From an uncultured Alphaproteobacteria bacterium (lineage in GTDB: Bacteria > Pseudomonadota > Alphaproteobacteria > Methylaequorales > Methylaequoraceae), in contig CACEXK010000005.1 in the NCBI GenBank assembly GCA_902563505.1, positions 6,636 to 70,635 on the forward strand: a DNA stretch of 64,000 nt, in the 5' to 3' direction. The notes below the pieces were generated by a model. It made no database searches and was not told the origin of the DNA. It was given only the letters and a program-made list of their open reading frames with translations. Every line of letters begins with the position of its first letter. Positions within the stretch are counted from its first letter, which is position 1. A program made the position numbers and the translations under genes. This document shows, piece by piece, positions 1-64,000 of the stretch.

Positions 1-2
1 AA

Positions 3-452
3 AAGGGAAAATTTTCAAATAGCGAAACTAAAAATTTATCCCTAAAAGCTAAATCTAATAATCTATCTCCTCAACAAGAAAAATCTCATGAGAATAAAAC
101 ACATGAGAGAGAGGTCTCTGATCAGCCGAATCAACCAAATTTAATTAACCAGGATAATTTAGATTATAAAATAAAAAAAAATAGAATAACTGAAGAAGTT
201 TTTGAAAACCCAAAACTTAATCAGGAATCCTCAGTTAAAAAAAATGTGATTCAAAGCAAGATATATAAAGATTATCAAAATGATAATATTTATGATGAAA
301 AGAAAAATTCAGTAAAATTTGAAGAGGACCAACCTTTCCCGCAATTTAATCTTAATGTTAGTAATCCAATTTCTTGGAAATTAATGCTTTTAATTATGCT
401 TATGCAATTGCTAACTAATATTATGCTTGTGGTAGTTTTGTATCTTAAGTAG
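3..452 (+). CDS. 5'-truncated hypothetical protein with a C-terminal transmembrane helix
   Basis: The frame of ORF 246..452 is open back to base 3 (KGKFSNSETK...). Low-complexity hydrophilic region, then hydrophobic WKLMLLIMLMQLLTNIMLVVVLYLK. The stop overlaps the next start. Confidence 0.6.
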   Translation, partial: KGKFSNSETKNLSLKAKSNNLSPQQEKSHENKTHEREVSDQPNQPNLINQDNLDYKIKKNRITEEVFENPKLNQESSVKKNVIQSKIYKDYQNDNIYDEKKNSVKFEEDQPFPQFNLNVSNPISWKLMLLIMLMQLLTNIMLVVVLYLK

Positions 453-1831
453 TGCAAATGCAAGATTATTTAAAAAGATTTTTTTCTGAAAATTTAAAAT
501 CAAGTCCAAAATTTGGGGAAAGCAAAAATGCCCCAAGAAGTTTAAATGAAATCTTTTCCTCAAAAAATATTATACTACTCTCAAAGAATCTCAGAGAAGT
601 GCTTCGCGAGAGAAGGTTTTTATATTTTACAAAAAAAGGACCCATTGAGATTGTATTTAATGTAAAACATTATATTTCTGCATTTATACTCTCTCTTGTT
701 TTTATTTTTAAATTTGCTCAATTTTTATTTTTTGGGGTTTCTACTTTCTTTAATTATGTAACTTATAAAAATATTGAGACCAATAATAAAAAATTCACTG
801 AATCTGAAATTCAAACTTTAAAAGATATTGCCAAAGAAGCAATTAACATTGAGGATGCAAGTATAAGAATTCTCGAGGATAGCGAGTTTGTTGATTCCGG
901 AGATGAAATATATAGTGAAAAAACAGAAATTAAAATAGAGTTTAGAGAGAAACTGGATAACATCAAATCACTGGTTTCAAGATTTGGAAAAAGCTTTACA
1001 AACGAGATTCAATACTCAGATGAGGTAATTTTTGACCAATTTTCTGGTTTGGCTAACCCAGAAATGGTTGCTATTGAGCATTCATTAAATAATAAGATAG
1101 TTTCAATCAAACCATCTAAAATTAATAAAAAAACATTTGCTTATAAAGATCTCCCTGTTATTCCATTTATTGCACCTAGGACTAAGAAGTTAAAAATAAT
1201 CCATTTTACAAAACAGTTAGATAATGAAATTATGCAACTGGTAAATGTTTTTAAGAGTTTAAATTTGAGACCAGATAATATTGATATTGCAAGCATTGAG
1301 AGTTTAATAAATGATTCAAATATTCAAAGTAATAATGAGAAACTTATCGAAGATACATCCCTGAGATTTCAGCACCTTGAAGAATTAAAAAATGCTATAA
1401 TTTTTTTACCACTCAAACCTCCAATGCAGTATTATTATGTATCAAGTCCATACGGCTTTAGAATTCATCCAAAAAGTAAAAGAAGAGCAATGCATCATGG
1501 TATTGATATGGCCGGCACTTGGCAAGAAGAAGTGAGAGCTCCTGCTGATGGGTACATTACATCAGCTGGCAGAAACGGATCATTTGGAAAGACAATAAAG
1601 ATTATTCATAAACATGGTGTTTCAACTCTGTATGGGCATCTTCACAAACTTACAGTAAAAAAAGGCCAATTTGTTCAAGAGGGACAAATTATTGGAAAAA
1701 TGGGTTCCACTGGAAGAGCGGTAGGAGCACATTTACATTATGAAATCAAGGTTAACAAAAAATCAGTTAATCCCTACGACTTTATATCTATTGGAAGAGA
1801 ACTTTTAAGTAGTTCGATAATAAGAAGATAA
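452..1831 (+). CDS. M23 family metallopeptidase (peptidoglycan endopeptidase) with N-terminal membrane anchor
   Basis: YYYVSSPYGFRIHP, HxxxD (HHGIDMA) and HxH (HLHYEI) zinc motifs; hydrophobic segment near the N-terminus. Confidence 0.9.
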   Translation: MQMQDYLKRFFSENLKSSPKFGESKNAPRSLNEIFSSKNIILLSKNLREVLRERRFLYFTKKGPIEIVFNVKHYISAFILSLVFIFKFAQFLFFGVSTFFNYVTYKNIETNNKKFTESEIQTLKDIAKEAINIEDASIRILEDSEFVDSGDEIYSEKTEIKIEFREKLDNIKSLVSRFGKSFTNEIQYSDEVIFDQFSGLANPEMVAIEHSLNNKIVSIKPSKINKKTFAYKDLPVIPFIAPRTKKLKIIHFTKQLDNEIMQLVNVFKSLNLRPDNIDIASIESLINDSNIQSNNEKLIEDTSLRFQHLEELKNAIIFLPLKPPMQYYYVSSPYGFRIHPKSKRRAMHHGIDMAGTWQEEVRAPADGYITSAGRNGSFGKTIKIIHKHGVSTLYGHLHKLTVKKGQFVQEGQIIGKMGSTGRAVGAHLHYEIKVNKKSVNPYDFISIGRELLSSSIIRR

Positions 1832-1839
1832 AAAAAATA

Positions 1840-1855
1840 TGGCATTATTTTTGCT
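1840..1855 (+). promoter_or_regulatory. sigma54 (-24/-12) promoter of the slt gene
   Basis: TGGCATTATTTTTGCT; GG and GC separated by exactly 10 nt; 11 nt lie between the motif and the ATG. Confidence 0.8.
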
Positions 1856-1866
1856 CATAACTATTT

Positions 1867-2490
1867 ATGAGATTTCAAAAAATAATATTATTTTTTATTT
1901 TTTTAATCATTTTTGATTATTCCCACTCATACCAATTAACCAACTGTAGTAGTTTAACAGAAAAATATGGTAGGCAATTTAATTTACCTAACAAACTTCT
2001 AACCTCTATCTCATTGGTAGAGTCTGGAAAAAAAGTTGGAGATAAATTTGTCTCATGGCCATGGACTCTTAATGTTGGTGGCAATTCAAAGTTTTTTAAT
2101 AATAAAGAGGAGACATTAGTTTTTTTAAGAAAAAATTATTCAAAAAATAAAAATATAGATGTAGGTTGTATGCAAATAAGTCTAAAATATCACGCCAAAG
2201 AATTTGACAATCTTGAAGATATTTTAGATCCTGAGAATAATGTCGAATACGGTGCAAAATTTTTAAAATCTCTTTATAATAGGCATAAATCATGGAATGA
2301 AGCAATATCAAGATACCATTCATCAATTCCAAAGAATAAAATAAAATATCTCAAAAAAGTCAGGGTTTTTTGGTCTGACTTGAGACAAAGAAAAAAATAT
2401 GTCGATGTAAAAATTATTAGTGAAAAACAAAAAAAAATTGACTTTTTTCGAGAAGAATTTAGCAGGAAAAAATCATCAAATGAAATATGA
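1867..2490 (+). CDS. Lytic transglycosylase (SLT domain), probably flagellum-associated
   Basis: Signal peptide, catalytic SLVESG, PWTLN, IDVGCMQISLKYH, AISRYHS motifs; preceded by a sigma54 promoter. Confidence 0.85.
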   Translation: MRFQKIILFFIFLIIFDYSHSYQLTNCSSLTEKYGRQFNLPNKLLTSISLVESGKKVGDKFVSWPWTLNVGGNSKFFNNKEETLVFLRKNYSKNKNIDVGCMQISLKYHAKEFDNLEDILDPENNVEYGAKFLKSLYNRHKSWNEAISRYHSSIPKNKIKYLKKVRVFWSDLRQRKKYVDVKIISEKQKKIDFFREEFSRKKSSNEI

Positions 2491-2492
2491 AG

Positions 2493-2508
2493 TGGCAAGA
2501 AATTTGCA
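2493..2508 (+). promoter_or_regulatory. sigma54 (-24/-12) promoter of a small ORF
   Basis: TGGCAAGAAATTTGCA, correct 10-nt GG-GC spacing. Confidence 0.8.
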
Positions 2509-2536
2509 ACAATATTAACATAACTAAGGAGTTAAA

Positions 2537-2710
2537 ATGAATTTAAATAAAGAAATTACTAATGAAGATTCTAATAATGTTTCTGGTCACTACACTTACA
2601 TAGAAATTTCTCATTACGATGACGATAAATTACTTAAAACTGAAACATATCCTTTAAGTCATTTTTTAGAAGGGTTTGAAAAAGAATTCAAGAGAGTAAG
2701 ATACAATTAG
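2537..2710 (+). CDS. 57-aa hypothetical microprotein (not in the ORF track)
   Basis: MNLNKEITNEDSNNVSGHYTYIEISHYDDDKLLKTETYPLSHFLEGFEKEFKRVRYN*; AAGGAG Shine-Dalgarno at 2526-2531; sigma54 promoter upstream. Confidence 0.7.
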   Translation: MNLNKEITNEDSNNVSGHYTYIEISHYDDDKLLKTETYPLSHFLEGFEKEFKRVRYN

Positions 2711-2807
2711 AGAATTTGAGAACTCTTCAAACACTCAAAAGTCGATAATTCATTTTAAATTGTTACTGGTAAATCGCTATTTAAGTTTTGCAAATAATTA
2801 AATATTC

Positions 2808-4262
2808 TTAAACATTCAAACTCTGAATTTTCATCATCCTTCTTCTTATTGAGGAAGAGGGGATGTTAAGTAACTCTCTATATTTTGCTACTGTTCTTCT
2901 AGCTAAATTTATTCCCTCTGACTGGAGTTTAGTTACAAGAATTTCATCACTAAAGGGACAATTTATTGGTTCATTAGTGATTAATCTTTTCAGAGATTCT
3001 CTTACTGAGGCTGCTGAATGACTCTCTCCTTTAATAGTTCCACTAATTGATGCGCTGAAGAATAACTTCATTTCAAAAATCCCCCTAGGAGTCAGCATTA
3101 ATTTGTCAGTAGTAACCCGACTGACAGTACTCTCGTGCATGTCTATTTTTTTTGCAACATCTTTCAGGATCATTGGTTTAAGATATTTTTTTCCTTTTTC
3201 AAAAAATAGTTTTTGTTGATTTACAATTTCTGCACTGATTTTGAGTGTGGTTAAATTTCTTTGTTGTATTGCTTTCATCAACCATTTGGCTGAATTAAGG
3301 TTTTCTGTAATAAATTTTTTATCAGAATCAGAACAATTTAATTTCTCAATTTCTTTAACATATTCTTCATTTACAGTAACTTTTGGTAATGTGCTATCGT
3401 TTAATTCAACTTCCCAATTACCATTGTTTTTTGAAACTATAATGTCTGGGTTAAAGATATTGGTATTTTCATCAGAGTACTTGGTACCAGGTTTTGGGTT
3501 AAGTAATCTTATCAATCTAATATTTTCGCGAAGTTGATCCTCTTTTAAATTAGTTTTTTTCTGAAGTTCTTTAAGATTTCCGTTTCCAAGAAGCTCTAAA
3601 TTTTCTATGATTAATTTTCGCTCATCTGTTAATTTTTCTTCATTCAATAATTGAATCATGAGGCATTCCTTTAAATTTCTAGCAAAAACTCCATTTGGAT
3701 CAAATTTTTGCATTCTCAAAAGAACTTCTTCAATTTTAGTTTTTTCATAACCACTGAATGAAGAGATTTCATCTAAATCGTTGGTGATCCATCCATTAGG
3801 GTCAATATAATCAATAAGTATTTCTGCAATATTTTTTTCTTTTGTATCAGAGAATTCTAAATCAGCTTGACTTCTTAGGATAGATTTAAGGGATAACTTT
3901 TCACTCAGTGTTTGTTCGACTACAGACCCCGGGTCAATTGAATCATTATTTGAAGACTTGTTGTATGTATTATAAGTTGGATCTAAATCCCATCTATTTT
4001 CATAATCATCATTTTTTGGTTCATCTTTAAGAGATTCACCTGTTTCAAACGAATCATTAAGATCATTAGTATTTTCATCAAACTCCTCAGAATTTTCCTC
4101 ACTACTCTGATTTTCAAGAAAGGGATTTTCCTCAAGTTCTTTATTTACAAGATCAGTTAATTCTAAATTATTGAGTTGGAGAAGTTTTATCGCTTGCTGA
4201 AGTTGTGGGGTCATCACAAGTGACTGGCTTTGCTTTAATTTTAAATTCTGAGTAATTTGCAT
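2808..4262 (-). CDS. rpoN: RNA polymerase sigma-54 factor
   Basis: N-terminal QSQSLVMTPQLQQAIKLLQL, MHESTVSRV HTH, RpoN box ARRTVAKYRE. Confidence 0.98.
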   Translation of the reverse strand: MQITQNLKLKQSQSLVMTPQLQQAIKLLQLNNLELTDLVNKELEENPFLENQSSEENSEEFDENTNDLNDSFETGESLKDEPKNDDYENRWDLDPTYNTYNKSSNNDSIDPGSVVEQTLSEKLSLKSILRSQADLEFSDTKEKNIAEILIDYIDPNGWITNDLDEISSFSGYEKTKIEEVLLRMQKFDPNGVFARNLKECLMIQLLNEEKLTDERKLIIENLELLGNGNLKELQKKTNLKEDQLRENIRLIRLLNPKPGTKYSDENTNIFNPDIIVSKNNGNWEVELNDSTLPKVTVNEEYVKEIEKLNCSDSDKKFITENLNSAKWLMKAIQQRNLTTLKISAEIVNQQKLFFEKGKKYLKPMILKDVAKKIDMHESTVSRVTTDKLMLTPRGIFEMKLFFSASISGTIKGESHSAASVRESLKRLITNEPINCPFSDEILVTKLQSEGINLARRTVAKYRELLNIPSSSIRRRMMKIQSLNV

Positions 4263-4336
4263 TTTTTTTTCCTTTCGATTCTAATTTGACTATTTTTTTC
4301 ATAGAAATGCAAAATCTTAATTTGACAGTTTATTTT

Positions 4337-4352
4337 TGTCAGAAAAGTGACA
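4337..4352. promoter_or_regulatory. Palindromic operator TGTCA-N6-TGACA upstream of rpoN (FleQ-box-like)
   Basis: TGTCAGAAAAGTGACA is 15/16 identical to the reverse complement of the box at 25206-25221. It overlaps a minus-strand CTGACA-N17-TAAGAT sigma70-like promoter (4342..4314). Confidence 0.6.
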
Positions 4353-4443
4353 CAAATAGTAGGAATACTTATAACTAAATGTTTTTACCCTTTTACCTAA
4401 TAAATCTGGATATTTTTTTAGCAATAATTTATTATTATCAAGT

Positions 4444-4986
4444 ATGTTAAAAATAATTCCATTGATAATTATTCCTTTATTTTTTTTTATTATTTTTCTT
4501 GGTGTTGAAAACCTGACACAAATTTCTGATGCAAAAAAAGAAAATATAAGAAGTGAATTAGAGAAATTAGATCAAAAAGATGATTTTTTAGAAAAAACCG
4601 CTGAAAATATCCAAGTAACCAATAAAGTAAGTCCAGATGAGAATAAAGATGAAGGAATAATCGTCAAGGAAACTAAAAATAACAAAGACTTAAAAAAAGA
4701 TCAAGAGGCTAAAAAGTTAAAAAATCCTCCTAAGGCAATTAAAAAACCTATAAAAATTAAGATGCAATTTGGGGCATTCAAAAAAAAAGATTATGCAAAT
4801 TCTTCAAAACAATCGATCGAAAAAAAAATAAAACAAAAATTCCCTGATTTTTCAATTATTGTAAATTTTGATAATAAAAAAAATCTTTACAAATTAATTC
4901 ATTTTTCTGAGGATTTAAGCATTGCTAAAGAAGTGTGTGAATTTAGTAAAAAGAAAAAAATAGGTTGTCTAATAGTCAAAAAATGA
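4444..4986 (+). CDS. Membrane-anchored SPOR-domain-like protein
   Basis: N-terminal TM helix, charged linker, C-terminal MQFGAF...LYKL...AKEVC...GCLIVK pattern. Confidence 0.6.
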   Translation: MLKIIPLIIIPLFFFIIFLGVENLTQISDAKKENIRSELEKLDQKDDFLEKTAENIQVTNKVSPDENKDEGIIVKETKNNKDLKKDQEAKKLKNPPKAIKKPIKIKMQFGAFKKKDYANSSKQSIEKKIKQKFPDFSIIVNFDNKKNLYKLIHFSEDLSIAKEVCEFSKKKKIGCLIVKK

Positions 4987-5183
4987 AAAATTGCAGAATA
5001 TGTATTATAATTAGATTTTTTTTGGCTAGTGTTTTGTTATTAATAATAATTGGTTTGTCAATGACAGATAATTTACATTATTTATCTTATGTAACATCCT
5101 GGAATGCTGCAATTTTAGTTTTGGTTCTTGGTGTTATAATTTTTCTGGTGAGATTTTTCGAATACTTAAAGACAAAAGATTAA
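4983..5183 (+). CDS. Small two-helix membrane protein
   Basis: ATG at 4983 overlaps the upstream TGA (ATGA); two hydrophobic stretches; CxxC near the N-terminus. Confidence 0.6.
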   Translation: MKNCRICIIIRFFLASVLLLIIIGLSMTDNLHYLSYVTSWNAAILVLVLGVIIFLVRFFEYLKTKD

Positions 5184-5653
5184 CGATCTCTCAGGAATCT
5201 TACAAATAATTTTTTTTCTGGGACAAATCTCCCGTAAGAGTGACCAGTGAAAAAATTAACAGACCAAAAAAATTTGGGTGACCACCAATTTCTCTGTGAA
5301 GTCCAAAATGGCTCAGCTGGAGTATCTGGAAAAAACTCTAAATTAATTTTTACTTCACTACATTTTTTGCAAACTAAACTTTCTAACTCTTTTCTTTTAG
5401 GAAGTCTCCATTTTCCTTCCAATTGCTCATTTATAATTCTATTTGCTTCTTTAATCTCATTTAGATCGAGTTTTACTGGTTGACCGATACATTTTTCTTG
5501 TTTATCACTCCATTGTTGACCAGCAGAACATTTAAGCCATTCAACTTTATTCCTTAAATCTATCACATAATATCCCCTATCAATAAAATCAGCAGAAATT
5601 GCTGATTTTATGTAAAAGGATATAAAAATTACTATAAAAACTAAAAATTTCAT
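5180..5653 (-). CDS. DUF1566 (Lcl C-terminal) domain exported protein
   Basis: Signal peptide, WLKCSAGQQW, WRLPKRKELESL, FPDTPAEPFWTS, WSVNFFTG motifs. Confidence 0.8.
   Translation of the reverse strand: MKFLVFIVIFISFYIKSAISADFIDRGYYVIDLRNKVEWLKCSAGQQWSDKQEKCIGQPVKLDLNEIKEANRIINEQLEGKWRLPKRKELESLVCKKCSEVKINLEFFPDTPAEPFWTSQRNWWSPKFFWSVNFFTGHSYGRFVPEKKLFVRFLRDR
5583..5611. repeat. 12-bp perfect inverted repeat with a 5-nt loop
   Basis: ATAAAATCAGCA-GAAAT-TGCTGATTTTAT. Confidence 0.7.
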
Positions 5654-5709
5654 ATTTACTATTATATAATTACATAAAATAACGAAAAAAAAAAAAAACT
5701 TTTAAGTTT

Positions 5710-5725
5710 TGGTATTAAAGTTGCA
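5710..5725 (+). promoter_or_regulatory. sigma54 (-24/-12) promoter of motAB
   Basis: TGGTATTAAAGTTGCA, correct spacing, 56 nt before the motA ATG. Confidence 0.8.
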
Positions 5726-5781
5726 GTTTACATACCAAAATATTATTTTAATAATAAGAATTAATGTTAATGGATATTTAA

Positions 5782-6549
5782 ATGGATTTAGCTTCTTTAA
5801 TTGGTTTTTTAGGTACAATAGGGATGATTGCTGGAGCAATGATTTCAGCAGGTGGATTAGGGATGTATATTGATGTTCCTTCTATATTAATTGTTTTTGG
5901 AGGTTCCTTTTTTGCAGTAATGTATACAGCTCCATTACCTACTTATTTAGGCGCGTGGGGCGCATTTGGTAAAGCTTTTAAACCACCAGTTAAAAAAATG
6001 GATGAATTAATAACTAGAATTGTTGAGCTCGCCGGTATTGCTAGAAAAGATGGTATGATGGCACTTGAGGGACAAGAAACCCCAGACCCTTTCTTTGATA
6101 ATGGTCTTCAGATGCTTGTCGATGGAGCTGATGAAGCCAAACTAACTGTTCAATTAAAAAAAGAACTAGCAGCTATGCAAGTTCGTCATAAATCTATGAT
6201 AGGAGTTGCACAATCTTGGGTTGACATAGCACCTGCAATGGGAATGATTGGAACTCTCGTTGGTTTGGTAGCAATGTTAGGAAATATGGCTGACCCAAAA
6301 GCAATTGGTCCTGCAATGGCTGTTGCTCTATTGACTACACTCTACGGAGCAATGATCGCAAACACTATCTTTACACCTATAGTAATTAAACTCAAGGGTT
6401 ATGACGCTTACGAAACAACTTACAGAGAAATGATTATTACTGGATTGCAATTTATTTCTAGAGGTGAAAGCCCAAGAAATATCCAAGATCAGCTCATAGC
6501 TAACCTTCCACCAAAAGAAAAACAAGCATTGATTGAATCTGAAGCTTAA
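5782..6549 (+). CDS. motA: Flagellar stator A subunit, short PomA-like type
   Basis: MDLASLIG start; ARKDGMMALE; APAMGMIGTLVGLVAML; IGPAMAVALLTTLYGA; 255 aa. Confidence 0.97.
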   Translation: MDLASLIGFLGTIGMIAGAMISAGGLGMYIDVPSILIVFGGSFFAVMYTAPLPTYLGAWGAFGKAFKPPVKKMDELITRIVELAGIARKDGMMALEGQETPDPFFDNGLQMLVDGADEAKLTVQLKKELAAMQVRHKSMIGVAQSWVDIAPAMGMIGTLVGLVAMLGNMADPKAIGPAMAVALLTTLYGAMIANTIFTPIVIKLKGYDAYETTYREMIITGLQFISRGESPRNIQDQLIANLPPKEKQALIESEA

Positions 6550-6558
6550 AGGTAAAGT

Positions 6559-7737
6559 ATGGCTGAAGAAAAAAAAGAAAAAAAAGAAGAGGCAGTTGCT
6601 GCCGAAGAAGAAGAACACGAGTGTGAGGAGTGTCCTCCAAAGGGAGCGCCTGCATGGATGGCAACATTTGCTGATATGGCCACCCTTTTAATGGCTTTCT
6701 TCGTTTTGATTCTTTCTTTTGCTGAATTTAATGTCCCAAAATTTAAACAAATTAGTGGTAGTATGAAAAATGCCTTTGGTATTCAAAGAGTTATACCAAC
6801 AGTTGAACAACCCAAAGGCACAACAATGCTAACACTGAATTTTAGTCCCAATCCAACTCCATCTGTAACAGATAATAATCAACAGCAAACAACTGAAACG
6901 GATCAAAAAGAAGTAGAACTCAAAACAAAAGATAATGATGCTACTAAGGACGACGGGGAAAATGAGGATGCTAAAGAATTAGCTCAAAACATTAAAGATG
7001 CTGTTTCACAAGGTGATTCAGATGTACAAGTTGAAACTGTTGGAGATAAAGTTGTTGTAAACTTTGACCCTCAAGAAACAGATGAAAAAGAAATGCAGGA
7101 GGCAGTCCAAGCCATTGAATCAATTAAAGCAGCCTCAGGAAAATCAGATACGGAAGTTCTGTTTGGGGGTGTAGAAAAACAATTAGCGCAATTATCAACC
7201 GCATCCAACAAGCAAGGTAAAGGCGAAGCTGATTCTAATGAAGGTAATGATATTGGGTCATCTCCAGATACCTCAAAGGATGAAGAAAGAAAAGCAAAAA
7301 TAGCCGAGGACAAGTTTAAAGTAGCTTTAAAAGAAGAAATGGGTGAAGGATTAATTGATATTGAGAGAAACGAAGATAAAGTAATAATTACTGTTGGCTC
7401 AGGAGGAGCATTTAAATCAGGTTCAGCCGATTTGACTACAAAGGCAAAAAAGATTATGGCAAAAATTGCAGAGGTTAATGAAAAAGGTAGAAGTGAAATT
7501 TTAGTATCTGGTCATACTGATAATAAACCATTAACATTTGGTTCGATTTATAGAGATAATTGGGATCTTGCTGCTGCAAGGTCGTCATCAGTGGTACAGG
7601 AACTGTCCGGAACAGGAAAATTAAAACCAGATAGAATGAAAGCAATTAGCTATGGAGAAACTCAACCAGTTGCAGACAATAAATCTTCTGAAGGAAGAGA
7701 AAAAAATAGAAGAATTGAAATTGAAATTAATTATTAA
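6559..7737 (+). CDS. motB: Flagellar stator B subunit, PomB-like, with OmpA-like PG-binding domain
   Basis: ECPPKGAPAWMATFADMATLLMAFFVLILSF TM with the essential Asp; GHTDN, NWDLAAARS, NRRIEI. Confidence 0.96.
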   Translation: MAEEKKEKKEEAVAAEEEEHECEECPPKGAPAWMATFADMATLLMAFFVLILSFAEFNVPKFKQISGSMKNAFGIQRVIPTVEQPKGTTMLTLNFSPNPTPSVTDNNQQQTTETDQKEVELKTKDNDATKDDGENEDAKELAQNIKDAVSQGDSDVQVETVGDKVVVNFDPQETDEKEMQEAVQAIESIKAASGKSDTEVLFGGVEKQLAQLSTASNKQGKGEADSNEGNDIGSSPDTSKDEERKAKIAEDKFKVALKEEMGEGLIDIERNEDKVIITVGSGGAFKSGSADLTTKAKKIMAKIAEVNEKGRSEILVSGHTDNKPLTFGSIYRDNWDLAAARSSSVVQELSGTGKLKPDRMKAISYGETQPVADNKSSEGREKNRRIEIEINY

Positions 7738-7743
7738 AATCTC

Positions 7744-8586
7744 ATGATTATTCAAAACAGCCCATTTTATAAGCCAAACCATTCTGTCAAGATAGTAGAT
7801 GAGGTAACTAAAAACATACCATTGGAAAATAAAAAAGAAACACAAGAGCTTAATGAAGAAGGGTTTTCTTTTTGGAAGTGGTTCAAAGGACTTGTTAACC
7901 CACTTCAAAATTTACCTTTAATTAGTGGAATATATTCCAGTGTGAATGCCGAGGATAAAAACTCAGATAGAGATTTAGTGCAAAATAGTCTTGGCGGTTT
8001 TTTGTATGGTGGACCAATTGGAGCTATTGCAGGTTTTGGCAACTGGGTTTTTAATAAGATTTTTGACAAGACTCCGACTGAATTGGCTTTGGATGCCTCT
8101 GGTATAAGTGATATTTGGAAAGATAATGATGAAAAAAAAGAGAATGTTATTGCCAAATCAGAGCAACCAGTAATTAGAGGAAATGAAAAAAGACTTTATT
8201 TACAAATGACCAGTAGTAATGATTTCTTAAAGAATTCAAAAAAAGATAAATTAAATTTAGAAAATAATTCGAACGAAAAATTAGCAAATCTTGATAATTC
8301 TATGGATTTAAAAAATGAAATAAAAAAAGATTTTATTTTGTCAAAAGAAAAAAAGATTGATCCAATAATTGTTTCAAAAAAGTTAGTTGAACCTGATTTA
8401 AAAAATAAATTTGTAAAATCCTCTAATGAGGAAGCGTTTAGAGAGATTAATTTTGATTATCCTGCTTGGAAACCAGAAAATTTGGAGATCTTAGGTAATA
8501 AAAGAGATCTAAAAAACTCAAAACTTAAGTATATGGATTTAGAAAAAAATAATTCCAAAGAATCATTTTATAATATAGATGCCTAA
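7744..8586 (+). CDS. Conserved hypothetical protein downstream of motB
   Basis: 280-aa ORF 6 nt after motB; core VNPLQNLPLISGIY...LGGFLYGGPIGAIAG; charged tail. Confidence 0.7.
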   Translation: MIIQNSPFYKPNHSVKIVDEVTKNIPLENKKETQELNEEGFSFWKWFKGLVNPLQNLPLISGIYSSVNAEDKNSDRDLVQNSLGGFLYGGPIGAIAGFGNWVFNKIFDKTPTELALDASGISDIWKDNDEKKENVIAKSEQPVIRGNEKRLYLQMTSSNDFLKNSKKDKLNLENNSNEKLANLDNSMDLKNEIKKDFILSKEKKIDPIIVSKKLVEPDLKNKFVKSSNEEAFREINFDYPAWKPENLEILGNKRDLKNSKLKYMDLEKNNSKESFYNIDA

Positions 8587-9186
8587 CTAGACAATTGGAT
8601 CCAGTTCTTCTGATTTATATTTTTCAAAAAATTCTGATCCTAGAATATTCTTAACTTTCTCCATGGTCATTTCTGAAATTTGTCCACCATAATTTTCATA
8701 ATATTCCTCGCACTTTCTTGAAGCAGCACTGGCGACACCCTGAGTTATAAACTCATTTTCAACAGCTGTTCTGGCTCTTGTTGTGGCTTCAGATTTTGCT
8801 TTAGTTAATCTTCCCATCGCTGAATTTTTTTTTCTATTGAGATCATCCACAACTTCCATTAGTTGTTTATATGTTGGATCCGGAACATTTAGATTAATAA
8901 ATTGTCCGTCAACATCATAATCAAAGTTTATTTCATCAATTTGCTCTGTAAGAATTTCGATATGGTCAGTGTTAAATACTAACAATTGAAGTTTGTGTGG
9001 GTCATCCGTTTTTTTTAAATCTGCGATGTCCACAAGCCTTCTTGGCTTACCTTGGATATTGATTCTGATGTTTTTGATTATAGTTAGGTTTGCATCAGTA
9101 GATTTAACATCTTTAAGAACTTCAGCATAGTCTTCTACAGCTGCTTTCATTAAGTTTTCAGCTTGGTCAGAATATTTTTCAGCCAT
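8587..9186 (-). CDS. Divergent ribosome recycling factor (RRF)-like paralog lacking RRF signature residues
   Basis: Aligns by eye over nearly its full length to recalled E. coli RRF with about two small indels; RTGRA, PPLTEERR and RNVRR are replaced by KSTDA, PDPTYKQL and TKAKS. Confidence 0.75.
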   Translation of the reverse strand: MAEKYSDQAENLMKAAVEDYAEVLKDVKSTDANLTIIKNIRINIQGKPRRLVDIADLKKTDDPHKLQLLVFNTDHIEILTEQIDEINFDYDVDGQFINLNVPDPTYKQLMEVVDDLNRKKNSAMGRLTKAKSEATTRARTAVENEFITQGVASAASRKCEEYYENYGGQISEMTMEKVKNILGSEFFEKYKSEELDPIV

Positions 9187-9219
9187 TTAAATTACCTTCT
9201 AAATATTTTTTATTTTAAT

Positions 9220-10005
9220 TTACACTAAAGCTTCTTTATTTTCACTAACAATGTTTTGATTTTCTTCTTTAGTTTCAACTTCTTTTTTTGAATCATCTTC
9301 AATGATAGGATCTTCGAGCCTTGAATACATAAACCTTGATTTGGGATCAAGCATTCTAATAATCTTATGAGCTTCATCCATCGACTTTGCAGCAAGTTTC
9401 ATTGAAAAAACCTTTCCCTCAAGCATAGAAAAGCTATATAAAAGGTTTAGTTGTGCCTGATAGCAGTAAAGTGATGTTAGAACCCAACCTAATAAGAACA
9501 TGTAAACATTTACAGCTAAAAGTAGTCCACTCATATTTAAGAAGAGAAAAAGCACCCACCACTTTTTTGAATAAGATAACCACAATGGCGGAAATAAACC
9601 AGCAGAAAGAGCTTTAGAATTTTCATGAATATCGTATCTTCTGTAAACATCTCTCATTGCTACATAATCTTTTAACTGGTCTAAATCAAAATTTTCTTTA
9701 GAAGAAAAACTCTTTTTTATATTCTCAGTTTCTTCAACATTTGTTGTTAAAAATTTACATCCAAGACTTCCAGTAATAATTATATCAAAAAATACATTAT
9801 CTCTAAGCACAGTTAAAATTGCTTTCTGGTTATCTTTCTTGAGTTCTCTTAGTTCCTCAGTCAGTCTTTTTTCGCCATAAATATAAAAGTCATTATTTAT
9901 AGCAACAATTACATCATCGGGTTTTAACATAAGAGAGGAGGCATAGCTTCCTTTTCTAATCTTATCAATTTTTATTAAGAAATTATTTTCCTTATTTTCT
10001 GACAT
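9220..10005 (-). CDS. PDZ-like domain fused to a DUF2628-like membrane domain
   Basis: IDKIRKGSYASSLMLKPDDVIVAINN matches the PDZ core pattern; LFPPLWLSYSKKWWVLF...LLGWVL hydrophobic DUF2628-like block. Confidence 0.6.
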   Translation of the reverse strand: MSENKENNFLIKIDKIRKGSYASSLMLKPDDVIVAINNDFYIYGEKRLTEELRELKKDNQKAILTVLRDNVFFDIIITGSLGCKFLTTNVEETENIKKSFSSKENFDLDQLKDYVAMRDVYRRYDIHENSKALSAGLFPPLWLSYSKKWWVLFLFLNMSGLLLAVNVYMFLLGWVLTSLYCYQAQLNLLYSFSMLEGKVFSMKLAAKSMDEAHKIIRMLDPKSRFMYSRLEDPIIEDDSKKEVETKEENQNIVSENKEALV

Positions 10006-10010
10006 TGGAC

Positions 10011-10736
10011 TTAAGGAAAGGTAATGCTTTCTTTTTGATCTGTAATTTCTCTAACAAGAAGTTTATTTTGACTTGAAATAGCTTCAAGTGCAGCGTTTAA
10101 TGACGATGTACTATTTGACAATTCCTTCAATAATTTTGTATTTTGATTTTTCTTATTAGCTTCAATCATTTTCCCTAATTCTTTATTTAATTTTGCAGAT
10201 GTTACTACTCCTGACTCAGCAATTGATTTACCTAATTTATCAGATTCTTCTTTGATAGACTGCGAAAGACCATTTGATAGATTAGAAATTTCTTTTGACA
10301 GATTAACCATTAGATTCTTATCATTAGCTTTTATTGCATCGGATAATTCTATTAAGGCATCCTGAATCTTGGTATTTGCGCTAACTAAATCACTATGATT
10401 TGCCAAGCTTGAATTCATATTTTCTACTGCCTTATTTACATTTTCAACATTTTCTGCAAACACGACAAGCGCTTCTCTGCTTGTATTAGTCATATCTTCT
10501 AGTTCAGACAATGATTTAAAATAAAGTAGACCTGTTAGAATTATTGCTATTACAGCTGTAGCTATTGAGCTGGAAAAAACAATAGTTGTATATTTATGTA
10601 TCTCTTTCACTTTTTGCTCCGCTTTAATATGTTCATTTTTGATTCTTTTATATTCTGATGTTACATCTGTTGCAGCATCAGCGGCATCTAAAGCAATTTT
10701 AATGCTTTCTTGCATTGCATTAATTTGTTGGTTCAT
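10011..10736 (-). CDS. Single-TM coiled-coil protein of unknown function
   Basis: N-terminal helix IALDAADAA, TM at about aa 50-73, long heptad-rich C-terminal region. Confidence 0.7.
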   Translation of the reverse strand: MNQQINAMQESIKIALDAADAATDVTSEYKRIKNEHIKAEQKVKEIHKYTTIVFSSSIATAVIAIILTGLLYFKSLSELEDMTNTSREALVVFAENVENVNKAVENMNSSLANHSDLVSANTKIQDALIELSDAIKANDKNLMVNLSKEISNLSNGLSQSIKEESDKLGKSIAESGVVTSAKLNKELGKMIEANKKNQNTKLLKELSNSTSSLNAALEAISSQNKLLVREITDQKESITFP

Positions 10737-10936
10737 GCAAGTCTTCCTTTTTTTTTTGTAATATTAACATTTTTTTCTTTTTTTTGAAATAGTGCACAAT
10801 TTATGCCAGAAATTGATTTTACTTCCAAATAAGGATTTTTTTTTGAAATTATACCAAATGCTCTACAACCATAGGGAAATCTTTGCTTGTAGGTCACATA
10901 GAAATGCAAACATTTATTGCATGCCGTATTATTCAT
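10733..10936 (-). CDS. Small four-cysteine putative metal-binding protein
   Basis: C6-x2-C9...C24...C47 (CNKCLHFYVTY..FPYGCRAFG...SGINC); ATGA overlaps at both ends. Confidence 0.7.
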   Translation of the reverse strand: MNNTACNKCLHFYVTYKQRFPYGCRAFGIISKKNPYLEVKSISGINCALFQKKEKNVNITKKKGRLA

Positions 10937-11145
10937 TTAATTCTCTTCTCTTTAATTTTTTTAACAAACTTTGCAATTTGAAATCTTATAGCCCCAAGAA
11001 AAGAAGTTAAAGCACAAAACCAAAGAAAAATTGCTAAGAGAATTTCTTCACTTTTTAAAAGTTCTAATGCTTTAAAATGGCAAACTATCGCACTGTAGAA
11101 AAAAGCAAAAGTAACAATTAATTGTGAAAAATTTCTATTGAACAT
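10933..11145 (-). CDS. Small two-helix membrane protein
   Basis: Likely ATG at 11145 (alternatives 11157, 11166), overlapping the flhB end; two hydrophobic helices and a basic tail. Confidence 0.6.
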   Translation of the reverse strand: MFNRNFSQLIVTFAFFYSAIVCHFKALELLKSEEILLAIFLWFCALTSFLGAIRFQIAKFVKKIKEKRIK

Positions 11146-12289
11146 TCTGTTTTCCATTTTCGTCAAAAATTAAATCCTCGGGAACCTCGATTTCTGGTTT
11201 TTCAATTTCTTCTCCATTATTAACTTTATAAATATAAGCAAGAGCTATAGCAACAGCATTATAAAGTTTGCTTAGAATTTCATCACCAATTTCACATGTA
11301 AAATATAATGCTCTTGCAAGTATTGGACTTCTCATATTGCCAATATTCAATTTTTTAGCCTTATCTATAATTAATTCTGCATTCTTACCTCTTCCTTTTG
11401 CCACTATTACAGGTGCATTTGAATCTCCAACTTCATATTTAAGAGCTACAGCAAAATGTGTGGGGTTTGTAATAATAGCAGTTGCTTCGTTTAGATTATC
11501 AATTGACGAAGTTTCTTTTCTGGTTTTAGAAGCTGCCGCCATTTGTAGTTTTCTTATTTTATTTTTTACTTCTGGTTGTCCATCTGTATCTTTGTACTCA
11601 TCTTTTATGTCTTGATGAGACATTCTTAAAGATTTGATATAATCATACTTTTGCCATGCAAAGTCTAAAGCAGCTATAAAAAAAAGAACAACAAGTAGAG
11701 CAATGACTAAGATTGGAAAGAATGATACAAGTCTATTTAATGCTGAAAATAAGTTTGCTTCACTTATATGCACTAAATCCGGCAAATATTTAATAAATAC
11801 AAAATAACCAACAATACCTAAAAAAAAGACTTTTATTAGAGCTTTTACTAATTCAACGAGACCTTTTGTAGAAAATATTCTTTTTAGACCAGTTATTGGA
11901 TTCATCTTTGAGGCTTTCCAATGTATTGCTTTAAAGGAAAAATTTAATCCATCTCCCATCAAAAATTGAGAGATTATACAAATAAAAATCAATGGTGTAG
12001 AAAAAATCACTGTTACCTTTATAACAAAATTTATTGCAACTGCTATTGAAGCTATAGGTGAACGACCAGCAACAAGTTCAGGGCCAAAACTAAAAAATGA
12101 TTGAGTTATTTTTAAGAAGTCTTCAATCAAGGGAGGGAAAACATACATCAAAATAACTCCAACTGTTAAAATGGTAAATACTTGGACTTCTTTTGAAGTT
12201 ACGACTTTACCATCTTCTCGTGCTTTTTGAATTCTCCTGGATGTCGGGTCCTGGGTCTTTTCCTGACTTTCGTCTTTATCTTCTGCCAT
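11135..12289 (-). CDS. flhB: Flagellar export switch protein FlhB
   Basis: EKTQDPTSRRIQKAREDG, NPTH autocleavage site, LARALY. Confidence 0.97.
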   Translation of the reverse strand: MAEDKDESQEKTQDPTSRRIQKAREDGKVVTSKEVQVFTILTVGVILMYVFPPLIEDFLKITQSFFSFGPELVAGRSPIASIAVAINFVIKVTVIFSTPLIFICIISQFLMGDGLNFSFKAIHWKASKMNPITGLKRIFSTKGLVELVKALIKVFFLGIVGYFVFIKYLPDLVHISEANLFSALNRLVSFFPILVIALLVVLFFIAALDFAWQKYDYIKSLRMSHQDIKDEYKDTDGQPEVKNKIRKLQMAAASKTRKETSSIDNLNEATAIITNPTHFAVALKYEVGDSNAPVIVAKGRGKNAELIIDKAKKLNIGNMRSPILARALYFTCEIGDEILSKLYNAVAIALAYIYKVNNGEEIEKPEIEVPEDLIFDENGKQNVQ

Positions 12290-13111
12290 TTAAATACCTG
12301 AAATAAAAAGTGTTTCTATTGATTCAAGTGAGTTTTTTGTTAACTCAGCAAATCCATTACCAATTGTCCTTGTTGATAAATAAAGAACAAAAAATGCTAA
12401 AAGAAGAGTTACCGGAAAAGCAAATGAAAACATATTTAATTGAGGTGAAGATCTGGTGATTACACCAATGGCAATATTTGCCATTAAAAGAGCTCCAACT
12501 ACAGGTAACATAATAAGTCCTCCTGTATAAAACATTGCTCCAGCAGCTTCAATACCCAAACCTACAAGTTGAAATGGTGGTAATTGACCATCAATTTTAT
12601 ATATATCAAAGCTTTTGATCAAAAAATCTATTGCAATAAGATGTCCATTGAGAGATAAGAAAATTGTTATTAAAAATAGATCTAGAATAATACTTACAAC
12701 TGGTGTTTGTCCTCCAGTTTCAGGATCCACCATCTGAGAAAAACCTAGTCCAGTTGAGGATGCCATTTTCTCTCCTGCAATTGTTGCTGCACTGAACCAT
12801 ATACTTAAGGTAAGACCCAATGAGATGCCGATAATCAGTTCAACAATAATAATAGAAAAAATATTTTCGATCACATATGTTGTAATGCTTGTTTCAGAAA
12901 TATAACCAAAATAAAAAAATGAAATTACCATCGCAAAAACAATTTTTGCATTTAATGGAATATTTTTTGAACCAAGAAATGGGCTTGAAATTAAAAATGC
13001 GGAGAGTCTTAAAGATGATAAAAAGAACGCAAACAAATATTCGATCAGAGAATTTAACTCTAAGCCAGGCAAGCTATTCATAGTTGAATAGAAGGGCAGG
13101 GGAATAAACAT
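12290..13111 (-). CDS. fliR: Flagellar export protein FliR
   Basis: Multi-TM; GLGFSQMVDP, LNGHL, RSSPQLNMFSFAFP. Confidence 0.95.
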   Translation of the reverse strand: MFIPLPFYSTMNSLPGLELNSLIEYLFAFFLSSLRLSAFLISSPFLGSKNIPLNAKIVFAMVISFFYFGYISETSITTYVIENIFSIIIVELIIGISLGLTLSIWFSAATIAGEKMASSTGLGFSQMVDPETGGQTPVVSIILDLFLITIFLSLNGHLIAIDFLIKSFDIYKIDGQLPPFQLVGLGIEAAGAMFYTGGLIMLPVVGALLMANIAIGVITRSSPQLNMFSFAFPVTLLLAFFVLYLSTRTIGNGFAELTKNSLESIETLFISGI

Positions 13112-13377
13112 TATTTTATTCCTGAAATAGTATCAAAGATGAATTCAAAATAGTCAGTCAAGCTTACTAGAAAGAAATTTGCAAATATACCCATTGCAAA
13201 GATTACCAATACAATTTTTGGAACAAAACTAAGTGTCATCTCTTGAATTGATGTTGCAGCTTGAACAATTCCAATTATAAGACCGATAGCTAGTGCTGCA
13301 CCAAGAAATGGGCCACTTGAAATTAAAACTTGATAAAAAGCTAATCTTACCATTTCTACATTTTCATCAAATCCCAT
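13111..13377 (-). CDS. fliQ: Flagellar export protein FliQ
   Basis: IGIVQAATSIQEMTLSFVPK. Confidence 0.97.
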   Translation of the reverse strand: MGFDENVEMVRLAFYQVLISSGPFLGAALAIGLIIGIVQAATSIQEMTLSFVPKIVLVIFAMGIFANFFLVSLTDYFEFIFDTISGIK

Positions 13378-13392
13378 CTTATCACCTCATTT

Positions 13393-14139
13393 TTAAGAAA
13401 AAGTTCCAACTAAAGATCCAACAGTCATTGACCATCCATCAACTAGTACAAAAAGTAAAAGTTTAAACGGAAGAGCAATTAACATTGGTGAAAGCATCAT
13501 CATCCCCAGAGACATTAGAACTGAAGCAACAACCATATCAATAACTAAAAAAGGTAAGAAAAGTAAAAAACCAATTTGAAAAGCAGTCTTCAACTCGCTT
13601 GTCATATATGCTGGAAGCACAATGTAGAAGGGTATTTGAGAATTATCAACGAAGTTTCCTTTTTCAGCCATATCTGCAAACATCAATAGATCATTTTTTC
13701 TTGTATTTCTTATCATGAACTCTTTCAATTCTCCGCCGCCAGTTTGAATTGCCTCATCCAATTTCATCTCACCATTTTGGTAAGGTCCTGAAACTGAAGA
13801 ATAAATTTTGTCGAATGTTGGAGCCATAACAAAAAAAGTCAAAAATAAAGAAATAGCAATTAATATTTGATTAGGTGGTGTTTGCTGAGTCCCTAAAGCT
13901 TGTCTGAGTATTGACATCACAATTATTATTCTTGTAAATGCAGTCATTCCCAAAACTAAAGATGGTAAAATTGTTAATGCTGTCATTAAAGCTAAAATTT
14001 TTAATGAAATGGAATATGTTTTTTCTCCATTAGCTGACTCAGATATTGTAAGAGCTTCCAATCCACTCGGTGCAGTTTGTGCTAAAATAAGTGTTGGAAA
14101 AACAATTAAAAAGGAAAAAACTAAGCTAAACTTTTTCAT
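13393..14139 (-). CDS. fliP: Flagellar export protein FliP
   Basis: TAFTRIIIVMSILRQALGTQQTPPNQ, SELKTAFQIGF, LPFKLLLFVLVDGW. Confidence 0.98.
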   Translation of the reverse strand: MKKFSLVFSFLIVFPTLILAQTAPSGLEALTISESANGEKTYSISLKILALMTALTILPSLVLGMTAFTRIIIVMSILRQALGTQQTPPNQILIAISLFLTFFVMAPTFDKIYSSVSGPYQNGEMKLDEAIQTGGGELKEFMIRNTRKNDLLMFADMAEKGNFVDNSQIPFYIVLPAYMTSELKTAFQIGFLLFLPFLVIDMVVASVLMSLGMMMLSPMLIALPFKLLLFVLVDGWSMTVGSLVGTFS

Positions 14140-14455
14140 TGCTCAGCCTTTTCTCAAAAACTTTATCTAGATTTGTAGTTTTTACTTTATTCTGAGTTTT
14201 AATTTCTGTTAGTAAAGCTCCAGAGTTTTTTCCAGAAATAAAAAGAAAATCTTTTTCATCCAGGTTAAGAATTAAAGCTCTATCACCTTGACCCAACATC
14301 GTGACTTCCGAGACTTTCATTCTCCTTTTCGAATTTAACTTTTTTGTTATTACATGCTTATTTTTTTTTAAATAGTAAAAACCTATAAACATGACAAATA
14401 AGAAACCCAAAACAACCATATAATTGGCTAAACTTGGTCCTGTATATTCTTGCAT
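14126..14455 (-). CDS. fliO: Flagellar protein FliO
   Basis: One N-terminal TM plus MKVSEVTMLGQGDRALIL; located between fliN and fliP. Confidence 0.8.
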   Translation of the reverse strand: MQEYTGPSLANYMVVLGFLFVMFIGFYYLKKNKHVITKKLNSKRRMKVSEVTMLGQGDRALILNLDEKDFLFISGKNSGALLTEIKTQNKVKTTNLDKVFEKRLSNEKV

Positions 14456-14484
14456 AATGCCTCTCTAGTTATTTAGCTTAGAGA

Positions 14485-14500
14485 TGCAAGAACCTTGCCG
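14485..14500 (-). promoter_or_regulatory. sigma54 (-24/-12) promoter of fliOPQR-flhB and the tail genes
   Basis: Minus strand CGGCAAGGTTCTTGCA, correct spacing. Confidence 0.75.
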
Positions 14501-14563
14501 ATGCCCAAGTTAATCTATTAAGTTATTGATTATATTGATAAAAAAATAATAACAATTTTGTAT

Positions 14564-14577
14564 GTCAATTTAATGGC
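14564..14577. promoter_or_regulatory. FleQ-box-like upstream activator site of the fliO promoter
   Basis: GTCAATTTAATGGC (GTCA-N6-TGgC), roughly 95 nt upstream of the predicted start site. Confidence 0.5.
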
Positions 14578-14578
14578 G

Positions 14579-14998
14579 TTATAGATTTTCTACCATTTCT
14601 TCAACACTAGCGACTTCAGTAAATCTTATGCCAAACTTTTCTCCAACCATGACAACTTCTCCTTTGGCAATTTTGGTTCCGTTTGCTAAAATATCTAAAG
14701 GTTCACCAGCAAGTCTTTCTAATTCAACTACAGAACCTTCATTAAGTCTTAACAAATCCTTAATTTTTATTTCTGTGTTTCCAACTTCAACTGTTAGTCT
14801 AACCTCAATATTTTCAAGAACTTTAAGATTGTGAACGGCAGCTGAGCCTTTCTCAGCCATCTTTTTCTTTTCATTCTTTTCAGGCGTAGCTTCTGGGCTA
14901 GCTTTTGCTTCGGCTTCTTCAGGCTTTTTTTCTTCAGGATTATCCTGCTTAATTTCTTCAGAAGGTTTGTTTTCTTTTTCTGCTGTCTCTGCGTTCAT
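14579..14998 (-). CDS. fliN: Flagellar motor switch protein FliN
   Basis: IEVRLTVEVG, LAGEPLDILANG, GEVVMVGEKFGIR. Confidence 0.97.
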   Translation of the reverse strand: MNAETAEKENKPSEEIKQDNPEEKKPEEAEAKASPEATPEKNEKKKMAEKGSAAVHNLKVLENIEVRLTVEVGNTEIKIKDLLRLNEGSVVELERLAGEPLDILANGTKIAKGEVVMVGEKFGIRFTEVASVEEMVENL

Positions 14999-15008
14999 TT
15001 TCTACTCC

Positions 15009-15986
15009 TTAATTTAATCTTTTTGTTAATCTTACGCAAGCATTGCCTTTAATTTCGCCCATCTCTGCTTTAAAATATTTCTGATTACTTACATAAAAAT
15101 CACAGGTTTCGTCAACATTAATATTTAATGTATCGCCATTCTTAATTTTTAATAATTTTGACATGGGGACGATGGGCTCAGATAAATTGCTGTTTACTTT
15201 AAGTGGTACTTCAAGAACTGCCTTTTCAAGTTTATCTCTCCATGACATACTTGATTCAACAACATCTGATTGAACTCTCGACCTTAAAAGAGATGAAACT
15301 GGTTTAAGAGTTTGAAGTGGATATACTATATCAAAAGACATTGAATCAACTTTTGGTAACTGCATTACAAATGAACATACAATTATAAGATCAGATGATT
15401 CAACAAATGCAGCGAATTGTGGATTTTGCTCTCTACTATGAAATTTTATTGAAATTGGAGTAAGATCCTTCCAACATTGTTCAAGAATCTCAGTAATTCC
15501 ACCGTTAATTACTTCAATTATTTTTTCTTCTGTGGATGTAAATTCCGTTCTTGAATTATTGGTTACTTCTATTTTTCCACCATATCTGCTACTAGTACAC
15601 AAGTTTACAAAGCTCGGAGGTAAAACAGTAAGCATGGAGCCTCTTAGTTCTTCAATTCTACTATTTGTCATACTCATAAATGCGTCCAATCCAGAACTAT
15701 ATTCTTCAAAAGTTTTAACTTCAGGAGGAAAAGAACTTATCCTTGGCTGAACTCTTAATAATGGTAAAAACACACTTCGAACTGTTCTTGCAAATCTTTC
15801 GTTTATAATTCTTAGTGCATAATAATCTCCAAGAAGTGATAAATCATCCGATCCAAAATTGAAGGTCTTATACTCTACTTCACTACCATCTCGAACTGAT
15901 GTTGAGGCACTTAAATCACCTGACTTAAGTCCTTCCATCAAGGCATTGACTTCTTCTGATGATAATTTTCTAGAAGGTTCTGCCAT
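15009..15986 (-). CDS. fliM: Flagellar motor switch protein FliM
   Basis: LSSEEVNALM (CheY-binding-type N-terminus), INERFAR, C-terminal SpoA-like domain. Confidence 0.95.
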   Translation of the reverse strand: MAEPSRKLSSEEVNALMEGLKSGDLSASTSVRDGSEVEYKTFNFGSDDLSLLGDYYALRIINERFARTVRSVFLPLLRVQPRISSFPPEVKTFEEYSSGLDAFMSMTNSRIEELRGSMLTVLPPSFVNLCTSSRYGGKIEVTNNSRTEFTSTEEKIIEVINGGITEILEQCWKDLTPISIKFHSREQNPQFAAFVESSDLIIVCSFVMQLPKVDSMSFDIVYPLQTLKPVSSLLRSRVQSDVVESSMSWRDKLEKAVLEVPLKVNSNLSEPIVPMSKLLKIKNGDTLNINVDETCDFYVSNQKYFKAEMGEIKGNACVRLTKRLN

Positions 15987-16003
15987 TTTTCAATCCCATA
16001 TTT

Positions 16004-16642
16004 TTATTGTAATACAAACGATGTGAAATGTACATTTTCAACTCCACCGAAACCTTCAACTTTAACTAATGTTTCATTGATACCTTCTTTTAAAGCATCT
16101 GCAAGTTTTTGTTTTCCCTCTCTACCTGCAATATCCTCTGGAGAGAAAGTAGACATAATTGTTAATATTTCCGATCTCAAAGCTAACTGATGACTATCAA
16201 CATTTTCCATAACAGTTTCATCGTATTGTGTTGAAACACCAACTGAGATCTGTAAAAATCTTTTAGATCCCTTAAGATTTGTAGTGAAATTTCCTGGAAA
16301 TTCATAGTAGGTTGTAGCGAAGATTTCTTCTTCAGGAGTTATTTTAGGAATTTTTTTTGGACCTACGGGGCAGTTACCTTCTGCATCCTTCTCTTCTTCA
16401 GCACATTCTTCGGCAACTTCTCCAGAATCCGCAGATTCTTCATCTTCCTTATTTTTTGATTCAGGATTTTCTTTTTTTTCTATTATTTGAGATATTTCTG
16501 TTGATGGATCTGAAGATTCTCCTCCGCCAACAAGAATACCAATACCAAGGCCTGCGCCAAGTAATACTATTCCTCCGACAATCATTAAGATGAGTTTTAT
16601 AGGACTCTTTTTCCCATTTTCTTCATTATTTTCTTCAGCCAT
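16004..16642 (-). CDS. fliL: Flagellar basal body protein FliL
   Basis: Single TM; FTTNLKGSKRFLQISVGV; NVHFTSFVLQ. Confidence 0.92.
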   Translation of the reverse strand: MAEENNEENGKKSPIKLILMIVGGIVLLGAGLGIGILVGGGESSDPSTEISQIIEKKENPESKNKEDEESADSGEVAEECAEEEKDAEGNCPVGPKKIPKITPEEEIFATTYYEFPGNFTTNLKGSKRFLQISVGVSTQYDETVMENVDSHQLALRSEILTIMSTFSPEDIAGREGKQKLADALKEGINETLVKVEGFGGVENVHFTSFVLQ

Positions 16643-16670
16643 CTTTACTCCTTTTAATTATTCTAATTGT

Positions 16671-18041
16671 TTATGCCTGAACATCAACATTATGATTGTT
16701 TTCTTTAATTTTTTTAGTTGTTATATTATCTTTCTTCTTACCAAAATAATTATCTGTATTTTGCTTATTTGACTGGTTATTTTGGCTAAAAGAGTTGTTG
16801 CCTTGATTATTGAATTGACCTGAAAACCTATTATTTCTCTCATCTAGAACTTCAGTCATTCTTGAAATATTTTCATTCAATAAATTAGTAGCTTCTTGAG
16901 TCTCTGCATTTATAAAAATTTCTGTTTTATTGTTTTTTACCGCTACTTCTAAACTAATTTTCCCTAAATTTTTAGGTTTAAGATACAATTCCACTCTATT
17001 TAGGCCATTGTTGATTGTGTTTTTAACTAATTTTGCAAATTTGTCACCCCAACTGCTTTCCATCAAATCAAGTGTTTGTTGATTGTTAAAACTTGAATTA
17101 TAGTTCTTTAAAACTTTTTTTTCTAACACCTCGTTATTCTTGTTAAGCTCAGTTTTAAATGAAGCATTAGGTTTTTTCTTAAGTTCAATTACTCGTAAAT
17201 TACCATTAGTTGTTGATTTTAAATCAACATTTCTATTTTTTGGAAGAATTTTACTTTCTTCTTCTTTTTCTAAATCTTTTTCTTTGTTATTTTTAGTTTT
17301 AATACTATTTTTTTTTTCTGTTGAATGTGCAAAGAATTCTTTAGAATTTTTTACAGATTTATTCATGCTTGTGTGATTAAGATTATTCTGTCTGGTTTCA
17401 TCCAGTTTATCAGTTTTTTCGATATGTAACTTTTCTTTGTTAACTCTTTTTTGATGAGGTTTTATTAAATTTAATGTTTCGTTTAGTTTGTTAGTTTTAT
17501 TTATTTCTTCTTTTCTCACAGTAATCAAAATCTCTTTACCTTGATTGTTTTTATTTAAATTTTCCTTAACCATTGTAAAGGTATTTGTTTGCCCATGTAA
17601 TTCCTTGGGTTGTGAATGATTATTTCCTTTTCGAATCATTTTTTCAGAACTTAATATATTGGTTGTACTCAATATTTCTTTTTTCCCTTTGAAATTATCT
17701 TCTCCGGTAGTTGTATAATTTCCATCTACATTATCTCTATTTTCAGTGATATTCTCTAAATCTCTATTACTATCAGAAATTCCTAATTCTTTATAAAAAA
17801 TCTGCGCTAGTGACTTGGCAACATCTACGGTATTATTATCATTATTGAATTCTGATTTAGTTTTTTGATTATTGTTTTCAGCTAATATGTCTGTATTTAT
17901 TTGTTCTTGCTCATTTTCTTCATTAAAATTTATAAGTGAAAATAACTCTGCAAACAACATATCAACATTATCTTGAGAACTTTTAGGTTTTAGAATGGAT
18001 AAATTTCCATCTAAGTTCGATTTATTTCCTATTGCTACCAT
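16671..18041 (-). CDS. fliK: Flagellar hook-length control protein FliK
   Basis: Long low-complexity N-terminus; C-terminal VELYLKPKNLGKISLEV domain; position before fliL. Confidence 0.85.
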   Translation of the reverse strand: MVAIGNKSNLDGNLSILKPKSSQDNVDMLFAELFSLINFNEENEQEQINTDILAENNNQKTKSEFNNDNNTVDVAKSLAQIFYKELGISDSNRDLENITENRDNVDGNYTTTGEDNFKGKKEILSTTNILSSEKMIRKGNNHSQPKELHGQTNTFTMVKENLNKNNQGKEILITVRKEEINKTNKLNETLNLIKPHQKRVNKEKLHIEKTDKLDETRQNNLNHTSMNKSVKNSKEFFAHSTEKKNSIKTKNNKEKDLEKEEESKILPKNRNVDLKSTTNGNLRVIELKKKPNASFKTELNKNNEVLEKKVLKNYNSSFNNQQTLDLMESSWGDKFAKLVKNTINNGLNRVELYLKPKNLGKISLEVAVKNNKTEIFINAETQEATNLLNENISRMTEVLDERNNRFSGQFNNQGNNSFSQNNQSNKQNTDNYFGKKKDNITTKKIKENNHNVDVQA

Positions 18042-18069
18042 AACTACAAATATAATTTTTTAGGTTTTT

Positions 18070-18085
18070 TGCAATAATAGTGCCA
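18070..18085 (-). promoter_or_regulatory. sigma54 (-24/-12) promoter of fliKLMN
   Basis: Minus strand TGGCACTATTATTGCA, full consensus. Confidence 0.9.
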
Positions 18086-18094
18086 CTGAAAAAC

Positions 18095-18502
18095 TTATTG
18101 ATAATTTTTTAGTTTAAAGTTTATTGATTCTCTCTGTTCTTTAATTTTTTCTGAAATTACAAGTTCTTTATTGATTTTTTCATTTATTTTTTCTTGTTGT
18201 TTATTTACTTTATTGATTTCACCCAAATAACTATCGATTTCCTTTGATAAATGCGCGGCTCTATTTTTGGAAATAGAGATTTTTTCCTGTAAGTTTTTTC
18301 TGAAAGAAGAAATTTGTTTCAGAGAAGAACTATTAAAAGTTTCTCCTATTGAAAGACTTGAATCATCAAGCATTTCTTTTAACTCGATATTAATTCTTTT
18401 TATTTTATTTTTTTCTCTGTTTAATGTCCCTAAACTTGAAACTAACTTATTTTTTTTTATTTTTTTTAATTTAGATAGGATTTCATATTTACTTTTTTTC
18501 AT
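18095..18502 (-). CDS. fliJ: Divergent FliJ-like coiled-coil export chaperone
   Basis: 135-aa helical protein directly after fliI; called mainly on synteny. Confidence 0.6.
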   Translation of the reverse strand: MKKSKYEILSKLKKIKKNKLVSSLGTLNREKNKIKRINIELKEMLDDSSLSIGETFNSSSLKQISSFRKNLQEKISISKNRAAHLSKEIDSYLGEINKVNKQQEKINEKINKELVISEKIKEQRESINFKLKNYQ

Positions 18503-18504
18503 TT

Positions 18505-19824
18505 TTAATTAATTCCCTGCAAATTTTGGATACTTTTATCAAAATTAGATTTTTCTGTTAAATCTTGCTTAATCAACCCGCAAATTTTAGGCCAAATTTC
18601 AATTGCTTTATCTATTTCTTCATTTTGTCCTTGTGAATAACCTCCCATTAAGACTAAATCTTTATTTTCCTGATATATTGAAAACATTCTTTTTATGTAT
18701 TCAGCCTTATTTTTGTGTTCACTAGAAATTACAGAATTCATAACTCGACTTAAAGATTGATTAAGATCAATAGCTGGAAAAATTCCTAATTGTGCAAATT
18801 CTCTGGATAAAACAATATGACCATCTAAAATAGCTCTTGCAGTATCAACAACTGGATCATTAGTATCATCAGAATCAGCTAAGATTGTATAAAAACTTGT
18901 TATGCTTCCTTCTCCTTTTCCTCCAGCACCAGTTCTTTCTATTAAATTTGGTATCATTGAAATAACTGATGGGGGATACCCTTTTGAAGTTGGCTGTTCT
19001 CCGAGCGCAAGTCCCACCTCTCTTTTTGCATGTGCTATTCTTGTAAGTGAATCCATTATCAATAGAACATTCTTTCCTTTTGATCTAAAATACTCTGCAA
19101 TTCCTGTTGCTCTTTCAGCTCCTTTTATTCTTAGTAATGGCGATTTGTCTGCCGGAACAGCGACTATGACTGTTCTTTTTTTTGTATCATCATTCAAGAT
19201 TTCTGAGACGAAATTTCCGAGCTCTCTTCCTCTTTCACCAATTAATGCTACAACAACAATTTCAGCTTCAGTAAATTTTGTCATCATGCCAAGAAGGATG
19301 GATTTACCAACACCTGATCCTGCAATTATTCCCAACCTTTGGCCTTGACCAACCGTAAAAAGTGAATTGATTGCTCTTATCCCAACATCCAAGGGTTTTT
19401 TTATTGTTTCCCTTTGCATTGGATTTACTGGTTTCCCATTTAGCGGCCAGATTTCATCTAATGCTAGGCTTTCTTTTTTTTCGTCAATAGGTTTTCCAAA
19501 TGCATCAATAACTCTTCCTAAAATATTTTCTCCAACATCGATATTATTCGAAGTATTTAATGCTTCAACTGAAGACCCAGAAACCAAATTGGCATTTTGG
19601 TCGTGAATTGCTATTAGATTTTTATTTTCTCTAAAACCAATTATTTCACCAGTTACATGGCTCCCGTCATTACATTCTATTTTACAAATTGTTCCTATAG
19701 GTGAAGGAAATGAGTTGCATTCAACAATTTTTCCATCAAATTTTGTTATTTTGCTTTTATAATTGGTATTTTTTTTTACAGAGATTTTATCTGAATTTAA
19801 TAGTATCTGGCTTGATATAATCAT
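18505..19824 (-). CDS. fliI: Flagellar export ATPase FliI
   Basis: AGSGVGKS, IGERGRE, DSLTR, DGHIVLSR, PAID. Confidence 0.97.
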   Translation of the reverse strand: MIISSQILLNSDKISVKKNTNYKSKITKFDGKIVECNSFPSPIGTICKIECNDGSHVTGEIIGFRENKNLIAIHDQNANLVSGSSVEALNTSNNIDVGENILGRVIDAFGKPIDEKKESLALDEIWPLNGKPVNPMQRETIKKPLDVGIRAINSLFTVGQGQRLGIIAGSGVGKSILLGMMTKFTEAEIVVVALIGERGRELGNFVSEILNDDTKKRTVIVAVPADKSPLLRIKGAERATGIAEYFRSKGKNVLLIMDSLTRIAHAKREVGLALGEQPTSKGYPPSVISMIPNLIERTGAGGKGEGSITSFYTILADSDDTNDPVVDTARAILDGHIVLSREFAQLGIFPAIDLNQSLSRVMNSVISSEHKNKAEYIKRMFSIYQENKDLVLMGGYSQGQNEEIDKAIEIWPKICGLIKQDLTEKSNFDKSIQNLQGIN

Positions 19825-19826
19825 TT

Positions 19827-20726
19827 TTAATTGTCAACTTTTGTTTCTTGGGTGGTTGCGTTATTCTTATTTTTTTTTAATTCACTTATTTTTTTTTCAA
19901 CATTATTTTCTTCAGAGAATTTTAATTTATTTGATAAAATTTCTCCTATCTCAATTGCTCCTGATTTAATCTTGAGATCTCCTCTATTTAAATCTTTGTC
20001 AGGAAATAACTCAAAATCAATTATTATCTTATTTTTTAGAATGAATTCACTGATTGCTTTATGGTCTGATTCATTAAGGAAGATTCTTATTTTCTTTAGA
20101 GAATCTTCAACTGAATTTGTAAAATTTTTAATTTTTTCAAAATATTTTTCAGTTTTTGTATCAATTTCATAACCTAAAATTTCTCTAGAAATTTTTAAAA
20201 TAGATTTATTAACATTATTATTTAGCTTTTCGGAAAATTCTGGACTAATTGAAAAGATATTATCTAATGCATTCTTAAAGTTAACTGCTAAGGCTTTTTC
20301 TCCTTGTTGCAATTCTTCCTTTATTTTTTTTACACCTAGATGATAACCTTTATTATAGTAATCTTTTGCAAGATCATTGGCCATTTTTTTTGCTTCTACT
20401 TCTGTATATTTTTTCTCATCTACTTTTTTTTCTTCACTTTCTGTTTCCTTTACCCCTTCTTGATTTTTAACTATTTCTTCATCTTTTTGTTCAATAACCT
20501 CGGTATCTTTATTTTCTTCATCATGCTTAATAGATGAATCTGCTAGTTGTTTCAAACTTGTTTTTCTAAACAAGTTTGAAATATTATCAGTTATTTCAGA
20601 CTCTCTAGTAAAATCATTGCTAGTCTTATCTAATAAACTAAGTATTTCTTCTGTATTTAAAGCCTTTGATTTCTCAGGGCTAATACTGTCATCAGATTTA
20701 ACAGGGTTGTCTTTTAGCGGCATCAT
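19827..20726 (-). CDS. fliH: Flagellar assembly protein FliH
   Basis: YNKGYHLG repeat-like stretch, DKDLNRGDLKI; located between fliG and fliI. Confidence 0.8.
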   Translation of the reverse strand: MMPLKDNPVKSDDSISPEKSKALNTEEILSLLDKTSNDFTRESEITDNISNLFRKTSLKQLADSSIKHDEENKDTEVIEQKDEEIVKNQEGVKETESEEKKVDEKKYTEVEAKKMANDLAKDYYNKGYHLGVKKIKEELQQGEKALAVNFKNALDNIFSISPEFSEKLNNNVNKSILKISREILGYEIDTKTEKYFEKIKNFTNSVEDSLKKIRIFLNESDHKAISEFILKNKIIIDFELFPDKDLNRGDLKIKSGAIEIGEILSNKLKFSEENNVEKKISELKKNKNNATTQETKVDN

Positions 20727-21769
20727 ACAAAGTCATCTCCGCCTCTTCCAGCAAGAACAATTGTTCCTTCATCAGACATAGTCCTTGCTACATTAATTAC
20801 TGCTTTTTGCGCCTCTTGAACTTCTGTAAGTCTAATAGGACCTAAAACCTCCATTTCATCCTTAATATTTGCCGCAGCTCTTTGCGACATACAATTGAAA
20901 ATTTTCTCTTTCAAATCATCTTCTGTTCCTTTAAGAGCAATAATTAAGATCTCTTGATCTACATTTCTTAATAGTGTTTGCATACTCCTGTCATCCATAA
21001 GTATTAGTGTTTCAAATGTAAACATACTTTCTTGAATTTCTTTAGCTAGATGCCTATCTTTTTCTCCCAGAGCTTTAATTACTCTTTGCTCCATATTCTG
21101 CTTTGTAAAATTCATAATTGATGCTGCAGCTTTTATTCCACCTACAGAAGAAGCTCTTAATGATGTGTTTGTTTTGAATTTTAGTTGCATTACTCTTTCT
21201 AATTCTGCTAAAGCATCGGGTTGTACTGTTTCTAAAGTAGCAACTCTATGAATCAAATCCGCTTGAATATCTTCCGGTAAAAGTACTAAAACATCAGCAG
21301 CTACACCAGCCTCTAAATAAGAAATTATTAATGCCATTATTTGTGGATGTTCGTCTGAAATAAGTTCCGCAACTGATCTTGCATCCATCCAATCTAAAAT
21401 TTCAATGGGTTTGTCGCTCTCAGTAGGTGTGATTCTCCCTAAAACCGATTGAGCTTTATTTTCTCCAAGAGCTTTTGTCATTACATTTTTTATGTAATTC
21501 GATGAACCCATCCCTAGATCAGTTTGAGTTTTTATGATTGCCAAAAATTCATCAAGTACTTTGTTAACTGTATCTTGATCAAGCCCTTGAACATTGTACA
21601 TTTCTTTCCCAAGTTGTTGCACTTCTTTAGGACCAAGGTTCCTCAAAATTTCTGAAGCCTCTTCCTCTCCAAGTAACATCATCAAGATTGCACATTTTTG
21701 TGTACTATTTAATTTCTCAAAATTAGATAACTCTTCTTCATTATTTTCTTCTTTTTGTTTTTCAGCCAT
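20723..21769 (-). CDS. fliG: Flagellar motor switch protein FliG
   Basis: QKCAILMMLLGEE, EHPQ, MFTFE, MSQRAA. Confidence 0.98.
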   Translation of the reverse strand: MAEKQKEENNEEELSNFEKLNSTQKCAILMMLLGEEEASEILRNLGPKEVQQLGKEMYNVQGLDQDTVNKVLDEFLAIIKTQTDLGMGSSNYIKNVMTKALGENKAQSVLGRITPTESDKPIEILDWMDARSVAELISDEHPQIMALIISYLEAGVAADVLVLLPEDIQADLIHRVATLETVQPDALAELERVMQLKFKTNTSLRASSVGGIKAAASIMNFTKQNMEQRVIKALGEKDRHLAKEIQESMFTFETLILMDDRSMQTLLRNVDQEILIIALKGTEDDLKEKIFNCMSQRAAANIKDEMEVLGPIRLTEVQEAQKAVINVARTMSDEGTIVLAGRGGDDFV

Positions 21770-21791
21770 AAAATACCCCTACTAATTATTA

Positions 21792-23519
21792 CTATGCATC
21801 TTTTTTCATTAGTTGTCTAAAGACATTTGATACTTTTCCTGCCTCATCGCCAACAATCATTCTTATTACTGCAACTTTATCATCATAAGTATTTGCTGTA
21901 TCTAGCATTTCAGCTGAAATTGCAGTTTTCTTCGGTTTCAATTTAGCCTTTATATCCTCTAAAGATTCTCCTTCTTGAACTTCTACTTCTTCCTCTGGTT
22001 CAGCCTCAAGGTCCTCTTCAGACATAGCTCCGCTCGGAGCACCAGCAGCACCAGCAGATGGCACAAGAATTCTATTAAGTAGAGGCTTGAGTGCTCCAAA
22101 AGTTATAATTGCAAGAATAAGTACGGTAGAAAGTTGACCAATTAGATTTTGAAACCAAGATTCTTCATACCAATTAACACTAACTAAATCCATTTCCTCA
22201 ATAAAATCACCGCTAGTCACAACAATGCTGTCTCCTCTATCACCATTAAATCCTACAGCTTCTTTTACAAGTGAAGAAATCTTCTCACTATCTTCTGCAC
22301 TGAGCGGTTCGGTAATTGTTGTGCCCTCAGGTGTTTCTACGATTTTATTTTTAACTAATACAGCAGTTTTAACTTTTCTTATTTTACCAATTTGTCCTAC
22401 AACTGTACTAAGTTTTTTACTAACTTCGTAGTTTTTAACATTAGATGTTGACCTTTGTTTAAATTCTTGTTCAGTTTCTTCAGTTGGGGCATCTATTTGA
22501 AGATCTGCTGCTAACGGTGCCTGGTTAGCTACAGCACCCGGAATACCTCTAGCTGGTCTATCTGTTGATTCATCAGCACTGTTTTGCTCACTCCGTGTAG
22601 CTATACTTTCAGGATCAAATGTTTCCTCAGTAGTTTGGGTGTTTGTGAAATCCATCTCAACATTTACTTGTGCTGTAAGATTCCCTGCACCTACTATCGG
22701 GGAAACTAGCGATAATATTCTTTCTCGATACAAGGATTCAATTTTTATTCTGTGGTTTAATTGTTTTTCTGTTAACGCAATATTAGGATCATCCTCTGGT
22801 TTTGATAATAATGTACCATACTGATCTACAACCGTTACATTATCAGATGACATATTTGGAATTGATGAAGAGACTATGTGCACAATAGATCTTATTTGCT
22901 CTCTATTTAATATTCTCCCATCCGCTAATTTTACAAAAACTGATGCAGTTGGAGATGCAGCGTCTCGAACAAAAACTGATCTCTCTGGAATTGCGAGGTG
23001 AACTCTAGCTCCAGTGATATGAGCTATTTCATTAATTGATCTTGCCAATTCGATTTCCTGAGTTTGTTTCATTTTCATAAATTCAACAGACCTACTGGTT
23101 CCCATTGGTATTTTTTCAAGTAAATCGTACCCCTGGGGAACTGAGCTCGGAAGACCTTCAGCAGCTAATTTCATTTTAGCTTCATAATATTCTGGAGCAG
23201 GAACAAGTATTTCCCCAGTTGTTGAGTCAATAGAAACATCAATACCATTATTTCTTAATACTTCCATGACTCTTGATTTTTCATGTTCTGGTAATGAGGA
23301 AAAAAGAGTTGTTCTCGAGGGTTCTCTGAATGAAACAAAAAGTACTAAACCAATGAATATCACAAAAAGAGTAATCATCACAGGTATGGATCTTTGTACA
23401 GCAGGTTCATTAGAAAACTTTCTTAGTTTATCTAAAGTATTTCCAATATTAGCAATCAAATTAGTATTTGTATCTTGATTAGCAGTTGTAATTTCAGATG
23501 TTTGAGTTTGTTCAGCCAT
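21792..23519 (-). CDS. fliF: Flagellar MS-ring protein FliF
   Basis: ARVHLAIPERSVFVR, PTASVFV, AVGFNGDRGDSI; two TMs. Confidence 0.97.
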   Translation of the reverse strand: MAEQTQTSEITTANQDTNTNLIANIGNTLDKLRKFSNEPAVQRSIPVMITLFVIFIGLVLFVSFREPSRTTLFSSLPEHEKSRVMEVLRNNGIDVSIDSTTGEILVPAPEYYEAKMKLAAEGLPSSVPQGYDLLEKIPMGTSRSVEFMKMKQTQEIELARSINEIAHITGARVHLAIPERSVFVRDAASPTASVFVKLADGRILNREQIRSIVHIVSSSIPNMSSDNVTVVDQYGTLLSKPEDDPNIALTEKQLNHRIKIESLYRERILSLVSPIVGAGNLTAQVNVEMDFTNTQTTEETFDPESIATRSEQNSADESTDRPARGIPGAVANQAPLAADLQIDAPTEETEQEFKQRSTSNVKNYEVSKKLSTVVGQIGKIRKVKTAVLVKNKIVETPEGTTITEPLSAEDSEKISSLVKEAVGFNGDRGDSIVVTSGDFIEEMDLVSVNWYEESWFQNLIGQLSTVLILAIITFGALKPLLNRILVPSAGAAGAPSGAMSEEDLEAEPEEEVEVQEGESLEDIKAKLKPKKTAISAEMLDTANTYDDKVAVIRMIVGDEAGKVSNVFRQLMKKDA

Positions 23520-23532
23520 AATCTATCCTTTT

Positions 23533-23877
23533 TTAAACAGGCATATTCATAATATCTTTATATGCTGTTAGTACTTTGTTTCTAACATTCAATGTCATTT
23601 GAAAACCAAGTCCAGCAAGTTGCTGGTTAATCATTACTTTTGTTAGATCGTTTTCTAAACCAAGTTCATAGTTTTTTGTCAGTTCAGCACTTTTTACTTG
23701 GCTTTCTGAAACCTGATCAATTGCATTTTTAACACTTTCCAGAAAATTATCGCTTTTATTTTCTTCGATTTTAGGTGTTAACTTGGCAACATCTTCTTGA
23801 AGATTTTTAATTTGTGTTTGATTGTTGTTGGCTTCAACCAAGTTAGGTTTAAATACAGTTGTTAAGTTAGGTTTCAT
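23533..23877 (-). CDS. fliE: Flagellar hook-basal body protein FliE
   Basis: NVRNKVLTAYKDIMNMPV C-terminus. Confidence 0.95.
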   Translation of the reverse strand: MKPNLTTVFKPNLVEANNNQTQIKNLQEDVAKLTPKIEENKSDNFLESVKNAIDQVSESQVKSAELTKNYELGLENDLTKVMINQQLAGLGFQMTLNVRNKVLTAYKDIMNMPV

Positions 23878-23908
23878 TATTTTATATCCTTATTTTTTTA
23901 TATTAATA

Positions 23909-25063
23909 TTAAATCACTGCTTGCTTTACTTCCTCATTCTCACTCAAATTTGAATAAAAATCATTCTTAGAATTAATGTCGATCATTATATCTTTTTCAT
24001 CTATAATTTCTCCATCACATAAAACAATTGCTCTCTGTAAAACATTCTCAAGTTCTCTAACATTTCCTGGCCAATTATAGCCTTTCAATAATTCTCTGGC
24101 TTTGTTTGTTATAAATGGCAATTTAGTTATACCTGAATGTCTTTTGAGTAAAGCCACACTTATTGGAATAATATCATTAGGTCTTTCTGACAGATTACAG
24201 GTTTCTATTGGAAATACATTTAATCTGTAATAGAGATCTTCTCTAAATTTCTTATCTTTAACTTCTTCAATCATATTACGATTAGTTGTAGCAATAACCC
24301 TTACATCAACATCAATATCTCTTTGTCCTCCAATTGGTGTAACCTTCTTTTCTTGGAGAACCCTCAATAACTTTGCTTGAAGTGAAAGTGGCATTTCAGA
24401 AATTTCATCAAGAAGAAGAGTGCCTGTGTCTGCTGCCCTGAAGATACCCTTGTTTGCTGAAGAAGCACCTGTAAAAGCCCCTTTTTCGTGACCAAAAAGC
24501 ATCGCCTCTAGCATATTTTCTGGAATTGCTGCACAGTTGATAGCAACAAAGGGTTTTTCTGACCTTCCAGAATTCTGATGAATGAAATTTGAAATAACTT
24601 CTTTTCCTGTCCCGGTTGGTCCATAGATAAAAACCGTAACATCTGTTTGAGCTACTTTTTTTGCCATTTTTACCAAAGAATGTGTTTTTGTATCTGAAAA
24701 ACTGAAGTTTTCAGTAGTTAAGATCTGAAAAATTATTTCTTTAACTACTTCATCAATCCCATTAAACATGATTTCTAGGTATGCTCCACCTAGATCTTCA
24801 TTTATCGAAAATTTATTTTCTTTTGATTCATTAAGAACAATTATACTTGTAGAACCAATATTTCTAGAGACTTTAAGTAACTCTGACTTTCCTCCAATTT
24901 CATTATTGAATTTATTAGAGCAAATAAGAGTTGATTTATTTTTTTCTAAACTTTTAGTATCATTAGAATTAATTACGGAATTTTTTATATTTTTGTCATT
25001 TAAAAAGTCTGACAACTTTTCAAATTGTTCAAAACTATCTTTTAAAATTAATATTTCTTTCAT
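23909..25063 (-). CDS. fleT: FleT-like sigma54 activator (degenerate receiver-like N-terminus, AAA+, no HTH)
   Basis: GPTGTGKE, GAFTGA, LLLDEISEM, WPGNVRELEN; ends shortly after the AAA+ domain with no Fis-type HTH; first gene of the fliE operon. Confidence 0.75.
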   Translation of the reverse strand: MKEILILKDSFEQFEKLSDFLNDKNIKNSVINSNDTKSLEKNKSTLICSNKFNNEIGGKSELLKVSRNIGSTSIIVLNESKENKFSINEDLGGAYLEIMFNGIDEVVKEIIFQILTTENFSFSDTKTHSLVKMAKKVAQTDVTVFIYGPTGTGKEVISNFIHQNSGRSEKPFVAINCAAIPENMLEAMLFGHEKGAFTGASSANKGIFRAADTGTLLLDEISEMPLSLQAKLLRVLQEKKVTPIGGQRDIDVDVRVIATTNRNMIEEVKDKKFREDLYYRLNVFPIETCNLSERPNDIIPISVALLKRHSGITKLPFITNKARELLKGYNWPGNVRELENVLQRAIVLCDGEIIDEKDIMIDINSKNDFYSNLSENEEVKQAVI

Positions 25064-25095
25064 ATCTCGCCTTTAAACTGTTTTGATTTACTAAA

Positions 25096-25111
25096 AGCAA
25101 GAAGCTTACCA
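25096..25111 (-). promoter_or_regulatory. sigma54 (-24/-12) promoter of fleT-fliEFGHIJ
   Basis: Minus strand TGGTAAGCTTCTTGCT, correct spacing. Confidence 0.8.
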
Positions 25112-25205
25112 AATTGTTTTATTTTTTTTATTTTTTTTTAAAAATCATTAAAATCAATTACTTACGAAAGACATTTCAAATTTTTATTTTTTTAAATTTC
25201 CTTAT

Positions 25206-25221
25206 TGTCATTTTTCTGACA
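25206..25221. promoter_or_regulatory. Palindromic FleQ-box-like operator between fleT and fleQ
   Basis: TGTCATTTTTCTGACA (TGTCA-N6-TGACA). Confidence 0.65.
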
Positions 25222-25242
25222 TTATTTTTATTGTATTTATGT

Positions 25243-26316
25243 ATGACTGAGATAATTAAAGGAAGTTGCGATGCAACTAAGCAGTTAAGAAAACTAGTAG
25301 AGATGGTTTCCGTCTCTGGGTCAACTGTTTTACTAAGAGGTGAAACCGGTTGTGGAAAAGATGTTGTTGCTCGAGCTATTCATGATCAATCAAAAAGAAA
25401 AGGGGATTTAATTAATGTTAATTGTGCTGCAATACCATCAGAACTATTAGAATCTGAATTGTTTGGTCACGAAAAGGGAGCTTTTACAGGAGCCGACTCA
25501 AAAAGAGAAGGAAGATTTGAAGCCTCAAATAATGGTACTCTCTTTTTAGATGAAATTGGCGATATGCCTCTTTCTCTTCAAGCAAAATTATTGAGGGCTA
25601 TAGAAACAAGAAAAATCCAGAGGGTTGGTGGAAAAGGTGAAATAAATTTAGATCTAAGATTGATTTGTGCAACTCATCAGAATATAGAAAAAAAGATTGA
25701 AGAGGGATTATTTAGAGCTGACCTTTTTTATAGAATTAATGTTTTTCCAATTGAGATCCCTACACTGTCTGAGAGAAAAGATGATATCCCAGAATTAATT
25801 GAACATATTTTAAGTGAAATTGAAACAAGTGGCTCTAAAATTCCATTATTTGAAGATTCAGCAATTTCAGCATTAAAAGAATATATATGGCCGGGAAATG
25901 TAAGAGAACTTAGAAATGTAATTGAAAGGTCAACAATAATTTTTTCAAATAAAAAAATAAATGCAAAAAATATAAGAGAAAATTTACTTAAAATTAATCT
26001 TCCTGATTTTAAAGAAGAAAAGAAAATTATCTGGGATATGACATCAGAACTTGCAGATATAAATGAAGAAAAAGAAAATGATGATTCAAATGAAATATCA
26101 ATGCCTCATCCCAATCACTATAAAAAATGGTTTGAGTATCTTGACCAAATTGATTTGAGAAGACACTTGGGGGAGGTTGAATATATTCTTATTGAAGGTG
26201 CACTGAGAAAGTCAAGTGGATCAGTTACAGAAGCATCTAAAAGTCTAAAAATAAATAGAACTACTCTGATTGAAAAAATGAAAAAATACTCAATACCAAA
26301 AGTAGGGAATGACTAA
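25243..26316 (+). CDS. fleQ: Flagellar master regulator FleQ-like sigma54 activator without an N-terminal regulatory domain
   Basis: Likely start MTEIIKGSC at 25243; GETGCGKD, GAFTGA, WPGNVRELRN; C-terminal IDLRRHLGEVE...INRTTLIEKMKKY HTH typical of FleQ. Confidence 0.85.
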   Translation: MTEIIKGSCDATKQLRKLVEMVSVSGSTVLLRGETGCGKDVVARAIHDQSKRKGDLINVNCAAIPSELLESELFGHEKGAFTGADSKREGRFEASNNGTLFLDEIGDMPLSLQAKLLRAIETRKIQRVGGKGEINLDLRLICATHQNIEKKIEEGLFRADLFYRINVFPIEIPTLSERKDDIPELIEHILSEIETSGSKIPLFEDSAISALKEYIWPGNVRELRNVIERSTIIFSNKKINAKNIRENLLKINLPDFKEEKKIIWDMTSELADINEEKENDDSNEISMPHPNHYKKWFEYLDQIDLRRHLGEVEYILIEGALRKSSGSVTEASKSLKINRTTLIEKMKKYSIPKVGND

Positions 26317-27242
26317 CTTCCTAGATGTTTGATTCCTTTTTTCTTGGCAATTTCTATTTGTCTATTTCTTTCACTAAAACCCTTCTTTTGATTTAATGAT
26401 GTATAATCCTTACATTTTGGGCAATAAACCCCTTTTTTATATTTTTTTGATTTTTTATCTTGGTCGGTAATAGCTGATCTACAGGCAAAACACTGATCAT
26501 ATTCACCCTTTTCCAGGTTTTCATTGACTGACACTCTCTCATCAAAAACAAAACATTCTCCTGTCCACTCTTTATTCTTATTTTTAGTTTTTTCTAAATA
26601 GTTTATAATTCCTCCATCAAGTTGATAGATTTGCTCAAAACCCTTATTTATTAGAAAACTACTGGCTTTTTCACACCTAATACCACCAGTACAAAACATT
26701 GCAATTTTTTTATTTTTAAGATATTTTTTGTTTTTCTCATACCAATTTGGGAATTCTGTAAAATTTGATGTATTAGTTTCTAAACATTTTTTGAATGTTC
26801 CAATTTCTGATTCATAATGATTTCTTGTATCAATTGTAATCACATTGTCGCTATTAATGAGATTATCCCATTTTTTTGGGTCAACATAACTTCCTGTCTT
26901 TTTTCTTTCAGAATTATCATCCAAACCCAACTTGATAATCTCTTTTTTAATCTTAATTTTAAGTCTTAAGAAAACATGATTATGATGTTTATTAATCTTT
27001 AACTTTATTTTTCTTTTTAAATGCTTGTTGAGAAAATTTGAAAAAAAATTCACTTTTTCATTTTTACATGACACAGTTCCATTTATTCCCTCTTTTGCAA
27101 GGATTATAGTTCCTTTAAAATTATTTTTTTTTAAAAAATCAGAAAAATAAATTTTTAGTTGTTCTATGTTATCAAGATTAATAAATTCATAAAAAGAAAT
27201 AACAACAAATTTATTAATTAAATGCATGATATTTTTCTTCAA
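26313..27242 (-). CDS. trhO: Rhodanese-domain tRNA uridine(34) hydroxylase (YceA/TrhO family)
   Basis: EGINGTV, IDTRNHYE, MFCTGGIRCEKAS, GECFVFDERV. Confidence 0.92.
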   Translation of the reverse strand: MKKNIMHLINKFVVISFYEFINLDNIEQLKIYFSDFLKKNNFKGTIILAKEGINGTVSCKNEKVNFFSNFLNKHLKRKIKLKINKHHNHVFLRLKIKIKKEIIKLGLDDNSERKKTGSYVDPKKWDNLINSDNVITIDTRNHYESEIGTFKKCLETNTSNFTEFPNWYEKNKKYLKNKKIAMFCTGGIRCEKASSFLINKGFEQIYQLDGGIINYLEKTKNKNKEWTGECFVFDERVSVNENLEKGEYDQCFACRSAITDQDKKSKKYKKGVYCPKCKDYTSLNQKKGFSERNRQIEIAKKKGIKHLGS

Positions 27243-27842
27243 AACCTTTTTAAGACACTCGTTGCAGTTGATCCCATATCACTTATTCCTCTCTTCGCGG
27301 TAATAACTGCAAACCTTGAAGAAAAAAATATAAAAAAATTTTCATTTTTTGTTTTTATTATTTCATCTTTTGTACTAACATTTTTTTCATTTTTCGGAAA
27401 TAATTTTTTGATTTTTATGGGTATATCATTACAGTCATTCCAAATTATTGGAGGAATATTTCTCTTGTTTATTTCCTATGAGATGGTTTTTGAAAAAAGA
27501 ATTGAAAGAAAAAAAAATCTGACAAATGAAATCATCGATGAAACTCAATTAAATAGTTTGGCTGTTTTTCCTGTTTCAATACCTTTGGTAGCTGGTCCAT
27601 CAGCGATAACATTATCTGTTCTTATATCAAAAAATTATGAAAATTCTTTTGTAAGTTTCTATGAACAAATTTTACCAATTTTAATAATTTTATTTCTAAC
27701 TTCTTTAATTATTATTTTTTCTAATTATATTTCTAGAAAACTAAATGTAACTGTAATAAAGGTTTTACAGAAAATTTTTGGTCTTTTGCTAGGTGCATTG
27801 TCTGTAGAATTCATTATCAATGGTATAAAAGATTCAATATGA
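27222..27842 (+). CDS. MarC family membrane protein
   Basis: DPISLIPLF, FQIIGGIFL, PLVAGPSAI, GLLLGALSVEFI. Confidence 0.9.
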   Translation: MHDIFLQNLFKTLVAVDPISLIPLFAVITANLEEKNIKKFSFFVFIISSFVLTFFSFFGNNFLIFMGISLQSFQIIGGIFLLFISYEMVFEKRIERKKNLTNEIIDETQLNSLAVFPVSIPLVAGPSAITLSVLISKNYENSFVSFYEQILPILIILFLTSLIIIFSNYISRKLNVTVIKVLQKIFGLLLGALSVEFIINGIKDSI

Positions 27843-28003
27843 AAATAAAATCACCATGTATAAGTATATGCGAATTGGATACCAAGACTGGTCTGTGCAT
27901 AGGTTGCCTTAGGACTTCTCAGGAGATTGCTGGATGGAAAACATTAACTGATATGGAAAAAAAAAAAATTCTTAAGCTAGTTAGAGAGAGACAAAATGTT
28001 TAA
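27839..28003 (+). CDS. DUF1289 family small Cys-rich protein, 54 aa (not in the ORF track)
   Basis: MKIKSPCISICELDTKTGLCIGCLRTSQEIAGW...; ATGA overlap with the marC stop. Confidence 0.9.
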   Translation: MKIKSPCISICELDTKTGLCIGCLRTSQEIAGWKTLTDMEKKKILKLVRERQNV

Positions 28004-28313
28004 ATTGCCTATTTTTTTATTTCTACTTTTTTGGTTTAGTTTTGCTTATTCTAACAATCCTTGGGTTGGTGAGTGGATTGCTTTAGATAAATGGCAATCA
28101 GAATTCCGAATTATAATTGATGATGATGGTGGTGCAAAAACAGATTATGGTTCAGGTGATAATGGTAAATGGAAAATAGTTGACGGTAACTTAGAGATTT
28201 TCTGGAAATCTGGAAAAAAGGATTACTTTTTTAATGGTGTCATGGGATATCAAAGAATAAGCAAAAGTAAGAACGAAAGCTATACCTCAGGGATAAAAAA
28301 ACTATCTGACTAA
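27996..28313 (+). CDS. Exported hypothetical beta-rich protein
   Basis: Signal peptide, WVGEW...GKWKIVDGNLEIFW. Confidence 0.7.
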   Translation: MFKLPIFLFLLFWFSFAYSNNPWVGEWIALDKWQSEFRIIIDDDGGAKTDYGSGDNGKWKIVDGNLEIFWKSGKKDYFFNGVMGYQRISKSKNESYTSGIKKLSD

Positions 28314-28592
28314 CTTTAAGTTTGGTTTTTTTAAATAACTTATTAGCTTGTTAAGTTTATGTGATGTAACTACTACATTATTTTGAAATGATAGTGTAAA
28401 GTGGCAATTACTAAACTTGCTTTTTTTGATTTCAAAATAAGGGCCAAGTTTAAAGGATTTGTGAATAGCGAAGATCGCATAGTTTTTTCTAAAACTTATT
28501 GAATAATCCTTCCATTCGCCAATAGATATTTTTTTCGAGTAAACATCCATAATTAGGTTAATTTCTTTTTTTTCAAATCTGACTAATTTCAT
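28302..28592 (-). CDS. DUF2794 family protein
   Basis: FEKKEINLIMDVYSKKISIGEWKDYSI pattern. Confidence 0.8.
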   Translation of the reverse strand: MKLVRFEKKEINLIMDVYSKKISIGEWKDYSISFRKNYAIFAIHKSFKLGPYFEIKKSKFSNCHFTLSFQNNVVVTSHKLNKLISYLKKPNLKLVR

Positions 28593-28694
28593 AACACCAA
28601 ATATATATTGAATTTTTTTTAATTCTCTTTAAATACAATACTTAATTTTATGTTATAAAAATTAAAAAAAAATAAAAATATTAGAAAATTTAAA

Positions 28695-29336
28695 ATGAGT
28701 GAAGAATTTATAAGAGAAGTAGATGAAGATATTAGGGAAGAGCAAAGGATCAAACTTTGGAAAAAAGTTCTACCCTATGTAGTTAGTGTTTCTCTTGGTA
28801 TAGTTATTTTTACTTCTGGCTTTGTTTTTTGGGAGAATTATACAAAAAAAAATAACCAAAAACTTGGTGATGACTTTACCGCAGCTGTTCAATTAGCAAA
28901 AGAAGAAGATATTGATGCAGCACTAATCGCTTTAGACAGTATTGTGGACAAAGGTTCAGATGGGTATGCAACAATTGCAAAAATGAAAAAGGCTTCCTTA
29001 TTAATAGAAAATGGAAACATTGAAAAAGGTTTAGATATATATTTAGATTTGGAAAAAAATGCAATCGATCAATCCTTTAGGGATATTGCAACAATTCTTT
29101 TTGTAATAAATTCTATGGATAAATCTGATCCTGACATTTTATTAGAAAAAGTAAAACCATTAGAGGCGAGTAATATTTGGAAATCCTCAGCATTAGAATT
29201 GAAAGCTTTTATATTCTTAAAGAAGAATGATAAAAAATCTGCAAAAGAAACTTTTAAAAATATCCTTGAAATGAAGAGTTCACCATCATCTTTATCTAAA
29301 AGAGCTCGAAATATGATAGAATTCTTAGAGGATTAG
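28695..29336 (+). CDS. YfgM-like TPR membrane protein
   Basis: FIREVDEDIREEQ start, one TM, TPR-like helices; precedes bamB-der. Confidence 0.85.
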   Translation: MSEEFIREVDEDIREEQRIKLWKKVLPYVVSVSLGIVIFTSGFVFWENYTKKNNQKLGDDFTAAVQLAKEEDIDAALIALDSIVDKGSDGYATIAKMKKASLLIENGNIEKGLDIYLDLEKNAIDQSFRDIATILFVINSMDKSDPDILLEKVKPLEASNIWKSSALELKAFIFLKKNDKKSAKETFKNILEMKSSPSSLSKRARNMIEFLED

Positions 29337-29341
29337 AAATA

Positions 29342-30634
29342 TTGTCAAAACTAAAATTATTATTTTTAATTTTTTTTTTCTTTAACTTAAACTCTTGTGC
29401 TTATTTTGAGGAAGAGGAAGATAAGATCCTTCCAGGAAAAAGAGAAAGTATATTTTCCAACGAAGATGAACTTATTGTTAAAACTAGCAAAAAAATTACT
29501 ATTGATGAACCATTTTCTATATATTCTTGGAATCAACAATATCAAAATACTAGAAATCATCTCTTTCATTTTAAAAGCAAGCCAAATCTCAAACTTATAA
29601 AGAGAATTGAACTGGGTGATTTAAATTTTAAAAATATTGAATACATTGTTTCGCCAGTGATTAACGGAAATGTAATTTTTTATTCTGATAATAGTTTTAA
29701 TATTTTTGCTAAAAACCTAACAAATGGAAAAACAATTTGGAAGATAAAATTAGAGAAGGAAAAATCTGAGAATTTTTCTTTTATTGGTGGATTATCATTA
29801 GATGAAAAATTCCTGTATGTTACAACTGGTCTTGGTAATGTCTATTGTATAGATATTTTAAAGGCTAAAATTGAATGGACAAAGAGTTTTCTTATTCAAT
29901 TTTCACGCCCACCACTTGCTTATGAAAATAAGTTATTCGTAATTTCTGATGACAATCAAACATTTGCTTTGAATAAGTTAAATGGTGAAACATTGTGGGC
30001 ACACACTGGTAATATTGAGGAAATATCAATAATTGGTGGTTCGAAACCGATAATTGAAGAAAATATATTAATAGTAACTTATTCATCAGGAGAGATTTAT
30101 GCTTTAAATGATAGTGATGGCTCTACAATTTGGTTTGATAATTTAAGTTCTCATAGTTTTTTTGTAAAAAGTAATGTAAATGATATCCAAGCACCTGCAA
30201 CCATAGTGAAAGATAATGTTTATGTACCTTCTTTCTCTGAAAAACTCATGGTTTATGACTTAAAAACTGGTAGAGAAAAATGGAATATTAAAGTTTCATC
30301 AATTAATCCTTTGGTGATTTCTGCTGACACAATGTTTATTTTAGATACATCTGGGAAACTTCTATGTTTGGATAAAACAAACGGAAAATTATTGTGGGCG
30401 GTTCAGTTAAAAATTTCAAATAAAGGTGAAGAAATAAATTGGTATGGTCCTTTACTTTCAACTAATAAATTATTAGTAGTAAATTCAAAAGGTTTGGTTT
30501 TATCTCTCTCTCCTTTTACAGGGAGAATTCTTAGTAAAACAAAATTTGATGAAGGGATTTTGACAAACCCTTTTCAAGTTAAGGAGAATATTTTTTTGAT
30601 TTCTGAAGAAGGCACTTTATTTATTTTAGGTTAA
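29342..30634 (+). CDS. bamB: BamB-like PQQ beta-propeller lipoprotein
   Basis: Lipobox LNSC, LPGKRE, repeated GxxxW propeller motifs; yfgM-bamB-der synteny. Confidence 0.8.
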   Translation: MSKLKLLFLIFFFFNLNSCAYFEEEEDKILPGKRESIFSNEDELIVKTSKKITIDEPFSIYSWNQQYQNTRNHLFHFKSKPNLKLIKRIELGDLNFKNIEYIVSPVINGNVIFYSDNSFNIFAKNLTNGKTIWKIKLEKEKSENFSFIGGLSLDEKFLYVTTGLGNVYCIDILKAKIEWTKSFLIQFSRPPLAYENKLFVISDDNQTFALNKLNGETLWAHTGNIEEISIIGGSKPIIEENILIVTYSSGEIYALNDSDGSTIWFDNLSSHSFFVKSNVNDIQAPATIVKDNVYVPSFSEKLMVYDLKTGREKWNIKVSSINPLVISADTMFILDTSGKLLCLDKTNGKLLWAVQLKISNKGEEINWYGPLLSTNKLLVVNSKGLVLSLSPFTGRILSKTKFDEGILTNPFQVKENIFLISEEGTLFILG

Positions 30635-30635
30635 A

Positions 30636-31961
30636 ATGTTGAACAAAGTTATTATTTTAGGAAAACCAAATGTTGGAAAGTCTTCCTTGTTCAATGTTAT
30701 GCTAGGAAAGAAAATGGCAATTGAGGATAACTTTTCTGGACTTACAAGAGATCTAAAATATAAGAAAATAAAAGCTTTTGATAAGAATTTCGATTTGATT
30801 GATTCCCCTGGAATATTTAAACCTAAAAGTGCAATAGAAAAAAAAATTCAAGAAAAAAATAATAATTTTTTAAAAAAATGTACTCTTATTATTTTTGTTA
30901 TTGATGGAAAAGAACCCTTAACAACCCAAGACTATGATGTAGTAAGAAGAATAAGGAAGAGCGGAAAGAAAATAATACTTGTCATCAATAAAAGTGAAGG
31001 AAAGCTTGATGCAAAGATCTTAAATGATTCTTTTAATTTAGGCTTTGGAGAACCAGTGATGGTATCAGCCTCTCATAATCAAGGGATTGATCAACTTTTA
31101 CTTACTATAACTGAAAAACTTCCTGAAGGCATCATTGAGGATGAAGATCTTGAAAAATTTGATATCTCAATAGCTATTGTAGGAAAAACTAACTCCGGAA
31201 AATCCTCAATTCTTAATGTGTTGAAAGGAGAGGAAATTTCACTAACGGGAGAAATGCCAAATTTAACAAGAGATTCAGTGGAAACTTTTATCAAAGCTAA
31301 AAATATTAAATTAAAAATCATTGATACTGCAGGCTTCACCAAAACAAGAATAAAAGATAATTTAGTTGAAAAACTCTCAATGGATATCACCAAAAAAAAA
31401 ATAAGATTATCAAAATTTATTTTAATTGTTATTGATATTGAAGACTATTTTGAAAAACTCCATTCAAAAATAATCAAACTAGTATATGAAGAAAATAGAT
31501 GTATGTTTTTACTGATTAATAAAATTGATAAGATAAAAAATTATTCAAAAAAAAATATTATTGAACGAATATATAACCTCAATCCAAGAATAAAAGGTGT
31601 TCCGATCTATTTTGTTTCAGCAAAGGAAAAAATTGGGTTTGATTCATTGATAGAGGGAATAAATTCACAAATTAAATTGTGGAGCCGAAGAATTTCAACT
31701 GGTAGATTAAATAATTGGTTAAATATGATTATGAAGAAAAACCCTCCACCAATGCATAGAGGTAATATTGTAAAATTAAAATTTATTATGCAAGTTAATA
31801 CCTCTCCTCCGAAGTTTAATATTTTTATGAATTACCCAGAGATATTAAAAGATCCATACAAGAGATACTTAGAAAATAATCTAAAAAAGTATTTTGGAAT
31901 GGATGGCTTGCCATTAAAGATAATTTTCAAGAAATCCGAGAACCCTTTCAATGCAAAATAA
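30636..31961 (+). CDS. der: Ribosome biogenesis GTPase Der
   Basis: Two G domains (GKPNVGKS, GKTNSGKS), KH-like C-terminus. Confidence 0.97.
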   Translation: MLNKVIILGKPNVGKSSLFNVMLGKKMAIEDNFSGLTRDLKYKKIKAFDKNFDLIDSPGIFKPKSAIEKKIQEKNNNFLKKCTLIIFVIDGKEPLTTQDYDVVRRIRKSGKKIILVINKSEGKLDAKILNDSFNLGFGEPVMVSASHNQGIDQLLLTITEKLPEGIIEDEDLEKFDISIAIVGKTNSGKSSILNVLKGEEISLTGEMPNLTRDSVETFIKAKNIKLKIIDTAGFTKTRIKDNLVEKLSMDITKKKIRLSKFILIVIDIEDYFEKLHSKIIKLVYEENRCMFLLINKIDKIKNYSKKNIIERIYNLNPRIKGVPIYFVSAKEKIGFDSLIEGINSQIKLWSRRISTGRLNNWLNMIMKKNPPPMHRGNIVKLKFIMQVNTSPPKFNIFMNYPEILKDPYKRYLENNLKKYFGMDGLPLKIIFKKSENPFNAK

Positions 31962-32256
31962 AATTATATTTTTATTTTTTTTTTGTTATTTCAGTCAAAT
32001 TTCAAATGTAGAATCTGATTCTATAGAGATTTCCATAATAGTAGAGAATTGCAAATCGTGTCATGGAGAGAATTATGAAGGCAATCAATATATAAAGTCC
32101 TTGAAAGATTTAAAAAAAAATCAATTTGTTAAAAGGATGAATCAATACAAATTTTCTCAAGAAAACTCTGTAATGGTTAGAATAACAAAAGTTCTTTCAA
32201 AACAGGACATTTTAAAAATTGCAAATTATATTTATGAAAAAAATCCAAAAAAATAG
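31951..32256 (+). CDS. Monoheme cytochrome c, flavocytochrome c cytochrome subunit-like
   Basis: Signal peptide, CKSCHG heme motif, SVMVRI axial Met region. Confidence 0.85.
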   Translation: MQNKIIFLFFFCYFSQISNVESDSIEISIIVENCKSCHGENYEGNQYIKSLKDLKKNQFVKRMNQYKFSQENSVMVRITKVLSKQDILKIANYIYEKNPKK

Positions 32257-33508
32257 AAGAAAATTTATAAAAGATATTTCTAAATTGACATTATTTGTAT
32301 TGTTGAATCAAATTTTATTTTCTAAAAAAATTTTCGCTCATAATAGGCCTAAAGTTGTTGTAATAGGATTGGGTTTTGGCGGGGCAACATGCGTCAAATA
32401 TCTCTCTAATTTTTCTAGAATTTTAGATTTAGTTGTCATAGAGAAGAATGAAAAAATACAAACTTGTCCTTTTTCAAACCTTGTGATCGGAGATATTATG
32501 AACTATAGCTCAATTACATTCGACCCTAATATTAAATTTAATAATTCAAATGTAAGGTATATAGACTCTGAAAAAAAAAAGGTTTTTTTTAATGATCATG
32601 ATACTCTTGACTACGACTTTTTGATTCTTTCTCCTGGAATAGGTTTCAAAAAAGATCAAATTTCTGGATATTCTTTAGATAATGATTCACATGTGCCGCA
32701 TTGTTGGGATGGTGAAAAAAAACTAATAAATTTTAAAAAAAGATTAAATAGATTAGAAAATAATTCTAAAATTATAATTTCTGCGCCTGATTATCCCTAC
32801 AGATGCCCTCCAGCACCTTATGAAAGAGCCTCAATGATTGCTTATTATTTAAAAAAAAAGGGACTTAAATATAAGATATATGTTTTTGACGCAAAAAACT
32901 CTTTCACTAAGAAAGAAATTTTTCTTCAGGAGTGGAAAGATCATTATACAGATTCGATAAAATGGATAAGCAGAGATCAGGGGGGGCAAATTGTTTCTCT
33001 TGACCAAAAAAATAAAATTATAGAGACTTCGAATGGAACTAAATTACAAGCTGACTTAATTCATATAATTCCAGAGCAAAAAGCTTCTAATTTACTTTCT
33101 GACTCTAATCTCTGTGATCATGATTGGTGTCAAGTGAATCCAATGACTTTTGAGGTTAATGGACAAAAAGACATATTTGTTGTTGGCGATTCAATTGATG
33201 CTGGGGATATGCCAAAGTCTGCTTTTTCAGCCAATAGTCAAGCTAATATTCTTTCAATTAATCTAGTTAATCTTATTCTTCAAAAAGATTTTATTGATCC
33301 AGTTTTTTTAAATACTTGTTATAGTTTTTCATCTAAAAATAGAGCTTTCTCTATTACCGCATGGTATAAGTTAAACTCTTCAAAAGATAGAATTGTATCA
33401 TTAGGAAGCAAACAGAGTGATATTTTATCAAACCATGAAGAAAGGTTTGAAGAATCACAACATGCATATGGTTGGTATGAAACAATTACGAAATCACTTT
33501 ATAGTTAG
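32234..33508 (+). CDS. fccB: Flavocytochrome c sulfide dehydrogenase flavoprotein (FccB/SoxF)
   Basis: Tat signal NRRKFIK, GLGFGGAT, CPFSN, YRCPPAPYERAS, MPKSAFSANSQA, NTCYS. Confidence 0.88.
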   Translation: MKKIQKNRRKFIKDISKLTLFVLLNQILFSKKIFAHNRPKVVVIGLGFGGATCVKYLSNFSRILDLVVIEKNEKIQTCPFSNLVIGDIMNYSSITFDPNIKFNNSNVRYIDSEKKKVFFNDHDTLDYDFLILSPGIGFKKDQISGYSLDNDSHVPHCWDGEKKLINFKKRLNRLENNSKIIISAPDYPYRCPPAPYERASMIAYYLKKKGLKYKIYVFDAKNSFTKKEIFLQEWKDHYTDSIKWISRDQGGQIVSLDQKNKIIETSNGTKLQADLIHIIPEQKASNLLSDSNLCDHDWCQVNPMTFEVNGQKDIFVVGDSIDAGDMPKSAFSANSQANILSINLVNLILQKDFIDPVFLNTCYSFSSKNRAFSITAWYKLNSSKDRIVSLGSKQSDILSNHEERFEESQHAYGWYETITKSLYS

Positions 33509-34218
33509 ATATTAAAATAAAATTTGTCTTTTTGATCAGAAAAACCTATTTTAATTATTTTTTCAATTATCTTTTTTGAGGATTCTTGGACTTTAGTCTC
33601 GTTATTTAGAATAGAAGTTATTCCTTGGTTTAAACTTTTCAAATTAATTAGTTTAATTTGAATATTGAGTCTTTTGTTCTCCTCAAAGTAGATTTTAGCC
33701 ATGGATTCCATTGCCGCATTTGTAATGCTAAAAATATTATAAAAAGCTTTTCCCTTACCAATTATTTCGTTATTTAAAAAAATTACTTTGGGTTTAGGTG
33801 ACTTATTAAGAAGTAATTCTAACTCTTTTAATGTTCTCCAAAATGAGCTGAGATTTATTTCAATCATATCATTCCATTCTTTATGAGAAAAATGAGTAAG
33901 GGGTGCTAGTCTATTGAAATTTCCAGTGACATTTATCAAAAAGTCTAGAGCTTCAAACCTGGATGAAACAAGGTTTAGTAATTCAGTATAAAATTTTTTA
34001 TCAAGGATATCTGATTGAAGAAGAATCTGCTTTACCCCCAATGTTTTAATTTCATCATCTAATTTGCTAAGTTTTTCTATCGATCTCCCATGCAAAATTA
34101 GTTTACAGCCAAGTTGTGATAATCTTAAAGCAAGCCTGTGACCCAGATATCCTGTGGACCCAAAAATGATTCCATTACTACCTTTAAGCGTGATCATGAA
34201 AAAATTATTTTGTTTCAA
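33505..34218 (-). CDS. Short-chain dehydrogenase-like protein with degenerate catalytic motif
   Basis: GSTGYLG Rossmann motif; FSITN where YxxxK is expected; conserved position after purF. Confidence 0.75.
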   Translation of the reverse strand: MKQNNFFMITLKGSNGIIFGSTGYLGHRLALRLSQLGCKLILHGRSIEKLSKLDDEIKTLGVKQILLQSDILDKKFYTELLNLVSSRFEALDFLINVTGNFNRLAPLTHFSHKEWNDMIEINLSSFWRTLKELELLLNKSPKPKVIFLNNEIIGKGKAFYNIFSITNAAMESMAKIYFEENKRLNIQIKLINLKSLNQGITSILNNETKVQESSKKIIEKIIKIGFSDQKDKFYFNI

Positions 34219-35662
34219 TTAATAAAGAAAGTTGAGATGGTATCGTGCCAGATTTTTGGTCTATTAATTCCACAGGATAATCTCCACTGAAGTAATGATC
34301 AGTAAATTTCGGATCTTTCTCATCTCTACCCACAGGATACCCTAATGCTCTGTATACACCGTCAAGGCTTATAAATTTGATAGAGTCAACACCTATAAAT
34401 TCTTTAATTTGTTTAATTGAATACTTTGATGCTAATAATTCTTCCATTGTTGGGGTGTCGATACCATAAAAACAAGGATGTTTAACTGGTGGGCTTGCTA
34501 TTCTCATATGAATTTTTTTTACTCCAGAATTTCTCAACATTTCAACGATTTTTACTGAAGTCGTTCCTCGAACAATTGAATCATCAATGAGAGCAACATT
34601 TTTATTCTTTAATGAAGATAAATTAGGATTATGCTTAAGTTTTACAGATAAATTTCTTATTGAGTGTGAATCTTGAATAAAAGTTCTCCCCGTGTAGTGG
34701 TTTCTAATAATACCAAACTCAAATGGCTTTTTGATTTTTTCAGCATAACCCAATGCAGATGCATTTCCGGAGTCAGGAATTGGTACCACTATGTCAACCA
34801 ACTGTCTATCTCCTAGATTTTCTTTTGCAAGTTGGTACCCAATTTTTTTCCTTACATCATAAACATTTCTTCCTTGAAGAATACTATCAGGCCTTGAAAA
34901 ATATATATATTCGAAAAGACAAGGTCTTAGTTTTGTTTTTTTAAATGGTCTCACAGATTCGATTGTATTTTTTTTAATTACAACAATTTCACCAGGCTCA
35001 ATGTCTCTAATAAGTTCTGCACCAATAATATCAAGGCCACAACTCTCGGAACTTAAAACAAAAGATTCACCTAACTTTCCTAATACTAGTGGTCTTATAC
35101 CAAATGGGTCTCGAACAGCTATCAGCGTATTGTTAGTCATTAGTATTAAGGAAAAAGCACCGGAAATTGAATGTAGCGCGTAAATAAGTCTATCAATAAG
35201 TGTCCCCTTTGCAGTAGAAATAAGGTGAAGTATAACTTCGGTATCGGATGTAGATTGAAAAATTGAACCAGACTTTATTAACTGATCTTTTAGTTTGTGA
35301 GTATTTGTTAAGTTGCCGTTATGAGCTATTGCTATTCCACCAATATTTAATTCTGAAAATAAAGGTTGGACATTTTTTAGAGCAGATTCACCTGTTGTTC
35401 CATATCTATTGTGACCAATGCAGATTTCCCCTTTTAATTCATTTAGTAATTTATTGTCAGAAAATACTTCGGATACCTGTCCCATTCCTCTATGTGCAAA
35501 AAAATTGTTATGATCAGATGTAACCATTCCTGCTGAGTCCTGACCTCTATGTTGCAGTGCATGTAAACCTAATACAGTGAGTTTGGCTGCTTCATTATGA
35601 TTAGATATACCAAAAACTCCACATTCCTCTTGAGGTTTATTTTTTGAAAAGAAATATTTCAC
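34205..35662 (-). CDS. purF: Amidophosphoribosyltransferase
   Basis: EECGVFG, LQHRGQ, HNRYGT, DDSIVRGTT. Confidence 0.98.
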   Translation of the reverse strand: MKYFFSKNKPQEECGVFGISNHNEAAKLTVLGLHALQHRGQDSAGMVTSDHNNFFAHRGMGQVSEVFSDNKLLNELKGEICIGHNRYGTTGESALKNVQPLFSELNIGGIAIAHNGNLTNTHKLKDQLIKSGSIFQSTSDTEVILHLISTAKGTLIDRLIYALHSISGAFSLILMTNNTLIAVRDPFGIRPLVLGKLGESFVLSSESCGLDIIGAELIRDIEPGEIVVIKKNTIESVRPFKKTKLRPCLFEYIYFSRPDSILQGRNVYDVRKKIGYQLAKENLGDRQLVDIVVPIPDSGNASALGYAEKIKKPFEFGIIRNHYTGRTFIQDSHSIRNLSVKLKHNPNLSSLKNKNVALIDDSIVRGTTSVKIVEMLRNSGVKKIHMRIASPPVKHPCFYGIDTPTMEELLASKYSIKQIKEFIGVDSIKFISLDGVYRALGYPVGRDEKDPKFTDHYFSGDYPVELIDQKSGTIPSQLSLLIETK

Positions 35663-35663
35663 A

Positions 35664-36311
35664 CTATTCCAGATTCTCTATAAGGTATTCCAAATTTTTT
35701 TTGTCACTTTCATTATAGGTTTTTGATGTTTCATCGATTGTCTTCTTTAGTTTTATATGTGAATCAATACTTTTTTCAAATAATTTTTCAGATTTTTTCT
35801 CGATGTCTTCTCTAAATCTTTTAGAAAATTCATTTTCTTTGTTGATTGAATTGAGAATTTTTTCATTGGTAATTAATATGATAAAATTAAATTTTGATTT
35901 TTCAATCCATTGAATTTCTTTTTCTTTAAAAAAATAATGAAAAATAAATAAGCAGAGACTGACTAATAAATAACCTCTTAAAATACCAAAAAAAAAGCCA
36001 GCTGTTCTATCAATTATCCCTATATAACTTTTTTTAATAGATACCGAAAACTTTTGAGTAATATAAGAAAGAAAAAAAAATATTAATAAAAAAGTTAAAA
36101 CATATGAAAGGATACTGGAAATCAATAAGTTATCCAGGAGTTTATTTACATTATTAACAAAATGCCCACCAAGATTGTATGATAATATAAAAGATAGAAT
36201 CCAGGTAAATAGTGAGAGTGACTCAAGTGAAAACCCTCTCCAAAATGAAAAAAAAGCTGACAAAAGTATTATTGCCAAAATTGTAAAATCAAAAATAAGG
36301 TATGTTTCCAA
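35664..36311 (-). CDS. cvpA: CvpA (colicin V production) family membrane protein
   Basis: RGFSLE, DRTAGFFFGILRG; directly upstream of purF. Confidence 0.9.
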   Translation of the reverse strand: METYLIFDFTILAIILLSAFFSFWRGFSLESLSLFTWILSFILSYNLGGHFVNNVNKLLDNLLISSILSYVLTFLLIFFFLSYITQKFSVSIKKSYIGIIDRTAGFFFGILRGYLLVSLCLFIFHYFFKEKEIQWIEKSKFNFIILITNEKILNSINKENEFSKRFREDIEKKSEKLFEKSIDSHIKLKKTIDETSKTYNESDKKNLEYLIENLE

Positions 36312-36326
36312 CGGTCTACTCCAGAG

Positions 36327-37040
36327 TCAGTAAATTCCATTAATAAAATTAATTAATGGCTTATTTCTACTTTTTAAAATATCTTTTGATTTACCATACC
36401 ATGAGATTTTTCCATTTTTAATAAATGCCGTATAGTCTGAAAATTCGTAAACACTCTCCATATCATGAGTGACAGTTATTGTTGTAATCTTGTTTTTTTT
36501 TACAAGTTTTTTGATTAGCAAAATAATTTGTCGACCAATTATAGGGTCTAGCCCAGTGGTTGGTTCATCCAAAATCAATATCTCTGGATCTTTGAGGATA
36601 GCCCGAGCTAACCCTATCCTTTTTTGAACCCCGATAGACAAATTCGATGGGTATTCTTGAAGTATAGATTTAGGTAACGAAACATCAACTAAGATTTTCG
36701 AAAGATCACAATCTTTTTTGGCAAATCTGAGATTTTCCTCTATTGTTAAGCTATCGAATAAAGCTGCATTTTGAAAAAGAATTCCAAATTTTGTCATGTA
36801 AGCATTTTTTTTTTTTGAATTTAATTCCTTAATATTTCTTATTTTATCATAAGATATAAAGCCAGAATCATAATCCAACAAACCATCTATACACTTTGTT
36901 AGTACTGATTTTCCAGAACCAGATTCTCCTATAATTGCCAAAGATTCAGATTCATAAACCTTAAGATTTAATTTTTTTAGAACATTCTTTCCACTAAAAC
37001 TTTTTGACAAATTTTCAATATTTATTTTTAATCTTCTCAT
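36327..37040 (-). CDS. mlaF: MlaF-type ABC ATPase
   Basis: GESGSGKS, LSIGVQKRIGLARA, DEPTTGLDP. Confidence 0.88.
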   Translation of the reverse strand: MRRLKINIENLSKSFSGKNVLKKLNLKVYESESLAIIGESGSGKSVLTKCIDGLLDYDSGFISYDKIRNIKELNSKKKNAYMTKFGILFQNAALFDSLTIEENLRFAKKDCDLSKILVDVSLPKSILQEYPSNLSIGVQKRIGLARAILKDPEILILDEPTTGLDPIIGRQIILLIKKLVKKNKITTITVTHDMESVYEFSDYTAFIKNGKISWYGKSKDILKSRNKPLINFINGIY

Positions 37041-37834
37041 AGATCAAAAAATAATGATGTTAATATATAATTTGTTAGTAGAATTAATATTGATGATGAG
37101 ACTACAGAGTATGTTGTGGACATACCAACACCTTGCGCACCTCCCTTTGCATTGAAACCGTGGTAACAACCCATAAAAGTAATTATAAATCCAAAAACGC
37201 ATGCCTTTACAAGTCCAGAAAATACATCGAGAAATTGGACAAAATTAAAGGTATTTTGTAAATATACCGTTGGATTGAAGTTTAAAACTTGGGTACAAAT
37301 TAAATACCCCCCAAATACACCAATTATATCTCCGATAAAAACAAGAAATGGTAATGAAATCAAACCAGCTAATATTCTTGGAACAATTAAATAGTTATAT
37401 GGATTTGTGGAGAGGGTCTTTAAAGCGTCGATTTGTTCTGTTACCTTCATTGTACCAATTTCAGCTGCAATAGCAGCTCCAGATCTTCCTGCAACCATAA
37501 GCCCTGCCAACACAGGAGCCAACTCTCTAGTAATAGATAAAACAACTACATTGGGAATAGCACTTTCGGCCGAAAATCTGGAAAACCCAGTATAAGATTG
37601 TAGAGCAAGAACCATTCCTGTAAAGATTGATGTTAAACCTACAACTGGTAATGAGTTATAACCAATTTTTATTAACTGAGCTAAAAATACTTTTGGATAA
37701 AATTTATCAAGAAATATGTATTTAACACATTCAATAAAAAATAAAACAATTTCACCTATTGAGCAAAAAATCCCAAAAGATAAATCACCTATTTTTTTTA
37801 AATAATTTATGAATTTTTTTAAAAATTGATTCAT
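37037..37834 (-). CDS. mlaE: MlaE-type ABC permease
   Basis: RELAPVLAGLMVAGRSGAAIAAEIGTMKVTEQIDAL. Confidence 0.95.
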   Translation of the reverse strand: MNQFLKKFINYLKKIGDLSFGIFCSIGEIVLFFIECVKYIFLDKFYPKVFLAQLIKIGYNSLPVVGLTSIFTGMVLALQSYTGFSRFSAESAIPNVVVLSITRELAPVLAGLMVAGRSGAAIAAEIGTMKVTEQIDALKTLSTNPYNYLIVPRILAGLISLPFLVFIGDIIGVFGGYLICTQVLNFNPTVYLQNTFNFVQFLDVFSGLVKACVFGFIITFMGCYHGFNAKGGAQGVGMSTTYSVVSSSILILLTNYILTSLFFDL

Positions 37835-37921
37835 AATTTTGTAATCATAAGTATTTTTTAATTGAATACCAACAATATTTGAAATTTGGATATTATTAAA
37901 ACCAAAAGGTTAATTTAAAAA

Positions 37922-39391
37922 CTATTGTTCAGTTAGTCCTGAATTAGCAAGGTCAGAAAATTTTGTTGTTGATGCGTTGAAATGCAACTTAACCCTTGAG
38001 ATAGGTCCATGCCTGTGTTTTGCAACTATTGCTTCAGCAATATTATGCACTTTCTCCATTTTGCTTGTCCACATCATGTGTTTTTCTGTTCCTTCTGCTG
38101 GCTCTGTTCTAGCTAAATAATATTCTTCTCTATATAAGAAAACTACCAAATCAGCATCTTGTTCAATTGATCCAGATTCTCTGAGATCGGCAAGTTGGGG
38201 TCTTTTTTCATCTCTATCTTCAACTTTTCTTGAAAGTTGGGACAAGGCAATAACTGGTATATTCAATTCTTTGGCAATAGCTTTTAGTCCTCGTGTTATA
38301 TCCGATATTTCTTTAACTCTATTTTCGGTTGTACTCCTAGAATCACTATTAATTAATTGAAGGTAATCTAAGATGATTAAATCTAAACCTTGCTTTCTTT
38401 TAAGTCTTCTAGCCCTACTTCTTACAGACGAAACAGTAAGTGCTGGGGAGTCATCAATATAAAGAGATAGTGATTTTAATTTTTCACTTCCTTTAATTAT
38501 AGACTCAAAGTCTCTTTTTGAGAGGTTGCCAGTCCTTATATTTTCTGATGAAATTTTTGAAATTTCTGAAATTAGTCTTGTTGCAAGTTGTTCTGATGAC
38601 ATCTCAAGAGAAAAGAAAAGTACATTTTTTTTTTTGGAATCACTTTTTTCTGTAAATTGACATATGTTTGAGGCAATATTAGTTGCGAACGCAGTTTTCC
38701 CCATTGAAGGTCTGCCTGCTATAATTATTAAATCTGACTTATGTAGTCCACCAATTTTTTTATCAAAATCTGCCAACCCTGTTTTTAAACCAACTACATC
38801 AGAACTTTTTTTGAATGCTTTTTCGGCATAATTAAGAGTTTCTACTAATACATCATCAAATTGTTTTGGTCCTCTTTCGAAATCTCCCTGATTGGCCAAG
38901 TTAAATAAACCTGATTCAGTTCTTTCAATTATTTCAACAGAATCTTGATCATTAAAATTGCTATAAGATTCATTTATAAGATCCGTTCCTAGGTCAATTA
39001 ATTTTCTTCTTAGGAAGAGATCATATATCAACTCACCATATTGTTTTGAATTTATTATACTTATTGAATTCTCAATTATACCTAGAAGGTAAGGTAACCC
39101 TCCTCCACTTTCAAATTCTTCATCATTTTCCAAAAATACCTTAAGAGTGTTTATATCCGCAACTTGATCATTAGTTATTAATTTTTTAAGTGTTTTGAAT
39201 ATTATTGCATTGATTTTACTTGAAAAATGTTCTGATTCCAAAAAATTTTCAACCTTTTCAAAAGCTAGATTGTTTGAAATAATTGCACCAAGAAGAGCTT
39301 GTTCTGCTCCTGGATTAATTGGAACCTCTCTTGAAATATTAGTTGACTGCGAAACTAGATTAGTGAGTTTATTTCCTTGATCTGTAACCAT
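37922..39391 (-). CDS. dnaB: Replicative DNA helicase
   Basis: AGRPSMGKT, FSLEMS, DYLQL, SQLSR, LRESGSIEQDAD, KHRHGP. Confidence 0.98.
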   Translation of the reverse strand: MVTDQGNKLTNLVSQSTNISREVPINPGAEQALLGAIISNNLAFEKVENFLESEHFSSKINAIIFKTLKKLITNDQVADINTLKVFLENDEEFESGGGLPYLLGIIENSISIINSKQYGELIYDLFLRRKLIDLGTDLINESYSNFNDQDSVEIIERTESGLFNLANQGDFERGPKQFDDVLVETLNYAEKAFKKSSDVVGLKTGLADFDKKIGGLHKSDLIIIAGRPSMGKTAFATNIASNICQFTEKSDSKKKNVLFFSLEMSSEQLATRLISEISKISSENIRTGNLSKRDFESIIKGSEKLKSLSLYIDDSPALTVSSVRSRARRLKRKQGLDLIILDYLQLINSDSRSTTENRVKEISDITRGLKAIAKELNIPVIALSQLSRKVEDRDEKRPQLADLRESGSIEQDADLVVFLYREEYYLARTEPAEGTEKHMMWTSKMEKVHNIAEAIVAKHRHGPISRVKLHFNASTTKFSDLANSGLTEQ

Positions 39392-39437
39392 TAAATGATA
39401 GTAACAAAAAAAATTATATAAGCATTATTTTTCTGTC

Positions 39438-39455
39438 TGTGGATTAAGTGGATAA
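39438..39455 (-). promoter_or_regulatory. Two tandem DnaA-box-like 9-mers upstream of dnaB
   Basis: Minus strand TTATCCACT (39455-39447) and TAATCCACA (39446-39438), each one mismatch from TTATCCACA. Confidence 0.6.
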
Positions 39456-39466
39456 CGGGTAAAACT

Positions 39467-40426
39467 TTAGAAATTTGTTAGATATAACCAAATTAAATAT
39501 ATAATATAAAAAAATAAGAATAGATATGAGTATCTTTTACTGATTGAAGATTTGTAAAAAATAATTAACGAAAAAATTAAAGTACAAAAAGTCAAAAAAA
39601 TTATTTCAATTAGCAATGTATCTTTTTCATAACTAAACGAACTAAATAGTGAGGAGATCCCTAAGATTAATAACAAATTATAAATATTCGAACCTATAAT
39701 ATTGCCAAGAATAATTTCTGATTTACCTCTTTTTGCAGCTTTAATTGATGTGGCTATCTCTGGAAGTGATGTTCCCAATGCAATAATTGTCAACCCTAAA
39801 AATGATTCAGATATACCAAGAGTGACTGAAATCTTAATTGCTGAAACAACAGTTAACTCCGCTCCAAAAATAGTTAAAAAGATAGATATAATTGTTACTG
39901 GGATTCCCCACTTAATAGGGTTTCTATATATAATGTTTGATAAATTATCATTTTCAAATTGAACATTCCCAGTCTCACCTGACCCTGATTTTTTAAAACA
40001 GAAAAATAGATATGAAAAGAATAGTATTATAAAAAATAAACCATCTAAGAAATCAAATTTAAAAAAAATAAATAAGATTAAAAAAATAATATGAATAAAA
40101 AAATGAAAGAGTATATCAAACTTAGATACATTTTTAGCTAAACATTCCGATATTAGTAACGCAAAACCTAAAACAAGAAGTAAGTTAGATATGTTCGAGC
40201 CAATTACATTTCCAATAGACAAGCCGGGAGAATTTTTCATTACCGCGTCAACTGAAACTAATAATTCAGGTAAAGATGTCCCAAAACCAATTACAATTAG
40301 ACCAATAAAGAATTCAGAAACTTTAAATCTTTTACCAAGTGCAATCGAGCTGGATAAAAGAAAATCAGCCCCTTTAACGACTAAAAACAAACCTAACAAC
40401 AATAGTAAGGTCTGGCTTATGATCAT
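39467..40426 (-). CDS. Ca2+/Na+ antiporter (YrbG/CaCA family)
   Basis: Duplicated GTSLPE alpha repeats and GNVIGSN/GNIIGSN. Confidence 0.92.
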   Translation of the reverse strand: MIISQTLLLLLGLFLVVKGADFLLSSSIALGKRFKVSEFFIGLIVIGFGTSLPELLVSVDAVMKNSPGLSIGNVIGSNISNLLLVLGFALLISECLAKNVSKFDILFHFFIHIIFLILFIFFKFDFLDGLFFIILFFSYLFFCFKKSGSGETGNVQFENDNLSNIIYRNPIKWGIPVTIISIFLTIFGAELTVVSAIKISVTLGISESFLGLTIIALGTSLPEIATSIKAAKRGKSEIILGNIIGSNIYNLLLILGISSLFSSFSYEKDTLLIEIIFLTFCTLIFSLIIFYKSSISKRYSYLFLFFYIIYLIWLYLTNF

Positions 40427-40469
40427 TAGAAATAAAATTTAAGTTTTATTATTGAATTTCGAACAAACC

Positions 40470-41171
40470 TCATTTTTGTTTATCAGCACTTTTAATTTCT
40501 TCTTTGTTATCTGATTTTAGAGTTGTACTTTTTTTTGGTGATTTTTCCTTTTTTGATAATTCTTTTTTTTCTTCGTCATTTTTCACTTCTTTTGCAGAAT
40601 TTAGCTGATTTTCTTCAGTTTTTTTTGAAGATGATTTTGGAGTTTCTTTTGAAGTAATTTTCTTTTCATCTTTATCTTCAACTTTATTAGCTTCTACTTT
40701 TTGTGATTTAGCATTTTCTAATGATGTTGCAACATTAATCTTTAAATTACAACTTACATCAGCATGCAATTTGATATTAATATCATAGATTCCAATTTTT
40801 TTTATAACATTATGTAGATTAATATTAGATGGTCTTATATCAATTTTTTGTTTTTCAAAATAACTTGAAATATCCTTTGGGGATACCGAGCCATATAATT
40901 GCCCATTATCGCTAGCATTTCTAATGAAAACGATCTCTTTTTCTGATATTTTTTTTATTACAGATTTTGCATTTTCAATTATCTTATTATTTTTTTCTAA
41001 AACTTCATCTTTAATTTTTGAAAAATAGTCTTTATTTTGTTTATTTGCTCTTAGAGCTTTTTTTTGAGGAATAAGAAAATTTCTAGCAAAACCATCTTTA
41101 ACATTTACTACATCACCAATTTTTCCAAGTTTATTCAGACTTTCTAAGAGAATAACTTCCATAATAATCAA
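40470..41171 (-). CDS. rplI: 50S ribosomal protein L9 with long charged C-terminal tail
   Basis: GKIGDVVNVKDGFARNFLIP, LYGSV. Confidence 0.97.
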   Translation of the reverse strand: MIIMEVILLESLNKLGKIGDVVNVKDGFARNFLIPQKKALRANKQNKDYFSKIKDEVLEKNNKIIENAKSVIKKISEKEIVFIRNASDNGQLYGSVSPKDISSYFEKQKIDIRPSNINLHNVIKKIGIYDINIKLHADVSCNLKINVATSLENAKSQKVEANKVEDKDEKKITSKETPKSSSKKTEENQLNSAKEVKNDEEKKELSKKEKSPKKSTTLKSDNKEEIKSADKQK

Positions 41172-42118
41172 ACCTTTTTAATATTTCTTAAGAAAAGCTT
41201 TTTAAAAGTGTTATAAAAACCCAAGAAAAAAATTATCAAAATAAGAACATAACCTAAAAAAATAAAAAGTAAAAATATAATTAAAATTTTTAAATATATA
41301 TTTATATTAAATTTTTCAAAACTACTGCTAAAGATTCTAGAACCCTGGAAGAAAAAAACAGACCCTAAAACAATTGAACTATTAATAAAATAGAATTTAA
41401 AATCATTGTTAGAATAGAATGATAGAATAATAACTAGAAAAAAAACAAAAAAATACCATCTTGGAACATAAAAATCGTCTAAAAAGAGTTTATATTTTTT
41501 TTCAAAATTAAGTTTTTTTGAAAAAAAACTAGCAATCTGAAAATTCACTATGAAAGTCGTCAAAAACACTAAAGCATTTATGGAGGGAATAATTTTTATC
41601 ATATTTTCGATTGATTCATCATTAAATTCTATTGTACTAGTATCTGAATTTTCTGTAATATTTTGAGCTATGTTTGAGAAGTAAAGTTTTAAATTACTGT
41701 AGTCAATTTTTGAAAAGTAAAAGAATATAAGACCATTTACAGTAAAGAGGACAGCTAATATAAATGCAATTATAACTTTGTCAGATGATTTTTTCTTCTC
41801 AAGACTAGATTTTAGCAATGCAAAAAAGAAAAAAACCAATACAGAGACTATTGTGTAGTTGTAGAAAAAGTTTAATGATATATTTTTTTCAAGCTCAAAA
41901 AAATTACTTAAACATAAAATCAAAAATAAAAAATTAGATATTATTAAACTAGACAGAAAAACTTCAATTTTTAATATTTGTCCTATAAAAATTATAGGTA
42001 ATGAATTAAACACAGGAAATAACTGGGGAGAAATTTTTAAAATTATTGATTCTAGTGTTAATAAAAAAAGTGATGAATAAATTAGAATAGAGATTGAGTT
42101 TCTATTTCCTAGAACCAT
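41168..42118 (-). CDS. DUF2232/YybS-like membrane protein
   Basis: Multi-TM, between rpsR and rplI; likely ATG at 42118 overlapping the rpsR stop. Confidence 0.65.
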   Translation of the reverse strand: MVLGNRNSISILIYSSLFLLTLESIILKISPQLFPVFNSLPIIFIGQILKIEVFLSSLIISNFLFLILCLSNFFELEKNISLNFFYNYTIVSVLVFFFFALLKSSLEKKKSSDKVIIAFILAVLFTVNGLIFFYFSKIDYSNLKLYFSNIAQNITENSDTSTIEFNDESIENMIKIIPSINALVFLTTFIVNFQIASFFSKKLNFEKKYKLFLDDFYVPRWYFFVFFLVIILSFYSNNDFKFYFINSSIVLGSVFFFQGSRIFSSSFEKFNINIYLKILIIFLLFIFLGYVLILIIFFLGFYNTFKKLFLRNIKKV

Positions 42119-42363
42119 TAATTTGAGACATATGGTAAAAGAGCTAAGTATCTTGCTATTTTTACCGCTTTGGAAAGTTCTTTTTGTTTTTTTGTGCAAA
42201 CCTGAGTGACTCTACTAGGTAATATTTTTCCTTTTTCGGTGGTATATCTCTTTAAGATTGCAAGATTCTTATAATCAATTTCAGGTGCATCTTTACCTGA
42301 TAAGGGACAGGATTTATTAAATAAAAGACGCGATGATGTATTGTCAAAAACCTTATTTTTCAT
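42118..42363 (-). CDS. rpsR: 30S ribosomal protein S18
   Basis: IDYKN...GKILPSRVT...ARYLALLPY. Confidence 0.97.
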
Positions 42364-42698
42364 GATTTTATATCCTGAGATCTACTATCATCTAATAATG
42401 AAGAATTTTTATCATATGATTTAATTTTTATATTAAGAAACCTGAGGAATTCATCATCTTGTTTCACTTTCTTATCGAAATCTGCGTATATATTAGATTC
42501 TGACTCACTGATTGTCATAAAATAATATCCTTTTGAATTTTTTTTTATCTTATAGGCCAATGTTCTTAGTCCCCATGATTCTTTTTTAAGAATTTTACCG
42601 CCAAGCTTTTTAATTTGATCTAAAAAGTCATCTAATTTTTTTTCAGCAGCTTTATCGGATATTTGACCACTGAAAACGAATACATTTTCGTACAACAT
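42360..42698 (-). CDS. rpsF: 30S ribosomal protein S6
   Basis: [18 protein letters not shown]. Confidence 0.96.
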
Positions 42699-42817
42699 TT
42701 CATTACTCCTTATGGATAAATTTTTTAAAAAAATTTAGCTAAATTTTGTTAGCAAGGTTAATTTTGTGGTTTTATAACATTAATGTTATATATTTTAAAG
42801 ATACTTTATAAAAAATT

Positions 42818-43783
42818 ATGATAAAACCTTTTGTTTTTATTTTTCCCGGACAGGGCTCCCAGAAAGTCGGGATGGGAAAAACTCTCTATGAAAATAGTAA
42901 AATTGCTCAACAGGTTTTTGACGAGGTAGATGACTCACTTAATCAAAAATTAACAAGCATTATTTTTGAGGGTAAGGAAGAAGATCTTAAAAAAACTTCA
43001 AATGCTCAGCCTGCATTAATGGCGGTAAGCATTGCAATAATAAGATTAATTGAAGATGAGCTAGGAAAAAAAATTTCTGATTTTGTTGAAGTCGTTCTTG
43101 GACATTCGCTTGGAGAATACACGGCGCTTTGTGCAATTAATTCTATTGATTTGAAATCAACAGCAAGAATCTTGAGAACAAGAGGGAATGCAATGCAAGA
43201 TTCTGTTAAAGGCATTCAAACAAGAATGGTTGCTGTAATAGGTTTAGATATAAAAAAAATTGAGGATATACTCAAAAAAAATATTACAAAAGACGAAAAT
43301 TTGTGTGAAATAGCAAATGACAACTGTCCAGGTCAAGTTATTCTATCAGGAACAAAAAAGGGTTTGGAACTGATTAATGATGAACTCAAAGATTCTGGTG
43401 CAAGGTCAATCATTGATTTGAATGTTAGCGCCCCATTTCATTGTAGCTTAATGAACCCAGCATCTGAAATTATGGCGAAGACACTTGCAAAGATTGATAT
43501 TAAAAAACCAGACACAAATTTTATAAGCAATGTTTCAGCTGATTTTGAAAACGATCCAAAAAAAATAAAAAAACTTCTTGTAGATCAAGTCTATTCCAGA
43601 GTTAAATGGAGAGAAAGTATTAACAGAATTTCCGATTTAAATATCAAAAGTGTTATTGAGATTGGTTCAGGGAAGGTATTAACCGGTTTGAATAAAAGGA
43701 TTGGTTTACAAAAAGACTATTCAAATGTTTCAGATGCCTTAGACATAAACAGATTTTTACAAGATTATAAAAGCTTATTATGA
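42818..43783 (+). CDS. fabD: Malonyl-CoA:ACP transacylase
   Basis: FPGQGSQ, GHSLGEY, VSAPFH. Confidence 0.97.
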   Translation: MIKPFVFIFPGQGSQKVGMGKTLYENSKIAQQVFDEVDDSLNQKLTSIIFEGKEEDLKKTSNAQPALMAVSIAIIRLIEDELGKKISDFVEVVLGHSLGEYTALCAINSIDLKSTARILRTRGNAMQDSVKGIQTRMVAVIGLDIKKIEDILKKNITKDENLCEIANDNCPGQVILSGTKKGLELINDELKDSGARSIIDLNVSAPFHCSLMNPASEIMAKTLAKIDIKKPDTNFISNVSADFENDPKKIKKLLVDQVYSRVKWRESINRISDLNIKSVIEIGSGKVLTGLNKRIGLQKDYSNVSDALDINRFLQDYKSLL

Positions 43784-44502
43784 AAAAAAATTTATTAATA
43801 ACTGGTGCAACGGGGGGAATCGGAAAAGCTATATGCAGGTTGCTTCAAAAAAAATATGATTTAATAGTAGTCGGAAGAGATAAGCAAAAATTAGAAAATT
43901 TAGATAAAGAGGAGATTTCAGTAAAAAAAAAAATTGTATGTGATTTATCACAAACAGAACAAATTAAAAATCTCGTTGAAAACCTTGTCAAACAGTCAAT
44001 TCAAATTGATGTTCTTGTAAACAATGCAGGAGTAACAGATGATAGTTTATTTATAAGAATGACCACCGAAAAATGGGATAATGTTATAAAAACAAATTTG
44101 AACTCTAACTTTCTTTTAACTAATTTAATTTCAAAAATTATGATAAAAAAAAAATGGGGAAGAATTATAAATATAACTTCTGTTGTTGGTCATACAGGAA
44201 ACATTGGTCAATCAAATTACTCTGCGTCTAAAGCAGCAATTATTTCAATGTCAAAATCTATTGCTATTGAGTTGGCAAAAAGAAATATTACTGTTAATTG
44301 CATATCTCCTGGTTTTATTCAGACTAATATGACAGAAATTCTATCTGATGATCAAAAAAAAAATATCCTCCAAAAAATTCCTATAGGCGAGATTGGTACT
44401 CCAGATGATGTGGCATATTGTGTTGAATTTCTTGCTTCAGAACAATCAAGGTATATTACCGGCGAGACAATTCATGTGAATGGTGGGTTGGCGATGTTAT
44501 AA
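43780..44502 (+). CDS. fabG: 3-oxoacyl-ACP reductase
   Basis: TGATGGIG, NNAG, NYSASK. Confidence 0.96.
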   Translation: MKKNLLITGATGGIGKAICRLLQKKYDLIVVGRDKQKLENLDKEEISVKKKIVCDLSQTEQIKNLVENLVKQSIQIDVLVNNAGVTDDSLFIRMTTEKWDNVIKTNLNSNFLLTNLISKIMIKKKWGRIINITSVVGHTGNIGQSNYSASKAAIISMSKSIAIELAKRNITVNCISPGFIQTNMTEILSDDQKKNILQKIPIGEIGTPDDVAYCVEFLASEQSRYITGETIHVNGGLAML

Positions 44503-44575
44503 TTATATTTGATTTAAAAAAAAAAACATTTATTAATATATACTTAACTAAAACTATAAAAAGTAAGGAAAAAAT

Positions 44576-44812
44576 ATGAGTGATATTGCAGATAGAGTAA
44601 AAAATATTGTTGTTGAACACTTAGGCGTTGAAAAAGAAAAAGTTGTTGATGAAGCAAGTTTTGTTGATGATTTGGGGGCGGATAGCCTAGATACAGTTGA
44701 ATTGGTAATGGCTTTTGAAGAAGAATTTAATATTGAAATACCAGACGATGTAGCTGAAAAAATTACTACTATAAAAGACGCAATAGATCATATTGAAAAA
44801 TCACAAAATTAA
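44576..44812 (+). CDS. acpP: Acyl carrier protein
   Basis: [14 protein letters not shown]. Confidence 0.98.
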
Positions 44813-44815
44813 TAT

Positions 44816-46069
44816 ATGAGAAGAGTGGTCGTTACAGGTATTGGAATGTGCACACCACTCGGTTATGGTGCTGAGTTTGGTTGGGAAAAATTAATTAATT
44901 CAGAATCTGGCATTAGAAAACTAGAAGGTTTTGAGATAGATGACTTGCCTTCACAAGTCGGAGGTCAAATTCCTAGGGAGGGAAGATCAGAGCTATTTCC
45001 TGAAAATGTTATAGAGCATAAAGAAAAAAAAAAAATGGAGCCTTTTATTCAGTATGCTCTTATTGCAGCTAAGGAAGCAATAAAAGATTCTGGATGGGAA
45101 GTCAAAAACGATAAAGATTCAGAAAGAACTGGGGTTATGGTTGGTTCTGGGATTGGTGGTTTGGATGGGATAAGAATGAGTTCCGAAAGTTTGGCAAAAA
45201 GTCCAAGAAAAATTTCTCCCTTTTTTATTCCTTCTTGTTTGATAAATCTTGCAACAGGACATATCTCTATAAAGCATAATTTTAGAGGACCGAACCATTC
45301 TGTTGTCACGGCATGTGCTTCTGGTGCTCATGCAATTGGAGATTCTTTTAGAATTATATCCTTTGGTGATGCTGATATTATGGTTGCAGGTGGGACAGAG
45401 GCAGCTTGCACAAGATTGGGTGTAGCAGGTTTTTGCGCAATGAGAGCTTTGTCCTCAAGATTTAATAATGAACCGGAAAGAGCCTCTAGGCCTTGGGACA
45501 AAGATAGGGATGGATTTGTATTATCTGAAGGAGCAGGAATTGTTGTTTTAGAAGAATATGAACATGCAATGAGGAGATCTGCAAAAATTTATGCTGAAAT
45601 AGTTGGTTATGGTCTGACAGGTGACGCATATCATCCAACAGCTCCGGCAACAGATGGTAATGGAGGGTATAGAGCAATGAAAATGGCACTAGAAAATGCA
45701 AAATTGAACTGTAGTTCAGTTAACTATATAAATGCCCATGGAACTTCTACACCCCTTGGTGACGAAATTGAATTTAACGCAATAAGAAAACTTTTTGGAA
45801 ATGATTTATCTAATGTTTTTATTTCATCCACAAAATCCTCTACTGGTCATTTACTCGGTGCATCAGGTGCTATTGAATCAATTTTTTCAATGCTTTCTCT
45901 TCGTGATGATGTGATAGCCCCAACACTAAACCTTGAGAGTCCATCTGAATGTTGTGCAAAAGCAAATTTAGTACCTCACCAAAGTATCGAAAATAAAAAC
46001 AATTTTTCCCTTTCAAATTCATTCGGTTTTGGTGGAACAAATGTCTCACTAATTTTCAAAAAAATTTAA
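44816..46069 (+). CDS. fabF: 3-oxoacyl-ACP synthase II
   Basis: TACASG, NAHGTST, SNSFGFGG. Confidence 0.98.
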   Translation: MRRVVVTGIGMCTPLGYGAEFGWEKLINSESGIRKLEGFEIDDLPSQVGGQIPREGRSELFPENVIEHKEKKKMEPFIQYALIAAKEAIKDSGWEVKNDKDSERTGVMVGSGIGGLDGIRMSSESLAKSPRKISPFFIPSCLINLATGHISIKHNFRGPNHSVVTACASGAHAIGDSFRIISFGDADIMVAGGTEAACTRLGVAGFCAMRALSSRFNNEPERASRPWDKDRDGFVLSEGAGIVVLEEYEHAMRRSAKIYAEIVGYGLTGDAYHPTAPATDGNGGYRAMKMALENAKLNCSSVNYINAHGTSTPLGDEIEFNAIRKLFGNDLSNVFISSTKSSTGHLLGASGAIESIFSMLSLRDDVIAPTLNLESPSECCAKANLVPHQSIENKNNFSLSNSFGFGGTNVSLIFKKI

Positions 46070-46073
46070 AATA

Positions 46074-47015
46074 GTGTTAAAGAATTTTATTTTATTAGTT
46101 TTAGTTTTAACAATAAATCTTCTAAGTTACACTTTTTTTGGTCCGAATAAATTAGAGCATTCCGTAAATATTATTGTGAAACCAGGAATGAGATTAAATG
46201 AGATCACTAATGTTCTGCACAGCGAAAGCATTATATCAAGTAAACTAGCATTTAAAACTTGGGTGAAAATAAATCGGCTAGAAAGAGATTTAAAGTATGG
46301 TGAGTTTATGTTTAAAAGAGAGGACTCAATTTATGAAATTACAAAAAAACTTAATAAAGGTGACTATGCATATAGAAAACTTACTATAGTAGAGGGAACA
46401 TATAAATATGATTTGCTCTCAAAACTAAAAATGATAGATCCCGAAACTCAACTTACCCTCGAAGACATACCTGATGAGATTATTGCTAATACCTATAAAT
46501 ATCAGGTTACAGACAAAGCTGATCGAATACTCCAAAATATTAAAAAATTTAGTAATGATCTTTCATTTAATATTTGGGAAAAAAGACAAAAGTCTATTCC
46601 ACTCAACAATATCTCTGAAATGTATATTCTAGCTTCAATTGTTGAAAAAGAAACTGCACTTAAAAGAGAAAAACCTGTAATTGCAGGTGTATTTTATAAT
46701 AGACTGAAAAGTAAGATGAGATTGCAATCGGATCCAACTGTTGAATTTTCTATTACACTAGGGAAAAAAAAATTAGATAGAAAACTTTATAGGAAAGATC
46801 TTAAATTCATTTCAGAATTTAACACATATGTAAATCATGGTTTGCCACCATCAATTATATGTTTTCCAGGGATTGATTCATTAATAGCGGTTTCTAAACC
46901 ATATAAGAGTGACTACAAATATTTCGTTTCAAAAAATTTGAGAGGCGAACATTTTTTTTCTACAAACTATAAAGAACATTTAGAAAATATTAGAGCAGCA
47001 AAGAATGCAAAATAA
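46074..47015 (+). CDS. mltG: Endolytic transglycosylase MltG
   Basis: ASIVEKE, FYNRL, LQSDPT, GLPP. Confidence 0.93.
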   Translation: MLKNFILLVLVLTINLLSYTFFGPNKLEHSVNIIVKPGMRLNEITNVLHSESIISSKLAFKTWVKINRLERDLKYGEFMFKREDSIYEITKKLNKGDYAYRKLTIVEGTYKYDLLSKLKMIDPETQLTLEDIPDEIIANTYKYQVTDKADRILQNIKKFSNDLSFNIWEKRQKSIPLNNISEMYILASIVEKETALKREKPVIAGVFYNRLKSKMRLQSDPTVEFSITLGKKKLDRKLYRKDLKFISEFNTYVNHGLPPSIICFPGIDSLIAVSKPYKSDYKYFVSKNLRGEHFFSTNYKEHLENIRAAKNAK

Positions 47016-47628
47016 AAGAAAGGGTCTTATGTTGGTTCTGTCATCACCATCAGGTGCAGGAAAAACTTCAATTTGCAAAAGAGTTTTAGATAAAGAAAAA
47101 AAGATAGTTATGTCAATTTCTTATACTACAAGGCCAAAAAGAAAAAGTGAGAAAAATGGTTTTGATTATTTTTTCATAAACAAAAAGAAGTTTGATGAGC
47201 TTAAAAGTAATGATTATTTTGTTGAATATGCAAATGTGTTTGATCATTATTATGGGACTCCAAAAGACTTCATAGATAAAAACTTGCAAAACGGAATTGA
47301 TGTTTTGTTTGATATTGATTGGCAAGGAGCCCAAAAACTATCTAACTATTCAAAAGATGATATGGTCTCTGTTTTTATATTACCTCCTAATAATAAAAGT
47401 TTATTAGAAAGATTAAAGAAAAGAAATGAGGATAGTATTAAGACTGTAAAAAAGAGAATGGGAAAAGCTAAATCTGAAATAAGTCATTGGATTGAGTATG
47501 ATTATATCGTTATTAATAAAGATTTAGAGCAAAGTGCTAATGAGGTGATTACTATTCTTAGGGCAGAAAGAAAAAAAAGGAGCAGACAAAAGTTTGTTTT
47601 TGATCTTATTGAGGATTTAACCAAATAG
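47005..47628 (+). CDS. gmk: Guanylate kinase
   Basis: SPSGAGKT, TTRPKR, YYGT, DIDWQG. Confidence 0.97.
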   Translation: MQNKRKGLMLVLSSPSGAGKTSICKRVLDKEKKIVMSISYTTRPKRKSEKNGFDYFFINKKKFDELKSNDYFVEYANVFDHYYGTPKDFIDKNLQNGIDVLFDIDWQGAQKLSNYSKDDMVSVFILPPNNKSLLERLKKRNEDSIKTVKKRMGKAKSEISHWIEYDYIVINKDLEQSANEVITILRAERKKRSRQKFVFDLIEDLTK

Positions 47629-48393
47629 GCGTTTTGTAAGTTTTAAGTATTTTTCAGGTGATATTTCCTGAGGCCTTAGATTATCTAATATGTCGTTATC
47701 AAATGGTAATTTCTTGGTATCAATATTTTTTTTTTTAAAATTATTTTTGATTGTTTTTCTTCTATGAAGAAATGATAATTTTAATACCTTATCTATTTTT
47801 TTATAATCAACTTTGATATTTTCTTTAGGAATGATTTCAATTACCGATGATTCTACTTTTGGTTTCGGGAAAAAATTATCTGGAGACACATCAAATTTTT
47901 TTTTAATATCGCAAAAAATTTGGATTAATACAGAAATTCTTCCGTATTGTTTGCTATTAACCTTTGCAATAAATCTTTCAGCAACTTCTTTTTGAACCAT
48001 AACTATTATTGATTTAAAGATTTCAAGGTTTTGAAGCCAATTTATTATCAAAGTTGAAGCAACATTGTAGGGAAGATTAGCGATCAGGACTATTTTTTCA
48101 TTAAAAATATCTACTAAATCAATCTCAAGAGCATTTCCAAAAATTATTTTTAATTTATCCGAGTGTTTTTTCTTTATACTCTCAAGATATGGTTCTAAAG
48201 AAATATCTTTTTCTATAACTAATAATTTTTTTGGATTACACTCAAGTATTTTTTTTGTAAGAGAACCCATGCCTGGACCAATCTCTAAAATACTTTCACT
48301 ATTAAGATTTCTTATTGAACAAATCTTTTGTAAAATTTCCTGATTATTTAAAAAATGTTGTCCTAGTCTTTTTTTAAATTTAAACCCTGACAT
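47617..48393 (-). CDS. rsmA: 16S rRNA dimethyladenosine transferase
   Basis: LGQHFL, EIGPGMG, ANLPYN, FPKPKVES. Confidence 0.96.
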   Translation of the reverse strand: MSGFKFKKRLGQHFLNNQEILQKICSIRNLNSESILEIGPGMGSLTKKILECNPKKLLVIEKDISLEPYLESIKKKHSDKLKIIFGNALEIDLVDIFNEKIVLIANLPYNVASTLIINWLQNLEIFKSIIVMVQKEVAERFIAKVNSKQYGRISVLIQIFCDIKKKFDVSPDNFFPKPKVESSVIEIIPKENIKVDYKKIDKVLKLSFLHRRKTIKNNFKKKNIDTKKLPFDNDILDNLRPQEISPEKYLKLTKRLFG

Positions 48394-49412
48394 TAGCAGA
48401 ATTTTTCTAGAAACTTTATGGAAGCTATTAAACTATTTGTTTTAGCGATATTTTTTTTTGCAATATCAAAAGCTGGTCCGTGATCTGGTGAGACCCGAAA
48501 AATTGGTAAATTACCTGTGATATTAACTGAATTATAAAAATCTAAAATTTTTATAGGAGCCAGTCCTTGATCGTGATAAAAACACAGAATACCGTTATAT
48601 TTAACTCTTATTTTTTTAAAAAAACACGAATCACTGCTTAGGGGACCAATGATATTGATTTTCTCTAATCTCATTTTTTTTAATACAGGTAAAATTAATT
48701 TTTGCTCTTCGTTTCCAATCAATCCTCCCTCACCAGCATGAGGATTTATGCTTGCTAATGCGATCTTTGGAATCTTAATTCTCCATATTCTTTTTAAAGA
48801 ATTATTAAAAGCATGGATTTTATCAATTAGTTTATTTTGAGAAATTTCTTTCAATACTCTTTTCAAAGGGATATGTGTTGTAATCAACCCAACTGTTAAA
48901 TTAGGACCATTATCAATTGGTTTATTAGTAGATAGAATCATTATTTCTTCGGACTTTTTTTTTATTTTTTTTTTAGAAAGATAACTTAAAAACTCTGTCT
49001 GGCCATTAAATTTAAATCCATATTTTTTTAATGTTTTTTTGCAAACTGGTAGTGTGACCATTCCACCAGCTTTATTTAATCTTACAAAGTCAAAAGATTT
49101 TTCAATTGAACTGATTACATATTTACTATTTCTAACATCGGGTATGCCCAAGTGAAAATCAATATTATTTTGCATATCCATAACCGGAAGAAATTCTTGA
49201 AAAACTCCAATAGAATCCTCTGGTCTTTTAATTGATTTTAACTTTACATCAAGTTTGAAAAGTTGGTTAATTTTTTCTAGTTTTTTTATACAATCAACTA
49301 GAAAAAATGGTGGAAGTTTTTTTTTTCTTCGTAACAACCAACTTTTTAGAATAATTTCTGAAGCAATTCCTGATGGCTCACCCATTGTTATAGCTATTGG
49401 TTTCATTTTCAT
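48393..49412 (-). CDS. pdxA: 4-hydroxythreonine-4-phosphate dehydrogenase
   Basis: TMGEPSGIA, NPHAGE, YHDQG, SPDHGPAFDIA. Confidence 0.95.
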   Translation of the reverse strand: MKMKPIAITMGEPSGIASEIILKSWLLRRKKKLPPFFLVDCIKKLEKINQLFKLDVKLKSIKRPEDSIGVFQEFLPVMDMQNNIDFHLGIPDVRNSKYVISSIEKSFDFVRLNKAGGMVTLPVCKKTLKKYGFKFNGQTEFLSYLSKKKIKKKSEEIMILSTNKPIDNGPNLTVGLITTHIPLKRVLKEISQNKLIDKIHAFNNSLKRIWRIKIPKIALASINPHAGEGGLIGNEEQKLILPVLKKMRLEKINIIGPLSSDSCFFKKIRVKYNGILCFYHDQGLAPIKILDFYNSVNITGNLPIFRVSPDHGPAFDIAKKNIAKTNSLIASIKFLEKFC

Positions 49413-49420
49413 AATACCTA

Positions 49421-50629
49421 TTATTTATTAAAGAATTTAATGTTGGCATTTTTTCTTAGGTTTGCAATGAATGTATTTGCAAGTTGGTTAAACCTCTCGG
49501 CATAAAGTTTGTTTTCTATTTGATCTCTGTTTGGAGGCTTTAATTTAGATTCATCTATTCGACATAATTTAATGAAACTAAATTCATTATTATTGTTTAT
49601 TATTTCCGAAAAACTATTTATTTCTGTTTTTTCAATTTTATCTAAGAAAATTTTAGATAAATCTCCTGATATAACATCATCAATTTTTACTGCTGTAACA
49701 TCCTCGGGAAGTTCTGGAATATCCTCTTCACATTTGATTGATGATTTTATAACAGAACCTAATGAATCATCAAACATTGATGAAATTTTGATGAATGAGT
49801 ATTTGACTTTACTATTACCAACTCTTCTTTTTTTCTTTAATTTTATTATTTTATACCCATTCTTAGTTTTAATAGTTTGGGATATCTCACCTAGTTTTAG
49901 TTTTGATAATATTTCCTTCATTTCAGAATCTAAATTATCTTCTAGTGTCCAGGTCAGGCTTTCATTTAATTCTTGTTCACCAGTATTTGAAAATTTTTTA
50001 GCCAAGGTTTCAAATGAAATTCCTTGATCTAAAAGAGCAAGGAATTTATCAATCTTTTTTTTTGTTTTCTCTAAATCATTTTTCGAAGTATTTTCAAAAA
50101 AAATTTCACTAAAATTATACTCTACTTTTCCTTGTTTTTTTTCTTCATCATCAATCACTTGATTTATTTCTCGTTCACTTATAGTTATAATTGATGAGAA
50201 CTTTTCTCTTAACAATTTTTTCCACAAAAGTTCAGATGATAATTGTTCAAGCAAGATATCTACATCAATTTTTTCTTCTTCGATATACATTTTAAATTTT
50301 TCAAAATCTTCTTTAGGAAAATTATATAGTATTGATGCAAATTGAACTAATTCATCATCTGAATGGCTAATTTCATTTTTTGTTGCTTCATTTTTCTTTA
50401 TTTTTTCGAGTATTAGTAGATCTAATACTTTTTCTCGGACAGAATCTCTATTCTTTATATTATCTTCAAGTTGCAATGATTTTAGAGCTAATTTTATCCT
50501 TTGTGATAAATCATAAGTTGTCACAACATTTGAGTTGACTGTTGCAACTAAAGCTTCAAATTTCTCTTGAGCAAAAACTGAATAGCTAAATAAAAATAAA
50601 ATTATAAATTTTAAGCTTAATTTTCTCAT
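49421..50629 (-). CDS. surA: SurA-like periplasmic chaperone/PPIase
   Basis: VATVN...TYDLSQR, FETLAKKFS parvulin-like region; located between lptD and pdxA. Confidence 0.85.
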   Translation of the reverse strand: MRKLSLKFIILFLFSYSVFAQEKFEALVATVNSNVVTTYDLSQRIKLALKSLQLEDNIKNRDSVREKVLDLLILEKIKKNEATKNEISHSDDELVQFASILYNFPKEDFEKFKMYIEEEKIDVDILLEQLSSELLWKKLLREKFSSIITISEREINQVIDDEEKKQGKVEYNFSEIFFENTSKNDLEKTKKKIDKFLALLDQGISFETLAKKFSNTGEQELNESLTWTLEDNLDSEMKEILSKLKLGEISQTIKTKNGYKIIKLKKKRRVGNSKVKYSFIKISSMFDDSLGSVIKSSIKCEEDIPELPEDVTAVKIDDVISGDLSKIFLDKIEKTEINSFSEIINNNNEFSFIKLCRIDESKLKPPNRDQIENKLYAERFNQLANTFIANLRKNANIKFFNK

Positions 50630-50639
50630 TAATAAAATA

Positions 50640-52817
50640 TTATAAGTTATTTTCCATTATTTCTTTTAGGCTGAATAAAAATGTGAAACTATTAGAGGTT
50701 GGATCCTCAGGATTATGAGTATACTGCCTATTCCAATTCAAAGAAAATCCTAAACACTCATCTTCATATTTAATTTTTGCACCAAAATTGTGAAGTTTAA
50801 TTTTATTTTTTTTATCAAATACTGTTGAACCAGTTAATGTCCAATACTTAGCTATATCTTGACTATAGGAGATTGAAAACTGGTTTTCACCCTCAATTTC
50901 ATTTTCACCACTAATATTAACTACTGGTGGAGAATGAATATTACTCAATGATAAATAACTATTTTTCTGATGTAACAGAACATTTGTGTAAGCCGTTTTA
51001 AGCGAAAATTCTTCTTTGTCTAATGAGAAGAAAGAGTCAATCTTAATACTCTCATGGGGTACAATCTGGAATTTTCCTACTATATCAGAAAATTTGTCAT
51101 TAATTCCACTATTGGAATCAAGGTATTTATGTTTCTCAAATTGATAACTTTGGCCAATTTCAATTATAGTCATTTCTTTGTCATCCTTAAATCTTTTCTT
51201 TATAAAAGAAAAACCATAATCAACTCTACTCAAATTATCCATTCTATCATTTCCAGCTAATCTGTTCATACTAAATAAATCAATAAAATCAAATTCAAAG
51301 TTATTTATATTACTCTCATCAGGAATTTTTCGAGAAAAAGCACTTTTGTTACCCTTCACAAAATTAGCCATAGGTGTAATTATATCCACATAATTTTTTT
51401 TCTTCCGAAAAAATGGCTTATTTATTTCTAAAGATATTTGAGGAAAATAGTTTGTTTTATATTCATTAAATTCAAACCTTCCATTTTCTGGATTGTCGTA
51501 TTTTTCAATATTATAAATACCAGCATTTAAATCAGTTGTAAGTTTAAGAAATGTACCATCAGGCAAAATTGTTGGAAAAAACAAACTTTGCACAAAAAAT
51601 AATTTTTTTGTTTCATTTCCGTCAGTTCTTTTTATATTTGCAAATTCAATTTTTGTATTATAATTGAGATTATTTAAATTATAGTCAGAGTTAAAATCAA
51701 GAATTAATCTTGGCAGGATCTTTGGAGTTTGCCTTTGATTAAATTCTTTCCTCATATCTTGAAATAAATATGACTGAAAACTGTAAAAATTATTTTGTCG
51801 CAAACTTTCAATTTTTATATTCGACTCCAATACATCTTTATATCCATACTTATATGTATTTAAATAATTTCTATCAGTTGTTCTATGAATTTGATAATCA
51901 ACATAAGAATTTTTACTAATGTCAAACGATCCAATTGACTTTATATGTCCCCTTTGCTTATCTTTTTTTACTTGGTTTACCTTCTGATTTTCAATTGTCC
52001 CGCTAAATTCATTTTTTATTTCACCGTTGAAAAAATTTTTTCTATGTTCAATGAATAACGCAGGATTTTTTTTTTGAGAGAATTTCGGTATTACTGTAAC
52101 ATCTTGGTAATCACTTAGTGGATAATAATAAGGTATATCAGTTTCAAAACCAAAAAAATGTGTTTGTCTGAAACTTGGGGCCAAAACACCTGCTTTTCTT
52201 TTCACCAATGGAGATGCAACTGTAAAATAAGGTAAATAAAAAACACTTTGTCCTTTTATATCAAGATATGCATCATAATATTTAACATTCAGATTTTTTT
52301 TATCATGGATTATCTTTTCAGCTTTTAATTGAACTAAAGGAGCATCATATTTTTTTGTTTGTTCATTATAACAAGGTTTACAAGCTGTAAAGACTCCATA
52401 ATCCATTTTTTCCCAAACCCTGTTTCTTCTTTCGACTCTTTTTGCTCCAATTTTTAAAAATTGCTTCTCTTTTTCAAATTCCTCTCCAGGAATGAACAAG
52501 TAACTATTTTCTATTACTGCATTTTTAAGACTTTGATCTGCAACAATTTTTTCTGCCTTGAGAATTGTGCCATCAGAATTAAAAATTGTTGCATTATCTC
52601 TTGCTGAAAGAACCTTGGATTCATTGTTAAGAAAAACTTTGTCAGCGTAAAGTTTAAATTCTTCATCAATAATCTCAACATTACCGGTCGCATAAATCCT
52701 AGTATTTTCCTTATCATAAGTAAATTGATCTGCATTTATTTCAATCTTTTCATTTGAAGAAACTAGGGAGTACAAAAAGAAGTATATAATTATGTAAATC
52801 AGTTTAACCATCCTCAA
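50640..52817 (-). CDS. lptD: LPS assembly outer membrane protein LptD
   Basis: OstA-like N-terminus, FTAC, C-terminal YEDECL; start may be ATG at 52811. Confidence 0.9.
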   Translation of the reverse strand: MRMVKLIYIIIYFFLYSLVSSNEKIEINADQFTYDKENTRIYATGNVEIIDEEFKLYADKVFLNNESKVLSARDNATIFNSDGTILKAEKIVADQSLKNAVIENSYLFIPGEEFEKEKQFLKIGAKRVERRNRVWEKMDYGVFTACKPCYNEQTKKYDAPLVQLKAEKIIHDKKNLNVKYYDAYLDIKGQSVFYLPYFTVASPLVKRKAGVLAPSFRQTHFFGFETDIPYYYPLSDYQDVTVIPKFSQKKNPALFIEHRKNFFNGEIKNEFSGTIENQKVNQVKKDKQRGHIKSIGSFDISKNSYVDYQIHRTTDRNYLNTYKYGYKDVLESNIKIESLRQNNFYSFQSYLFQDMRKEFNQRQTPKILPRLILDFNSDYNLNNLNYNTKIEFANIKRTDGNETKKLFFVQSLFFPTILPDGTFLKLTTDLNAGIYNIEKYDNPENGRFEFNEYKTNYFPQISLEINKPFFRKKKNYVDIITPMANFVKGNKSAFSRKIPDESNINNFEFDFIDLFSMNRLAGNDRMDNLSRVDYGFSFIKKRFKDDKEMTIIEIGQSYQFEKHKYLDSNSGINDKFSDIVGKFQIVPHESIKIDSFFSLDKEEFSLKTAYTNVLLHQKNSYLSLSNIHSPPVVNISGENEIEGENQFSISYSQDIAKYWTLTGSTVFDKKNKIKLHNFGAKIKYEDECLGFSLNWNRQYTHNPEDPTSNSFTFLFSLKEIMENNL

Positions 52818-53898
52818 GATGAATTAATGCGCTAATTAAGAGAAAATTAAAGACTAAAGGAGGAGACCAAACTGACAAAAAAATATTAAGATTTCCAGTT
52901 TGTCCTAAGGTTTTTACCACATCAGAAATAAAGTGGAAAATCACTCCAATAACTATCCCGTAAATTATTTTCAAAACATTTTTTTTTAGTCTTTCTTTCT
53001 TTATTGATAATAAGCAACCCAACAAAACCATAGAAATCAAAATTATAGGAAAAGAATAAAGATAATTTTTATAAACTAAATGTTTTTTTATTGAAAACCC
53101 AGAAGAATCAAGATTTTCAATATATTCATTTAAACTCCAAAAACTCAAAGTTTCAGGGGGTCTAAAGTTTTTTTCAATCTTATTTGCATCTAAATCAATT
53201 TTTAGAAAATTTTCATTAAAATTTTGAGGAATTTTGTTGATTTCTAATTTGTATCCATTATTCAATTTCCATGAGTTATCATCAAGCATAGTAACAGTTT
53301 CAACATCAATTCTCTCTAAAAATTTATTTTCAAGATCAAATTTAAAAATTTTTACATCTTTTAAAGTTCTATTATCAAATGAATAATGTTGAGAATTAAT
53401 AACATATTCAAATTCATCATTTTTTTCTCTTAACCATAACCCTGTATCTGAAATTGAGAATAATCCTGAACTTCCTTTAAAATAAATGCTTTCATAATTT
53501 TTGAATTTCACATTCATGTAAGCAAAAATTGGGTTAAAAACTAATAAATAGAGACAACTTATAATGGATACATTTATTATCGCCGGAAAAATTAAAGACC
53601 AGATTGAAAATCCAGAAGCTCTTAAAACACTTAATTCATTGTTTTTATTAAGTTTCATATAAGTATTCATTGAGCTGAGTAAAAAAACTGTTGGAAGAAT
53701 AATTGGAAATAATGATGGAATATGAAAAATTGCCATTTTTAAAAGCACACTAAATTCAATCTCTTTACTCGAACTTCTTCTTATTAATTCAATTAAATCG
53801 ATAGATATAAAAAGAACACATGAAAATAGGAAAACCATCAAAAAAGAAAAAATATTTTCTTTGATTAAGTACCTAAAGATAATTCTACTTCTAATCAT
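52804..53898 (-). CDS. lptG: LPS export permease LptG
   Basis: NELSVLRASGFSIW, GLWLRE, LGQTGNL. Confidence 0.88.
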   Translation of the reverse strand: MIRSRIIFRYLIKENIFSFLMVFLFSCVLFISIDLIELIRRSSSKEIEFSVLLKMAIFHIPSLFPIILPTVFLLSSMNTYMKLNKNNELSVLRASGFSIWSLIFPAIINVSIISCLYLLVFNPIFAYMNVKFKNYESIYFKGSSGLFSISDTGLWLREKNDEFEYVINSQHYSFDNRTLKDVKIFKFDLENKFLERIDVETVTMLDDNSWKLNNGYKLEINKIPQNFNENFLKIDLDANKIEKNFRPPETLSFWSLNEYIENLDSSGFSIKKHLVYKNYLYSFPIILISMVLLGCLLSIKKERLKKNVLKIIYGIVIGVIFHFISDVVKTLGQTGNLNIFLSVWSPPLVFNFLLISALIHLEDG

Positions 53899-54985
53899 TA
53901 CTCAGTTTCCTGGACTTGAGAATTAGGTAAAATGAAAAAATAATTGAAAATATTGATGGAAAAAAATTCAAAAGCTGGAAATTGTCTAATTTTATGGATA
54001 AATTTGATGATATAATTGATAAAACCTGGAGAAAAATTAATAAAGATAAAATTTTAATTGTTTTTGTTAAGTTTTCAACTCTGTCAAATTTTATTGAGAG
54101 AATAAAACAAATAAGTAATAAGCTAAATGTAAAAACATTTATTGGCATTGCATACCTTAGAGTTATTTCTGCCTTAAATGCTTGAAGATTATTCTGATCA
54201 TCTAAAGAATCAGGATTTGGGTTTTTTAATTCATCAAGAGTTCTTTCTGATGGAGATTTCCATCTATTTAAAAAATCAAATCCCTTGGATTGATTAATAT
54301 TTAATAGATATTCATCAAAATATAAAATTGATAATTTTTTTTCTTTAGATTGAAACTGTTGAGAGCCTTCTTGAAGGAATATTTTTGTATAAGACTCAGT
54401 GTTAATTATTTTCCCCTTTTTGGCAATAAGTGTAGAGGGTTTCTCTGGATCTCTCGTATCGTGGATGAATATATTATGCAACCCATCACTGTCATTTTTT
54501 TTAATAAATATTGTAAAATCTTTACCTATTGTATTAAACATTCCTTCTTGCAAGAGACTAGATGAGTAATCATTTTTAATTGTATATAATAAAATCTTGA
54601 AGTTTTTATTAGATTCAGGCCCCTGATAAAGAGTAAAAAATGAACTTAATATTGATAAAAGCAGTGCAAAAATTAGAGTGGGTTTTGTTAATTCAAGATT
54701 TGTAAAGCTTGATGATTGAAGAATTATTAATTCTTTATCTGTTATCATCCTAGTGTAAACAAAAAAAACTGACAAACATATAATTATCGGTAATAAAGTT
54801 GGGATGATTTGAGGCAATGAATTAAGAATTAATTTCATGAAAATCAATGTCGGAAGGCCTCTGCTAACCATTAACTCTATTAGTTGAACACTTTTTGCCA
54901 ACGAAAAGACAGAAATGATTAAAATTAGAATCAACAGAGAGTTATTGGCGAGTTGTTTGAAAATATATTTATCTACTAAATTCAT
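53891..54985 (-). CDS. lptF: LPS export permease LptF
   Basis: YTRMITDKELIILQS, LLQEGMFN, IHDTRDP. Confidence 0.88.
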   Translation of the reverse strand: MNLVDKYIFKQLANNSLLILILIISVFSLAKSVQLIELMVSRGLPTLIFMKLILNSLPQIIPTLLPIIICLSVFFVYTRMITDKELIILQSSSFTNLELTKPTLIFALLLSILSSFFTLYQGPESNKNFKILLYTIKNDYSSSLLQEGMFNTIGKDFTIFIKKNDSDGLHNIFIHDTRDPEKPSTLIAKKGKIINTESYTKIFLQEGSQQFQSKEKKLSILYFDEYLLNINQSKGFDFLNRWKSPSERTLDELKNPNPDSLDDQNNLQAFKAEITLRYAMPINVFTFSLLLICFILSIKFDRVENLTKTIKILSLLIFLQVLSIISSNLSIKLDNFQLLNFFPSIFSIIFSFYLILKSRKLSND

Positions 54986-55051
54986 TGATTTTTAAAAAAA
55001 AAAACAATATACATCATTTATTACAAATTTTGTTATGAATTGATACACTAA

Positions 55052-56518
55052 ATGAAAATTACTTTTACAAACAATGTTTCATCAAATGATCACCTAGTTT
55101 TTATTACATTTGATAAAAATTCTACTTTTAAGTCAAAATTTCTGGATAAAACAAAAAAAGATTTGATAACTGGTTTTCTCAACCAAAAAAATAAAGATAA
55201 CGGTAATATTTTTCAAACCTTTTTTTACTCCACAGCTAAGAGTGTTTCGTCATTTTCTCTTGTTATTGGAGATAATACATCTAGAAATGTTGAGTTAGAG
55301 GTACTATCCGGAAAGATACTATCTTTTATAGAATCAAAGAAGATAAAAAATATTTGTTTGGTGGTGGAAAATATTAAGGGTAAAAAAATTTTTGATACCC
55401 TAGAAAATCTAGTTTCAGGTCTTTGTATGAAAAACTATCGATTCGAAAAATATAAGAATTTTTCTAGAAAAGACTTTCAAATTCAAACCATCAAAATTTG
55501 TGGTGCATTAGGCCAAAAAGATAAACAGAATCTGGGAAAAAAAATCGAATCGCTTAAAGGAATATTTCTAACAAGAGATTTAGTATCTGAACCATCTAAT
55601 GTACTTTATCCATCAAAATTTGTAGAAGTTTGTAATGTTTTAAAAAAAGCTGGGATAAAGATCGATGTACTTGATGAAAAAAAAATGAAATCTCTTGGAA
55701 TGAATGCATTGCTTGGAGTGGCTCAAGGTTCAGTTAGGCCTGGAAGAGTTATGATAATGAAGTGGAATGGTAACACTAAGTCAAAAGAAAAACCTATTTC
55801 ATTTGTTGGTAAAGGGGTTACCTTTGATACAGGTGGAATATCAATTAAACCATCTGGTGGAATGGAGGATATGAAATGGGATATGGGCGGAGCTGGAGTT
55901 GTAGCGGGTCTGATGTATACACTAGCTCTTAGAAAATCAAAAGCTAATGTGATTGGAGCAGTTGGCCTTGTGGAAAATATGCCTGATGGTAATGCTCAAA
56001 GACCTGGTGATGTTGTAAAATCAATGTCTGGGCAAACTATTGAAGTATTAAATACAGATGCAGAGGGGAGATTAGTACTTGCTGATGTACTTTGGTATGT
56101 AAAAGAAAAATTCAAACCAAAACTAATGATTGATTTAGCAACCCTAACTGGTGCGATAATTGTTGCATTAGGAGAGAGATATGCTGGTTTATTTTCCAAT
56201 GATGATTCTCTAGTAAAAAAAATTCTTAATTCCTCTGAAAGAACTAATGAATTAGTTTGGCGACTTCCATTAGATGAAAAGTTTGACAAACTGCTTGATT
56301 GTCAGATTGCAGATATGAAAAATATTACCGGAACAAGAGGTGCAGGAAGTATAACTGCAGCACAATTTCTAAAAAGATTTGTAGGGAATACAAGCTGGGC
56401 CCATCTTGATATTGCTGGTGTAACTTGGTCAAAAAAAGGTACAGAATTTTCTCGTCCAGGTGGAACAGGTTTTGGTGTAAGATTATTGGATGATTTTGTA
56501 AGAACTAATTATGAATGA
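55052..56518 (+). CDS. pepA: Leucyl aminopeptidase (M17)
   Basis: GKGVTFDTGGISIK, MKWDMGGA, NTDAEGRL, HLDIAG. Confidence 0.97.
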   Translation: MKITFTNNVSSNDHLVFITFDKNSTFKSKFLDKTKKDLITGFLNQKNKDNGNIFQTFFYSTAKSVSSFSLVIGDNTSRNVELEVLSGKILSFIESKKIKNICLVVENIKGKKIFDTLENLVSGLCMKNYRFEKYKNFSRKDFQIQTIKICGALGQKDKQNLGKKIESLKGIFLTRDLVSEPSNVLYPSKFVEVCNVLKKAGIKIDVLDEKKMKSLGMNALLGVAQGSVRPGRVMIMKWNGNTKSKEKPISFVGKGVTFDTGGISIKPSGGMEDMKWDMGGAGVVAGLMYTLALRKSKANVIGAVGLVENMPDGNAQRPGDVVKSMSGQTIEVLNTDAEGRLVLADVLWYVKEKFKPKLMIDLATLTGAIIVALGERYAGLFSNDDSLVKKILNSSERTNELVWRLPLDEKFDKLLDCQIADMKNITGTRGAGSITAAQFLKRFVGNTSWAHLDIAGVTWSKKGTEFSRPGGTGFGVRLLDDFVRTNYE

Positions 56519-56978
56519 AAATAAAGATAAAAAAGAAATAAACTTCTATTACTTAAAATCAGAATTTAACGATGTTGTTCAAAAGCTTGTAAAGAAATTA
56601 ATTGAGCAAAAGCAAAGTGTTCTTTTGAGTTTAAAAGATGAAAGTGAAATAAACAACCTTGATAAATTTCTTTGGGTAAAAGATAAAAATAGTTTTTTAC
56701 CTCATAAAAAAATTTCTGAAAAATTATCTTCTTTGGATAAAATTGTCTTGAGTTGTGAAAAGGATTCACAAAATGAATATTTAAAAAAATTTGATCAAGT
56801 TATTATTTCACCCAATGTAATTATAAAAAAATTTAATTTCTTTAGAAGATTTTTTGTATTTTCTTATGAAAAAATTAATAATAATTCCTTAGGAAACATA
56901 AAATCAAAATTGAAGTTAAGAGGTTTCAAAGTTTCATGTTATTTTGAACATGATAAATTTAAATGGAAACAAATATAA
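56511..56978 (+). CDS. holC: DNA polymerase III chi subunit
   Basis: INFYYL, LDKFLW...SFLPH; follows pepA. Confidence 0.8.
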   Translation: MNENKDKKEINFYYLKSEFNDVVQKLVKKLIEQKQSVLLSLKDESEINNLDKFLWVKDKNSFLPHKKISEKLSSLDKIVLSCEKDSQNEYLKKFDQVIISPNVIIKKFNFFRRFFVFSYEKINNNSLGNIKSKLKLRGFKVSCYFEHDKFKWKQI

Positions 56979-56997
56979 AAGTTGAAAAGAGGTAATT

Positions 56998-57417
56998 ATG
57001 AACACGACATTATCGATAATTAAACCTGATGCAGTAAAAAGGAATTTGATTGGTGAAATTAATACCATGATTGAAAAAAACAAGATGAAAATTGTGGCGC
57101 AAAAAATGATTTTACTGTCTATAAATGATGCACAAAGATTTTATGATGTTCATAAGGATAGAGCTTTTTTTGATGATTTGTGTAAATATATGATTTCAGG
57201 TCCAATAGTTGTGCAGGTTTTAAAGGGCAAAGATATTGTTTCTAATTACCGTAAACTCATGGGAGCAACCAACCCTTCAAATGCAGATGAAAATACCATT
57301 AGGAGTAAATATGGATTATCTGTTGAAGAAAATTCCGTTCATGGTTCAGATAGTAAAGAAAATGCAAAAATTGAAATTCAGTTTTTTTTTTCAAGCAAAG
57401 AGATTTTTGGCGATTAG
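56998..57417 (+). CDS. ndk: Nucleoside diphosphate kinase
   Basis: TLSIIKPDAV, MGATNP, NSVHGSDS. Confidence 0.98.
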   Translation: MNTTLSIIKPDAVKRNLIGEINTMIEKNKMKIVAQKMILLSINDAQRFYDVHKDRAFFDDLCKYMISGPIVVQVLKGKDIVSNYRKLMGATNPSNADENTIRSKYGLSVEENSVHGSDSKENAKIEIQFFFSSKEIFGD

Positions 57418-57419
57418 TT

Positions 57420-57542
57420 TTATCTGATTAGAAAAAACCACAATAAAAAAAGTAGAATTATAATTAAAACAGTTGCAATAACTGTAAATTTCATGAACTT
57501 TGCAAAGAAAGCTTCTTGGTATTTACTTTTTGTCTTGTCCAT
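57420..57542 (-). CDS. 40-aa single-TM protein resembling aa3-type cytochrome c oxidase subunit IV (not in the ORF track)
   Basis: MDKTKSKYQEAFFAKFMKFTVIATVLIIILLFLLWFFLIR*; QEAFFAKFMK resembles recalled Paracoccus subunit IV QQATFAGFIK. Confidence 0.55.
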   Translation of the reverse strand: MDKTKSKYQEAFFAKFMKFTVIATVLIIILLFLLWFFLIR

Positions 57543-58116
57543 CAATATAAATCTCTTCTAATTGTTTAAGTGCATTTATATACAATATATGCTCTTTCAT
57601 CAATATTTTTCTTGTAATAGATTCAATGGTATCCTTTTCTGAGATTTTTACAACTTCTTGATCTATTATTTTTCCTGAGTCAATTTCTTTATCAACATAA
57701 TGTACGGAACATCCTGTATATTTTACGCCATATCTGAAGGCTTGGGATTGTGCATTTAGCCCTTTGAAAGATGGAAGTAATGAAGGATGGATATTTATTA
57801 TTTTGTTTTTCCATTTTTTGATGAACGCTTCACTTAAAATTGTCATAAATCCAGCTAAGCAAACGAGATTTATTTTCTCTTTTTTTAATTCAAAGTTTAT
57901 GGCATCTTCAAAATCTTTTTTTTTTAAAAAGTTTGATTGGAGAATTGTTGCTGTTTTGATTCCTTTTTTTTCTGCTTTTTTTATACCCACAGCATCTGGA
58001 TTATTAGAAACAACTAAATTTACATCAGAAATCAACTTATTTGCTTGGCATGCTTCAATTATATTTAACATATTTGAACCTTGACCAGATATTAAAATTC
58101 CTATGTTAAATCCCAT
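57523..58116 (-). CDS. purN: Phosphoribosylglycinamide formyltransferase
   Basis: LISGQGSN, LAGFM, NIHPSLLP, GCSVHYV, DSG. Confidence 0.97.
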   Translation of the reverse strand: MGFNIGILISGQGSNMLNIIEACQANKLISDVNLVVSNNPDAVGIKKAEKKGIKTATILQSNFLKKKDFEDAINFELKKEKINLVCLAGFMTILSEAFIKKWKNKIINIHPSLLPSFKGLNAQSQAFRYGVKYTGCSVHYVDKEIDSGKIIDQEVVKISEKDTIESITRKILMKEHILYINALKQLEEIYIDGQDKK

Positions 58117-59159
58117 TTTCCATAGTGTTCAATTATTATTTTTTCTTTATTTCTAGAGAATTCTACTATACCCATTTCATGGTAAACTATTTTTTGTGTG
58201 GAAAAATATTTTTTTACTTTACTTAATTTATTTCTACTAATAATCAAAATTAATCCAATTCCACAATTCAATGTTTTTAACATCTCTCTAGGATCTAATT
58301 TAGCTAATTTACTTAACCACAAGAATTTTTCTGGTATTTTAAAGTCTTTAAAATCAATTTTGGCTCGCAGCCCTTTTGGGATTATTCTCTCCAGATTTTC
58401 ATAAAGACCGCCACCGGTAATGTGGGCTATAGAAGAAATAAGATTATTTTTTACCAAAGGTAATATATCGTTGACATAAATTTTTGTTGGTTCAAGCAAG
58501 TCTTCTTCAAGTAATTTTTTTTTAGATTTGTAAGGTGTTTTAGAATTTAGTTTTATTTTATTTACCTCAAGTATTTTTCTAATAAGTGAAAAGCCATTAG
58601 AGTGAAATCCATTAGATTCCAAACCAATTATTACTGAATCAGACTGAACATTTTTTTTTTGCAAAAGATTCTTCCTTTCAACTACTCCGACACAAAAACC
58701 AGCTAAATCAAATTCATTAGGTTTATAAATTCCGGGCATTTCTGCAGTTTCACCTCCAACTAATGAACACCCTGCCTCTAAACATGCCAGATTAATACTC
58801 TCTAGGATTAATAAAAAATCATTTTCATTTATTTTTGAGGAAGAAATGTAATCTAGAAAAAAAATTGGTTCACCTCCATTTGCAAGTATATCATTCGCAC
58901 ACATTGCAACTAAATCAAAACCTAGATTCCCAAGTTTTTTTGAGTCAACAGCAATTTTTAGTTTTGTCCCCACACCATCTGTACTGCTTAAGAGAATTGG
59001 ATCTATATATTTTAGTTTTTTTAAATCAAATAATGATGAAAAACCTCCAGGATTTCTTATGATTTCTTTCCGAAAATTTTTTTTTGTTAGGTCGTCAATT
59101 TTTTTTACAAGTTTTGTAGTTTTTTCTGTGTCGACCCCGGATGACTTATAAGTAACTAT
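58101..59159 (-). CDS. purM: AIR synthetase PurM with apparent ATA start codon
   Basis: The frame of ORF 58101..58973 stays open 62 codons further (IVTYKSSGVD...GGFSSLF...STDGVGTK) to an in-frame TAG at 59171-59169; AGGAG SD 6 nt before the ATA. Confidence 0.9.
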   Translation of the reverse strand: MVTYKSSGVDTEKTTKLVKKIDDLTKKNFRKEIIRNPGGFSSLFDLKKLKYIDPILLSSTDGVGTKLKIAVDSKKLGNLGFDLVAMCANDILANGGEPIFFLDYISSSKINENDFLLILESINLACLEAGCSLVGGETAEMPGIYKPNEFDLAGFCVGVVERKNLLQKKNVQSDSVIIGLESNGFHSNGFSLIRKILEVNKIKLNSKTPYKSKKKLLEEDLLEPTKIYVNDILPLVKNNLISSIAHITGGGLYENLERIIPKGLRAKIDFKDFKIPEKFLWLSKLAKLDPREMLKTLNCGIGLILIISRNKLSKVKKYFSTQKIVYHEMGIVEFSRNKEKIIIEHYGKWDLT

Positions 59160-59237
59160 AATTTTCTCCTATAAATTGTTTAGCTGTTTTTTAAAAAGAT
59201 AAATGTTATAAATTTTATAAAATAATTAATAAATATT

Positions 59238-60332
59238 TTGTTTAAATTTATAAGTATTATATTCTTTTTTTTATTCAATGTGGCAAATTGTTTTGCTAAC
59301 GAAGATATTTATTTTATAGAAAACAATCCAATTTTCCTTGAAAATGAAGGAAATGTTCTCGAATTAAGAGAAAAAGCAAAAAATATTTCTTTCCAAAATG
59401 CATTTGATATACTTCTCAAAAACATTCTAGATCCAATTGATGTAGGAAAGTTACAACAAATATCAGAAATTAATATTTCTGAATTAGTTAAAGATTATAA
59501 GATTCAGTCAGAAAAAATTACTGATATTAATTATTTTTCTGAGATTTCAGTAAATTTTAATTCAAAAAAAGTCAGAGAGTTTCTTTTAAAAAATAATATT
59601 GAATTAAATGTTTTTATATCAGAAAGCTATTTAATTTTTCCTATTTTTAAAAAATTTAAAACTTATTATCTCTGGGAGGATGATAACTACTGGTATGATT
59701 ATTTACTCCAAGAATACGACAAACAAGGTCTGTTAAAACTTTTCTTTCCAAAGAAAAATCATTTAAATAAGCTTAGAATTTCTGCAGACCAAATTATAAA
59801 TGAAGATATTGATTCTGTCAGAAAATTTCTAGATCTTTTCAAAAGAAAAAAAGCAATAATAATTTTTCTAGAAGAATACTTTGATTACAGTGGAAATGTG
59901 TTTTCAGTAAAATTTCAAACTAAAGTTTTCAGTAACAATGGTTTTAGCGAAATTATTATTTTAAAAGATAATATGCTTCCAAATGATTCGAATTACTCTC
60001 AAGTAGAATTGATTGCAAAATCTGCTATGAGTGAACTACAAAATTGGTGGAAAAACAAGATTGAAAATTTTGAAATTGGAAAAAATAAAATCAAAACTTA
60101 TTTTGTAAGTTTTAGAACAGATAATTTAAAAAATACAATTTTTATTGAGTCAAAATTAAAAGAAATTCTTTCTGAAAAAAACTTTCTAATTCAAGAGCTG
60201 ACTAATGACAGGATTACATACAAAATTCTCACTAATTACTCAATTGATCAAATAAATTTAGCCCTAGAAGTAAGTAATTTGCGACTAAAAGAAACTAATA
60301 AAAACGACCAATATTTTATTGAATATTATTAA
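59238..60332 (+). CDS. DUF2066-like exported protein
   Basis: Signal peptide; divergent from purM and upstream of hda, the conserved position for this family. Confidence 0.65.
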   Translation: MFKFISIIFFFLFNVANCFANEDIYFIENNPIFLENEGNVLELREKAKNISFQNAFDILLKNILDPIDVGKLQQISEINISELVKDYKIQSEKITDINYFSEISVNFNSKKVREFLLKNNIELNVFISESYLIFPIFKKFKTYYLWEDDNYWYDYLLQEYDKQGLLKLFFPKKNHLNKLRISADQIINEDIDSVRKFLDLFKRKKAIIIFLEEYFDYSGNVFSVKFQTKVFSNNGFSEIIILKDNMLPNDSNYSQVELIAKSAMSELQNWWKNKIENFEIGKNKIKTYFVSFRTDNLKNTIFIESKLKEILSEKNFLIQELTNDRITYKILTNYSIDQINLALEVSNLRLKETNKNDQYFIEYY

Positions 60333-61003
60333 TGAAACAAGAAGTATTAAATTTTAAATTTAAATTAATTAATAAAGATTTTTTTGTAAGTCAAAAAAAC
60401 AAATTAGCTTTTAATCTTATCAACCAATGGCCTAATTGGTCTAATCAAATGATATATATTTATGGGCCAAAAAAGTGCGGCAAAACAACTATTGCAAAAA
60501 TTTGGCAAGAAAAATCAAATGCACTCTTCTTAAATAATAAAAATATTTTAGAAATTTTTTCAGAAAACTTAGATGTCAATTTCATTGCTGATCATAATTG
60601 GATAATAGATGATATAAATTATTTGTTTCGAAATAATTCTTTTGATGAAAAAATATTAAATTTAATAAATATTATTCAAACAAAAAAAAAATCAAATCTT
60701 TTAATTACCAGTACTAAACCTCCAAAATCTATAAATTCTAAAATCAAAGATTTAATATCAAGAGTAGCTTCTTCCTTTGTGGTAGAGGTAAATGAACCTG
60801 ACAATGATCTTCTTTGCAAGATTATAAGAAAATATTTAGATGAAAGAAATATTAAGATAGAAAATAAACATTTAGATTATTTATCAAAGAGAATAGAAAG
60901 GTCATACAAGTCTGCACTCTATTTTGCTAGAAGAATTGATGAAGAGTCACTTCAAACTCATTCAAAAATAACTACAAAATTTTTGAAAAATATTATTAAT
61001 TAA
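60332..61003 (+). CDS. hda: Hda / DnaA-like AAA+ regulatory protein
   Basis: WPNW, YGPKKCGKT, DLISRV, RIERS. Confidence 0.8.
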   Translation: MKQEVLNFKFKLINKDFFVSQKNKLAFNLINQWPNWSNQMIYIYGPKKCGKTTIAKIWQEKSNALFLNNKNILEIFSENLDVNFIADHNWIIDDINYLFRNNSFDEKILNLINIIQTKKKSNLLITSTKPPKSINSKIKDLISRVASSFVVEVNEPDNDLLCKIIRKYLDERNIKIENKHLDYLSKRIERSYKSALYFARRIDEESLQTHSKITTKFLKNIIN

Positions 61004-61019
61004 CCATAACATTATGAAA

Positions 61020-61859
61020 TTAAAAATTTCTTTCTTTTTTTAAAATATTCAATATATTTCTCTTTAGATTTTGATTAGAAAAATTATCGAGAATTTTTAT
61101 GACTGATAATTTTTCTGAACTTTTCCTGCAAATGGCTTTGATATACTTGTCCTCAATAATTCTCTGTATTGGAATATTTTTTTTTTTTGCTAGAGATTCT
61201 CTTAATTTACAAATTTTTTTTAGTATATTTAATTCGTTTGGATCATTCGTCCTAAATTTCATTCTTTCCCATGCATCTTCATTCTTCTTTTCATATAAAG
61301 CTTTATTTAATAATTTATCTAAATCATCAGATAATCTTGATATATCAATTTTTTCCAATTTTTTATATATTTCTACGTATAGTGGAATGAGGTATCTTAC
61401 ATCATTAAGAGCGTATTCAACCTTCTCTTGATTTAGCGGTCTAAATCTCCAATCAATAAACTGATTTTGTTTATCAATTTTGATATTAAGAAAATCTTTA
61501 CATGCCTTTGCATAGCTAGTTGAATTAGGATAACCAAGGTAAAATAAGCATATTTGGGTATCAATTATAGGTTTTGGTACTTGTCCAAACATATTGAAGA
61601 AAATCTCTAAGTCTTGTCTTGAGGCATGAATTACCTTCTTTATATTTTCATCAAATAAAAGTTTTTTCAGGAGAAAACTATCAAAACTTTCATCTAAAGG
61701 GTCAATTATTATAGATTCTTGTAAATTTGAGATTTGTATCAAACATAATTTTGGATAATAAGTATCAACTCTATAAAACTCTGTATCTAAACCAATTATT
61801 TTATCTTTTTGACATTTAGCATAGAATTGTTTTAATGTTTTTTTTTTATAATATAACAT
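61020..61859 (-). CDS. rnd: Ribonuclease D (short form)
   Basis: GLDTEF, LCLIQI, HASRQDLE, DTQI, W..RPL, YALNDV; single HRDC-like region. Confidence 0.92.
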   Translation of the reverse strand: MLYYKKKTLKQFYAKCQKDKIIGLDTEFYRVDTYYPKLCLIQISNLQESIIIDPLDESFDSFLLKKLLFDENIKKVIHASRQDLEIFFNMFGQVPKPIIDTQICLFYLGYPNSTSYAKACKDFLNIKIDKQNQFIDWRFRPLNQEKVEYALNDVRYLIPLYVEIYKKLEKIDISRLSDDLDKLLNKALYEKKNEDAWERMKFRTNDPNELNILKKICKLRESLAKKKNIPIQRIIEDKYIKAICRKSSEKLSVIKILDNFSNQNLKRNILNILKKERNF

Positions 61860-61898
61860 TCATCATAATTATCATTTATACTTTTTAACTTCAATGCT

Positions 61899-63665
61899 AT
61901 GAACTATTACAGATCACACACATGCGGGGAATTATCATTAAAAAATATTAATGAAACCGTTCATATTTCTGGTTGGTTAAATAAAAAAAGAGATCATGGT
62001 GGTTTGCTTTTTATTGACATCAGGGATCATTATGGAATCACACAATGTGTAATAAATTCTGATAATAAGAGTTTCAAGGATTTAGAAACACTAAAATTAG
62101 AAAGTGTAATCAGAGTATCAGGAAAAGTCTTGAAAAGATCTGATGACACAATCAATAAAAATTTGCCAACTGGTGATATAGAAATTTTAAGTGAAACGGT
62201 AGAAATTCTTAATAAATCTAATCAAATTCCTTTTCAAGTATCCATCGACGACGATTCACCAGAAGACTTAAGGCTTAAATATAGATATTTAGATTTAAGG
62301 CGAGAAAAAAACCATAAAAATATAATTTTTAGATCAAAAATTATAAGTAGTTTGCGGAAAAAAATGACAGAGAGAGGTTTTTTAGAAATCCAAACACCTA
62401 TTTTAACAGCATCATCTCCCGAAGGAGCTCGTGATTTTTTAGTTCCAAGTAGATTGCATAAAGGTAAATTCTATGCTTTGCCTCAAGCTCCCCAAATATT
62501 TAAGCAATTATTAATGGTGTCAAATTTTGATAAATATTTTCAAATAGCCCCATGTTTTAGAGATGAAGATGCAAGAGCTGACAGATCTCCTGGCGAATTC
62601 TATCAACTAGATTTTGAAATGGCTTTTGTTGAACAAGAGGATGTTTTTAACTCTATCGAGCCAGTAATTTTCGAGGTATTTTCAGAAAATTCTAATAAAA
62701 AGATTACTCCACCGCCTTTTGAAAGAATCAAATACAAAGATTCAATGGATAAATATGGAACTGATAAGCCAGATCTAAGAAACCCACTTTTTATTATTGA
62801 CTTAACAACAGAATTTATTAATTCAGGTTTCAAGATTTTTGAATCAAATATAAACAAAGGAAATGTTGTTAGAGGGATCAAAGGCCCTAACTCAGCAAAT
62901 AAACCTAGAGCCTGGTTCGACAAATTGAATAATTGGGCAAGAGATTTAGGCCAAAAGGGTCTTGGATATATAATCGTTGATGATGATGAGTTTAAAGGTC
63001 CTATTGCTAATAACCTAAAAAAAGAAAACCTTCAGAAAATCAAAGAAAAAGCAGATTTAAAAAATGGAGATAGTATTTTTTTTATTTCAGATGATTTATC
63101 TAATGCAAATAAATTTTCCTCACTAGCAAGAAATAAGATATGTAATGAGTTGGGATTATTAGAAAAAAACTCATATAAATTTTGTTGGATAATTGACTAC
63201 CCAATGTTTGAGATTAACCCTTTGACTAAGAAAATAGATTTTAGCCATAACCCATTTTCAATGCCTCAGGGGGGTATGGAGTCACTTCAAAATAAAGACC
63301 CACTAGATATTTTAGCCTGGCAGTTTGATATTGTATGTAATGGGGTTGAACTTTCATCAGGTGCACTTAGAAATCATAAAACAGAAATAATGATTAAAGC
63401 ATTTGAAATTGCAGGTTATTCAGAAAAACAATTAAAACAAAGATTTGGTTCTTTATTTAATGCCTTCCAATATGGTGCTCCACCTCATGGTGGTTCTGCC
63501 CCTGGAATAGACAGAATAGTTATGCTTTTATCGGATGAAGAGAATCTAAGAGAGGTGGTTGCCTTTCCAATGAATCAGCAAGCTGAGGATCTTATGATGG
63601 GTTCACCAGAGAATGTCTCACAGGATCATTTAAAAGAGTTAGGAATAACAATAAAAAAGGAATAG
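61899..63665 (+). CDS. aspS: Aspartyl-tRNA synthetase
   Basis: [36 protein letters not shown]. Confidence 0.98.
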
Positions 63666-63682
63666 TTTAAGCACTACAGATT

Positions 63683-63850
63683 TTATTTTATTTTTTGTTC
63701 CTTAAATATGACATGTTTCCTGATCTTAGGATCATACTTTTTTAATTCAAGTTTTTCCGTTTTTGTTTTCGGATTTCTATTTTTCACATAAAAATAACCA
63801 GTATCAGCAGAACTAACCATCTTTACCTGAATTGTATTCGATTTAGCCAT
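63683..63850 (-). CDS. rpmG: 50S ribosomal protein L33, Cys-less form, 55 aa (not in the ORF track)
   Basis: [55 protein letters not shown]. Confidence 0.96.
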
Positions 63851-63885
63851 ATTTTTTTATATAATTTTTTTTAATGCTGTCAAGT

Positions 63886-63999
63886 TTAAGTTTTTTTGTC
63901 ATTTAGAAAAATTTGTAATGCAATGAATGCACCTTTTATTTTTGGTAGAAGCCAAAGTGATAGTAGAAGTGTGACTGAAGGCCAAAAAATCATTTGTAA
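63886..63999 (-). CDS. 3' end of a DUF983-like membrane protein (cut by the window edge)
   Basis: ...LQMIFWPSVTLLLSLWLLPKIKGAFIALQIFLNDKKT*. Confidence 0.65.
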   Translation of the reverse strand, partial: LQMIFWPSVTLLLSLWLLPKIKGAFIALQIFLNDKKT

Positions 64000-64000
64000 A

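Follow-up and report, generated by a model that had tools for sequence, protein, structure and literature searches.

The window analysed here, a stretch of 64,000 nucleotides on contig CACEXK010000005.1, carries between 1.8 and 26.3 kb a block of flagellar genes set among housekeeping genes. Is the block an island of one lineage, of gammaproteobacterial type, as proposed in an earlier note, or an old part of the genome? The best explanation, to which we assign a probability of about 0.85, is that it would encode half of a sole flagellum of the Fla1/fla3 type, ancestral to the order of the host, akin to alphaproteobacterial clusters and governed by a FleQ-FleT cascade.

Gene content of the flagellar block

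ORFs were identified by Pfam and NCBIfam profiles, and sigma-54 sites were scored against TGGCAC-N5-TTGCW. Features are given by window positions.

1840-1855, +, sigma-54 promoter-like site (TGGCATTATTTTTGCT) 11 nt before the SLT gene, 1 mismatch
1867-2490, +, SLT-domain lytic transglycosylase (Pfam PF01464), position conserved in 5 relatives
2493-2710, +, putative short ORF and sigma-54 promoter-like site (2493-2508, 1 mismatch)
2808-4262, -, rpoN (sigma-54); Pfam AID, CBD and DBD; TIGR02395, 428 bits
4444-4986, +, conserved ORF between rpoN and motA; 29-52% identity, same place in 5 relatives
5180-5653, -, Lcl_C-domain protein (PF07603), companion of motAB
5710-5725, promoter-like site before motA, sigma-54-like
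5782-6549, +, motA (Pfam MotA_ExbB)
6559-7737, +, motB (Pfam MotB_plug and OmpA; best NCBIfam model MotB family PRK08944)
7744-8586, +, ORF after motB, found in the order only; 46-69% identity in relatives
8587-11145, -, small ORFs at the end of the fliO-flhB operon, among them 9220-10005 and 10011-10736
8587-9186, -, RRF-like ORF in the operon tail (Pfam RRF match)
11135-12289, -, flhB (Pfam), export-gate operon fliO-fliP-fliQ-fliR-flhB
12290-14455, -, fliR, fliQ, fliP, fliO (Pfam)
14485-14500, promoter-like site before fliO, 2 mismatches
14579-18041, -, fliN, fliM, fliL, fliK (Pfam), operon fliK-fliL-fliM-fliN
18070-18085, promoter-like site before fliK, perfect TGGCAC-N5-TTGCA, 0 mismatches
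18095-23877, -, fliJ, fliI, fliH, fliG, fliF, fliE (Pfam; fliJ match weak)
23909-25063, -, fleT (AAA+ and lid domains), heading the fleT-fliE-fliF-fliG-fliH-fliI-fliJ operon
25096-25111, promoter-like site before fleT, 2 mismatches
25243-26316, +, fleQ, divergent; Pfam AAA+ plus HTH_8, without N-terminal domain

The profile matches confirm the flagellar gene content and order described earlier. The start of fleQ has to be moved from 25114, as listed for the ORF, to Met44 (25243), because relatives carry stop codons upstream. RpoN is encoded in single copy (one tblastn match in the genome), and the N-terminus of FliM reads LSSEEVNALM. The SLT enzyme at 1867-2490 is a candidate SltF-like flagellar protein, by analogy with R. 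sphaeroides; FlgJ of this genome, 102 aa long, consists of the Rod-binding domain only. The best NCBIfam model for MotA is PomA (270 bits, below the cut-off of 341), and the label of PomA/PomB-like stators given earlier holds for the presence of stator genes and the best model, and means no more than that. The Lcl_C gene also adjoins motA in SAR116 (51% identity) and on an Octadecabacter plasmid (31%), and both small ORFs named in the operon tail follow flhB in the same two places (10011-10736, 37% and 35%; 9220-10005, 25% each). ORF 4444-4986 has no Pfam or NCBIfam match; ORF 7744-8586 matches no family, and no counterpart was found in SAR116 or Octadecabacter.

The remaining flagellar genes, correctly placed outside the window in the earlier note (flhA, flg, fliA and flagellin genes), reside on two other contigs. 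Contig C9 carries a flgF-like gene, fliA, flhG, a P-loop gene at the flhF position (no match to the SRP54/FlhF family in Pfam), flhA, flgP, flgT, flgA, flgM, flgBCDE and a second rod gene of the flgF/G family; contig C3 carries fliS, flagellin genes, fliD, flgL, flgK, flgJ, flgI, flgH and flgG. FlgE (1305 aa) and FlgK (1794 aa) are long, and FlgT_N and LPP20/FlgP domains are present. Judged from these matches, the 1.8-26.3 kb region corresponds to that half of a full flagellar regulon which serves regulation, export and the motor. FliI, FliG, FliM and FliN were found once each, and this is the only flagellar system of the genome.

Regulation

If no more than one mismatch is allowed, the 64 kb contain three sites, all within the flagellar part, and sigma-54 sites precede at least nine flagellar operons genome-wide. 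Predicted sites are present before both fliK and fliO, where internal sigma-54 promoters had been proposed. FleQ and FleT are the only sigma-54 activators found in the genome, which encodes only two receiver proteins. The architecture of FleQ is identical in SAR116. FleT has neither an HTH_8 nor a Response_reg match in Pfam, and HTH-less FleT proteins were found by Pfam in the own order, SAR116, genome G396 and a Planktomarina MAG, that of Octadecabacter being read from alignment only. By contrast, Pseudomonas FleR is made up, by Pfam, of REC, AAA+ and HTH domains, and Pseudomonas FleQ has the FleQ domain. The AAA+ domain of FleT is 53-57% identical to V. cholerae FlrC, whose structure is solved, and the FleT model aligns over its whole length with receiver plus AAA+ structures; profile comparison does not support a receiver origin of the N-terminus (hhalign probability 0.6%). 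Gene content and domains bear out the FleQ/FleT/RpoN system recognised earlier, and assign the flagellum to the type represented by Fla1 of Cereibacter (Rhodobacter) sphaeroides, which for Rhodobacterales goes by the name of fla3-type.

Regulation probably follows a cascade of four steps, predicted from that of R. sphaeroides (for the Fla1 cascade and fla3 see PMC7277832, PMC11999139 and PMC12363192). FleQ, with its AAA+ and HTH domains, would switch on the fleT-fliEFGHIJ operon together with sigma-54. FleT, presumably an activator of the FlrC/FleR kind with a degenerate receiver-like N-terminus and its DNA-binding domain lost, would then join FleQ and redirect it to further sigma-54 promoters (fliK.., fliO.., motAB, SLT, flhA, flgB.., flgG.., flgL). 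FliA and FlgM would also come on through this FleT-FleQ stage and, once the hook is complete, FliA would drive the late flagellin and fliD genes.

Probable motility without chemotaxis genes

No CheW/CheA or MCP domain occurs in any genome of the order, nor was a CheY-like protein found in it; the motor thus probably runs without chemotactic switching. The che genes had been expected elsewhere than in the window: none is in the window, and beyond it none is found in the genome or the order either. The same lack might mean that the apparatus is retained, as in some reduced genomes, for a non-swimming role, such as protein export or attachment. We consider this very unlikely, as the set is kept in full, with the parts that serve rotation and propulsion alone (MotAB, FliL, FliG at 85-96% identity, hook and junction, FliD, FliS and several flagellins), and flagellin gene fragments 98-100% identical to those of this genome are found in four marine metatranscriptomes.

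Host genome and conservation across the order

The host genome is a draft of 1.27 Mb in 24 contigs (29% GC, 87% complete). AspS is 53-58% identical to alphaproteobacterial homologs vs. 40% to that of a Colwelliaceae genome; 16S identity is 83-86% to other alphaproteobacteria (84% to SAR116) and 79% to a gammaproteobacterium. Both markers identify the host as an alphaproteobacterium, in line with the backbone described before. The order to which it belongs is made up of one family, 14 genera and 42 species genomes. Its members are tiny marine alphaproteobacteria.

The flagellar block is flanked on the left by an M23 peptidase gene, and on the right by genes for rhodanese, MarC, BamB, Der, PurF, MlaE, DnaB, FabF, MltG, Gmk, SurA, LptD/G/F, PepA, HolC, HdaA and AspS. 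ORF 46074-47015, formerly labelled fabD, is the MltG gene, FabD having been rejected.

FliG is conserved (85-96% identity) in 33 of the 42 genomes, including 9/9 high-quality ones, and in 12 of the 14 genera; FliI is 70-81% identical in 20/24 relatives. All relatives examined from other genera share the gene order and the housekeeping gene on either side, the conserved string being MarC-rhodanese-fleQ<>fleT...flhB-tail-motBA-LclC-rpoN-SLT-M23; synteny including the flanks was found on the right side in 11 relatives, on the left in 5. This order-wide synteny of block and flanks implies that the block predates the radiation of the order: by sequence comparison it already resided in the common ancestor, in the same gene order and next to the same neighbours, and appears to have been under strong constraint since. 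The idea of a long-resident copy fits these data, which speak against an island of one lineage. The edges had also been described as free of mobile markers: there are no tRNA genes within the 64-kb window, and integrase or IS genes are missing among the window ORFs scanned, a scan that was not exhaustive.

As the source is a draft of 24 contigs, the block might be an assembly or binning artefact, DNA of another organism placed on an alphaproteobacterial backbone. This is barely credible. The junctions recur in 5-11 independently assembled relatives, and contigs of unrelated metagenomes span both of them (1831/1867 and 26316/26313), which disposes of the chimeric junctions envisaged earlier; the flagellar block agrees in composition with the genome (GC ~0.27-0.37 vs. 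~0.29), and flagellar genes lie on three contigs, each amid housekeeping genes.

Origin of the cluster

Trees were built from FliI and from nine proteins (LG+G4, and LG+C20 PMSF with a careful search). In the nine-protein tree the cluster groups with those of a SAR116 genome, Rhodobacterales fla3 members, one further alphaproteobacterial family and Sphingomonadaceae. Under LG+C20 PMSF the alphaproteobacterial clade is supported at 100/99, the beta+gamma clade at 95/96, their joint node at 89/61, the inner group to which G396, Rhodobacterales and SAR116 belong at 100/100, and own order plus SAR116 at 87/99. Sequences of the own order were flagged for deviant amino-acid composition in all trees. 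The alphaproteobacterial clade is placed as sister to the beta/gamma polar flagella sampled (best 80 hits), not nested in them; this placement is moderately supported, since the rooting, which is weak, rests on two partial, long-branch outgroup sets from ordinary alphaproteobacteria.

Direct uptake of the whole system from a gammaproteobacterium by an ancestor of the lineage, with later amelioration, would account for gamma-like content (FleQ, an FlrC-like activator before fliE, FlhG, FliA/FlgM, FlgT, FlgP), for PomA as best stator model, and for a FliI nearer to beta/gamma (43-50% identity) than to ordinary alphaproteobacterial proteins (36-40%); R. sphaeroides Fla1 is held to derive from an ancient gammaproteobacterium (PMC7277832). 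Yet the nearest relatives are all alphaproteobacterial, no gammaproteobacterial cluster among the best 80 beta/gamma hits being closer than marine and soil alphaproteobacterial ones, and their clade lies outside the beta+gamma clade sampled. Alphaproteobacterial clusters also have in common derived traits absent in the gammaproteobacteria examined (FleT without HTH, a divergent FleQ without N-terminal domain, no FleS kinase, shared accessory ORFs), and fla3 is reported to have been recruited "from other alphaproteobacterial orders" (PMC12363192). Direct gammaproteobacterial uptake by this lineage, as suggested in the earlier note, is therefore unlikely, although the alphaproteobacterial clade as a whole may go back to an ancient gammaproteobacterium, as published for R. 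sphaeroides.

Horizontal operon transfer between a SAR116-like marine alphaproteobacterium and the ancestor of the order, in this direction or the reverse, is quite possible, if somewhat short of an even chance. Clusters of the fla3 type spread horizontally in Rhodobacterales, one being on a plasmid (PMC12363192), and the type is patchy in the class (13 same-class genomes of 2 families among 400 genomes sampled from the phylum). SAR116 is the flagellar sister (FliG 73%, FliN 74%, MotA 69%), but is not singled out by 16S or AspS (56% vs. 58% for Sphingomonas). Against transfer, FliI and AspS diverge in parallel (74%/74% in the own family, 56%/56% to SAR116), as expected under vertical descent, and bactofilins and an M23 peptidase lie next to rpoN in both lineages, which suggests common ancestry of a larger region. 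No tree conflict is demonstrable at the present resolution of the host's place among alphaproteobacteria.

Comparison with known systems

The common alphaproteobacterial flagellum, the fla1-type of Rhodobacterales, follows the CtrA/FlbD hierarchy of Caulobacter. It belongs to the same class, and its middle genes likewise depend on sigma-54 and an activator, FlbD, but FliI is 36-40% and FliG ~31% identical to the proteins described here, the gene order is different, with fliI apart from fliF/fliG, and it forms a long-branch outgroup in trees.

Polar flagella of Vibrio and Pseudomonas are controlled by FlrA-FlrBC or FleQ-FleSR, RpoN and FliA, with FlhF/FlhG and the H-ring proteins FlgT and FlgP. 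The order fliE-F-G-H-I-J-K-L-M-N-O-P-Q-R-flhB, the succession of sigma-54 and sigma-28 tiers, FlhG, FlgT and FlgP are shared. Here, in contrast, there is no sensor kinase and no che cluster, FleT lacks an HTH or recognisable receiver domain, FleQ is divergent and lacks the FleQ N-terminal domain, and the protein at the FlhF position does not match the family; core proteins are 25-49% identical, and the cluster lies outside the sampled beta/gamma clade.

The closest match is C. sphaeroides Fla1 (RSP_0032-RSP_0083; PMC7277832, PMC12363192), a likeness drawn via the Planktomarina MAG, the Octadecabacter plasmid and the literature, and not from RSP_0032-0083 itself. Both systems have FleQ as master activator, a FleT without DNA-binding domain as first gene of fleT-fliEFGHIJ, rpoN within the locus, FlgT and FlgP, an SLT enzyme beside a FlgJ of one domain, a very long FlgE and an equally outsized FlgK, and a late FliA/FlgM tier. 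The cluster groups with Rhodobacterales fla3 members in the tree, and is collinear with plasmid pOA238_118 of Octadecabacter arcticus, accessory ORFs included. Unlike Fla1, it is the sole flagellum, no CtrA-type second set having been found; it is split into three loci, vs. one of ~57 kb, has no chemotaxis genes, linked or unlinked, has motAB and rpoN adjoining the fli operons, and features order-specific extras (the RRF-like ORF and the ORF after motB). Fla1/fla3 clusters are scattered, whereas this one appears vertically stable through the whole order, where the Fla1-type flagellum is most probably an old common trait and not a recent import.

Gene content of the flagellar loci

The host assembly is a 1.27-Mb draft of 24 contigs, with about 29% GC and a completeness of 87%; the window covers C5:6636-70635. 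The gene list claimed in an earlier note for the interval 1.8-26.3 kb was borne out by Pfam and NCBIfam scans. In the right flank, the gene at 46074-47015, taken there for fabD, is MltG (TIGR00247, 200 bits). The remaining flagellar genes were located on contigs C9 and C3 of the same genome.

Flagellar genes of the host, and FabF (Pfam and NCBIfam scans; window positions unless a contig is named)
Left end of the 1.8-26.3 kb block: SLT-domain transglycosylase gene
2808-4262: rpoN, between the SLT gene and motAB
Between rpoN and motA: two small conserved ORFs, one with an Lcl_C domain
Next: motA, motB, then an ORF without assigned function after motB (7744-8586)
Beyond flhB, minus strand: tail of small ORFs ending in an RRF-like gene (8587-9186)
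Minus strand: flhB, fliR, fliQ, fliP, fliO, fliN, fliM, fliL, fliK, fliJ, fliI, fliH, fliG, fliF, fliE
23909-25063: fleT, a 384-aa sigma-54 activator with AAA+ and lid, no HTH
25243-26316: fleQ, a second activator, divergent from fleT, with AAA+, lid and HTH_8
44816-46069: FabF
C9: flgF-like gene, fliA, flhG, P-loop gene at the flhF position, flhA
C9: LPP20/FlgP lipoprotein, FlgT_N protein, LysM protein, flgA, flgM, DUF2802 protein
C9: flgB, flgC, flgD, flgE (1305 aa), second flgF/G-family rod gene
C3: two fliS-like genes, four flagellin-family genes, TPR protein, fliD, flgL
C3: flgK (1794 aa), flgJ (102 aa, rod-binding domain only), flgI, flgH, flgG

The genes fliI, fliG, fliM and fliN occur as one set, rpoN in one copy, and FleQ and FleT are the only sigma-54 activators found in the genome (tblastn); the flagellar system is therefore complete and the sole one present. 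LPP20 (E 3.5e-8) and FlgT_N (E 1e-9) mark adjoining genes after flhA on C9. FlhG is of the ParA/MinD type. The 397-aa protein at the flhF position (C9:19259-20452), between flhA and flhG, gave weak generic P-loop matches only, and no match to the SRP54/FlhF family in Pfam.

Further genes accompany these loci. Amid flagellin and fliS genes (C3:14660-17449) are a gene for a TPR protein of 540 aa and an ORF of 254 aa; Pfam confirms the TPR repeats only, and the pair is suspected, from a reading of the sequence, to encode FlmG-like enzymes of flagellin glycosylation. A ClC-type chloride channel gene (C3:11536-13236) adjoins fliS, flagellin and fliD genes, and a full-length homologue (31%), annotated "chloride channel protein", is found beside fliD on the flagellar plasmid of Octadecabacter arcticus. 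Just left of the window (C5:5190-6329) three tandem bactofilin-like ORFs of 109, 126 and 138 aa, recognised by eye, are followed by a 459-aa M23 peptidase (452-1831); homologues lie in the same order beside rpoN-motAB in the SAR116 contig L156, and the set may be a cell-shape module tied to the flagellar block.

The host and conservation across its order

AspS is 74% identical to that of a same-family genome, 53-58% to those of Sphingomonas, SAR116, a Planktomarina MAG and G396 (a genome from one further alphaproteobacterial family), and 40% to that of a Colwelliaceae genome. The 16S gene (C17) is 98% identical to that of another genus of the order, 83-86% to those of other alphaproteobacteria (84% to a SAR116 genome), and 79% to that of a gammaproteobacterium. 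Among the genes flanking the block are HdaA and a DnaB with PRK09165 as its top NCBIfam model, both of which we take to be typical of alphaproteobacteria. Together, these lines of evidence indicate that the host is a deep-branching alphaproteobacterium; the AspS and 16S identities place it in the class without singling out a nearest order. Its own order, Methylaequorales, comprises one family, 14 genera and 42 species genomes. "Rickettsiales bacterium" is the NCBI name on close homologues of FleT (23909-25063), and also on MAGs of the lineage. "Clade X", an unresolved alphaproteobacterial group formerly placed in "Rickettsiales", has the ocean's most highly expressed xoxF5 (PMC11996626), and the order may be this group of methanol oxidisers.

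Of 24 relatives, 20 have a FliI orthologue at 70-81% identity; the genomes of the other four are 56-87% complete. FliG at 85-96% identity is present in 33 of the 42 genomes of the order, including all nine of high quality, and in 12 of the 14 genera. The order of genes MarC-rhodanese-fleQ<>fleT-fliE...flhB-tail is identical in eleven relatives, and motB and the ORF after it keep their order wherever the fetched stretch of a relative extends far enough. On the left side, motB-motA-LclC-ORF-rpoN-SLT-M23 peptidase is identical in five relatives belonging to five genera. Conservation of the accessory ORFs varies: the RRF-like gene (8587-9186) and the ORF at 7744-8586 are kept within the order at 46-85% identity and found no match in the SAR116 contig or the Octadecabacter plasmid; the ORFs at 10011-10736 and 9220-10005, right after flhB, are common to the order, the SAR116 contig and the plasmid.

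A recently acquired genomic island would be one way to account for the block. The search of the window revealed no tRNA at the edges of the block, no integrase or IS is found among the annotated ORFs of the scanned window, the GC content resembles that of the rest of the genome, and the flanks are the same order-wide, all of which speaks against it. An assembly chimera, which the earlier note had named as one outcome that would undo its case, is ruled out: contigs from unrelated marine metagenomes span both the M23/SLT boundary (613-2492 and 214-2069) and the fleQ/rhodanese boundary (25203-26505 and 26280-26529). Given the order-wide synteny, the host-like GC and the spanned junctions, the flagellar block is therefore ancestral to the order and no assembly artefact.

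The sigma-54 system, FleQ and FleT

Neither an NtrC-type nor any other further sigma-54 activator was found in the genome by tblastn, and sigma-54 seems to serve nothing here besides the flagellum. Scanning the window for TGGCAC-N5-TTGCW revealed a perfect site before fliK, sites with one mismatch before the SLT gene and a short ORF, and sites with two mismatches before motA, fliO and fleT, all in intergenic gaps and in the right orientation. The site before fleT (TGGTAAGCTTCTTGCT, 25096-25111) is one of these weak, two-mismatch matches. Sites in the window number 32 vs. 16.7 expected by chance, an excess of only about two-fold, the three best all falling in the flagellar part. Sites with at most one mismatch also lie directly before flgG, flgL, the gene of a 521-aa flagellin, the flgF-like gene, flgB and flhA; across C5, C9 and C3, such promoter-like sites precede at least nine flagellar operons.

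The real start of FleQ corresponds to Met44 of the listed ORF, because relatives carry stop codons upstream. The protein thus spans about 357 aa (25243-26316), begins 6 residues ahead of the AAA+ domain and lacks an N-terminal domain; codons 1-43 of the listed ORF (25114-25242) are noncoding, and the divergent fleQ-fleT region therefore measures about 179 bp, not 50 bp. The FleQ domain PF06490 gave no match in the window protein, vs. 101 bits for Pseudomonas FleQ. Pfam recognises Sigma54_activat, lid and HTH_8 in FleQ, and Sigma54_activat and lid only in FleT, where neither Response_reg nor HTH_8 was matched. The same make-up of both proteins was found with Pfam in SAR116, G396 and Planktomarina; the lack of HTH in Octadecabacter FleT is judged from alignment only. 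A gap of 31 nt separates fleT from fliE, which lies downstream in the same orientation.

The AAA+ domain of FleT is 53-57% identical to that of Vibrio cholerae FlrC. An AlphaFold model of FleT (22 sequences) has a mean pLDDT of 81, and about 85 over the N-terminal 115 residues; Foldseek ranks receiver+AAA+ structures highest (NtrC1 1NY5, LuxO, NtrC4), with alignments that cover almost the entire protein. All FleT sequences, when aligned with FleR/FlrC in MAFFT, have another residue in place of the phospho-acceptor Asp. FleT reads as a descendant of FlrC/FleR that lost its HTH and its kinase partner. Profiles of 11 FleT N-termini and 9 FleR/FlrC receivers, compared with hhalign, lent no support to a receiver origin of the N-terminus (probability 0.6%, not significant); the hints come from the MAFFT alignment and the fold match only, and that FleT kept a degenerate receiver-like domain is unproven.

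By analogy with Fla1, the flagellar system of Cereibacter (Rhodobacter) sphaeroides, FleQ would act first, FleQ and FleT second and FliA last, and a FleQ/FleT hetero-oligomer would switch promoter class; to this cascade the sequence contributes the players and the promoter-like sites only. Canonical sigma-28 promoters (TAAA-N15-GCCGATAA) were not found before the flagellar genes. By eye, two small flagellin genes and fliD (C3 minus strand, upstream of 14554, 19111 and 22469) share a GTCGTT(A/T)A motif located 20-40 nt ahead of their starts, which might serve as the -10 element in promoters recognised by FliA.

With one rpoN, FleQ and FleT, this minimal sigma-54 system offers a model for the retargeting of a partner by an activator devoid of a DNA-binding domain.

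Motor, expression and chemotaxis

The best NCBIfam model for the stator is PomA, below its cut-off; the Fla1 motor of R. sphaeroides uses protons (PMC7277832). Contigs of four marine metatranscriptomes, produced in different studies, contain fragments of the flagellin genes (98-100% identity); this suggests expression at sea, DNA carry-over being also possible.

The CheW domain, found in CheW and CheA, is absent from the host genome and from all 41 genomes sampled from the family. No MCP signalling domain occurs in any of the order's 42 genomes, of which nine are 90% complete or more; both domain families were matched in control genomes. The genome encodes two receiver-domain proteins only, away from fleQ-fleT, in frames of about 232 aa each, and therefore has no CheY-like single-domain protein. 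The FliM N-terminus reads LSSEEVNALM, which we take to resemble the CheY-binding motif. A strongly conserved flagellum in a genome lacking CheA, CheW, MCPs and a CheY-like protein is a clean natural case, and raises the question of how non-chemotactic swimming benefits an oligotrophic, genome-streamlined plankton cell.

Relatives, trees and origin

In a search of 400 genomes of the phylum, most genomes of the same class had no close FliI; identities of 45-54% were found in one family (Sphingomonadaceae, by tree) and in G396, and of 43-49% in other classes. Among named genomes, FliI is 56% identical in a SAR116 single-cell genome, 53% in the Planktomarina MAG, about 50% in Sphingomonadaceae, and 43-51% in many gamma- and betaproteobacteria. 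FliI and AspS identities fall together, both being 74% within the family and 56% to SAR116, a pattern expected from prolonged vertical descent and from a very ancient transfer alike. RpoN was discarded as a phylogenetic marker, its best matches outside the order being 39-45% identical in genomes of the same and of other classes alike.

Trees were built from FliI, from nine proteins under LG+G4, and from nine proteins under LG+C20 PMSF in a quick and a careful version, and all agree; supports are bootstrap/SH-aLRT values of the careful LG+C20 PMSF tree. The order groups with SAR116 (87/99), both with two Rhodobacterales clusters and G396 (100/100), and all of these with Sphingomonadaceae (100/99); the beta- and gammaproteobacterial sequences sampled form a separate clade (95/96). 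The host cluster is thus, on its protein sequences, nested among alphaproteobacterial relatives. The root, set by two partial outgroups of the ordinary alphaproteobacterial kind on a long branch, falls with moderate support between the alpha and the beta/gamma groups. Rooting is weak because the gene layout of ordinary alphaproteobacterial clusters is very different: for the concatenated outgroup, 20-kb stretches centred on FliI supplied only FliI, FliG and FliN from two genomes. FliF, FliG and FliI of a betaproteobacterial Limnohabitans MAG (L103, noted together with L034 of G371) attach to the alphaproteobacterial Fla1-type clade at 100/100 and not to other betaproteobacteria, and may represent a transfer out of alphaproteobacteria.

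The joint reading is a tentative one, with a probability of roughly 0.3. Flagella of the Fla1/fla3 type would be an old alphaproteobacterial lineage and no gammaproteobacterial "foster" system, with their natural home in streamlined marine orders (this order and SAR116), and would have been borrowed later by Rhodobacterales, including C. sphaeroides; here they would serve swimming without a chemotaxis pathway under a sigma-54 regulon made up of FleQ and FleT, in an order that is perhaps "Clade X". The earlier note had seen a gammaproteobacterial sigma-54/FleQ/FleT island: the Fla1-type character holds, with FleQ, FleT and rpoN in the locus; an island of one lineage taken from gammaproteobacteria is not supported, given the order-wide synteny and the tree.

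Comparison with known flagellar systems

The CtrA/FlbD-type flagellum, the ordinary one of alphaproteobacteria, differs in FliI (36-40% identical) and in gene neighbourhoods, and is the outgroup in the trees; membership in that type is rejected on these grounds. In gammaproteobacteria, FleQ possesses its N-terminal domain and is encoded on the same strand, fliE is preceded by a REC-AAA+-HTH regulator, and the FleQ-FleSR/FlrA-FlrBC regulon adds a kinase to the latter, whereas fleQ and fleT are immediate neighbours in the host. Membership in that regulon is likewise rejected, since the FleQ domain and a two-component pair are missing and the clade lies, in the weakly rooted tree, outside the beta- and gammaproteobacteria sampled. 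In sphingomonads the regulator before fliE keeps its HTH. The SAR116 contig features the same divergent fleQ<>fleT-fliE...flhB-tail layout and, further upstream, motAB, LclC, rpoN, the M23 peptidase and bactofilins, resembling the left of the window.

Textbooks present Fla1 of R. sphaeroides as imported from gammaproteobacteria. This textbook case is shifted by a Fla1-type system that is the sole, vertically stable flagellum across a deep-branching marine order; as it forms one clade with SAR116, Rhodobacterales and Sphingomonadaceae clusters, outside the beta- and gammaproteobacteria sampled, the origin of Fla1 becomes testable on existing genomes.

Fla1 is defined by FleQ as master activator, a FleT without DNA-binding domain that comes first in fleT-fliEFGHIJ, rpoN2 in the locus, FlgT and FlgP, and a prominent hook-filament junction (PMC7277832, PMC11999139). 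All of these features are found in the host genome, the comparison with C. sphaeroides running through Octadecabacter, the Planktomarina MAG and the literature. A tblastn search of plasmids with FliG gave one outlier, at 67% identity, pOA238_118 of O. arcticus 238. The annotated cluster on this plasmid is collinear with the host's three loci, and the match extends to accessory genes: the ORFs behind flhB, the Lcl_C gene next to motA, the ORF after fliA and the ClC gene beside fliD; the host cluster groups with pOA238_118 and the Planktomarina MAG at 100/100. PMC12363192 calls this kind "fla3" and assigns to it 8% of the clusters in Rhodobacterales; the paper attributes its spread to horizontal operon transfer and speaks of other alphaproteobacterial orders as the source from which it was recruited. 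The system described here adds a new member, present order-wide, to the known Fla1/fla3-type flagella.

Follow-up and report, generated by a model that had tools for sequence, protein, structure and literature searches.

The window analysed here, a 64,000-nucleotide stretch of contig CACEXK010000005.1 from an uncultured alphaproteobacterium, carries near its left end a short gene that runs towards the 3' end of rpoN (Table 1). A lytic transglycosylase (SLT) gene, a sigma-54 (-24/-12) box, a Shine-Dalgarno sequence and a 57-codon ORF follow one another on the forward strand, and rpoN, the only copy in the genome, converges on them from the other side of an A+T-rich spacer. The first-pass annotation, made from the letters of this stretch, had described a correctly spaced box, then AAGGAG and the 57-codon ORF, and a 97-nt gap with no clear terminator before rpoN, and all of these were found.

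Table 1. Features of the microprotein locus and of the flagellar regulatory genes discussed in the text
Feature	Position	Strand	Remarks
Second sigma-54 box, TGGCATTATTTTTGCT	1840..1855	+	11 nt ahead of SLT start codon
Lytic transglycosylase with Sec signal (SLT, PF01464)	1867..2490	+	directly upstream of microprotein gene
Sigma-54 (-24/-12) box, TGGCAAGAAATTTGCA	2493..2508	+	starts 3 nt past SLT stop; spacing fits consensus
Inferred transcription start	2519 (within ~2 nt)	+	from usual sigma-54 geometry, with C2507 of GC at -12
Shine-Dalgarno sequence, AAGGAG	2526..2531	+	5 nt ahead of ATG at 2537
57-aa microprotein gene (P0001)	2537..2710	+	TAG stop at 2708-2710
A+T-rich spacer, microprotein stop to rpoN stop	2711..2807	.	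97 nt; length not conserved
rpoN (sigma-54)	2808..4262	-	convergent; all three Sigma54 Pfam domains
FleT-like enhancer-binding protein	23909..25063	-	AAA+, no HTH; head of fliE-J operon
FleQ-like enhancer-binding protein	25114..26316	+	AAA+ plus HTH_8
FlgM	C9:25594-25905		outside window
FlgJ, single-domain	C3:29934-30077		outside window

The microprotein gene has its own sigma-54 promoter

The box TGGCAAGAAATTTGCA, which lies 28 nt from the microprotein ATG, was evaluated against the sigma-54 consensus TGGCAC-N5-TTGCW, in which GG and GC are 10 bp apart. A strict form of this pattern (TGGCA-N6-TTGCW) has three matches in the window, compared to 0.21 expected. Moreover, the TGGCA and TGCA of the microprotein box do not change in any of the orthologous loci (30/30), whereas no flanking position is constant, and a chance origin of the box is excluded. 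In most loci of the order to which this bacterium belongs (one family, with 42 species genomes of 0.8-2.0 Mb), the box stands 22-31 nt from the start codon, taken as the ATG preceded by a Shine-Dalgarno sequence, and a GGAG-type ribosome site is also present in most. In the window, the inferred start is predicted to give a leader of ~18 nt. The earlier remark that so clear a Shine-Dalgarno sequence is rare here agrees with the genome-wide count: in this genome, with its 30% G+C, only ~3.6% of the long ORFs are preceded by a 5-6 nt match, a share that is approximate because it was measured at the first ATG of each. The box of the SLT gene is likewise kept in 30/30 loci, with the listed ATG start 10-12 nt past it in 24 of the 30; since TGGCATTATTTTTGCT is so close to the start codon (Table 1), the SLT mRNA would be effectively leaderless.

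A sigma-54 promoter requires RpoN plus an activator, and we examined which activators and boxes this genome (1.27 Mb; assembly 87% complete) contains. Strong matches to the sigma-54 interaction domain were found in two proteins only, both encoded in the window (bit scores 237 and 228), while two generic AAA+ proteins barely exceeded the Pfam cut-off (27-31 bits). The two strong matches form a flagellar pair, a FleQ-like protein and a FleT-like protein, presumed to act in trans as activator and co-activator, respectively, and the single rpoN should supply the sigma factor for the microprotein promoter. The genome has 18 strict boxes, and those in intergenic positions mostly have a flagellar gene downstream: they precede the genes for a 521-aa flagellin, FliS, FlgB, an FlgF-like rod protein, FlhA and FliK, as well as the SLT gene and the microprotein ORF. 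Another strict box falls within the preceding ORF, 36 nt upstream of flgG; the exceptions are boxes ahead of genes for P-II, a methyltransferase and a 388-aa Cys-rich protein. Since the sole sigma-54 activators are FleQ and FleT, the microprotein very probably belongs to the flagellar regulon, as the first-pass annotation had proposed, and since the assembly has no non-flagellar activator, its promoter is most simply a FleQ/FleT target. This dependence is presumed because no other activators were found, the assembly being 87% complete.

We considered that the microprotein might be a "missing" flagellar part, and rejected this candidate: the genome already encodes, at other loci, FlgM and a single-domain FlgJ (Table 1), FliA, FlhF, FlhG/FleN, FliS and FliK, with the FlhG/FleN homolog adjoining flhF and fliA. 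With FlgM, FlhG/FleN, FliA, FliS and FlgJ all present, no known flagellar role is visibly vacant.

The ORF is conserved beside rpoN and evolves as a coding sequence

The first-pass annotation had named as checks a conserved ORF and promoter in close relatives, linkage to rpoN or fla genes, and dN/dS. With a six-frame search, we found the ORF in 32 of the 42 genomes of the order, always in single copy; these 32 are also precisely the genomes in which rpoN was found. The other ten are without the adjacent rpoN and M23 genes as well, and in the three of them that were examined (G020, G024 and G025), fliI is present and its contig stops short of the rpoN region. Since rpoN and M23 are missing too and these three contigs end early, the absence of the ORF from these ten is uninformative and reflects an assembly gap. 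Synteny is identical in the 29 loci fetched from relatives (M23 peptidase, SLT, small ORF, convergent rpoN); four matching loci in a public genome collection come from MAGs or single-cell genomes.

The ORF is 55-61 codons long across the loci of the order, and in all 30 loci with the invariant box, frame +1 is the only one open, the other five averaging 2.5-10.6 stops. Entropies at codon positions 1, 2 and 3 are 0.95/0.65/1.27 for core residues 21-57, with position 2 the least variable, which points to constraint at the amino-acid level; codons 1-20 are under almost no constraint (1.28/1.25/1.40). Close pairs gave dN/dS values of 0.1-0.5, while distant pairs were saturated, in a genome of such low G+C. 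In addition, public gene sets hold 159 cluster representatives of the family, from metagenomes. Thus, the ORF, its promoter and its link to rpoN are all kept. We are highly confident that it is a genuine, sigma-54-driven coding gene of the flagellar regulon. Two descriptions in the first-pass annotation stand only in part. The gene was unannotated in the ORF track supplied with the sequence, but public callers (NCBI, JGI, ENA, Tara) do call it, nameless or as "hypothetical protein". Likewise, the protein is acidic in the window copy (net charge -4), but not across the order, where the median charge is +1 (range -4 to +6).

The microprotein belongs to an undescribed family with a predicted beta-hairpin

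The core motif of the microprotein is P-[VMI]-I-[KE]-I-[TS]-H-[FY]-[DE]-x-D-K-x-x-K-T-[ED]-x-[YF]-P-x-x-H-F-L-[DE] and the C-terminal end is conserved as K-x-[IV]-x-Y-[NS]; an example peptide is TETYPLSHFLEGFEK. AlphaFold2, run with a 64-sequence alignment, gave a mean pLDDT of 74.7. In the model, the N-tail (residues 1-17) is disordered, a two-stranded, amphipathic beta-hairpin is predicted at 21-28/31-39 with pLDDT above 90, and a short helix (41-44) is followed by an extended tail. The disordered N-terminal 17-20 residues are hydrophilic and poorly conserved.

We found no match to the microprotein in Pfam or NCBIfam, and even at E<=10, Pfam searches with 64 aligned members returned scattered single matches only, none recurrent. 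A profile search of PDB sequences gave a best hit at E=0.15 (staphylokinase, over a 21-residue stretch), and Foldseek found nothing in the PDB below E=2.8 for the AlphaFold2 model. Among profiles of flagellar proteins, neither FlgM (PF04316) nor the FlgJ Rod-binding domain (PF10135) matched, and FlbD/SwrD (PF06289) matched 0/64 members at E<=10. Pfam and Foldseek likewise revealed no similarity to known flagellar structural proteins or chaperones, no signal peptide was found, and the microprotein is not described in two flagellar reviews (PMC7277832; PMC3930126). When 1.84 billion representative proteins were searched exhaustively with the profile, 18 matches were obtained, some truncated or chimeric; all 18 belong to the same family, so that there are no wider relatives among them. 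The first-pass annotation had not recognised the family. Together, the results support the view that the microprotein is a conserved, translated member of an undescribed family. It quite probably acts by binding a partner; a hairpin and a short helix are probably too small an element to fold unaided, so that docking onto another protein or self-association is the most likely mode of action.

A similar module flanks the flagellar rpoN of a second family

We also inspected rpoN in other alphaproteobacterial families (30 loci). In nearly every case, rpoN has the usual same-strand genes downstream of it, which we take to be the rpoN-hpf-ptsN arrangement. The exceptional locus is in G161, a 2.0 Mb genome of ~50% G+C with two rpoN genes. 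Convergent on the rpoN of its flagellar island are the box TGGCACAAAAAATGCA, 29 nt that include AAGGAGA, and a 65-aa ORF, after which a GC-rich hairpin lies between A- and T-runs. The layout of this island is that of the window (fliOPQR-flhB, motB-motA, an Lcl_C protein, a small CxxC membrane ORF, rpoN). Upstream of the microprotein gene, however, G161 has genes for two single-domain cNMP-binding proteins and an ion channel, with no SLT, M23 or bactofilin. Since these upstream genes differ from those in the order, the link to the SLT is not conserved, and the module is tied to the flagellar rpoN or to the island edge.

We then inspected the rpoN 3' flank in 12 members of this second family that carry an ortholog of the flagellar rpoN, and the module (box, GGAG, ORF of 58-75 aa) was present in 11 of them, with a box-to-ORF spacing of 25-34 nt in all but one locus. 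In the twelfth genome, a channel gene abuts the flagellar rpoN; thus, the microprotein is dispensable in at least one case. All four second-family loci that were read downstream have a bidirectional GC-rich hairpin past the ORF.

The second-family microproteins are of at least two types ("...V-F-F-D-E...L-P-D-D-F-I-G-P-P" and "...Q-V-T-Y-Y-N-D..."), between which hhalign detected no similarity, although they occupy the same locus; with two such dissimilar types at one locus within one family, the gene evolves very fast. The order-level profile aligned with the V-F-F-D-E type at E=0.0011 (probability 20%) over 32 columns, precisely in the register of the hairpin, a suggestive match that falls short of proof. 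The g214-type microprotein, a clear positional counterpart, gave no significant hhalign match to either profile. With a shallow alignment, AlphaFold2 predicted for the second-family type a disordered N-terminus, a hairpin (17-23/29-36) and a short helical turn. Thus, the microproteins of the order and of the second family are alike in position, promoter type, spacing, size and predicted topology, and we think it probable that they share ancestry. Homology between the two lineages is suggested by position, promoter and topology, and is not statistically established; homologous or not, what is conserved across them is the promoter and the capacity to encode a protein.

The spacer, antisense transcription and chance

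We considered that the transcript might be the key product, such that sigma-54-driven read-through represses rpoN, through antisense pairing or transcriptional interference, with the ORF secondary; the first-pass annotation had raised such feedback on rpoN. We found no intrinsic terminator between the microprotein gene and rpoN in the window, and most relatives are likewise without one. Moreover, four of the relatives' loci show a 4-nt overlap of the two stop codons, so that the mRNA 3' ends must overlap there. Convergent 3' overlap, however, is common in compact genomes, and counts against the antisense reading. Furthermore, constraint on the ORF clearly acts at the protein level and its strong Shine-Dalgarno sequence is kept, while the spacer is conserved neither in length nor in sequence: the gap between stops ranges from -4 to 112 nt in relatives, with no conserved element. 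Nor does the locus look like a cis-antisense or small RNA, since an Rfam search of the whole window gave no match, the ORF has a coding signature, and the spacer folds no better than shuffled sequence on either strand (z-scores 0.45 and 0.61). The ORF of the second family is set apart from rpoN by a strong bidirectional terminator rich in GC, and with such good terminators, read-through into rpoN appears to be actively prevented in that lineage. The antisense effect is thus not a conserved feature, and we regard it as very unlikely to be the main function. A chance ORF behind a chance promoter-like sequence has next to no probability. Short ORFs and GG-N10-GC do arise randomly, and the loose pattern TGG-N8-TTGCW has 152 matches in the genome, but the open frame and invariant box in 30/30 loci, the coding pattern of substitutions, and the many metagenome cluster representatives effectively refute this reading.

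DISCUSSION

A proposed feedback factor of the sigma-54 tier

Flagellar hierarchies typically hold regulators that are expressed by the very tier that they control, such as FlgM for sigma-28 and FleN for FleQ. We propose that the microprotein is a further case. It is very probably transcribed from its own sigma-54 promoter, which, with one rpoN and two enhancer-binding proteins in the genome, should fire only during the flagellar sigma-54 programme. The product may then dock onto a partner, or oligomerise, through its modelled hairpin and helix, and serve the sigma-54 tier as a stoichiometric feedback or checkpoint factor, with RpoN or the FleQ/FleT complex as its target. We favour this role because rpoN is the only constant neighbor across two deeply diverged lineages, because a private promoter reports the activity of that tier, and because FlgM, FleN and FlgZ are precedents (PMC3930126; PMC3372290). 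Taken as a whole, with the feedback mechanism included, we hold this explanation to be somewhat likelier right than wrong. The specific identification of the binding partner with the sigma-54 transcription tier is tentative, and we would not be surprised to see it fail; the gene could lie next to rpoN simply through inherited synteny, with no bearing on its function. A narrower version, in which a sigma-54-made microprotein binds by its hairpin as an anti-sigma-54 or anti-FleQ/FleT factor and is perhaps exported by the type III apparatus via its N-tail, is improbable in our view. If true, it would be the sigma-54 counterpart of the FlgM/sigma-28 checkpoint; we know of no described anti-sigma factor for sigma-54, and a full-text literature search for anti-sigma-54 found none.

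The precedents resemble the microprotein in logic more than in structure. FlgM (anti-sigma-28, PF04316), our model for a microprotein that gates a sigma-factor tier, is likewise small, partly disordered, fast-evolving and made by the hierarchy on which it feeds back. In contrast, there is no sequence match between the two, the genome has a bona fide FlgM at another locus, the proposed target of the microprotein is the sigma-54 tier, and FlgM is helical when bound, while a beta-hairpin is predicted here. FlbD/SwrD (PF06289) is also a flagellar microprotein, of ~60-70 aa, and begins with a beta-hairpin, then a helix, a possible likeness to the fold predicted here. The first-pass annotation had suggested an anti-activator or a chaperone as example roles; flagellar chaperones are helical, unlike the predicted hairpin. 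In Pseudomonas, FleN/FlhG is the product of a FleQ/RpoN-dependent gene and an antiactivator of FleQ (PMC3930126), and such negative feedback on a sigma-54 activator is the logic that we propose; however, FleN is a MinD-type ATPase of ~280 aa without similarity to the microprotein, and its homolog is already present in this genome. FlgZ/HP0958, the RpoN chaperone of Helicobacter pylori, is not an activator, binds RpoN and controls its level (PMC3372290; PMC3930126). It is a precedent for accessory partners of RpoN, although FlgZ, at ~250 aa, has a coiled coil plus a zinc ribbon with two CXXC, while the microprotein lacks both a cysteine motif and any similarity to it.

The closest overall match is the Fla1 hierarchy of Rhodobacter (Cereibacter) sphaeroides, with RpoN2, FleQ, FleT and SltF (PMC7277832). 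As in Fla1, rpoN lies in the flagellar locus, FleQ has an HTH, and an HTH-less FleT heads fliEFGHIJ; FliA/FlgM, a separate Sec-exported SLT and a single-domain FlgJ are also shared. Two differences are that no counterpart of the microprotein is mentioned for Fla1 (PMC7277832), and that the long flagellin here carries a sigma-54 box, rather than sigma-28 control only.

Thus, the regulatory frame is known (a Fla1-type hierarchy), while the microprotein family is absent from Pfam, NCBIfam and PDB. The microprotein is a good candidate for a new accessory factor, either in the control of flagellar genes or in flagellar assembly. Detailed knowledge of sigma-54 flagellar hierarchies comes from a few cultured bacteria and, to our knowledge, their known accessory regulators (FlgM, FleN, FlgZ) were all found genetically; comparative genomics would add one more component. 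Its own invariant sigma-54 promoter and strong Shine-Dalgarno sequence are kept in extremely streamlined genomes, from which superfluous genes are lost quickly, and its place beside the flagellar rpoN is kept in two deeply separated marine lineages while the sequence has moved beyond profile detection. Action on the sigma-54 tier would make it a new type of control point for sigma-54; if it is an assembly factor, it would be an extra part for the Fla1-type flagellum. The case also shows how position and promoter can serve to trace fast-evolving microproteins where sequence searches fail.

Assembly and cell-shape alternatives

The microprotein might instead be an accessory of export or assembly, either a substrate or adaptor of type III export or a factor that positions or tempers the SLT as the rod penetrates the wall. 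We consider this possible but doubtful, and about as likely as a feedback factor on the sigma-54 tier. The disordered, hydrophilic and poorly conserved N-terminus resembles those of flagellar export substrates, the exposed hairpin of the model would suit beta-strand addition to a partner, and in the order the gene sits directly downstream of a sigma-54-driven SLT gene; in R. sphaeroides, how SltF activity is controlled is an open question (PMC7277832). However, the upstream neighbors in the second family are cNMP-binding proteins and an ion channel rather than an SLT, and the microprotein has neither a signal peptide nor similarity to a known flagellar structural protein or chaperone, with a single-domain FlgJ encoded elsewhere. 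A sigma-54-dependent but non-flagellar role, in which the gene belongs with the cell-wall and shape genes upstream (three bactofilins, an LmdC-like M23 and the SLT), is in our judgement hardly likely, even though the gene lies at the boundary between the flagellar island and the bactofilin/M23 block: no sigma-54 box was found ahead of the window's M23 gene, the sole sigma-54 activators are flagellar, and the second-family microprotein sits beside the flagellar rpoN with no M23, SLT or bactofilin neighbors. More generally, a functional tie to the SLT or M23 gene is weakened, as neither adjoins the microprotein gene in the second lineage.

We also note the composition of the M23 block in the window. 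In the M23 protein, a TM segment and a long linker precede the C-terminal M23 domain; the M23 gene adjoins three ORFs that, by eye, resemble bactofilins; together, we take them to resemble a bactofilin-LmdC cell-shape module.

Short leaders downstream of sigma-54 boxes

The lytic transglycosylase (SLT) gene, the upstream neighbour of the microprotein gene, has a sigma-54 box of its own immediately before its ATG, and we found no Shine-Dalgarno sequence between the two. With the transcription start predicted at about window position 1866, the SLT mRNA would be effectively leaderless. The box is kept in all 30 loci compared in the order. In 24 of these, an ATG lying 10-12 nt past the box is the start codon listed; in most of the other loci, the codon listed is a TTG or GTG that comes earlier in the same frame and was reached first. 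In the genome holding the window (G000), the 11-nt spacing seen at SLT is also found at genes for a FlgF-like rod protein, a P-II protein and a methyltransferase. Judged from sequence, sigma-54 promoters appear regularly to give leaderless transcripts in this genome, in contrast to the adjoining microprotein gene with its strong Shine-Dalgarno sequence.

Upstream of SLT, a bactofilin-like/M23 block marks the non-flagellar side of the flagellar island boundary. After three tandem bactofilin-like ORFs, recognized by eye, come a C-terminally anchored protein of 178 aa and then a 459-aa protein in which a transmembrane segment and a long linker precede a C-terminal M23 peptidase domain; we take this arrangement to resemble the bactofilin-LmdC cell-shape module.

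Sigma-54 boxes outside the window

Strict boxes (TGGCA-N6-TTGCW) were also found at the P-II (GlnB/K) gene and at a gene for a 388-aa Cys-rich protein. We found no NtrC-type activator in the 87%-complete G000 assembly, in which the flagellar FleQ/FleT pair are the sole sigma-54 enhancer-binding proteins. Either the P-II box is a chance occurrence, or a gene is missing from the incomplete assembly, or P-II is under cross-control by the flagellar activators. The Cys-rich protein, which begins MLIELDYLKKFKCVGSDCSNTCCGG, had no Pfam match, and its N-terminus may resemble those of FliB-type flagellin lysine methylases.

Variation around rpoN

Between the order and the second family, the lineage with a positional counterpart of the microprotein, the N-terminal ~100 residues of MotB are by eye far closer than RpoN, with long identical stretches in MotB and ~40% identity in RpoN. 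The history of the flagellar island may differ from the history of the genomes that carry it.

Within the order, the rpoN match of one genome (G027) is split in two, next to a microprotein ORF and promoter that are both intact; the split may reflect an error in sequencing or assembly, or a decaying rpoN. In three MAGs of the order, a contig (G020:C2, G025:C19 and G024:C1) stops past fliI, short of the rpoN/M23 segment, which is absent from all three assemblies. We take this to suggest that a nearby stretch is hard to assemble because it is variable or repeated.

A second conserved microprotein, a membrane protein of 72-102 aa, lies on the opposite side of rpoN from the 57-aa one. It carries the motif C-x-R-C-x-x-I-R-[FY]-F and gave only weak, sub-threshold DsbB-like matches in Pfam. 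It is preceded by its own sigma-54 box in the second family; in the window, we saw no strict box preceding it.

Upstream of the second-family positional counterpart of the 57-aa microprotein lie genes for a tandem pair of cNMP-binding proteins, each with a single domain (120 and 123 aa), and for an ion channel of the voltage-gated type. In one genome of this family (G258), the cNMP pair and the microprotein are both lost.

Coordinates of the features described (C, contig, of G000 unless another genome is named; L084, L085 and L086, second-family loci)
Feature	Location	Strand	Remark
Bactofilin-like/M23 block	C5:5190-8466		window up to 1831
Sigma-54 box and SLT start	window 1840-1869		box ends 11 nt before ATG
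Further sites tied to 11-nt spacing	C9:16556; C13:17279; C13:7665		
P-II (GlnB/K) gene	C13:17279-17641		strict box immediately 5'
388-aa Cys-rich protein	C3:103275-104464		strict box 10 nt before start
MotB	window 6559-7737; L084 5996-7147		
CxxC-type membrane microprotein	window 4965-5183	+	conserved in both lineages' loci
Membrane microprotein, second family	L084 8575-8883	-	
Membrane microprotein, other loci	L111 ~3171; L115 ~3238; L117 ~3239; L120 ~1329		
rpoN in two pieces	G027:C13:16332-17785 (locus L025)		in-frame stops, one TGA and one TAA
Two cNMP-binding proteins and ion channel before microprotein	L084 10825-12551; L085 591-2305; L086 1148-2859

Follow-up and report, generated by a model that had tools for sequence, protein, structure and literature searches.

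The gene tail behind flhB in an alphaproteobacterial flagellar locus: a probable MotF module with an appended ribosome recycling factor paralogue

The fliOPQR-flhB genes of the window, by which we mean the whole 64,000-nt stretch of DNA analyzed here, are followed on the same strand by five further genes, g1 to g5, and the question raised by this locus is what these genes do in a flagellar cluster. A first-pass annotation had viewed all five as one candidate undescribed flagellar accessory module that contains no known flagellar component, likely rides on the fliO promoter, and could connect the status of the export gate, or polar placement, with translation or the state of the envelope. The analysis reported here favors another answer, namely that the tail probably consists of two layers, a MotF module of Fla1-type flagella formed by g1–g4, and a family-specific g5.

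Layout and spread of the genes behind flhB

ORF translation located the five genes 3′ of flhB, all on the minus strand and with coordinates exactly as first noted. The flhB gene (11135..12289, minus strand) was identified by Pfam Bac_export_2 (E 3.5e-100) and TIGR00328 (343 bits), and overlaps g1 (10933..11145, minus strand) by 11 nt; the g1/g2 and g2/g3 junctions are overlaps of 4 nt each (ATGA), and the g3/g4 and g4/g5 gaps are 5 and 33 nt, respectively. The first-pass layout was thus exact to the base in strand, overlaps, and gaps. The export-gate genes fliO, fliP, fliQ, and fliR occupy 12290..14455 on the minus strand, with orthologues matching Pfam FliP, Bac_export_3, and Bac_export_1, and fliL, encoding the published functional partner of MotF, lies at 16004..16642 on the minus strand (Pfam FliL, E 2.2e-21). 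The stator genes motA-motB (5782..7737, plus strand), whose orthologues match Pfam MotA_ExbB, MotB_plug, and OmpA, are convergent with the tail, and a pattern scan found a sigma-54-like site 5′ of them at 5710–5724. Comparison with orthologues ruled out chance ORFs, identifying g1–g5 as conserved coding genes. Two hydrophobic segments were found in g1, one each in g3 and g4, and none in g2 and g5; Pfam, AF2, Foldseek, and alignments likewise bore out the initial description of the products as two-TM, Cys4, bitopic, PDZ/DUF2628-like, and ribosome recycling factor (RRF)-fold proteins.

Within the host family, a group of small-genome marine Alphaproteobacteria, g1–g4 directly follow flhB in every member, and the order fliK-fliL-fliMNOPQR-flhB-g1-g2-g3-g4-g5 was kept in 17 of 17 loci from ~13 genera. 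Identity of g3 among them was 73–88%, comparable to that of FliM and FliP. Because gene order from rpoN to fliK is collinear throughout the family, the within-family synteny is not discriminating; all host-family members also appear flagellated, and therefore within-family co-occurrence is uninformative. In detail, flhA was present in 7 of the 8 host-family genomes checked, the remaining one being 68% complete, while genomes G006, G010, and G011 carry flhA yet lack flhB, g3, and g5 because the island is missing from their incomplete assemblies.

Outside the host family, no fewer than 13 additional lineages carry flhB-g1-g2-g3-g4, at 20–40% identity, including the PS1 clade/IMCC14465, Ca. Micropelagos, TMED83, and Plastorhodobacter. 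The gene 3′ of g4 differs between carriers (motB, purF/adh_short, fliD, or rpoN), indicating that the linkage of g1–g4 is to flhB. In a 400-genome sample of the class, five non-family genomes had a flhB at E < 1e-70 and all five carried the tail, while the tail was absent where flhB was more distant; in four genomes with a distant flhB, unrelated genes lie 3′ of it. Within this sample, g1–g4 were confined to genomes with a sigma-54 "Fla1"-type flhB. These results agree with the earlier view that the genes are part of the flagellar locus, since g1–g4 keep their synteny, both among themselves and with flhB, in all carriers examined, and the co-occurrence check proposed with that view found g1–g4 only with the Fla1-type flagellum in the class sample.

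The g3 protein and its three companions

The g3 gene (10011..10736, minus strand) encodes a 241-aa bitopic inner-membrane protein, which is very probably placed in the MotF family by position, size, topology, and the published MotF description (PMC7277832). Hydrophobicity analysis showed a single segment at ~50–75. The protein carries a cytoplasmic N-terminal helix, in which the motif LDAAxAAxDxTxE is invariant, spans the membrane at ~50–73, continues in a helical region within the periplasm, and has ITFP at its C-terminus, the orientation being predicted. An exhaustive profile search with g3 produced 366 cluster representatives (50% identity clusters), and the profile matched the Rhodobacteraceae protein WP_377400556.1 of Plastorhodobacter daqingensis at 119.8 bits. 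The corresponding locus reads fliOPQR-flhB-g1-g2-g3-g4, with rpoN, fliC, motAB, and fliD nearby. A word-index search from this Plastorhodobacter protein matched itself and one other protein. The g3 family has no Pfam model, and g3 gave no FliL match. Against the PDB, g3 produced solely compositional matches (apolipoproteins and designed helical bundles), which were rejected as homology.

In Rhodobacter (Cereibacter) sphaeroides, MotF of the Fla1 flagellum is RSP_0067 (Ramirez-Cabrera et al., 2012, as summarised in PMC7277832), a 24-kDa bitopic protein with a TM segment at 54–74 and a periplasmic C-terminus (PMC7277832). It depends on FliL and MotB, activates the MotAB stator together with FliL, and is rendered dispensable by mutations in the MotB plug (PMC7277832). 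RSP_0067 is numbered immediately after RSP_0066 (flhB) in the fliK..fliR run and is regulated together with the fla1 genes (PMC9779115). Judged from position, size, topology, and the Rhodobacteraceae family member, g3 is very probably MotF, a described Fla1 motor protein, so the first-pass statement that none of the five is a known flagellar component does not stand. The notion of an undescribed module consequently falls for the tail as a whole and survives for g1, g2, and g4, which are conserved partners of g3 without a described role; no published description of these three was found in the literature searched. MotF has been stated to be restricted to some Rhodobacteraceae (PMC7277832), and the wide g3 family conflicts with this statement, unless the latter reflects BLAST-level searches. 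MotF, so far regarded as an oddity confined to a few Rhodobacteraceae, now appears widespread (366 clusters at 50% identity), and its family would lie at the heart of a four-gene module that stays constant in abundant marine bacteria (PS1, TMED83, and the host family).

The g1 product is a two-TM hairpin miniprotein with basic ends, as defined by the ORF and the alignment of relatives. It is 70 aa long from the ATG, with an alternative TTG start at 11166, and all orthologues begin MF/MI-N-R-N. Arg54 after TM2 was invariant in the alignment, and g1 was found 3′ of flhB in every lineage examined. The g2 gene (10733..10936, minus strand) encodes a 67-aa soluble Cys4 miniprotein with a basic tail (ORF, alignment, and AF2), in which C6, C9, C24, and C47 (C-x2-C-x14-C-x22-C) were invariant in 22 sequences. 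Its AF2 model (pLDDT 72) showed a small three-stranded sheet plus a helix, and no fold or sequence match was obtained by Foldseek, PDB sequence search, or Pfam. The g2 C-terminus is -G-R/I-L/F-A in 8 of 13 lineages, and the other five end differently.

The g4 gene (9220..10005, minus strand) encodes a 261-aa PDZ membrane protein, assigned by ORF analysis, AF2, Foldseek, and weak Pfam matches. The AF2 model (pLDDT 85.2, pTM 0.75; pLDDT ~90 over residues 11–90) contains a PDZ domain at ~11–87, a beta hairpin, a hydrophobic helical hairpin (149–183), and a small C-terminal alpha/beta domain; the hydrophobic stretch itself counts 33 residues (149–181). Foldseek matched the PDZ domains of Nas2, RseP, and GRASP with probability 1.0 and TM-scores to target of 0.6–0.7. 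In Pfam, PDZ_6 was matched at E 0.27, below the gathering threshold, with the best of 13 members at E 0.001; the DUF2628 similarity of the hairpin scored 16 bits vs. a gathering threshold of 23, and 3 of the 13 members reached E values as low as 1.8e-4. The combination of PDZ, hairpin, and small C-terminal domain is specific to the flagellar context. Given that g4 has no signal peptide and assuming the hairpin (the alternative being a single span), the PDZ domain would be cytoplasmic. Binding of this domain to the MotF periplasmic C-terminus was rejected, as the hairpin topology puts the two on opposite membrane sides, and its binding to the g2 C-terminus is only a guess from the sequences. 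The three companions are testable candidates, and may explain the MotB plug opening by MotF and FliL.

Promoter candidates and the g5 paralogue

Pattern scanning of the gap between fliN and fliO detected a promoter of the sigma-54 type, CGGCAAGGTTCTTGC (14486..14500, minus strand), from which the fliOPQR-flhB-g1-g2 transcript would start; 15 of 15 orthologous and distant loci tested have a site of this form in the same position. A candidate internal sigma-54 promoter of the -24/-12 kind, TGGCATAAATTGTGCA, recognized by its GG-N10-GC spacing, lies within the g2 codons for S-G-I-N-C-A (10793..10808, minus strand). Against the TGGCAC / TTGC context it has 2 mismatches, with GG and GC spaced 10 nt, and its -12 element is GTGC rather than TTGC. 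In 20 of 21 loci, ranging from 29% to 68% GC, the synonymous positions were fixed as T GGC A.. ... TGT GCA. The fixed codons oppose genome usage, as GGC makes up 9% of the codons for Gly at 29% GC, and ACT, TGT, and GCA stand at 3%, 19%, and 8%, respectively, at 68% GC. The g2-internal site is under nucleotide-level constraint. An internal sigma-54 promoter is the likely cause on this pattern, and another nucleotide-level cause could in principle produce it. Such a promoter would probably drive g3–g5 transcription, starting ~45 nt 5′ of the g3 ATG. Reportedly, the 2012 MotF study predicted a separate transcription unit that begins with motF.

The first-pass annotation had found neither an internal sigma-54 promoter nor a terminator. 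The former claim is not supported, given the candidate at 10808–10793 with its conserved synonymous positions; the latter was confirmed, as no minus-strand terminator-like site was found in 7500–18500. Scans for sigma-70 promoters and terminators gave matches at chance level only. Expression from the fliO promoter is accordingly retained in part: the fliO site is a conserved sigma-54 site, but the g2-internal site probably drives g3–g5. Dual coding would have a neat example here, in a sigma-54 promoter that holds constant the synonymous positions at a metal-ligand Cys codon.

The last gene, g5 (8587..9186, minus strand), encodes a 199-aa diverged RRF paralogue. It scored 44.7 bits on Pfam RRF PF01765 vs. 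a threshold of 29.7, with residues 23–182 on profile positions 4–164, and aligned over its full length with the Aquifex RRF 1ge9 (E 8.8e-9), while its TIGR00496 score of 31.4 bits lay below the equivalog cut-off of 149. The canonical frr is found elsewhere in the genome (217.8 bits, Pfam RRF), and a third RRF copy, paralogue B, lies amid non-flagellar genes. Alignment with the genome's own frr showed that GLRTGRA is changed to VKSTDAN, EERR to YKQL, and IRNIRRDA to LTKAKSEA in g5, which also bears a 15-residue acidic C-terminal extension. In RRF, the hinge motif and the basic residues of helix 3 (EERR and RNxRR) serve ribosome binding. No RRF-like paralogue was found outside the host family in 396 and 253 genomes of the class. 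By its sequence, therefore, g5 is a true RRF-fold paralogue that has lost the signature residues and occurs in the host family only, a rare case of a retained fold without its signature for ribosome binding. Its ties to the flagellum are position and co-direction alone, and as a late addition limited to one family it does not fit the first-pass proposal of five genes acting as one functional unit.

Competing readings and known relatives

In the two-layer reading that we regard as probable, g1–g4 would be a conserved segment that closes the fliOPQR-flhB region on its 3′ side in sigma-54-dependent "Fla1-type" alphaproteobacterial clusters, with g3 at the core as a MotF orthologue that, together with FliL, would let MotA/MotB turn the rotor. 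The g1 and g2 proteins would be translated from the fliO sigma-54 transcript, and g3 and g4, plus g5 in the host family, would be transcribed additionally or mainly from the promoter in the g2 codons. As putative obligate companions of MotF, g1, g2 (a cytoplasmic Cys4 protein, putatively metal-binding), and g4 would most likely reside in a small inner-membrane complex with the cytoplasmic N-terminal helix of MotF, and such a complex may place or regulate MotF at the stator; we infer this complex, and any function of g1, g2, g4, and g5, from the evidence above. The second layer, g5, would be a host-family RRF duplicate appended to the end of the MotF operon, beside the convergent motAB. An extended version is rather doubtful, in which g5 left translation and became a flagellar-motor factor co-expressed with MotF from the g2-internal sigma-54 promoter, acting at the cytoplasmic stator-rotor side (e.g., held by the g4 PDZ domain) or tuning the translation of motor proteins, and in which g1, g2, and g4 are obligatory MotF-complex subunits of every Fla1-type flagellum, the one of R. 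sphaeroides included. Should g5 be linked to the motor, a translation factor would have met a new fate.

Alternatively, g3 might be an independent bitopic protein rather than MotF, and the four-gene tail might serve the export gate (FlhB/FliPQR), for example, as an assembly or gating adaptor co-translated with it. The strict linkage to flhB and not to motAB would fit this reading, as would the translational coupling of g1 and g2 to flhB; moreover, the likeness of g3 to RSP_0067 is one of description and position, not of alignment, and MotF was called Rhodobacteraceae-specific (PMC7277832). However, RSP_0067 has the same post-flhB slot in the same cluster type, a clear g3-family member occupies that slot in a Rhodobacteraceae genome, and the size and TM position of g3 fit the published MotF. 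With a separate promoter candidate for g3–g4 also loosening the tie to the gate transcript, an export-gate function is considered unlikely.

A single sensor-effector device of all five proteins, as first proposed, would combine a membrane scaffold, a metal or redox sensor, a peptide binder, and a translation-factor mimic, and would couple the state of the export gate, or placement at the pole, to translation or to the condition of the envelope. It has in its favor the operon arrangement, the four invariant Cys of g2, the PDZ fold of g4, and the RRF fold of g5. The device is quite improbable, because g5 is missing from every non-family carrier and is therefore not integral, its conserved RRF residues are lost, and the stator is where the set's sole characterized member acts; the link to translation is unsupported, and published MotF work points to stator activation instead. 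Most improbable is a passenger status for the genes, some or all of them, as unrelated proteins kept beside flhB by the static gene order of streamlined genomes. Such an explanation could draw on the family-wide rpoN-to-fliK collinearity, where synteny is not discriminating, and on the non-flagellar setting of paralogue B, but g1–g4 stay 3′ of flhB at 20–40% identity with differing downstream neighbors and are missing from genomes with another type of flhB. The promoter candidates, furthermore, are sigma-54 sites like other flagellar promoters of the window, and RSP_0067 is co-regulated with the fla1 genes. For g5 alone, the passenger reading may hold.

The PDZ domains of RseP/S2P proteases, Nas2, and GRASP superpose on the N-terminal domain of g4, and DUF2628 membrane proteins resemble its hydrophobic hairpin, while g4 has no protease or other catalytic domain. 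Like frr, g5 matches the RRF domain along its entire length and can be aligned with RRFs of solved structure; unlike frr, its hinge GLRTGRA and helix 3 basic residues are replaced. The MotF of Sinorhizobium meliloti is a FliL paralogue of ~145–190 aa with a globular periplasmic domain (PMC9541039), and resembles g3 in name and stator role only; a relationship was rejected as a clash of names, since g3 has no FliL match. The R. sphaeroides protein RSP_0067 was compared with g3 by published description and gene position, with WP_377400556.1 as the nearest sequence proxy. Both g3 and RSP_0067 are bitopic, of ~240 aa, with a TM segment near 50–75 and a sizeable portion in the periplasm at the C-terminus, and motF stands right after flhB in a Fla1 fliKLMNOPQR-flhB cluster under fleQ, fleT, and rpoN control. 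The slots agree in lying just 3′ of flhB, g3 being the third gene behind it here and in all carriers, and RSP_0067 bearing the next number after RSP_0066. Two differences are that the g3 family extends far beyond Rhodobacteraceae, to the PS1 clade, TMED83, and the host family, and that g3 is always flanked by g1, g2, and g4.

Gene layout and conservation of the flhB tail

The source assembly is that of a marine alphaproteobacterium (1.27 Mb, 29% GC, 87% complete). Those of its relatives that carry names, "alpha proteobacterium MED-G10", "Rickettsiales bacterium MED715", AG-349-G10 and LRMED-288, are represented by MAGs and single-cell genomes. The flagellar island extends from rpoN (2808-4262) up to a fleQ-like activator gene (25114-26316), in the order fleT-like activator, fliEFGHIJ, fliK, fliL, fliMN, fliOPQR and flhB, with motAB convergent; flhA was found on a different contig (G000:C9). 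The same gene order is known from the sigma-54-controlled Fla1 system of Rhodobacter sphaeroides (PMC7277832). Following flhB (11135-12289), five ORFs lie on the same minus strand: g1 (10933-11145, 70 aa, two hydrophobic segments), g2 (10733-10936, 67 aa, none), g3 (10011-10736, 241 aa, one at about 50-75), g4 (9220-10005, 261 aa, a single 33-residue stretch at 149-181) and g5 (8587-9186, 199 aa, none). The ORF coordinates confirmed the junctions described by the first-pass annotation, namely an 11-nt overlap, two ATGA overlaps, and gaps of 5 and 33 nt.

In the family of small-genome marine Alphaproteobacteria to which this genome belongs, the order fliK...flhB-g1-g2-g3-g4-g5, followed by convergent orf280-motB-motA, was kept at 17 of 17 orthologous loci, which represent about 13 genera. 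Identities to the window proteins were 54-74% for g1, 54-78% for g2, 73-88% for g3, 45-69% for g4 and 60-84% for g5, with 62-79% for FlhB and 76-89% for FliM, indicating that all five are real genes under purifying selection. Since the whole region is collinear in the family, this synteny alone is no proof of a functional link. Family genomes seemingly without flhB, g3 and g5 carry flhA, and so are incomplete assemblies rather than non-flagellated ones.

Outside the family, a class sample of 400 genomes yielded g4-profile homologues in five other families, to which the g3 profile added a sixth. In every case fliL-fliM-fliN-fliO-fliP-fliQ-fliR-flhB was followed by counterparts of g1-g2-g3-g4 (2-TM, about 73 aa; Cys4, 62-82 aa; bitopic, 237-286 aa; PDZ-type, 235-303 aa), and contigs reached via distant g3 homologues, including those of isolate IMCC14465, Ca. 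Micropelagos (PS1 clade), a Rhodobiaceae MAG and Rhizobiales TMED83, had the identical arrangement. The gene 3′ of g4 varied by lineage (motB; adh_short/purF in L073; fliD in L082; rpoN in L068), therefore the module travels with flhB. When the class sample was ranked by flhB, the five non-family genomes at E < 1e-70 were exactly the tail carriers; none of the next tier (35-42% identity) had the tail, and unrelated genes lay 3′ of flhB at four of these loci. The refutation test set by the first-pass annotation was thus survived by g1-g4, which follow flhB in other lineages and track the flhB type. g5 was absent from all non-family lineages carrying g1-g4.

Two other small loci of the island were conserved. 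At 5180-5653 (minus strand), between motA and rpoN, lies the gene for a secreted protein with an Lcl_C domain (PF07603, E 3e-19); this gene adjoins motAB in every Fla1-type locus seen, Plastorhodobacter included, and may be a further conserved flagellar accessory gene. Between it and rpoN lies an overlapping pair, orf180 and orf72 (4444-5183, plus strand), conserved family-wide; orf72, a small membrane protein, is recognisable in PS1-type loci too.

g3 as a probable MotF protein and its partners

In R. sphaeroides, MotF has a mass of 24 kDa, a TM at residues 54-74 and a C-terminal part that lies in the periplasm; rotation requires it together with FliL, its recruitment depends on FlgT, and MotB plug mutations bypass it (PMC7277832). 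MotF there is RSP_0067, and a gene table lists the consecutive tags RSP_0058 (fliK) through RSP_0065 (fliR), RSP_0066 (flhB) and RSP_0067, the last responding like other fla1 genes (PMC9779115). An exhaustive g3 profile search gave 366 cluster representatives, 204 of them at E < 1e-10, and the family is covered by no Pfam, NCBIfam or PDB entry. Its members share an N-terminal helix, (E/D)-S-I-K-x-A-L-D-A-A-x-A-A-x-D-V-T-x-E, a TM at about 50-75 followed just outside the membrane by T-x-S-x-E-A-L-V-x-F-A-E-N, and a C-terminal (I/F)-x-(F/Y)-P. Among the representatives is a "hypothetical protein" from Plastorhodobacter daqingensis (Rhodobacteraceae), encoded in a fliOPQR-flhB-g1-g2-g3-g4 locus with rpoN, fliC, motAB and fliD close by. 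Position, size, topology and the presence of a family member in the Rhodobacteraceae, with RSP_0067 compared by description only, make it very probable that g3 is MotF.

g1, g2 and g4 accompany g3 in every lineage, and no description of them was found in the searchable literature. In the AlphaFold2 model of g4, built on an alignment of 13 sequences (pLDDT 85, pTM 0.75), a beta-rich domain (11-87) is followed by a hairpin and then by two short hydrophobic helices (149-183), and the chain ends in a small alpha/beta part. Foldseek matched the first domain to the PDZ domains of Nas2, RseP and GRASP (probability 1.0, target TM-score 0.6-0.7), and the Pfam PDZ and DUF2628 matches were below threshold. 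No signal peptide precedes the PDZ domain, which would therefore lie in the cytoplasm provided that the two short helices make a hairpin. In g2, four Cys are invariant and the tail is basic; model confidence was moderate, and searches by fold and sequence found nothing similar. g1 consists of a 2-TM hairpin, and the Arg that follows TM2 is invariant.

Promoters of the tail

The first-pass annotation had put all five genes on the fliO promoter as the likely arrangement. This promoter itself was supported by a sigma-54 site in the fliN-fliO gap (14500-14486, minus strand), whose form and place were kept in 15 of 15 loci tested. A second, candidate sigma-54 site, TGGCATAAATTGTGCA, lies inside g2 (10808-10793, minus strand) in the codons for S-G-I-N-C-A. 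That it is a mere by-product of the protein motif was dropped after a synonymous-position test. The DNA there reads T GGC A.. ... TGT GCA in 20 of 21 loci; GGC makes up only 9% of Gly codons in the window's 29% GC genome, and on the Plastorhodobacter contig (68% GC) ACT, TGT and GCA are 3%, 19% and 8% of their codon families. The sole lineage without the GG...GC site is L082 (L082:2349-2537, G192-type), in whose g2 the Gly and Ala of S-G-x-x-C-A are also replaced. This suggests that the promoter, rather than the protein, preserves the Gly and Ala. The g2 site is thus constrained at the nucleotide level, and its GG-N10-GC spacing is the right one. A 2012 study reportedly predicted that motF comes first in a separate transcription unit that also holds two hypothetical genes. 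Given this unit and the fixation of the site at synonymous positions, transcription from fliO only is probably wrong for g3-g5.

Further sigma-54-type sites were located on the minus strand 5′ of fliK (18071-18085, a perfect TGGCACTATTATTGC) and of the fleT-like gene (25097-25111), and on the plus strand 5′ of motA (5710-5724), of a short ORF downstream of the rpoN 3′ end (2493-2507) and of the gene at 1867 (1840-1854). Sigma-70-like matches were no more frequent than in shuffles, and no terminator-like site was detected on the minus strand over 7500-18500.

The RRF paralogue g5 and a proposed mechanism

g5 is a real RRF-fold protein. Besides a normal frr, the genome encodes a third copy, paralogue B (G000:C6:68843-69388), 40% identical to g5. 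Compared with frr of the same genome, g5 shows replacement of the hinge motif GLRTGRA and of the basic residues in helix 3; g5 and paralogue B have in common the invariant GKPRR, LVFNTDH, DGQF and KAKSE..TRAR.A.ENEF. Neither turned up in class genomes beyond the family (396 and 253 searched). Paralogue B (34-40% identical to g5; also L033:10238-10828 and L035:10200-10802) occurs in about half of the family genomes, beside no flagellar genes; its conserved group consists of a 243-255-aa coiled-coil protein, an approximately 345-aa protein and a J-domain membrane protein, none annotated as flagellar. The tie of g5 to the flagellum is one of position only: it is the last gene, lies 33 nt behind g4 with no terminator between, and has AGAAGG as its ribosome-binding site. 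Its stop codon abuts (0 nt) that of the convergent motAB-orf280 operon, so the two operons must overlap in transcription. orf280 (7744-8586, plus strand), the gene after motB, has no family match, carries a Gly-rich hydrophobic patch (GGFLYGGPIGAIAGFGNWVF), and is conserved only in the family (39-51% identity, partly 55-70%), being absent after motB in other lineages.

We propose that the fliO promoter would yield g1 and g2 along with the export gate, and that the promoter within g2 would yield MotF (g3), g4 and g5. MotF would insert beside FliL and the stator, helping MotB plug release as published for R. sphaeroides, and g1, g2 and g4 may bind its invariant cytoplasmic helix or one another, by which MotF would be positioned or controlled; g5 is an addition specific to the family.

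The S. meliloti protein named MotF differs from g3, being an unrelated FliL paralogue. MotF, the core of the module, has already been described, so the module as such is not a categorical novelty; new are how widely the MotF family occurs, the fixed architecture of four genes including three partners of which no description was found, the candidate promoter embedded in codons, and the RRF paralogue appended to the module in one family.

Follow-up and report, generated by a model that had tools for sequence, protein, structure and literature searches.

A divergent paralog of ribosome recycling factor with a probable link to motility in uncultured marine alphaproteobacteria

The gene that closes a flagellar operon in the DNA studied here encodes a divergent relative of the ribosome recycling factor (RRF, Frr), which we call RRFL. 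In uncultured marine alphaproteobacteria, the RRF fold thus probably has a second, motility-linked and so far undescribed job. Judged by its gene neighbourhood, we lean towards RRFL being an undescribed, monophyletic offshoot of RRF that has an accessory or regulatory role in the flagellar motor and is not a recycling factor. RRF is an L-shaped tRNA mimic whose arginines contact 23S rRNA, and its gene, frr, usually lies in the order tsf-pyrH-frr-uppS. The whole stretch of DNA that was analysed, 64,000 nucleotides long, is referred to as the window, and the features listed are given with their window positions and strand. Those needed first are the following:

8587..9186 (-): RRFL, 199 aa, divergent paralog with ribosome-recycling-factor fold (P0001)
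9187..9219 (-): spacer between p261 and RRFL, 33 nt, containing the ribosome-binding site GAAGG

In the window sequence, this ribosome-binding site is found 8 nt before the ATG of RRFL. The homology between RRFL and RRF is far above chance. The protein matches the Pfam family PF01765 with E=1.7e-11 and 44.7 bits (gathering score 29.7) over profile positions 4-164 of 164, phmmer aligns it collinearly with the Aquifex RRF 1GE9 (E=8.7e-5), and hhalign of the RRFL family profile against canonical RRFs yields a probability of 98.8% (E=4.9e-17) over 174 aligned columns with 13% identity. An AF2 model, obtained with a 16-sequence family alignment, shows RRF topology at a pLDDT of 90.4, with a three-helix domain I and a strand-rich region (residues 41-100) between helix 1 and helix 3. 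The secondary structure comprises helix a1 (2-25), domain II (31-100), helix a3 (106-143), a loop (144-148) and helix a4 (149-194). The 26 best PDB matches of this model in Foldseek are all RRFs (E 1.7e-12 to 1.9e-5). By sequence (PF01765) and by its two-domain fold alike, RRFL hence belongs to the RRF superfamily, so that the RRF scaffold proposed by eye in the preliminary description is borne out by the Pfam score, the model and the structural matches. RRFL fails TIGR00496, the NCBIfam equivalog model for Frr, with a score of 31.4 vs a cut-off of 149.1. Neither by eye nor in the model is a signal peptide or a membrane segment seen, and RRFL is therefore expected to be cytoplasmic.

Searching 1.84 billion representative proteins in full with HMMER gave no more than 77 RRFL clusters, including members of 200-270 aa with 22-40% identity and one 409-aa fusion of RRFL with BLUF. 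The family is monophyletic (support 100/100) and set apart from the canonical RRFs by a branch of ~2.5 substitutions per site. Of 401 alphaproteobacterial genomes searched, those with RRFL belong to the family of the window (f1, 13 genera), with the exception of a single genome from a different family. Weaker matches in this genome sample are canonical frr, and its RRFL carriers are all flagellated. Within f1, orthologs share 69-84% identity for RRFL, 67-78% for FlhB, 72-90% for MotB and 55-65% for p261. RRFL is thus conserved like FlhB and MotB and, therefore, under purifying selection. Most members of the RRFL family carry ~16 to 45 extra C-terminal residues, and P0134 up to ~80. In the window protein, the additional tail noticed previously (about 15 aa) is real and amounts to ~16 aa. 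The source databases label these proteins either 'hypothetical protein [Rickettsiales bacterium]' or 'ribosome recycling factor' (JGI, some NCBI records). The latter label is probably incorrect, and analyses of metabolism or of marker genes could be led astray by it. A full-text literature search for a paralog of RRF, for a protein resembling it or for a flagellar RRF returned nothing relevant, and a bacterial RRF paralog with a non-translational role is absent from the literature searched.

The assembly from which the window is taken (1.27 Mb, 87% complete) contains three genes with the RRF fold. One of them is the canonical frr (217.8 bits), which had been anticipated elsewhere in the genome and indeed occupies the tsf-pyrH-frr-uppS-cdsA locus; RRFL is instead placed after flhB. 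Paralog B, the third and RRF-like copy, is located at the end of a contig and is 40% identical to the RRFL of the window. As it nests with the flagellar copy (support 97/95), paralog B of f1 is best seen as a later duplicate. A second EF-G, considered as a partner of RRFL, was ruled out, since a search of the genome gave one EF-G only.

For a comparison at the level of residues we used nine canonical RRFs, in which ~33 columns are conserved at ≥85%. Only M13, P102 and K177, the latter aligned with canonical K176, are retained in RRFL; I147 is common to both, with just 67% conservation in the canonical set. The profile alignment reproduces the motif replacements that had been read by eye in the preliminary description, namely RTGRA to KSTDA, EERR to YKQL, RNVRR to TKAKS and SED to TQG. 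Missing from RRFL are RTGRA, EERR and the arginines R127 and R131 (numbering of the genome's own frr, corresponding to E. coli R129 and R133), as are the domain II hallmarks W68-D69, N88-P89 and G93. Nine of the ~ten conserved canonical basic residues are non-basic or variable (R26, R29, R61, R97, R107, R108, R127, R131 and K113), with a conserved aspartate (D114) in place of K113. The exception is K131 within TKAKS, which is invariant in RRFL and aligns with canonical R130, i.e. E. coli R132. Among the rRNA-contact positions RTGRA, EERR, R129, R132 and R133 (E. coli numbering), positive charge is thus kept at R132 only. We take R132 to be the arginine most critical for Frr function; its glycine mutant has a PDB entry of its own in the Foldseek match list. 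With an invariant lysine at this position, the basic contacts are not wholly lost. The statement that all invariant surface motifs are replaced therefore holds in so far as the hallmark contact residues are changed family-wide, and goes too far for K131, which keeps its basic charge.

Since RRFL lacks nearly the entire Frr surface and the genome has a canonical Frr as well, RRFL is unlikely to recycle ribosomes. As K131 sits at the most critical arginine position, RRFL may nevertheless have retained some residual ribosome binding. Such binding would be the core of an alternative explanation, in which RRFL contacts the ribosome, another RNA or an RNA-binding partner and serves as a specialised translation factor. 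As such, it would tune or couple the synthesis of flagellar proteins, for instance in competition with Frr or EF-G, or by keeping ribosomes close to the base of the export apparatus. Bacteria commonly control flagellar genes post-transcriptionally, which would fit this explanation, as would the preservation of the whole L-shaped, tRNA-like fold, the lysines K131 and K177 at their canonical positions and the conservation of the basic residues R49, R50, K129 and R137 in RRFL. We nonetheless consider translational tuning improbable in view of the nine replaced basic residues, the vanished domain II hallmarks and the lack of a second EF-G that could form a pair with RRFL. Moreover, the most conserved surface of RRFL is a new one (see below), and its recurrent gene neighbours are MotAB and FliG and not flagellin or regulatory RNA genes.

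Conservation within RRFL was computed on 29 representatives below 75% identity. Hereby, Y5, R49 and K131 are invariant, S6, D53, E145 and I147 are conserved at ≥90%, and A9, P102, R137, K177, L182 and G183 at ≥80%. Y5/S6/A9 lie at the start of helix 1, K131/R137/A141/E143 at the end of helix 3, and E145/I147/A152 in the loop and at the start of helix 4. According to the RRF topology and the secondary-structure map, from which this grouping was derived instead of from model coordinates, the three sets are predicted to converge on the tip of the helical domain, well away from domain II. No other surface of RRFL is as conserved, and the same place is variable in canonical RRFs. A second patch, on domain II, consists of R49, R50 and D53. 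In the mechanism that we propose, RRFL would dock by way of the conserved tip of its three-helix domain, supplemented by the patch on domain II. Charge, on the other hand, is no trait of the family. The count of 37 D/E vs 27 K/R given for the window protein in the preliminary description is exact, but the argument from net acidity fails for the family, whose pI ranges from 4.8 to 9.3. The canonical Frr of the genome is likewise acidic (pI 5.0), and on these grounds we discarded the idea that acidity signals nucleic-acid mimicry.

The surroundings of RRFL in the window comprise the following features:

2808..4262 (-): rpoN (sigma-54), next to the motAB region in every lineage compared
5710..5724 (+): sigma-54-type box TGGTATTAAAGTTGC, upstream of motA
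5782..7737 (+): motA and motB, stator genes; the best NCBIfam model for motA is PomA, and motB belongs to the PRK08944 MotB family
7744..8586 (+): p280, f1-specific gene after motB
9220..10005 (-): p261, membrane protein of 261 aa; its matches to PDZ-like and DUF2628 families are weak
10011..10736 (-): p241, 241 aa, with one transmembrane helix plus a coiled coil; conserved after flhB
10794..10808 (-): sigma-54-type -24/-12 box TGGCATAAATTGTGC, starting 72 nt before the ATG of p241
10933..11166 (-): p77, small ORF that overlaps flhB at its end
11135..12289 (-): flhB, last recognised gene of the fliE...fliR-flhB export/basal-body run
20723..21769 (-): fliG, whose ortholog (60-63% identity) heads the Group I operon fliG-small protein-RRFL

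RRFL is the final gene of the run fliE-F-G-H-I-J-K-L-M-N-O-P-Q-R-flhB-p77-p241-p261-RRFL, which places it, as had been described before, at the end of a flagellar operon, namely as the last gene of p241-p261-RRFL after flhB. Neither a promoter nor a terminator was seen in the 33-nt spacer between p261 and RRFL, and the two genes are therefore probably co-transcribed. The operon motA-motB-p280 converges on that of RRFL; the stop codon of p280 directly abuts the stop codon of RRFL (8586/8587), and no terminator was found between the two. The place of p261 at the end of the flhB operon is conserved across five alphaproteobacterial families, and p77 shows 64-69% identity within f1 and is detectable in other families. 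Four other families possess an identical fliI...flhB-p241-p261 layout converging on motB-motA, without RRFL or p280, and RRFL is absent throughout the four genomes with this layout that were searched (99-100% complete). An obligatory partnership of RRFL with p261 or p241 was thus ruled out, as these four near-complete genomes have both genes and no RRFL. For the same reason, RRFL is no fixture of this flagellar type. The particular roles put forward in the preliminary description, namely a decoy for EF-G or for an RNA-binding protein, a chaperone or a structural part, are speculative. Given that related families lack it, we regard RRFL as an accessory insert at the junction of the export and stator operons and not as a core component.

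The putative promoter in front of p241 is shared with further loci. Three more f1 loci have the box at -69 to -78, and so do three out of five loci examined from other families; of the remaining two, one has a box at -168 and one has none. The motA box is conserved in f1, in other families and in Group II, a lineage with the gene order motA-motB-RRFL. In Group I, a TGGCAT-N6-TTGC box (TGGCAC in one locus) precedes the orphan fliG in 10/10 loci examined. Hence p241-p261-RRFL, motA-motB-RRFL and fliG-x-RRFL each stand behind a conserved box of the TGG-N9-TGC type. Sharing operons with flagellar genes and having a putative promoter of flagellar type across lineages, RRFL is, as far as sequence can tell, a member of the flagellar regulon, namely of the sigma-54 class of genes that belongs to a polar flagellum of Vibrio/Fla1 type. 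The motif GTTAATAT in 5' leaders was dropped, as it is too weak for an AT-rich genome.

A metagenome scan for RRFL returned 80 loci, 43 of Group II and 37 of Group I. Group II proteins are 33-39% identical to the window protein; in 38 of their 43 loci RRFL is the third gene of motA-motB-RRFL, the other five loci having no upstream sequence, and the gap between motB and RRFL is roughly 20-70 nt in most of them. In Group I, fliG lies upstream of RRFL in 31/37 loci. This orphan fliG is full length (Pfam FliG_N/M/C) and 60-63% identical to the FliG of the window, a conserved secreted 4-Cys protein of ~91 aa is encoded between fliG and RRFL, and the loci are flanked by housekeeping genes. Among more distant members, P0169 and P0179 are found inside flhA-flhF-(flhG)-fliA-flgF clusters, to which rpoN is also close in the case of P0169; the gene of P0174 converges with one for a 914-aa flagellin-domain protein, and that of P0185 (locus L031) with a p261 homolog. 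The flagellar link proposed for the window thus extends beyond it, to at least five gene arrangements and to lineages with identities as low as 22-37%. Since Group I is the sister lineage of Group II, and since synteny is common to P0169 and P0179, the independent flagellar associations amount to about four to five and not dozens.

As a separate observation, the 4-Cys protein of Group I is part of a recurring four-gene module, whose three other products are an NHLP-like protein (128-144 aa), a protein with Sel1 repeats (210-222 aa) and a small protein (71-92 aa). This module flanks RRFL in loci L024 and L025, and in the genome of the window it is located ~10 kb from RRFL (C5:3364-4903).

Some RRFL genes have other neighbours. 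In G425, RRFL is unlinked to flagellar genes; P0190 lies next to ClpB, P0171 next to a HAD hydrolase and P0145 next to GDPD/GST genes, and paralog B of f1 adjoins J-domain, TerB and photolyase-like genes; most of the contigs concerned are short. These five cases, together with the absence of the gene from some genomes with the same flagellum, would be expected if the function of RRFL were unrelated to flagella, e.g. that of a general signalling adaptor, and if its context reflected inherited synteny or hitch-hiking on well-expressed operons. Synteny alone is, however, hard-pressed to account for three operon architectures with sigma-54-type boxes of their own and with different motor genes, and in the sampled alphaproteobacteria RRFL is confined to flagellated genomes. 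We therefore assign a function outside motility only a very low probability.

The position of RRFL at the end of the fliO-fliR-flhB export operon in f1, as well as of distant members beside flhA or beside a flagellin-domain gene, might also indicate a chaperone or gate adaptor of flagellar type III export, i.e. a bundle comparable to FliS, FlgN or FliT, and possibly a replacement for an undetected FlgN. RRFL is small, soluble and largely helical, and Pfam FlgN has no match in the five genomes tested. The latter says little, as the control Caulobacter likewise lacks a Pfam FlgN match, and FliS is present in three copies. P0001 itself has no match to a chaperone Pfam family. Furthermore, the place at the tail of the flhB operon is an insertion at the junction with motAB that related families do without, and the two best-sampled lineages tie RRFL to motAB and fliG instead of to export substrates. 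The BLUF fusion and the cNMP-binding neighbours (see below) are features unlike those of chaperones. Taken together, a role as export chaperone appears quite improbable to us.

With MotAB and FliG as partners, three operon designs and promoters of flagellar type, a soluble accessory of the torque-generating unit or of the export gate is the most economical reading of the data. According to this reading, RRFL would keep the L-shaped two-domain fold and would no longer recycle ribosomes. It would be made together with flagellar motor genes from promoters of the sigma-54 type and would act in the cytoplasm on the torque-generating unit (MotA/PomA stator, FliG rotor) or on the adjacent export gate. 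We infer both this action on the motor and its mode, presumably protein-protein contact, from the sequence data.

Several neighbours hint at signals that could reach the motor by way of RRFL. P0179, the RRFL-BLUF fusion, is encoded inside a flagellar cluster; a single-domain cNMP-binding gene is convergent on RRFL in 32 Group I loci, and a gene for a cNMP-binding protein lies downstream of the RRFL copy in G425. These arrangements suggest that RRFL conveys signals in some lineages, and through it, light or cyclic nucleotides may signal to the motor in some bacteria. A CheW domain is absent from all 37 f1 genomes and all six related flagellated genomes searched, so that a canonical chemotaxis input is lacking. 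As this absence is independent of the presence of RRFL, it does not by itself implicate RRFL, and a complementary distribution of RRFL and chemotaxis genes was ruled out, CheW being missing with or without RRFL. In its most far-reaching form, the proposal of a motor accessory would make RRFL the output module of a new motor-control pathway, in which it docks on FliG-MotA/PomA and brakes, clutches or tunes a sodium-type polar motor. Inputs would be cyclic nucleotides, via the adjacent cNMP-binding protein, and blue light, via the fused BLUF domain, and the hosts would be flagellated marine bacteria without a chemotaxis system. We put this complete pathway forward as a tentative and rather unlikely possibility.

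Should RRFL act on the flagellum, a universal translation-factor fold would have been recruited into the flagellar system. RRFL would also be a candidate for motor control in abundant, genome-streamlined marine swimmers that lack CheA/CheW.

Compared to Frr (PF01765, TIGR00496; PDB 1EK8, 1GE9, 6VUD), RRFL shares the fold, the collinearity, M13/P102/K177 and the charge at the R132 position. It differs in its 13% identity, the failed equivalog, the longer C-terminus and the new tip patch, and it resides in flagellar operons and not in tsf-pyrH-frr-uppS, next to a coexisting canonical frr. The organellar RRFs (mtRRF, chloroplast RRF; 6NU2, 6ERI) are likewise extra, diverged copies and match the RRFL model structurally; they remain active in ribosome recycling and have retained the basic motifs, whereas RRFL is bacterial and lacks those motifs. 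On the side of the motor, the YcgR/PilZ brake, the EpsE clutch and MotI/DgrA are soluble effectors that dock on FliG or MotA. A functional analogy between these and RRFL may be proposed, with a small cytoplasmic accessory that is tied to a signal and linked to motor genes; RRFL has an unrelated fold and no c-di-GMP-binding domain, and in its case binding is a proposal. PixD is a short BLUF photoreceptor that controls motility; one RRFL member, the fusion, likewise carries a BLUF domain, and the RRFL of the window has none. MotF and FliL are stator helpers of the Fla1 flagellum of Rhodobacter sphaeroides (PMC7277832). They are membrane or periplasmic proteins, in contrast to the soluble RRFL. 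By architecture alone p241 is MotF-like, with ~24-26 kDa, a transmembrane segment near 50-74 and a large C-terminal part (PMC7277832). RRFL itself resembles MotF and FliL in being a lineage-restricted accessory of a gamma-type, sigma-54-controlled polar flagellum (PMC7277832).

No CheW domain (Pfam PF01584) was detected in any of the 43 genomes with this flagellar system (14 of them at least 90% complete). The sample comprises G000, the genome of the window, 36 other genomes of its family (f1) and G156, G171, G204, G246, G322 and G425, and the same search detected the domain in controls that include E. coli, B. subtilis and Caulobacter. Bacteria carrying this flagellar system apparently swim with no canonical chemotaxis pathway.

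The strict sigma-54-type promoter pattern occurs six times, compared to 1.7 expected occurrences, and a divergent pair of sigma-54-type activator genes is located next to fliE.

Sigma-54-type boxes and activator genes (window coordinates)
1840-1854 (+): box before the SLT-domain gene at 1867
2493-2507 (+): box before the ATG at 2537
5710-5724 (+): box before motA
18071-18085 (-): near-consensus box, TGGCACTATTATTGC, before fliK
23909-25063 (-): activator gene
25114-26316 (+): activator gene

Both activators are homologs of an NtrC-like protein of G425, a genome of another family that carries RRFL (the divergent ribosome-recycling-factor-fold family), and the one encoded on the minus strand is, judged by its length, without an obvious receiver domain. 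In several flagellar leaders the sigma-54-type box is followed, ahead of the start codon, by a GTTAATAT-type motif, at window 10761 (-) and also in the fliG leaders of Group I, the lineage with fliG, a small 4-Cys protein gene and RRFL (e.g. locus L075, about 6570); as the DNA is AT-rich, it may occur there by chance.

In two distant lineages, RRFL is flanked by a conserved four-gene module. In G000 this module lies just upstream of the window (contig C5:3364-4903, locus L145), and it is found elsewhere at L024:3511-5087 and L025:6996-9906.

Genes of the four-gene module
128-144-aa protein, weak NHLP/nitrile-hydratase-alpha-like match
secreted Sel1-repeat protein, 210-222 aa
71-92-aa protein
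secreted 4-Cys protein

The NHLP-like protein shows 70% identity over 92 aa between distant genomes. At L025 the 71-92-aa protein and the 4-Cys protein are merged into a single 166-aa ORF, and in Group I it is the 4-Cys gene of the module that is located between fliG and RRFL. Contig C5 of G000 also holds, at 5190-6329, three small ORFs in a row (109, 126 and 138 aa) of repetitive, beta-helix-like sequence, which by eye look like bactofilins; an NCBIfam search with one of them gave no match.

A second RRFL copy, paralog B, occurs across f1 outside the flagellar loci and shares 33-40% identity with the flagellar copy.

Locations of paralog B
G000 C6:68843-69385 (L003:1435-1992)
L048:9239-9829
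L049:9034-9645

A J-domain protein is encoded close to it in two genomes; in genome G012 the neighbourhood also includes genes for a TerB-like protein and for a photolyase-related FAD-binding protein.

Immediately upstream of motA, a gene (window 5180-5653 (-)) whose 157-aa secreted product carries an Lcl C-terminal domain (Pfam PF07603) is conserved in f1, in Group II (the sister lineage with motA-motB-RRFL) and in other families. Three FliS-domain genes are present in G000 (C3:10821-16594); their spacing of about 2.5 kb, shared with three further f1 genomes, suggests three flagellin-fliS units. At L028:2369-5113 (-), a gene adjoining an RRFL member encodes a 914-aa protein with metalloprotease-like, RTX calcium-binding and flagellin C-terminal Pfam matches, a candidate giant or enzymatic flagellin.

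At window 8584-8589, the stop codon of p280, the f1 gene after motB (TAA, plus strand), directly adjoins that of the convergent RRFL gene (TAG, minus strand), and at L007 there is a 4-nt overlap between these genes. At the junction in the window no terminator-like structure was detected; convergent transcription of p280 and RRFL would necessarily involve collision or read-through. In five alphaproteobacterial families, flhB is followed by the ORFs p77, p241 and p261 (window 9220-11166 (-)), which have a sigma-54-type box of their own. A protein of about 26 kDa with a single transmembrane segment around residues 50-73 and a long C-terminal part, p241 resembles MotF of Rhodobacter in architecture only.
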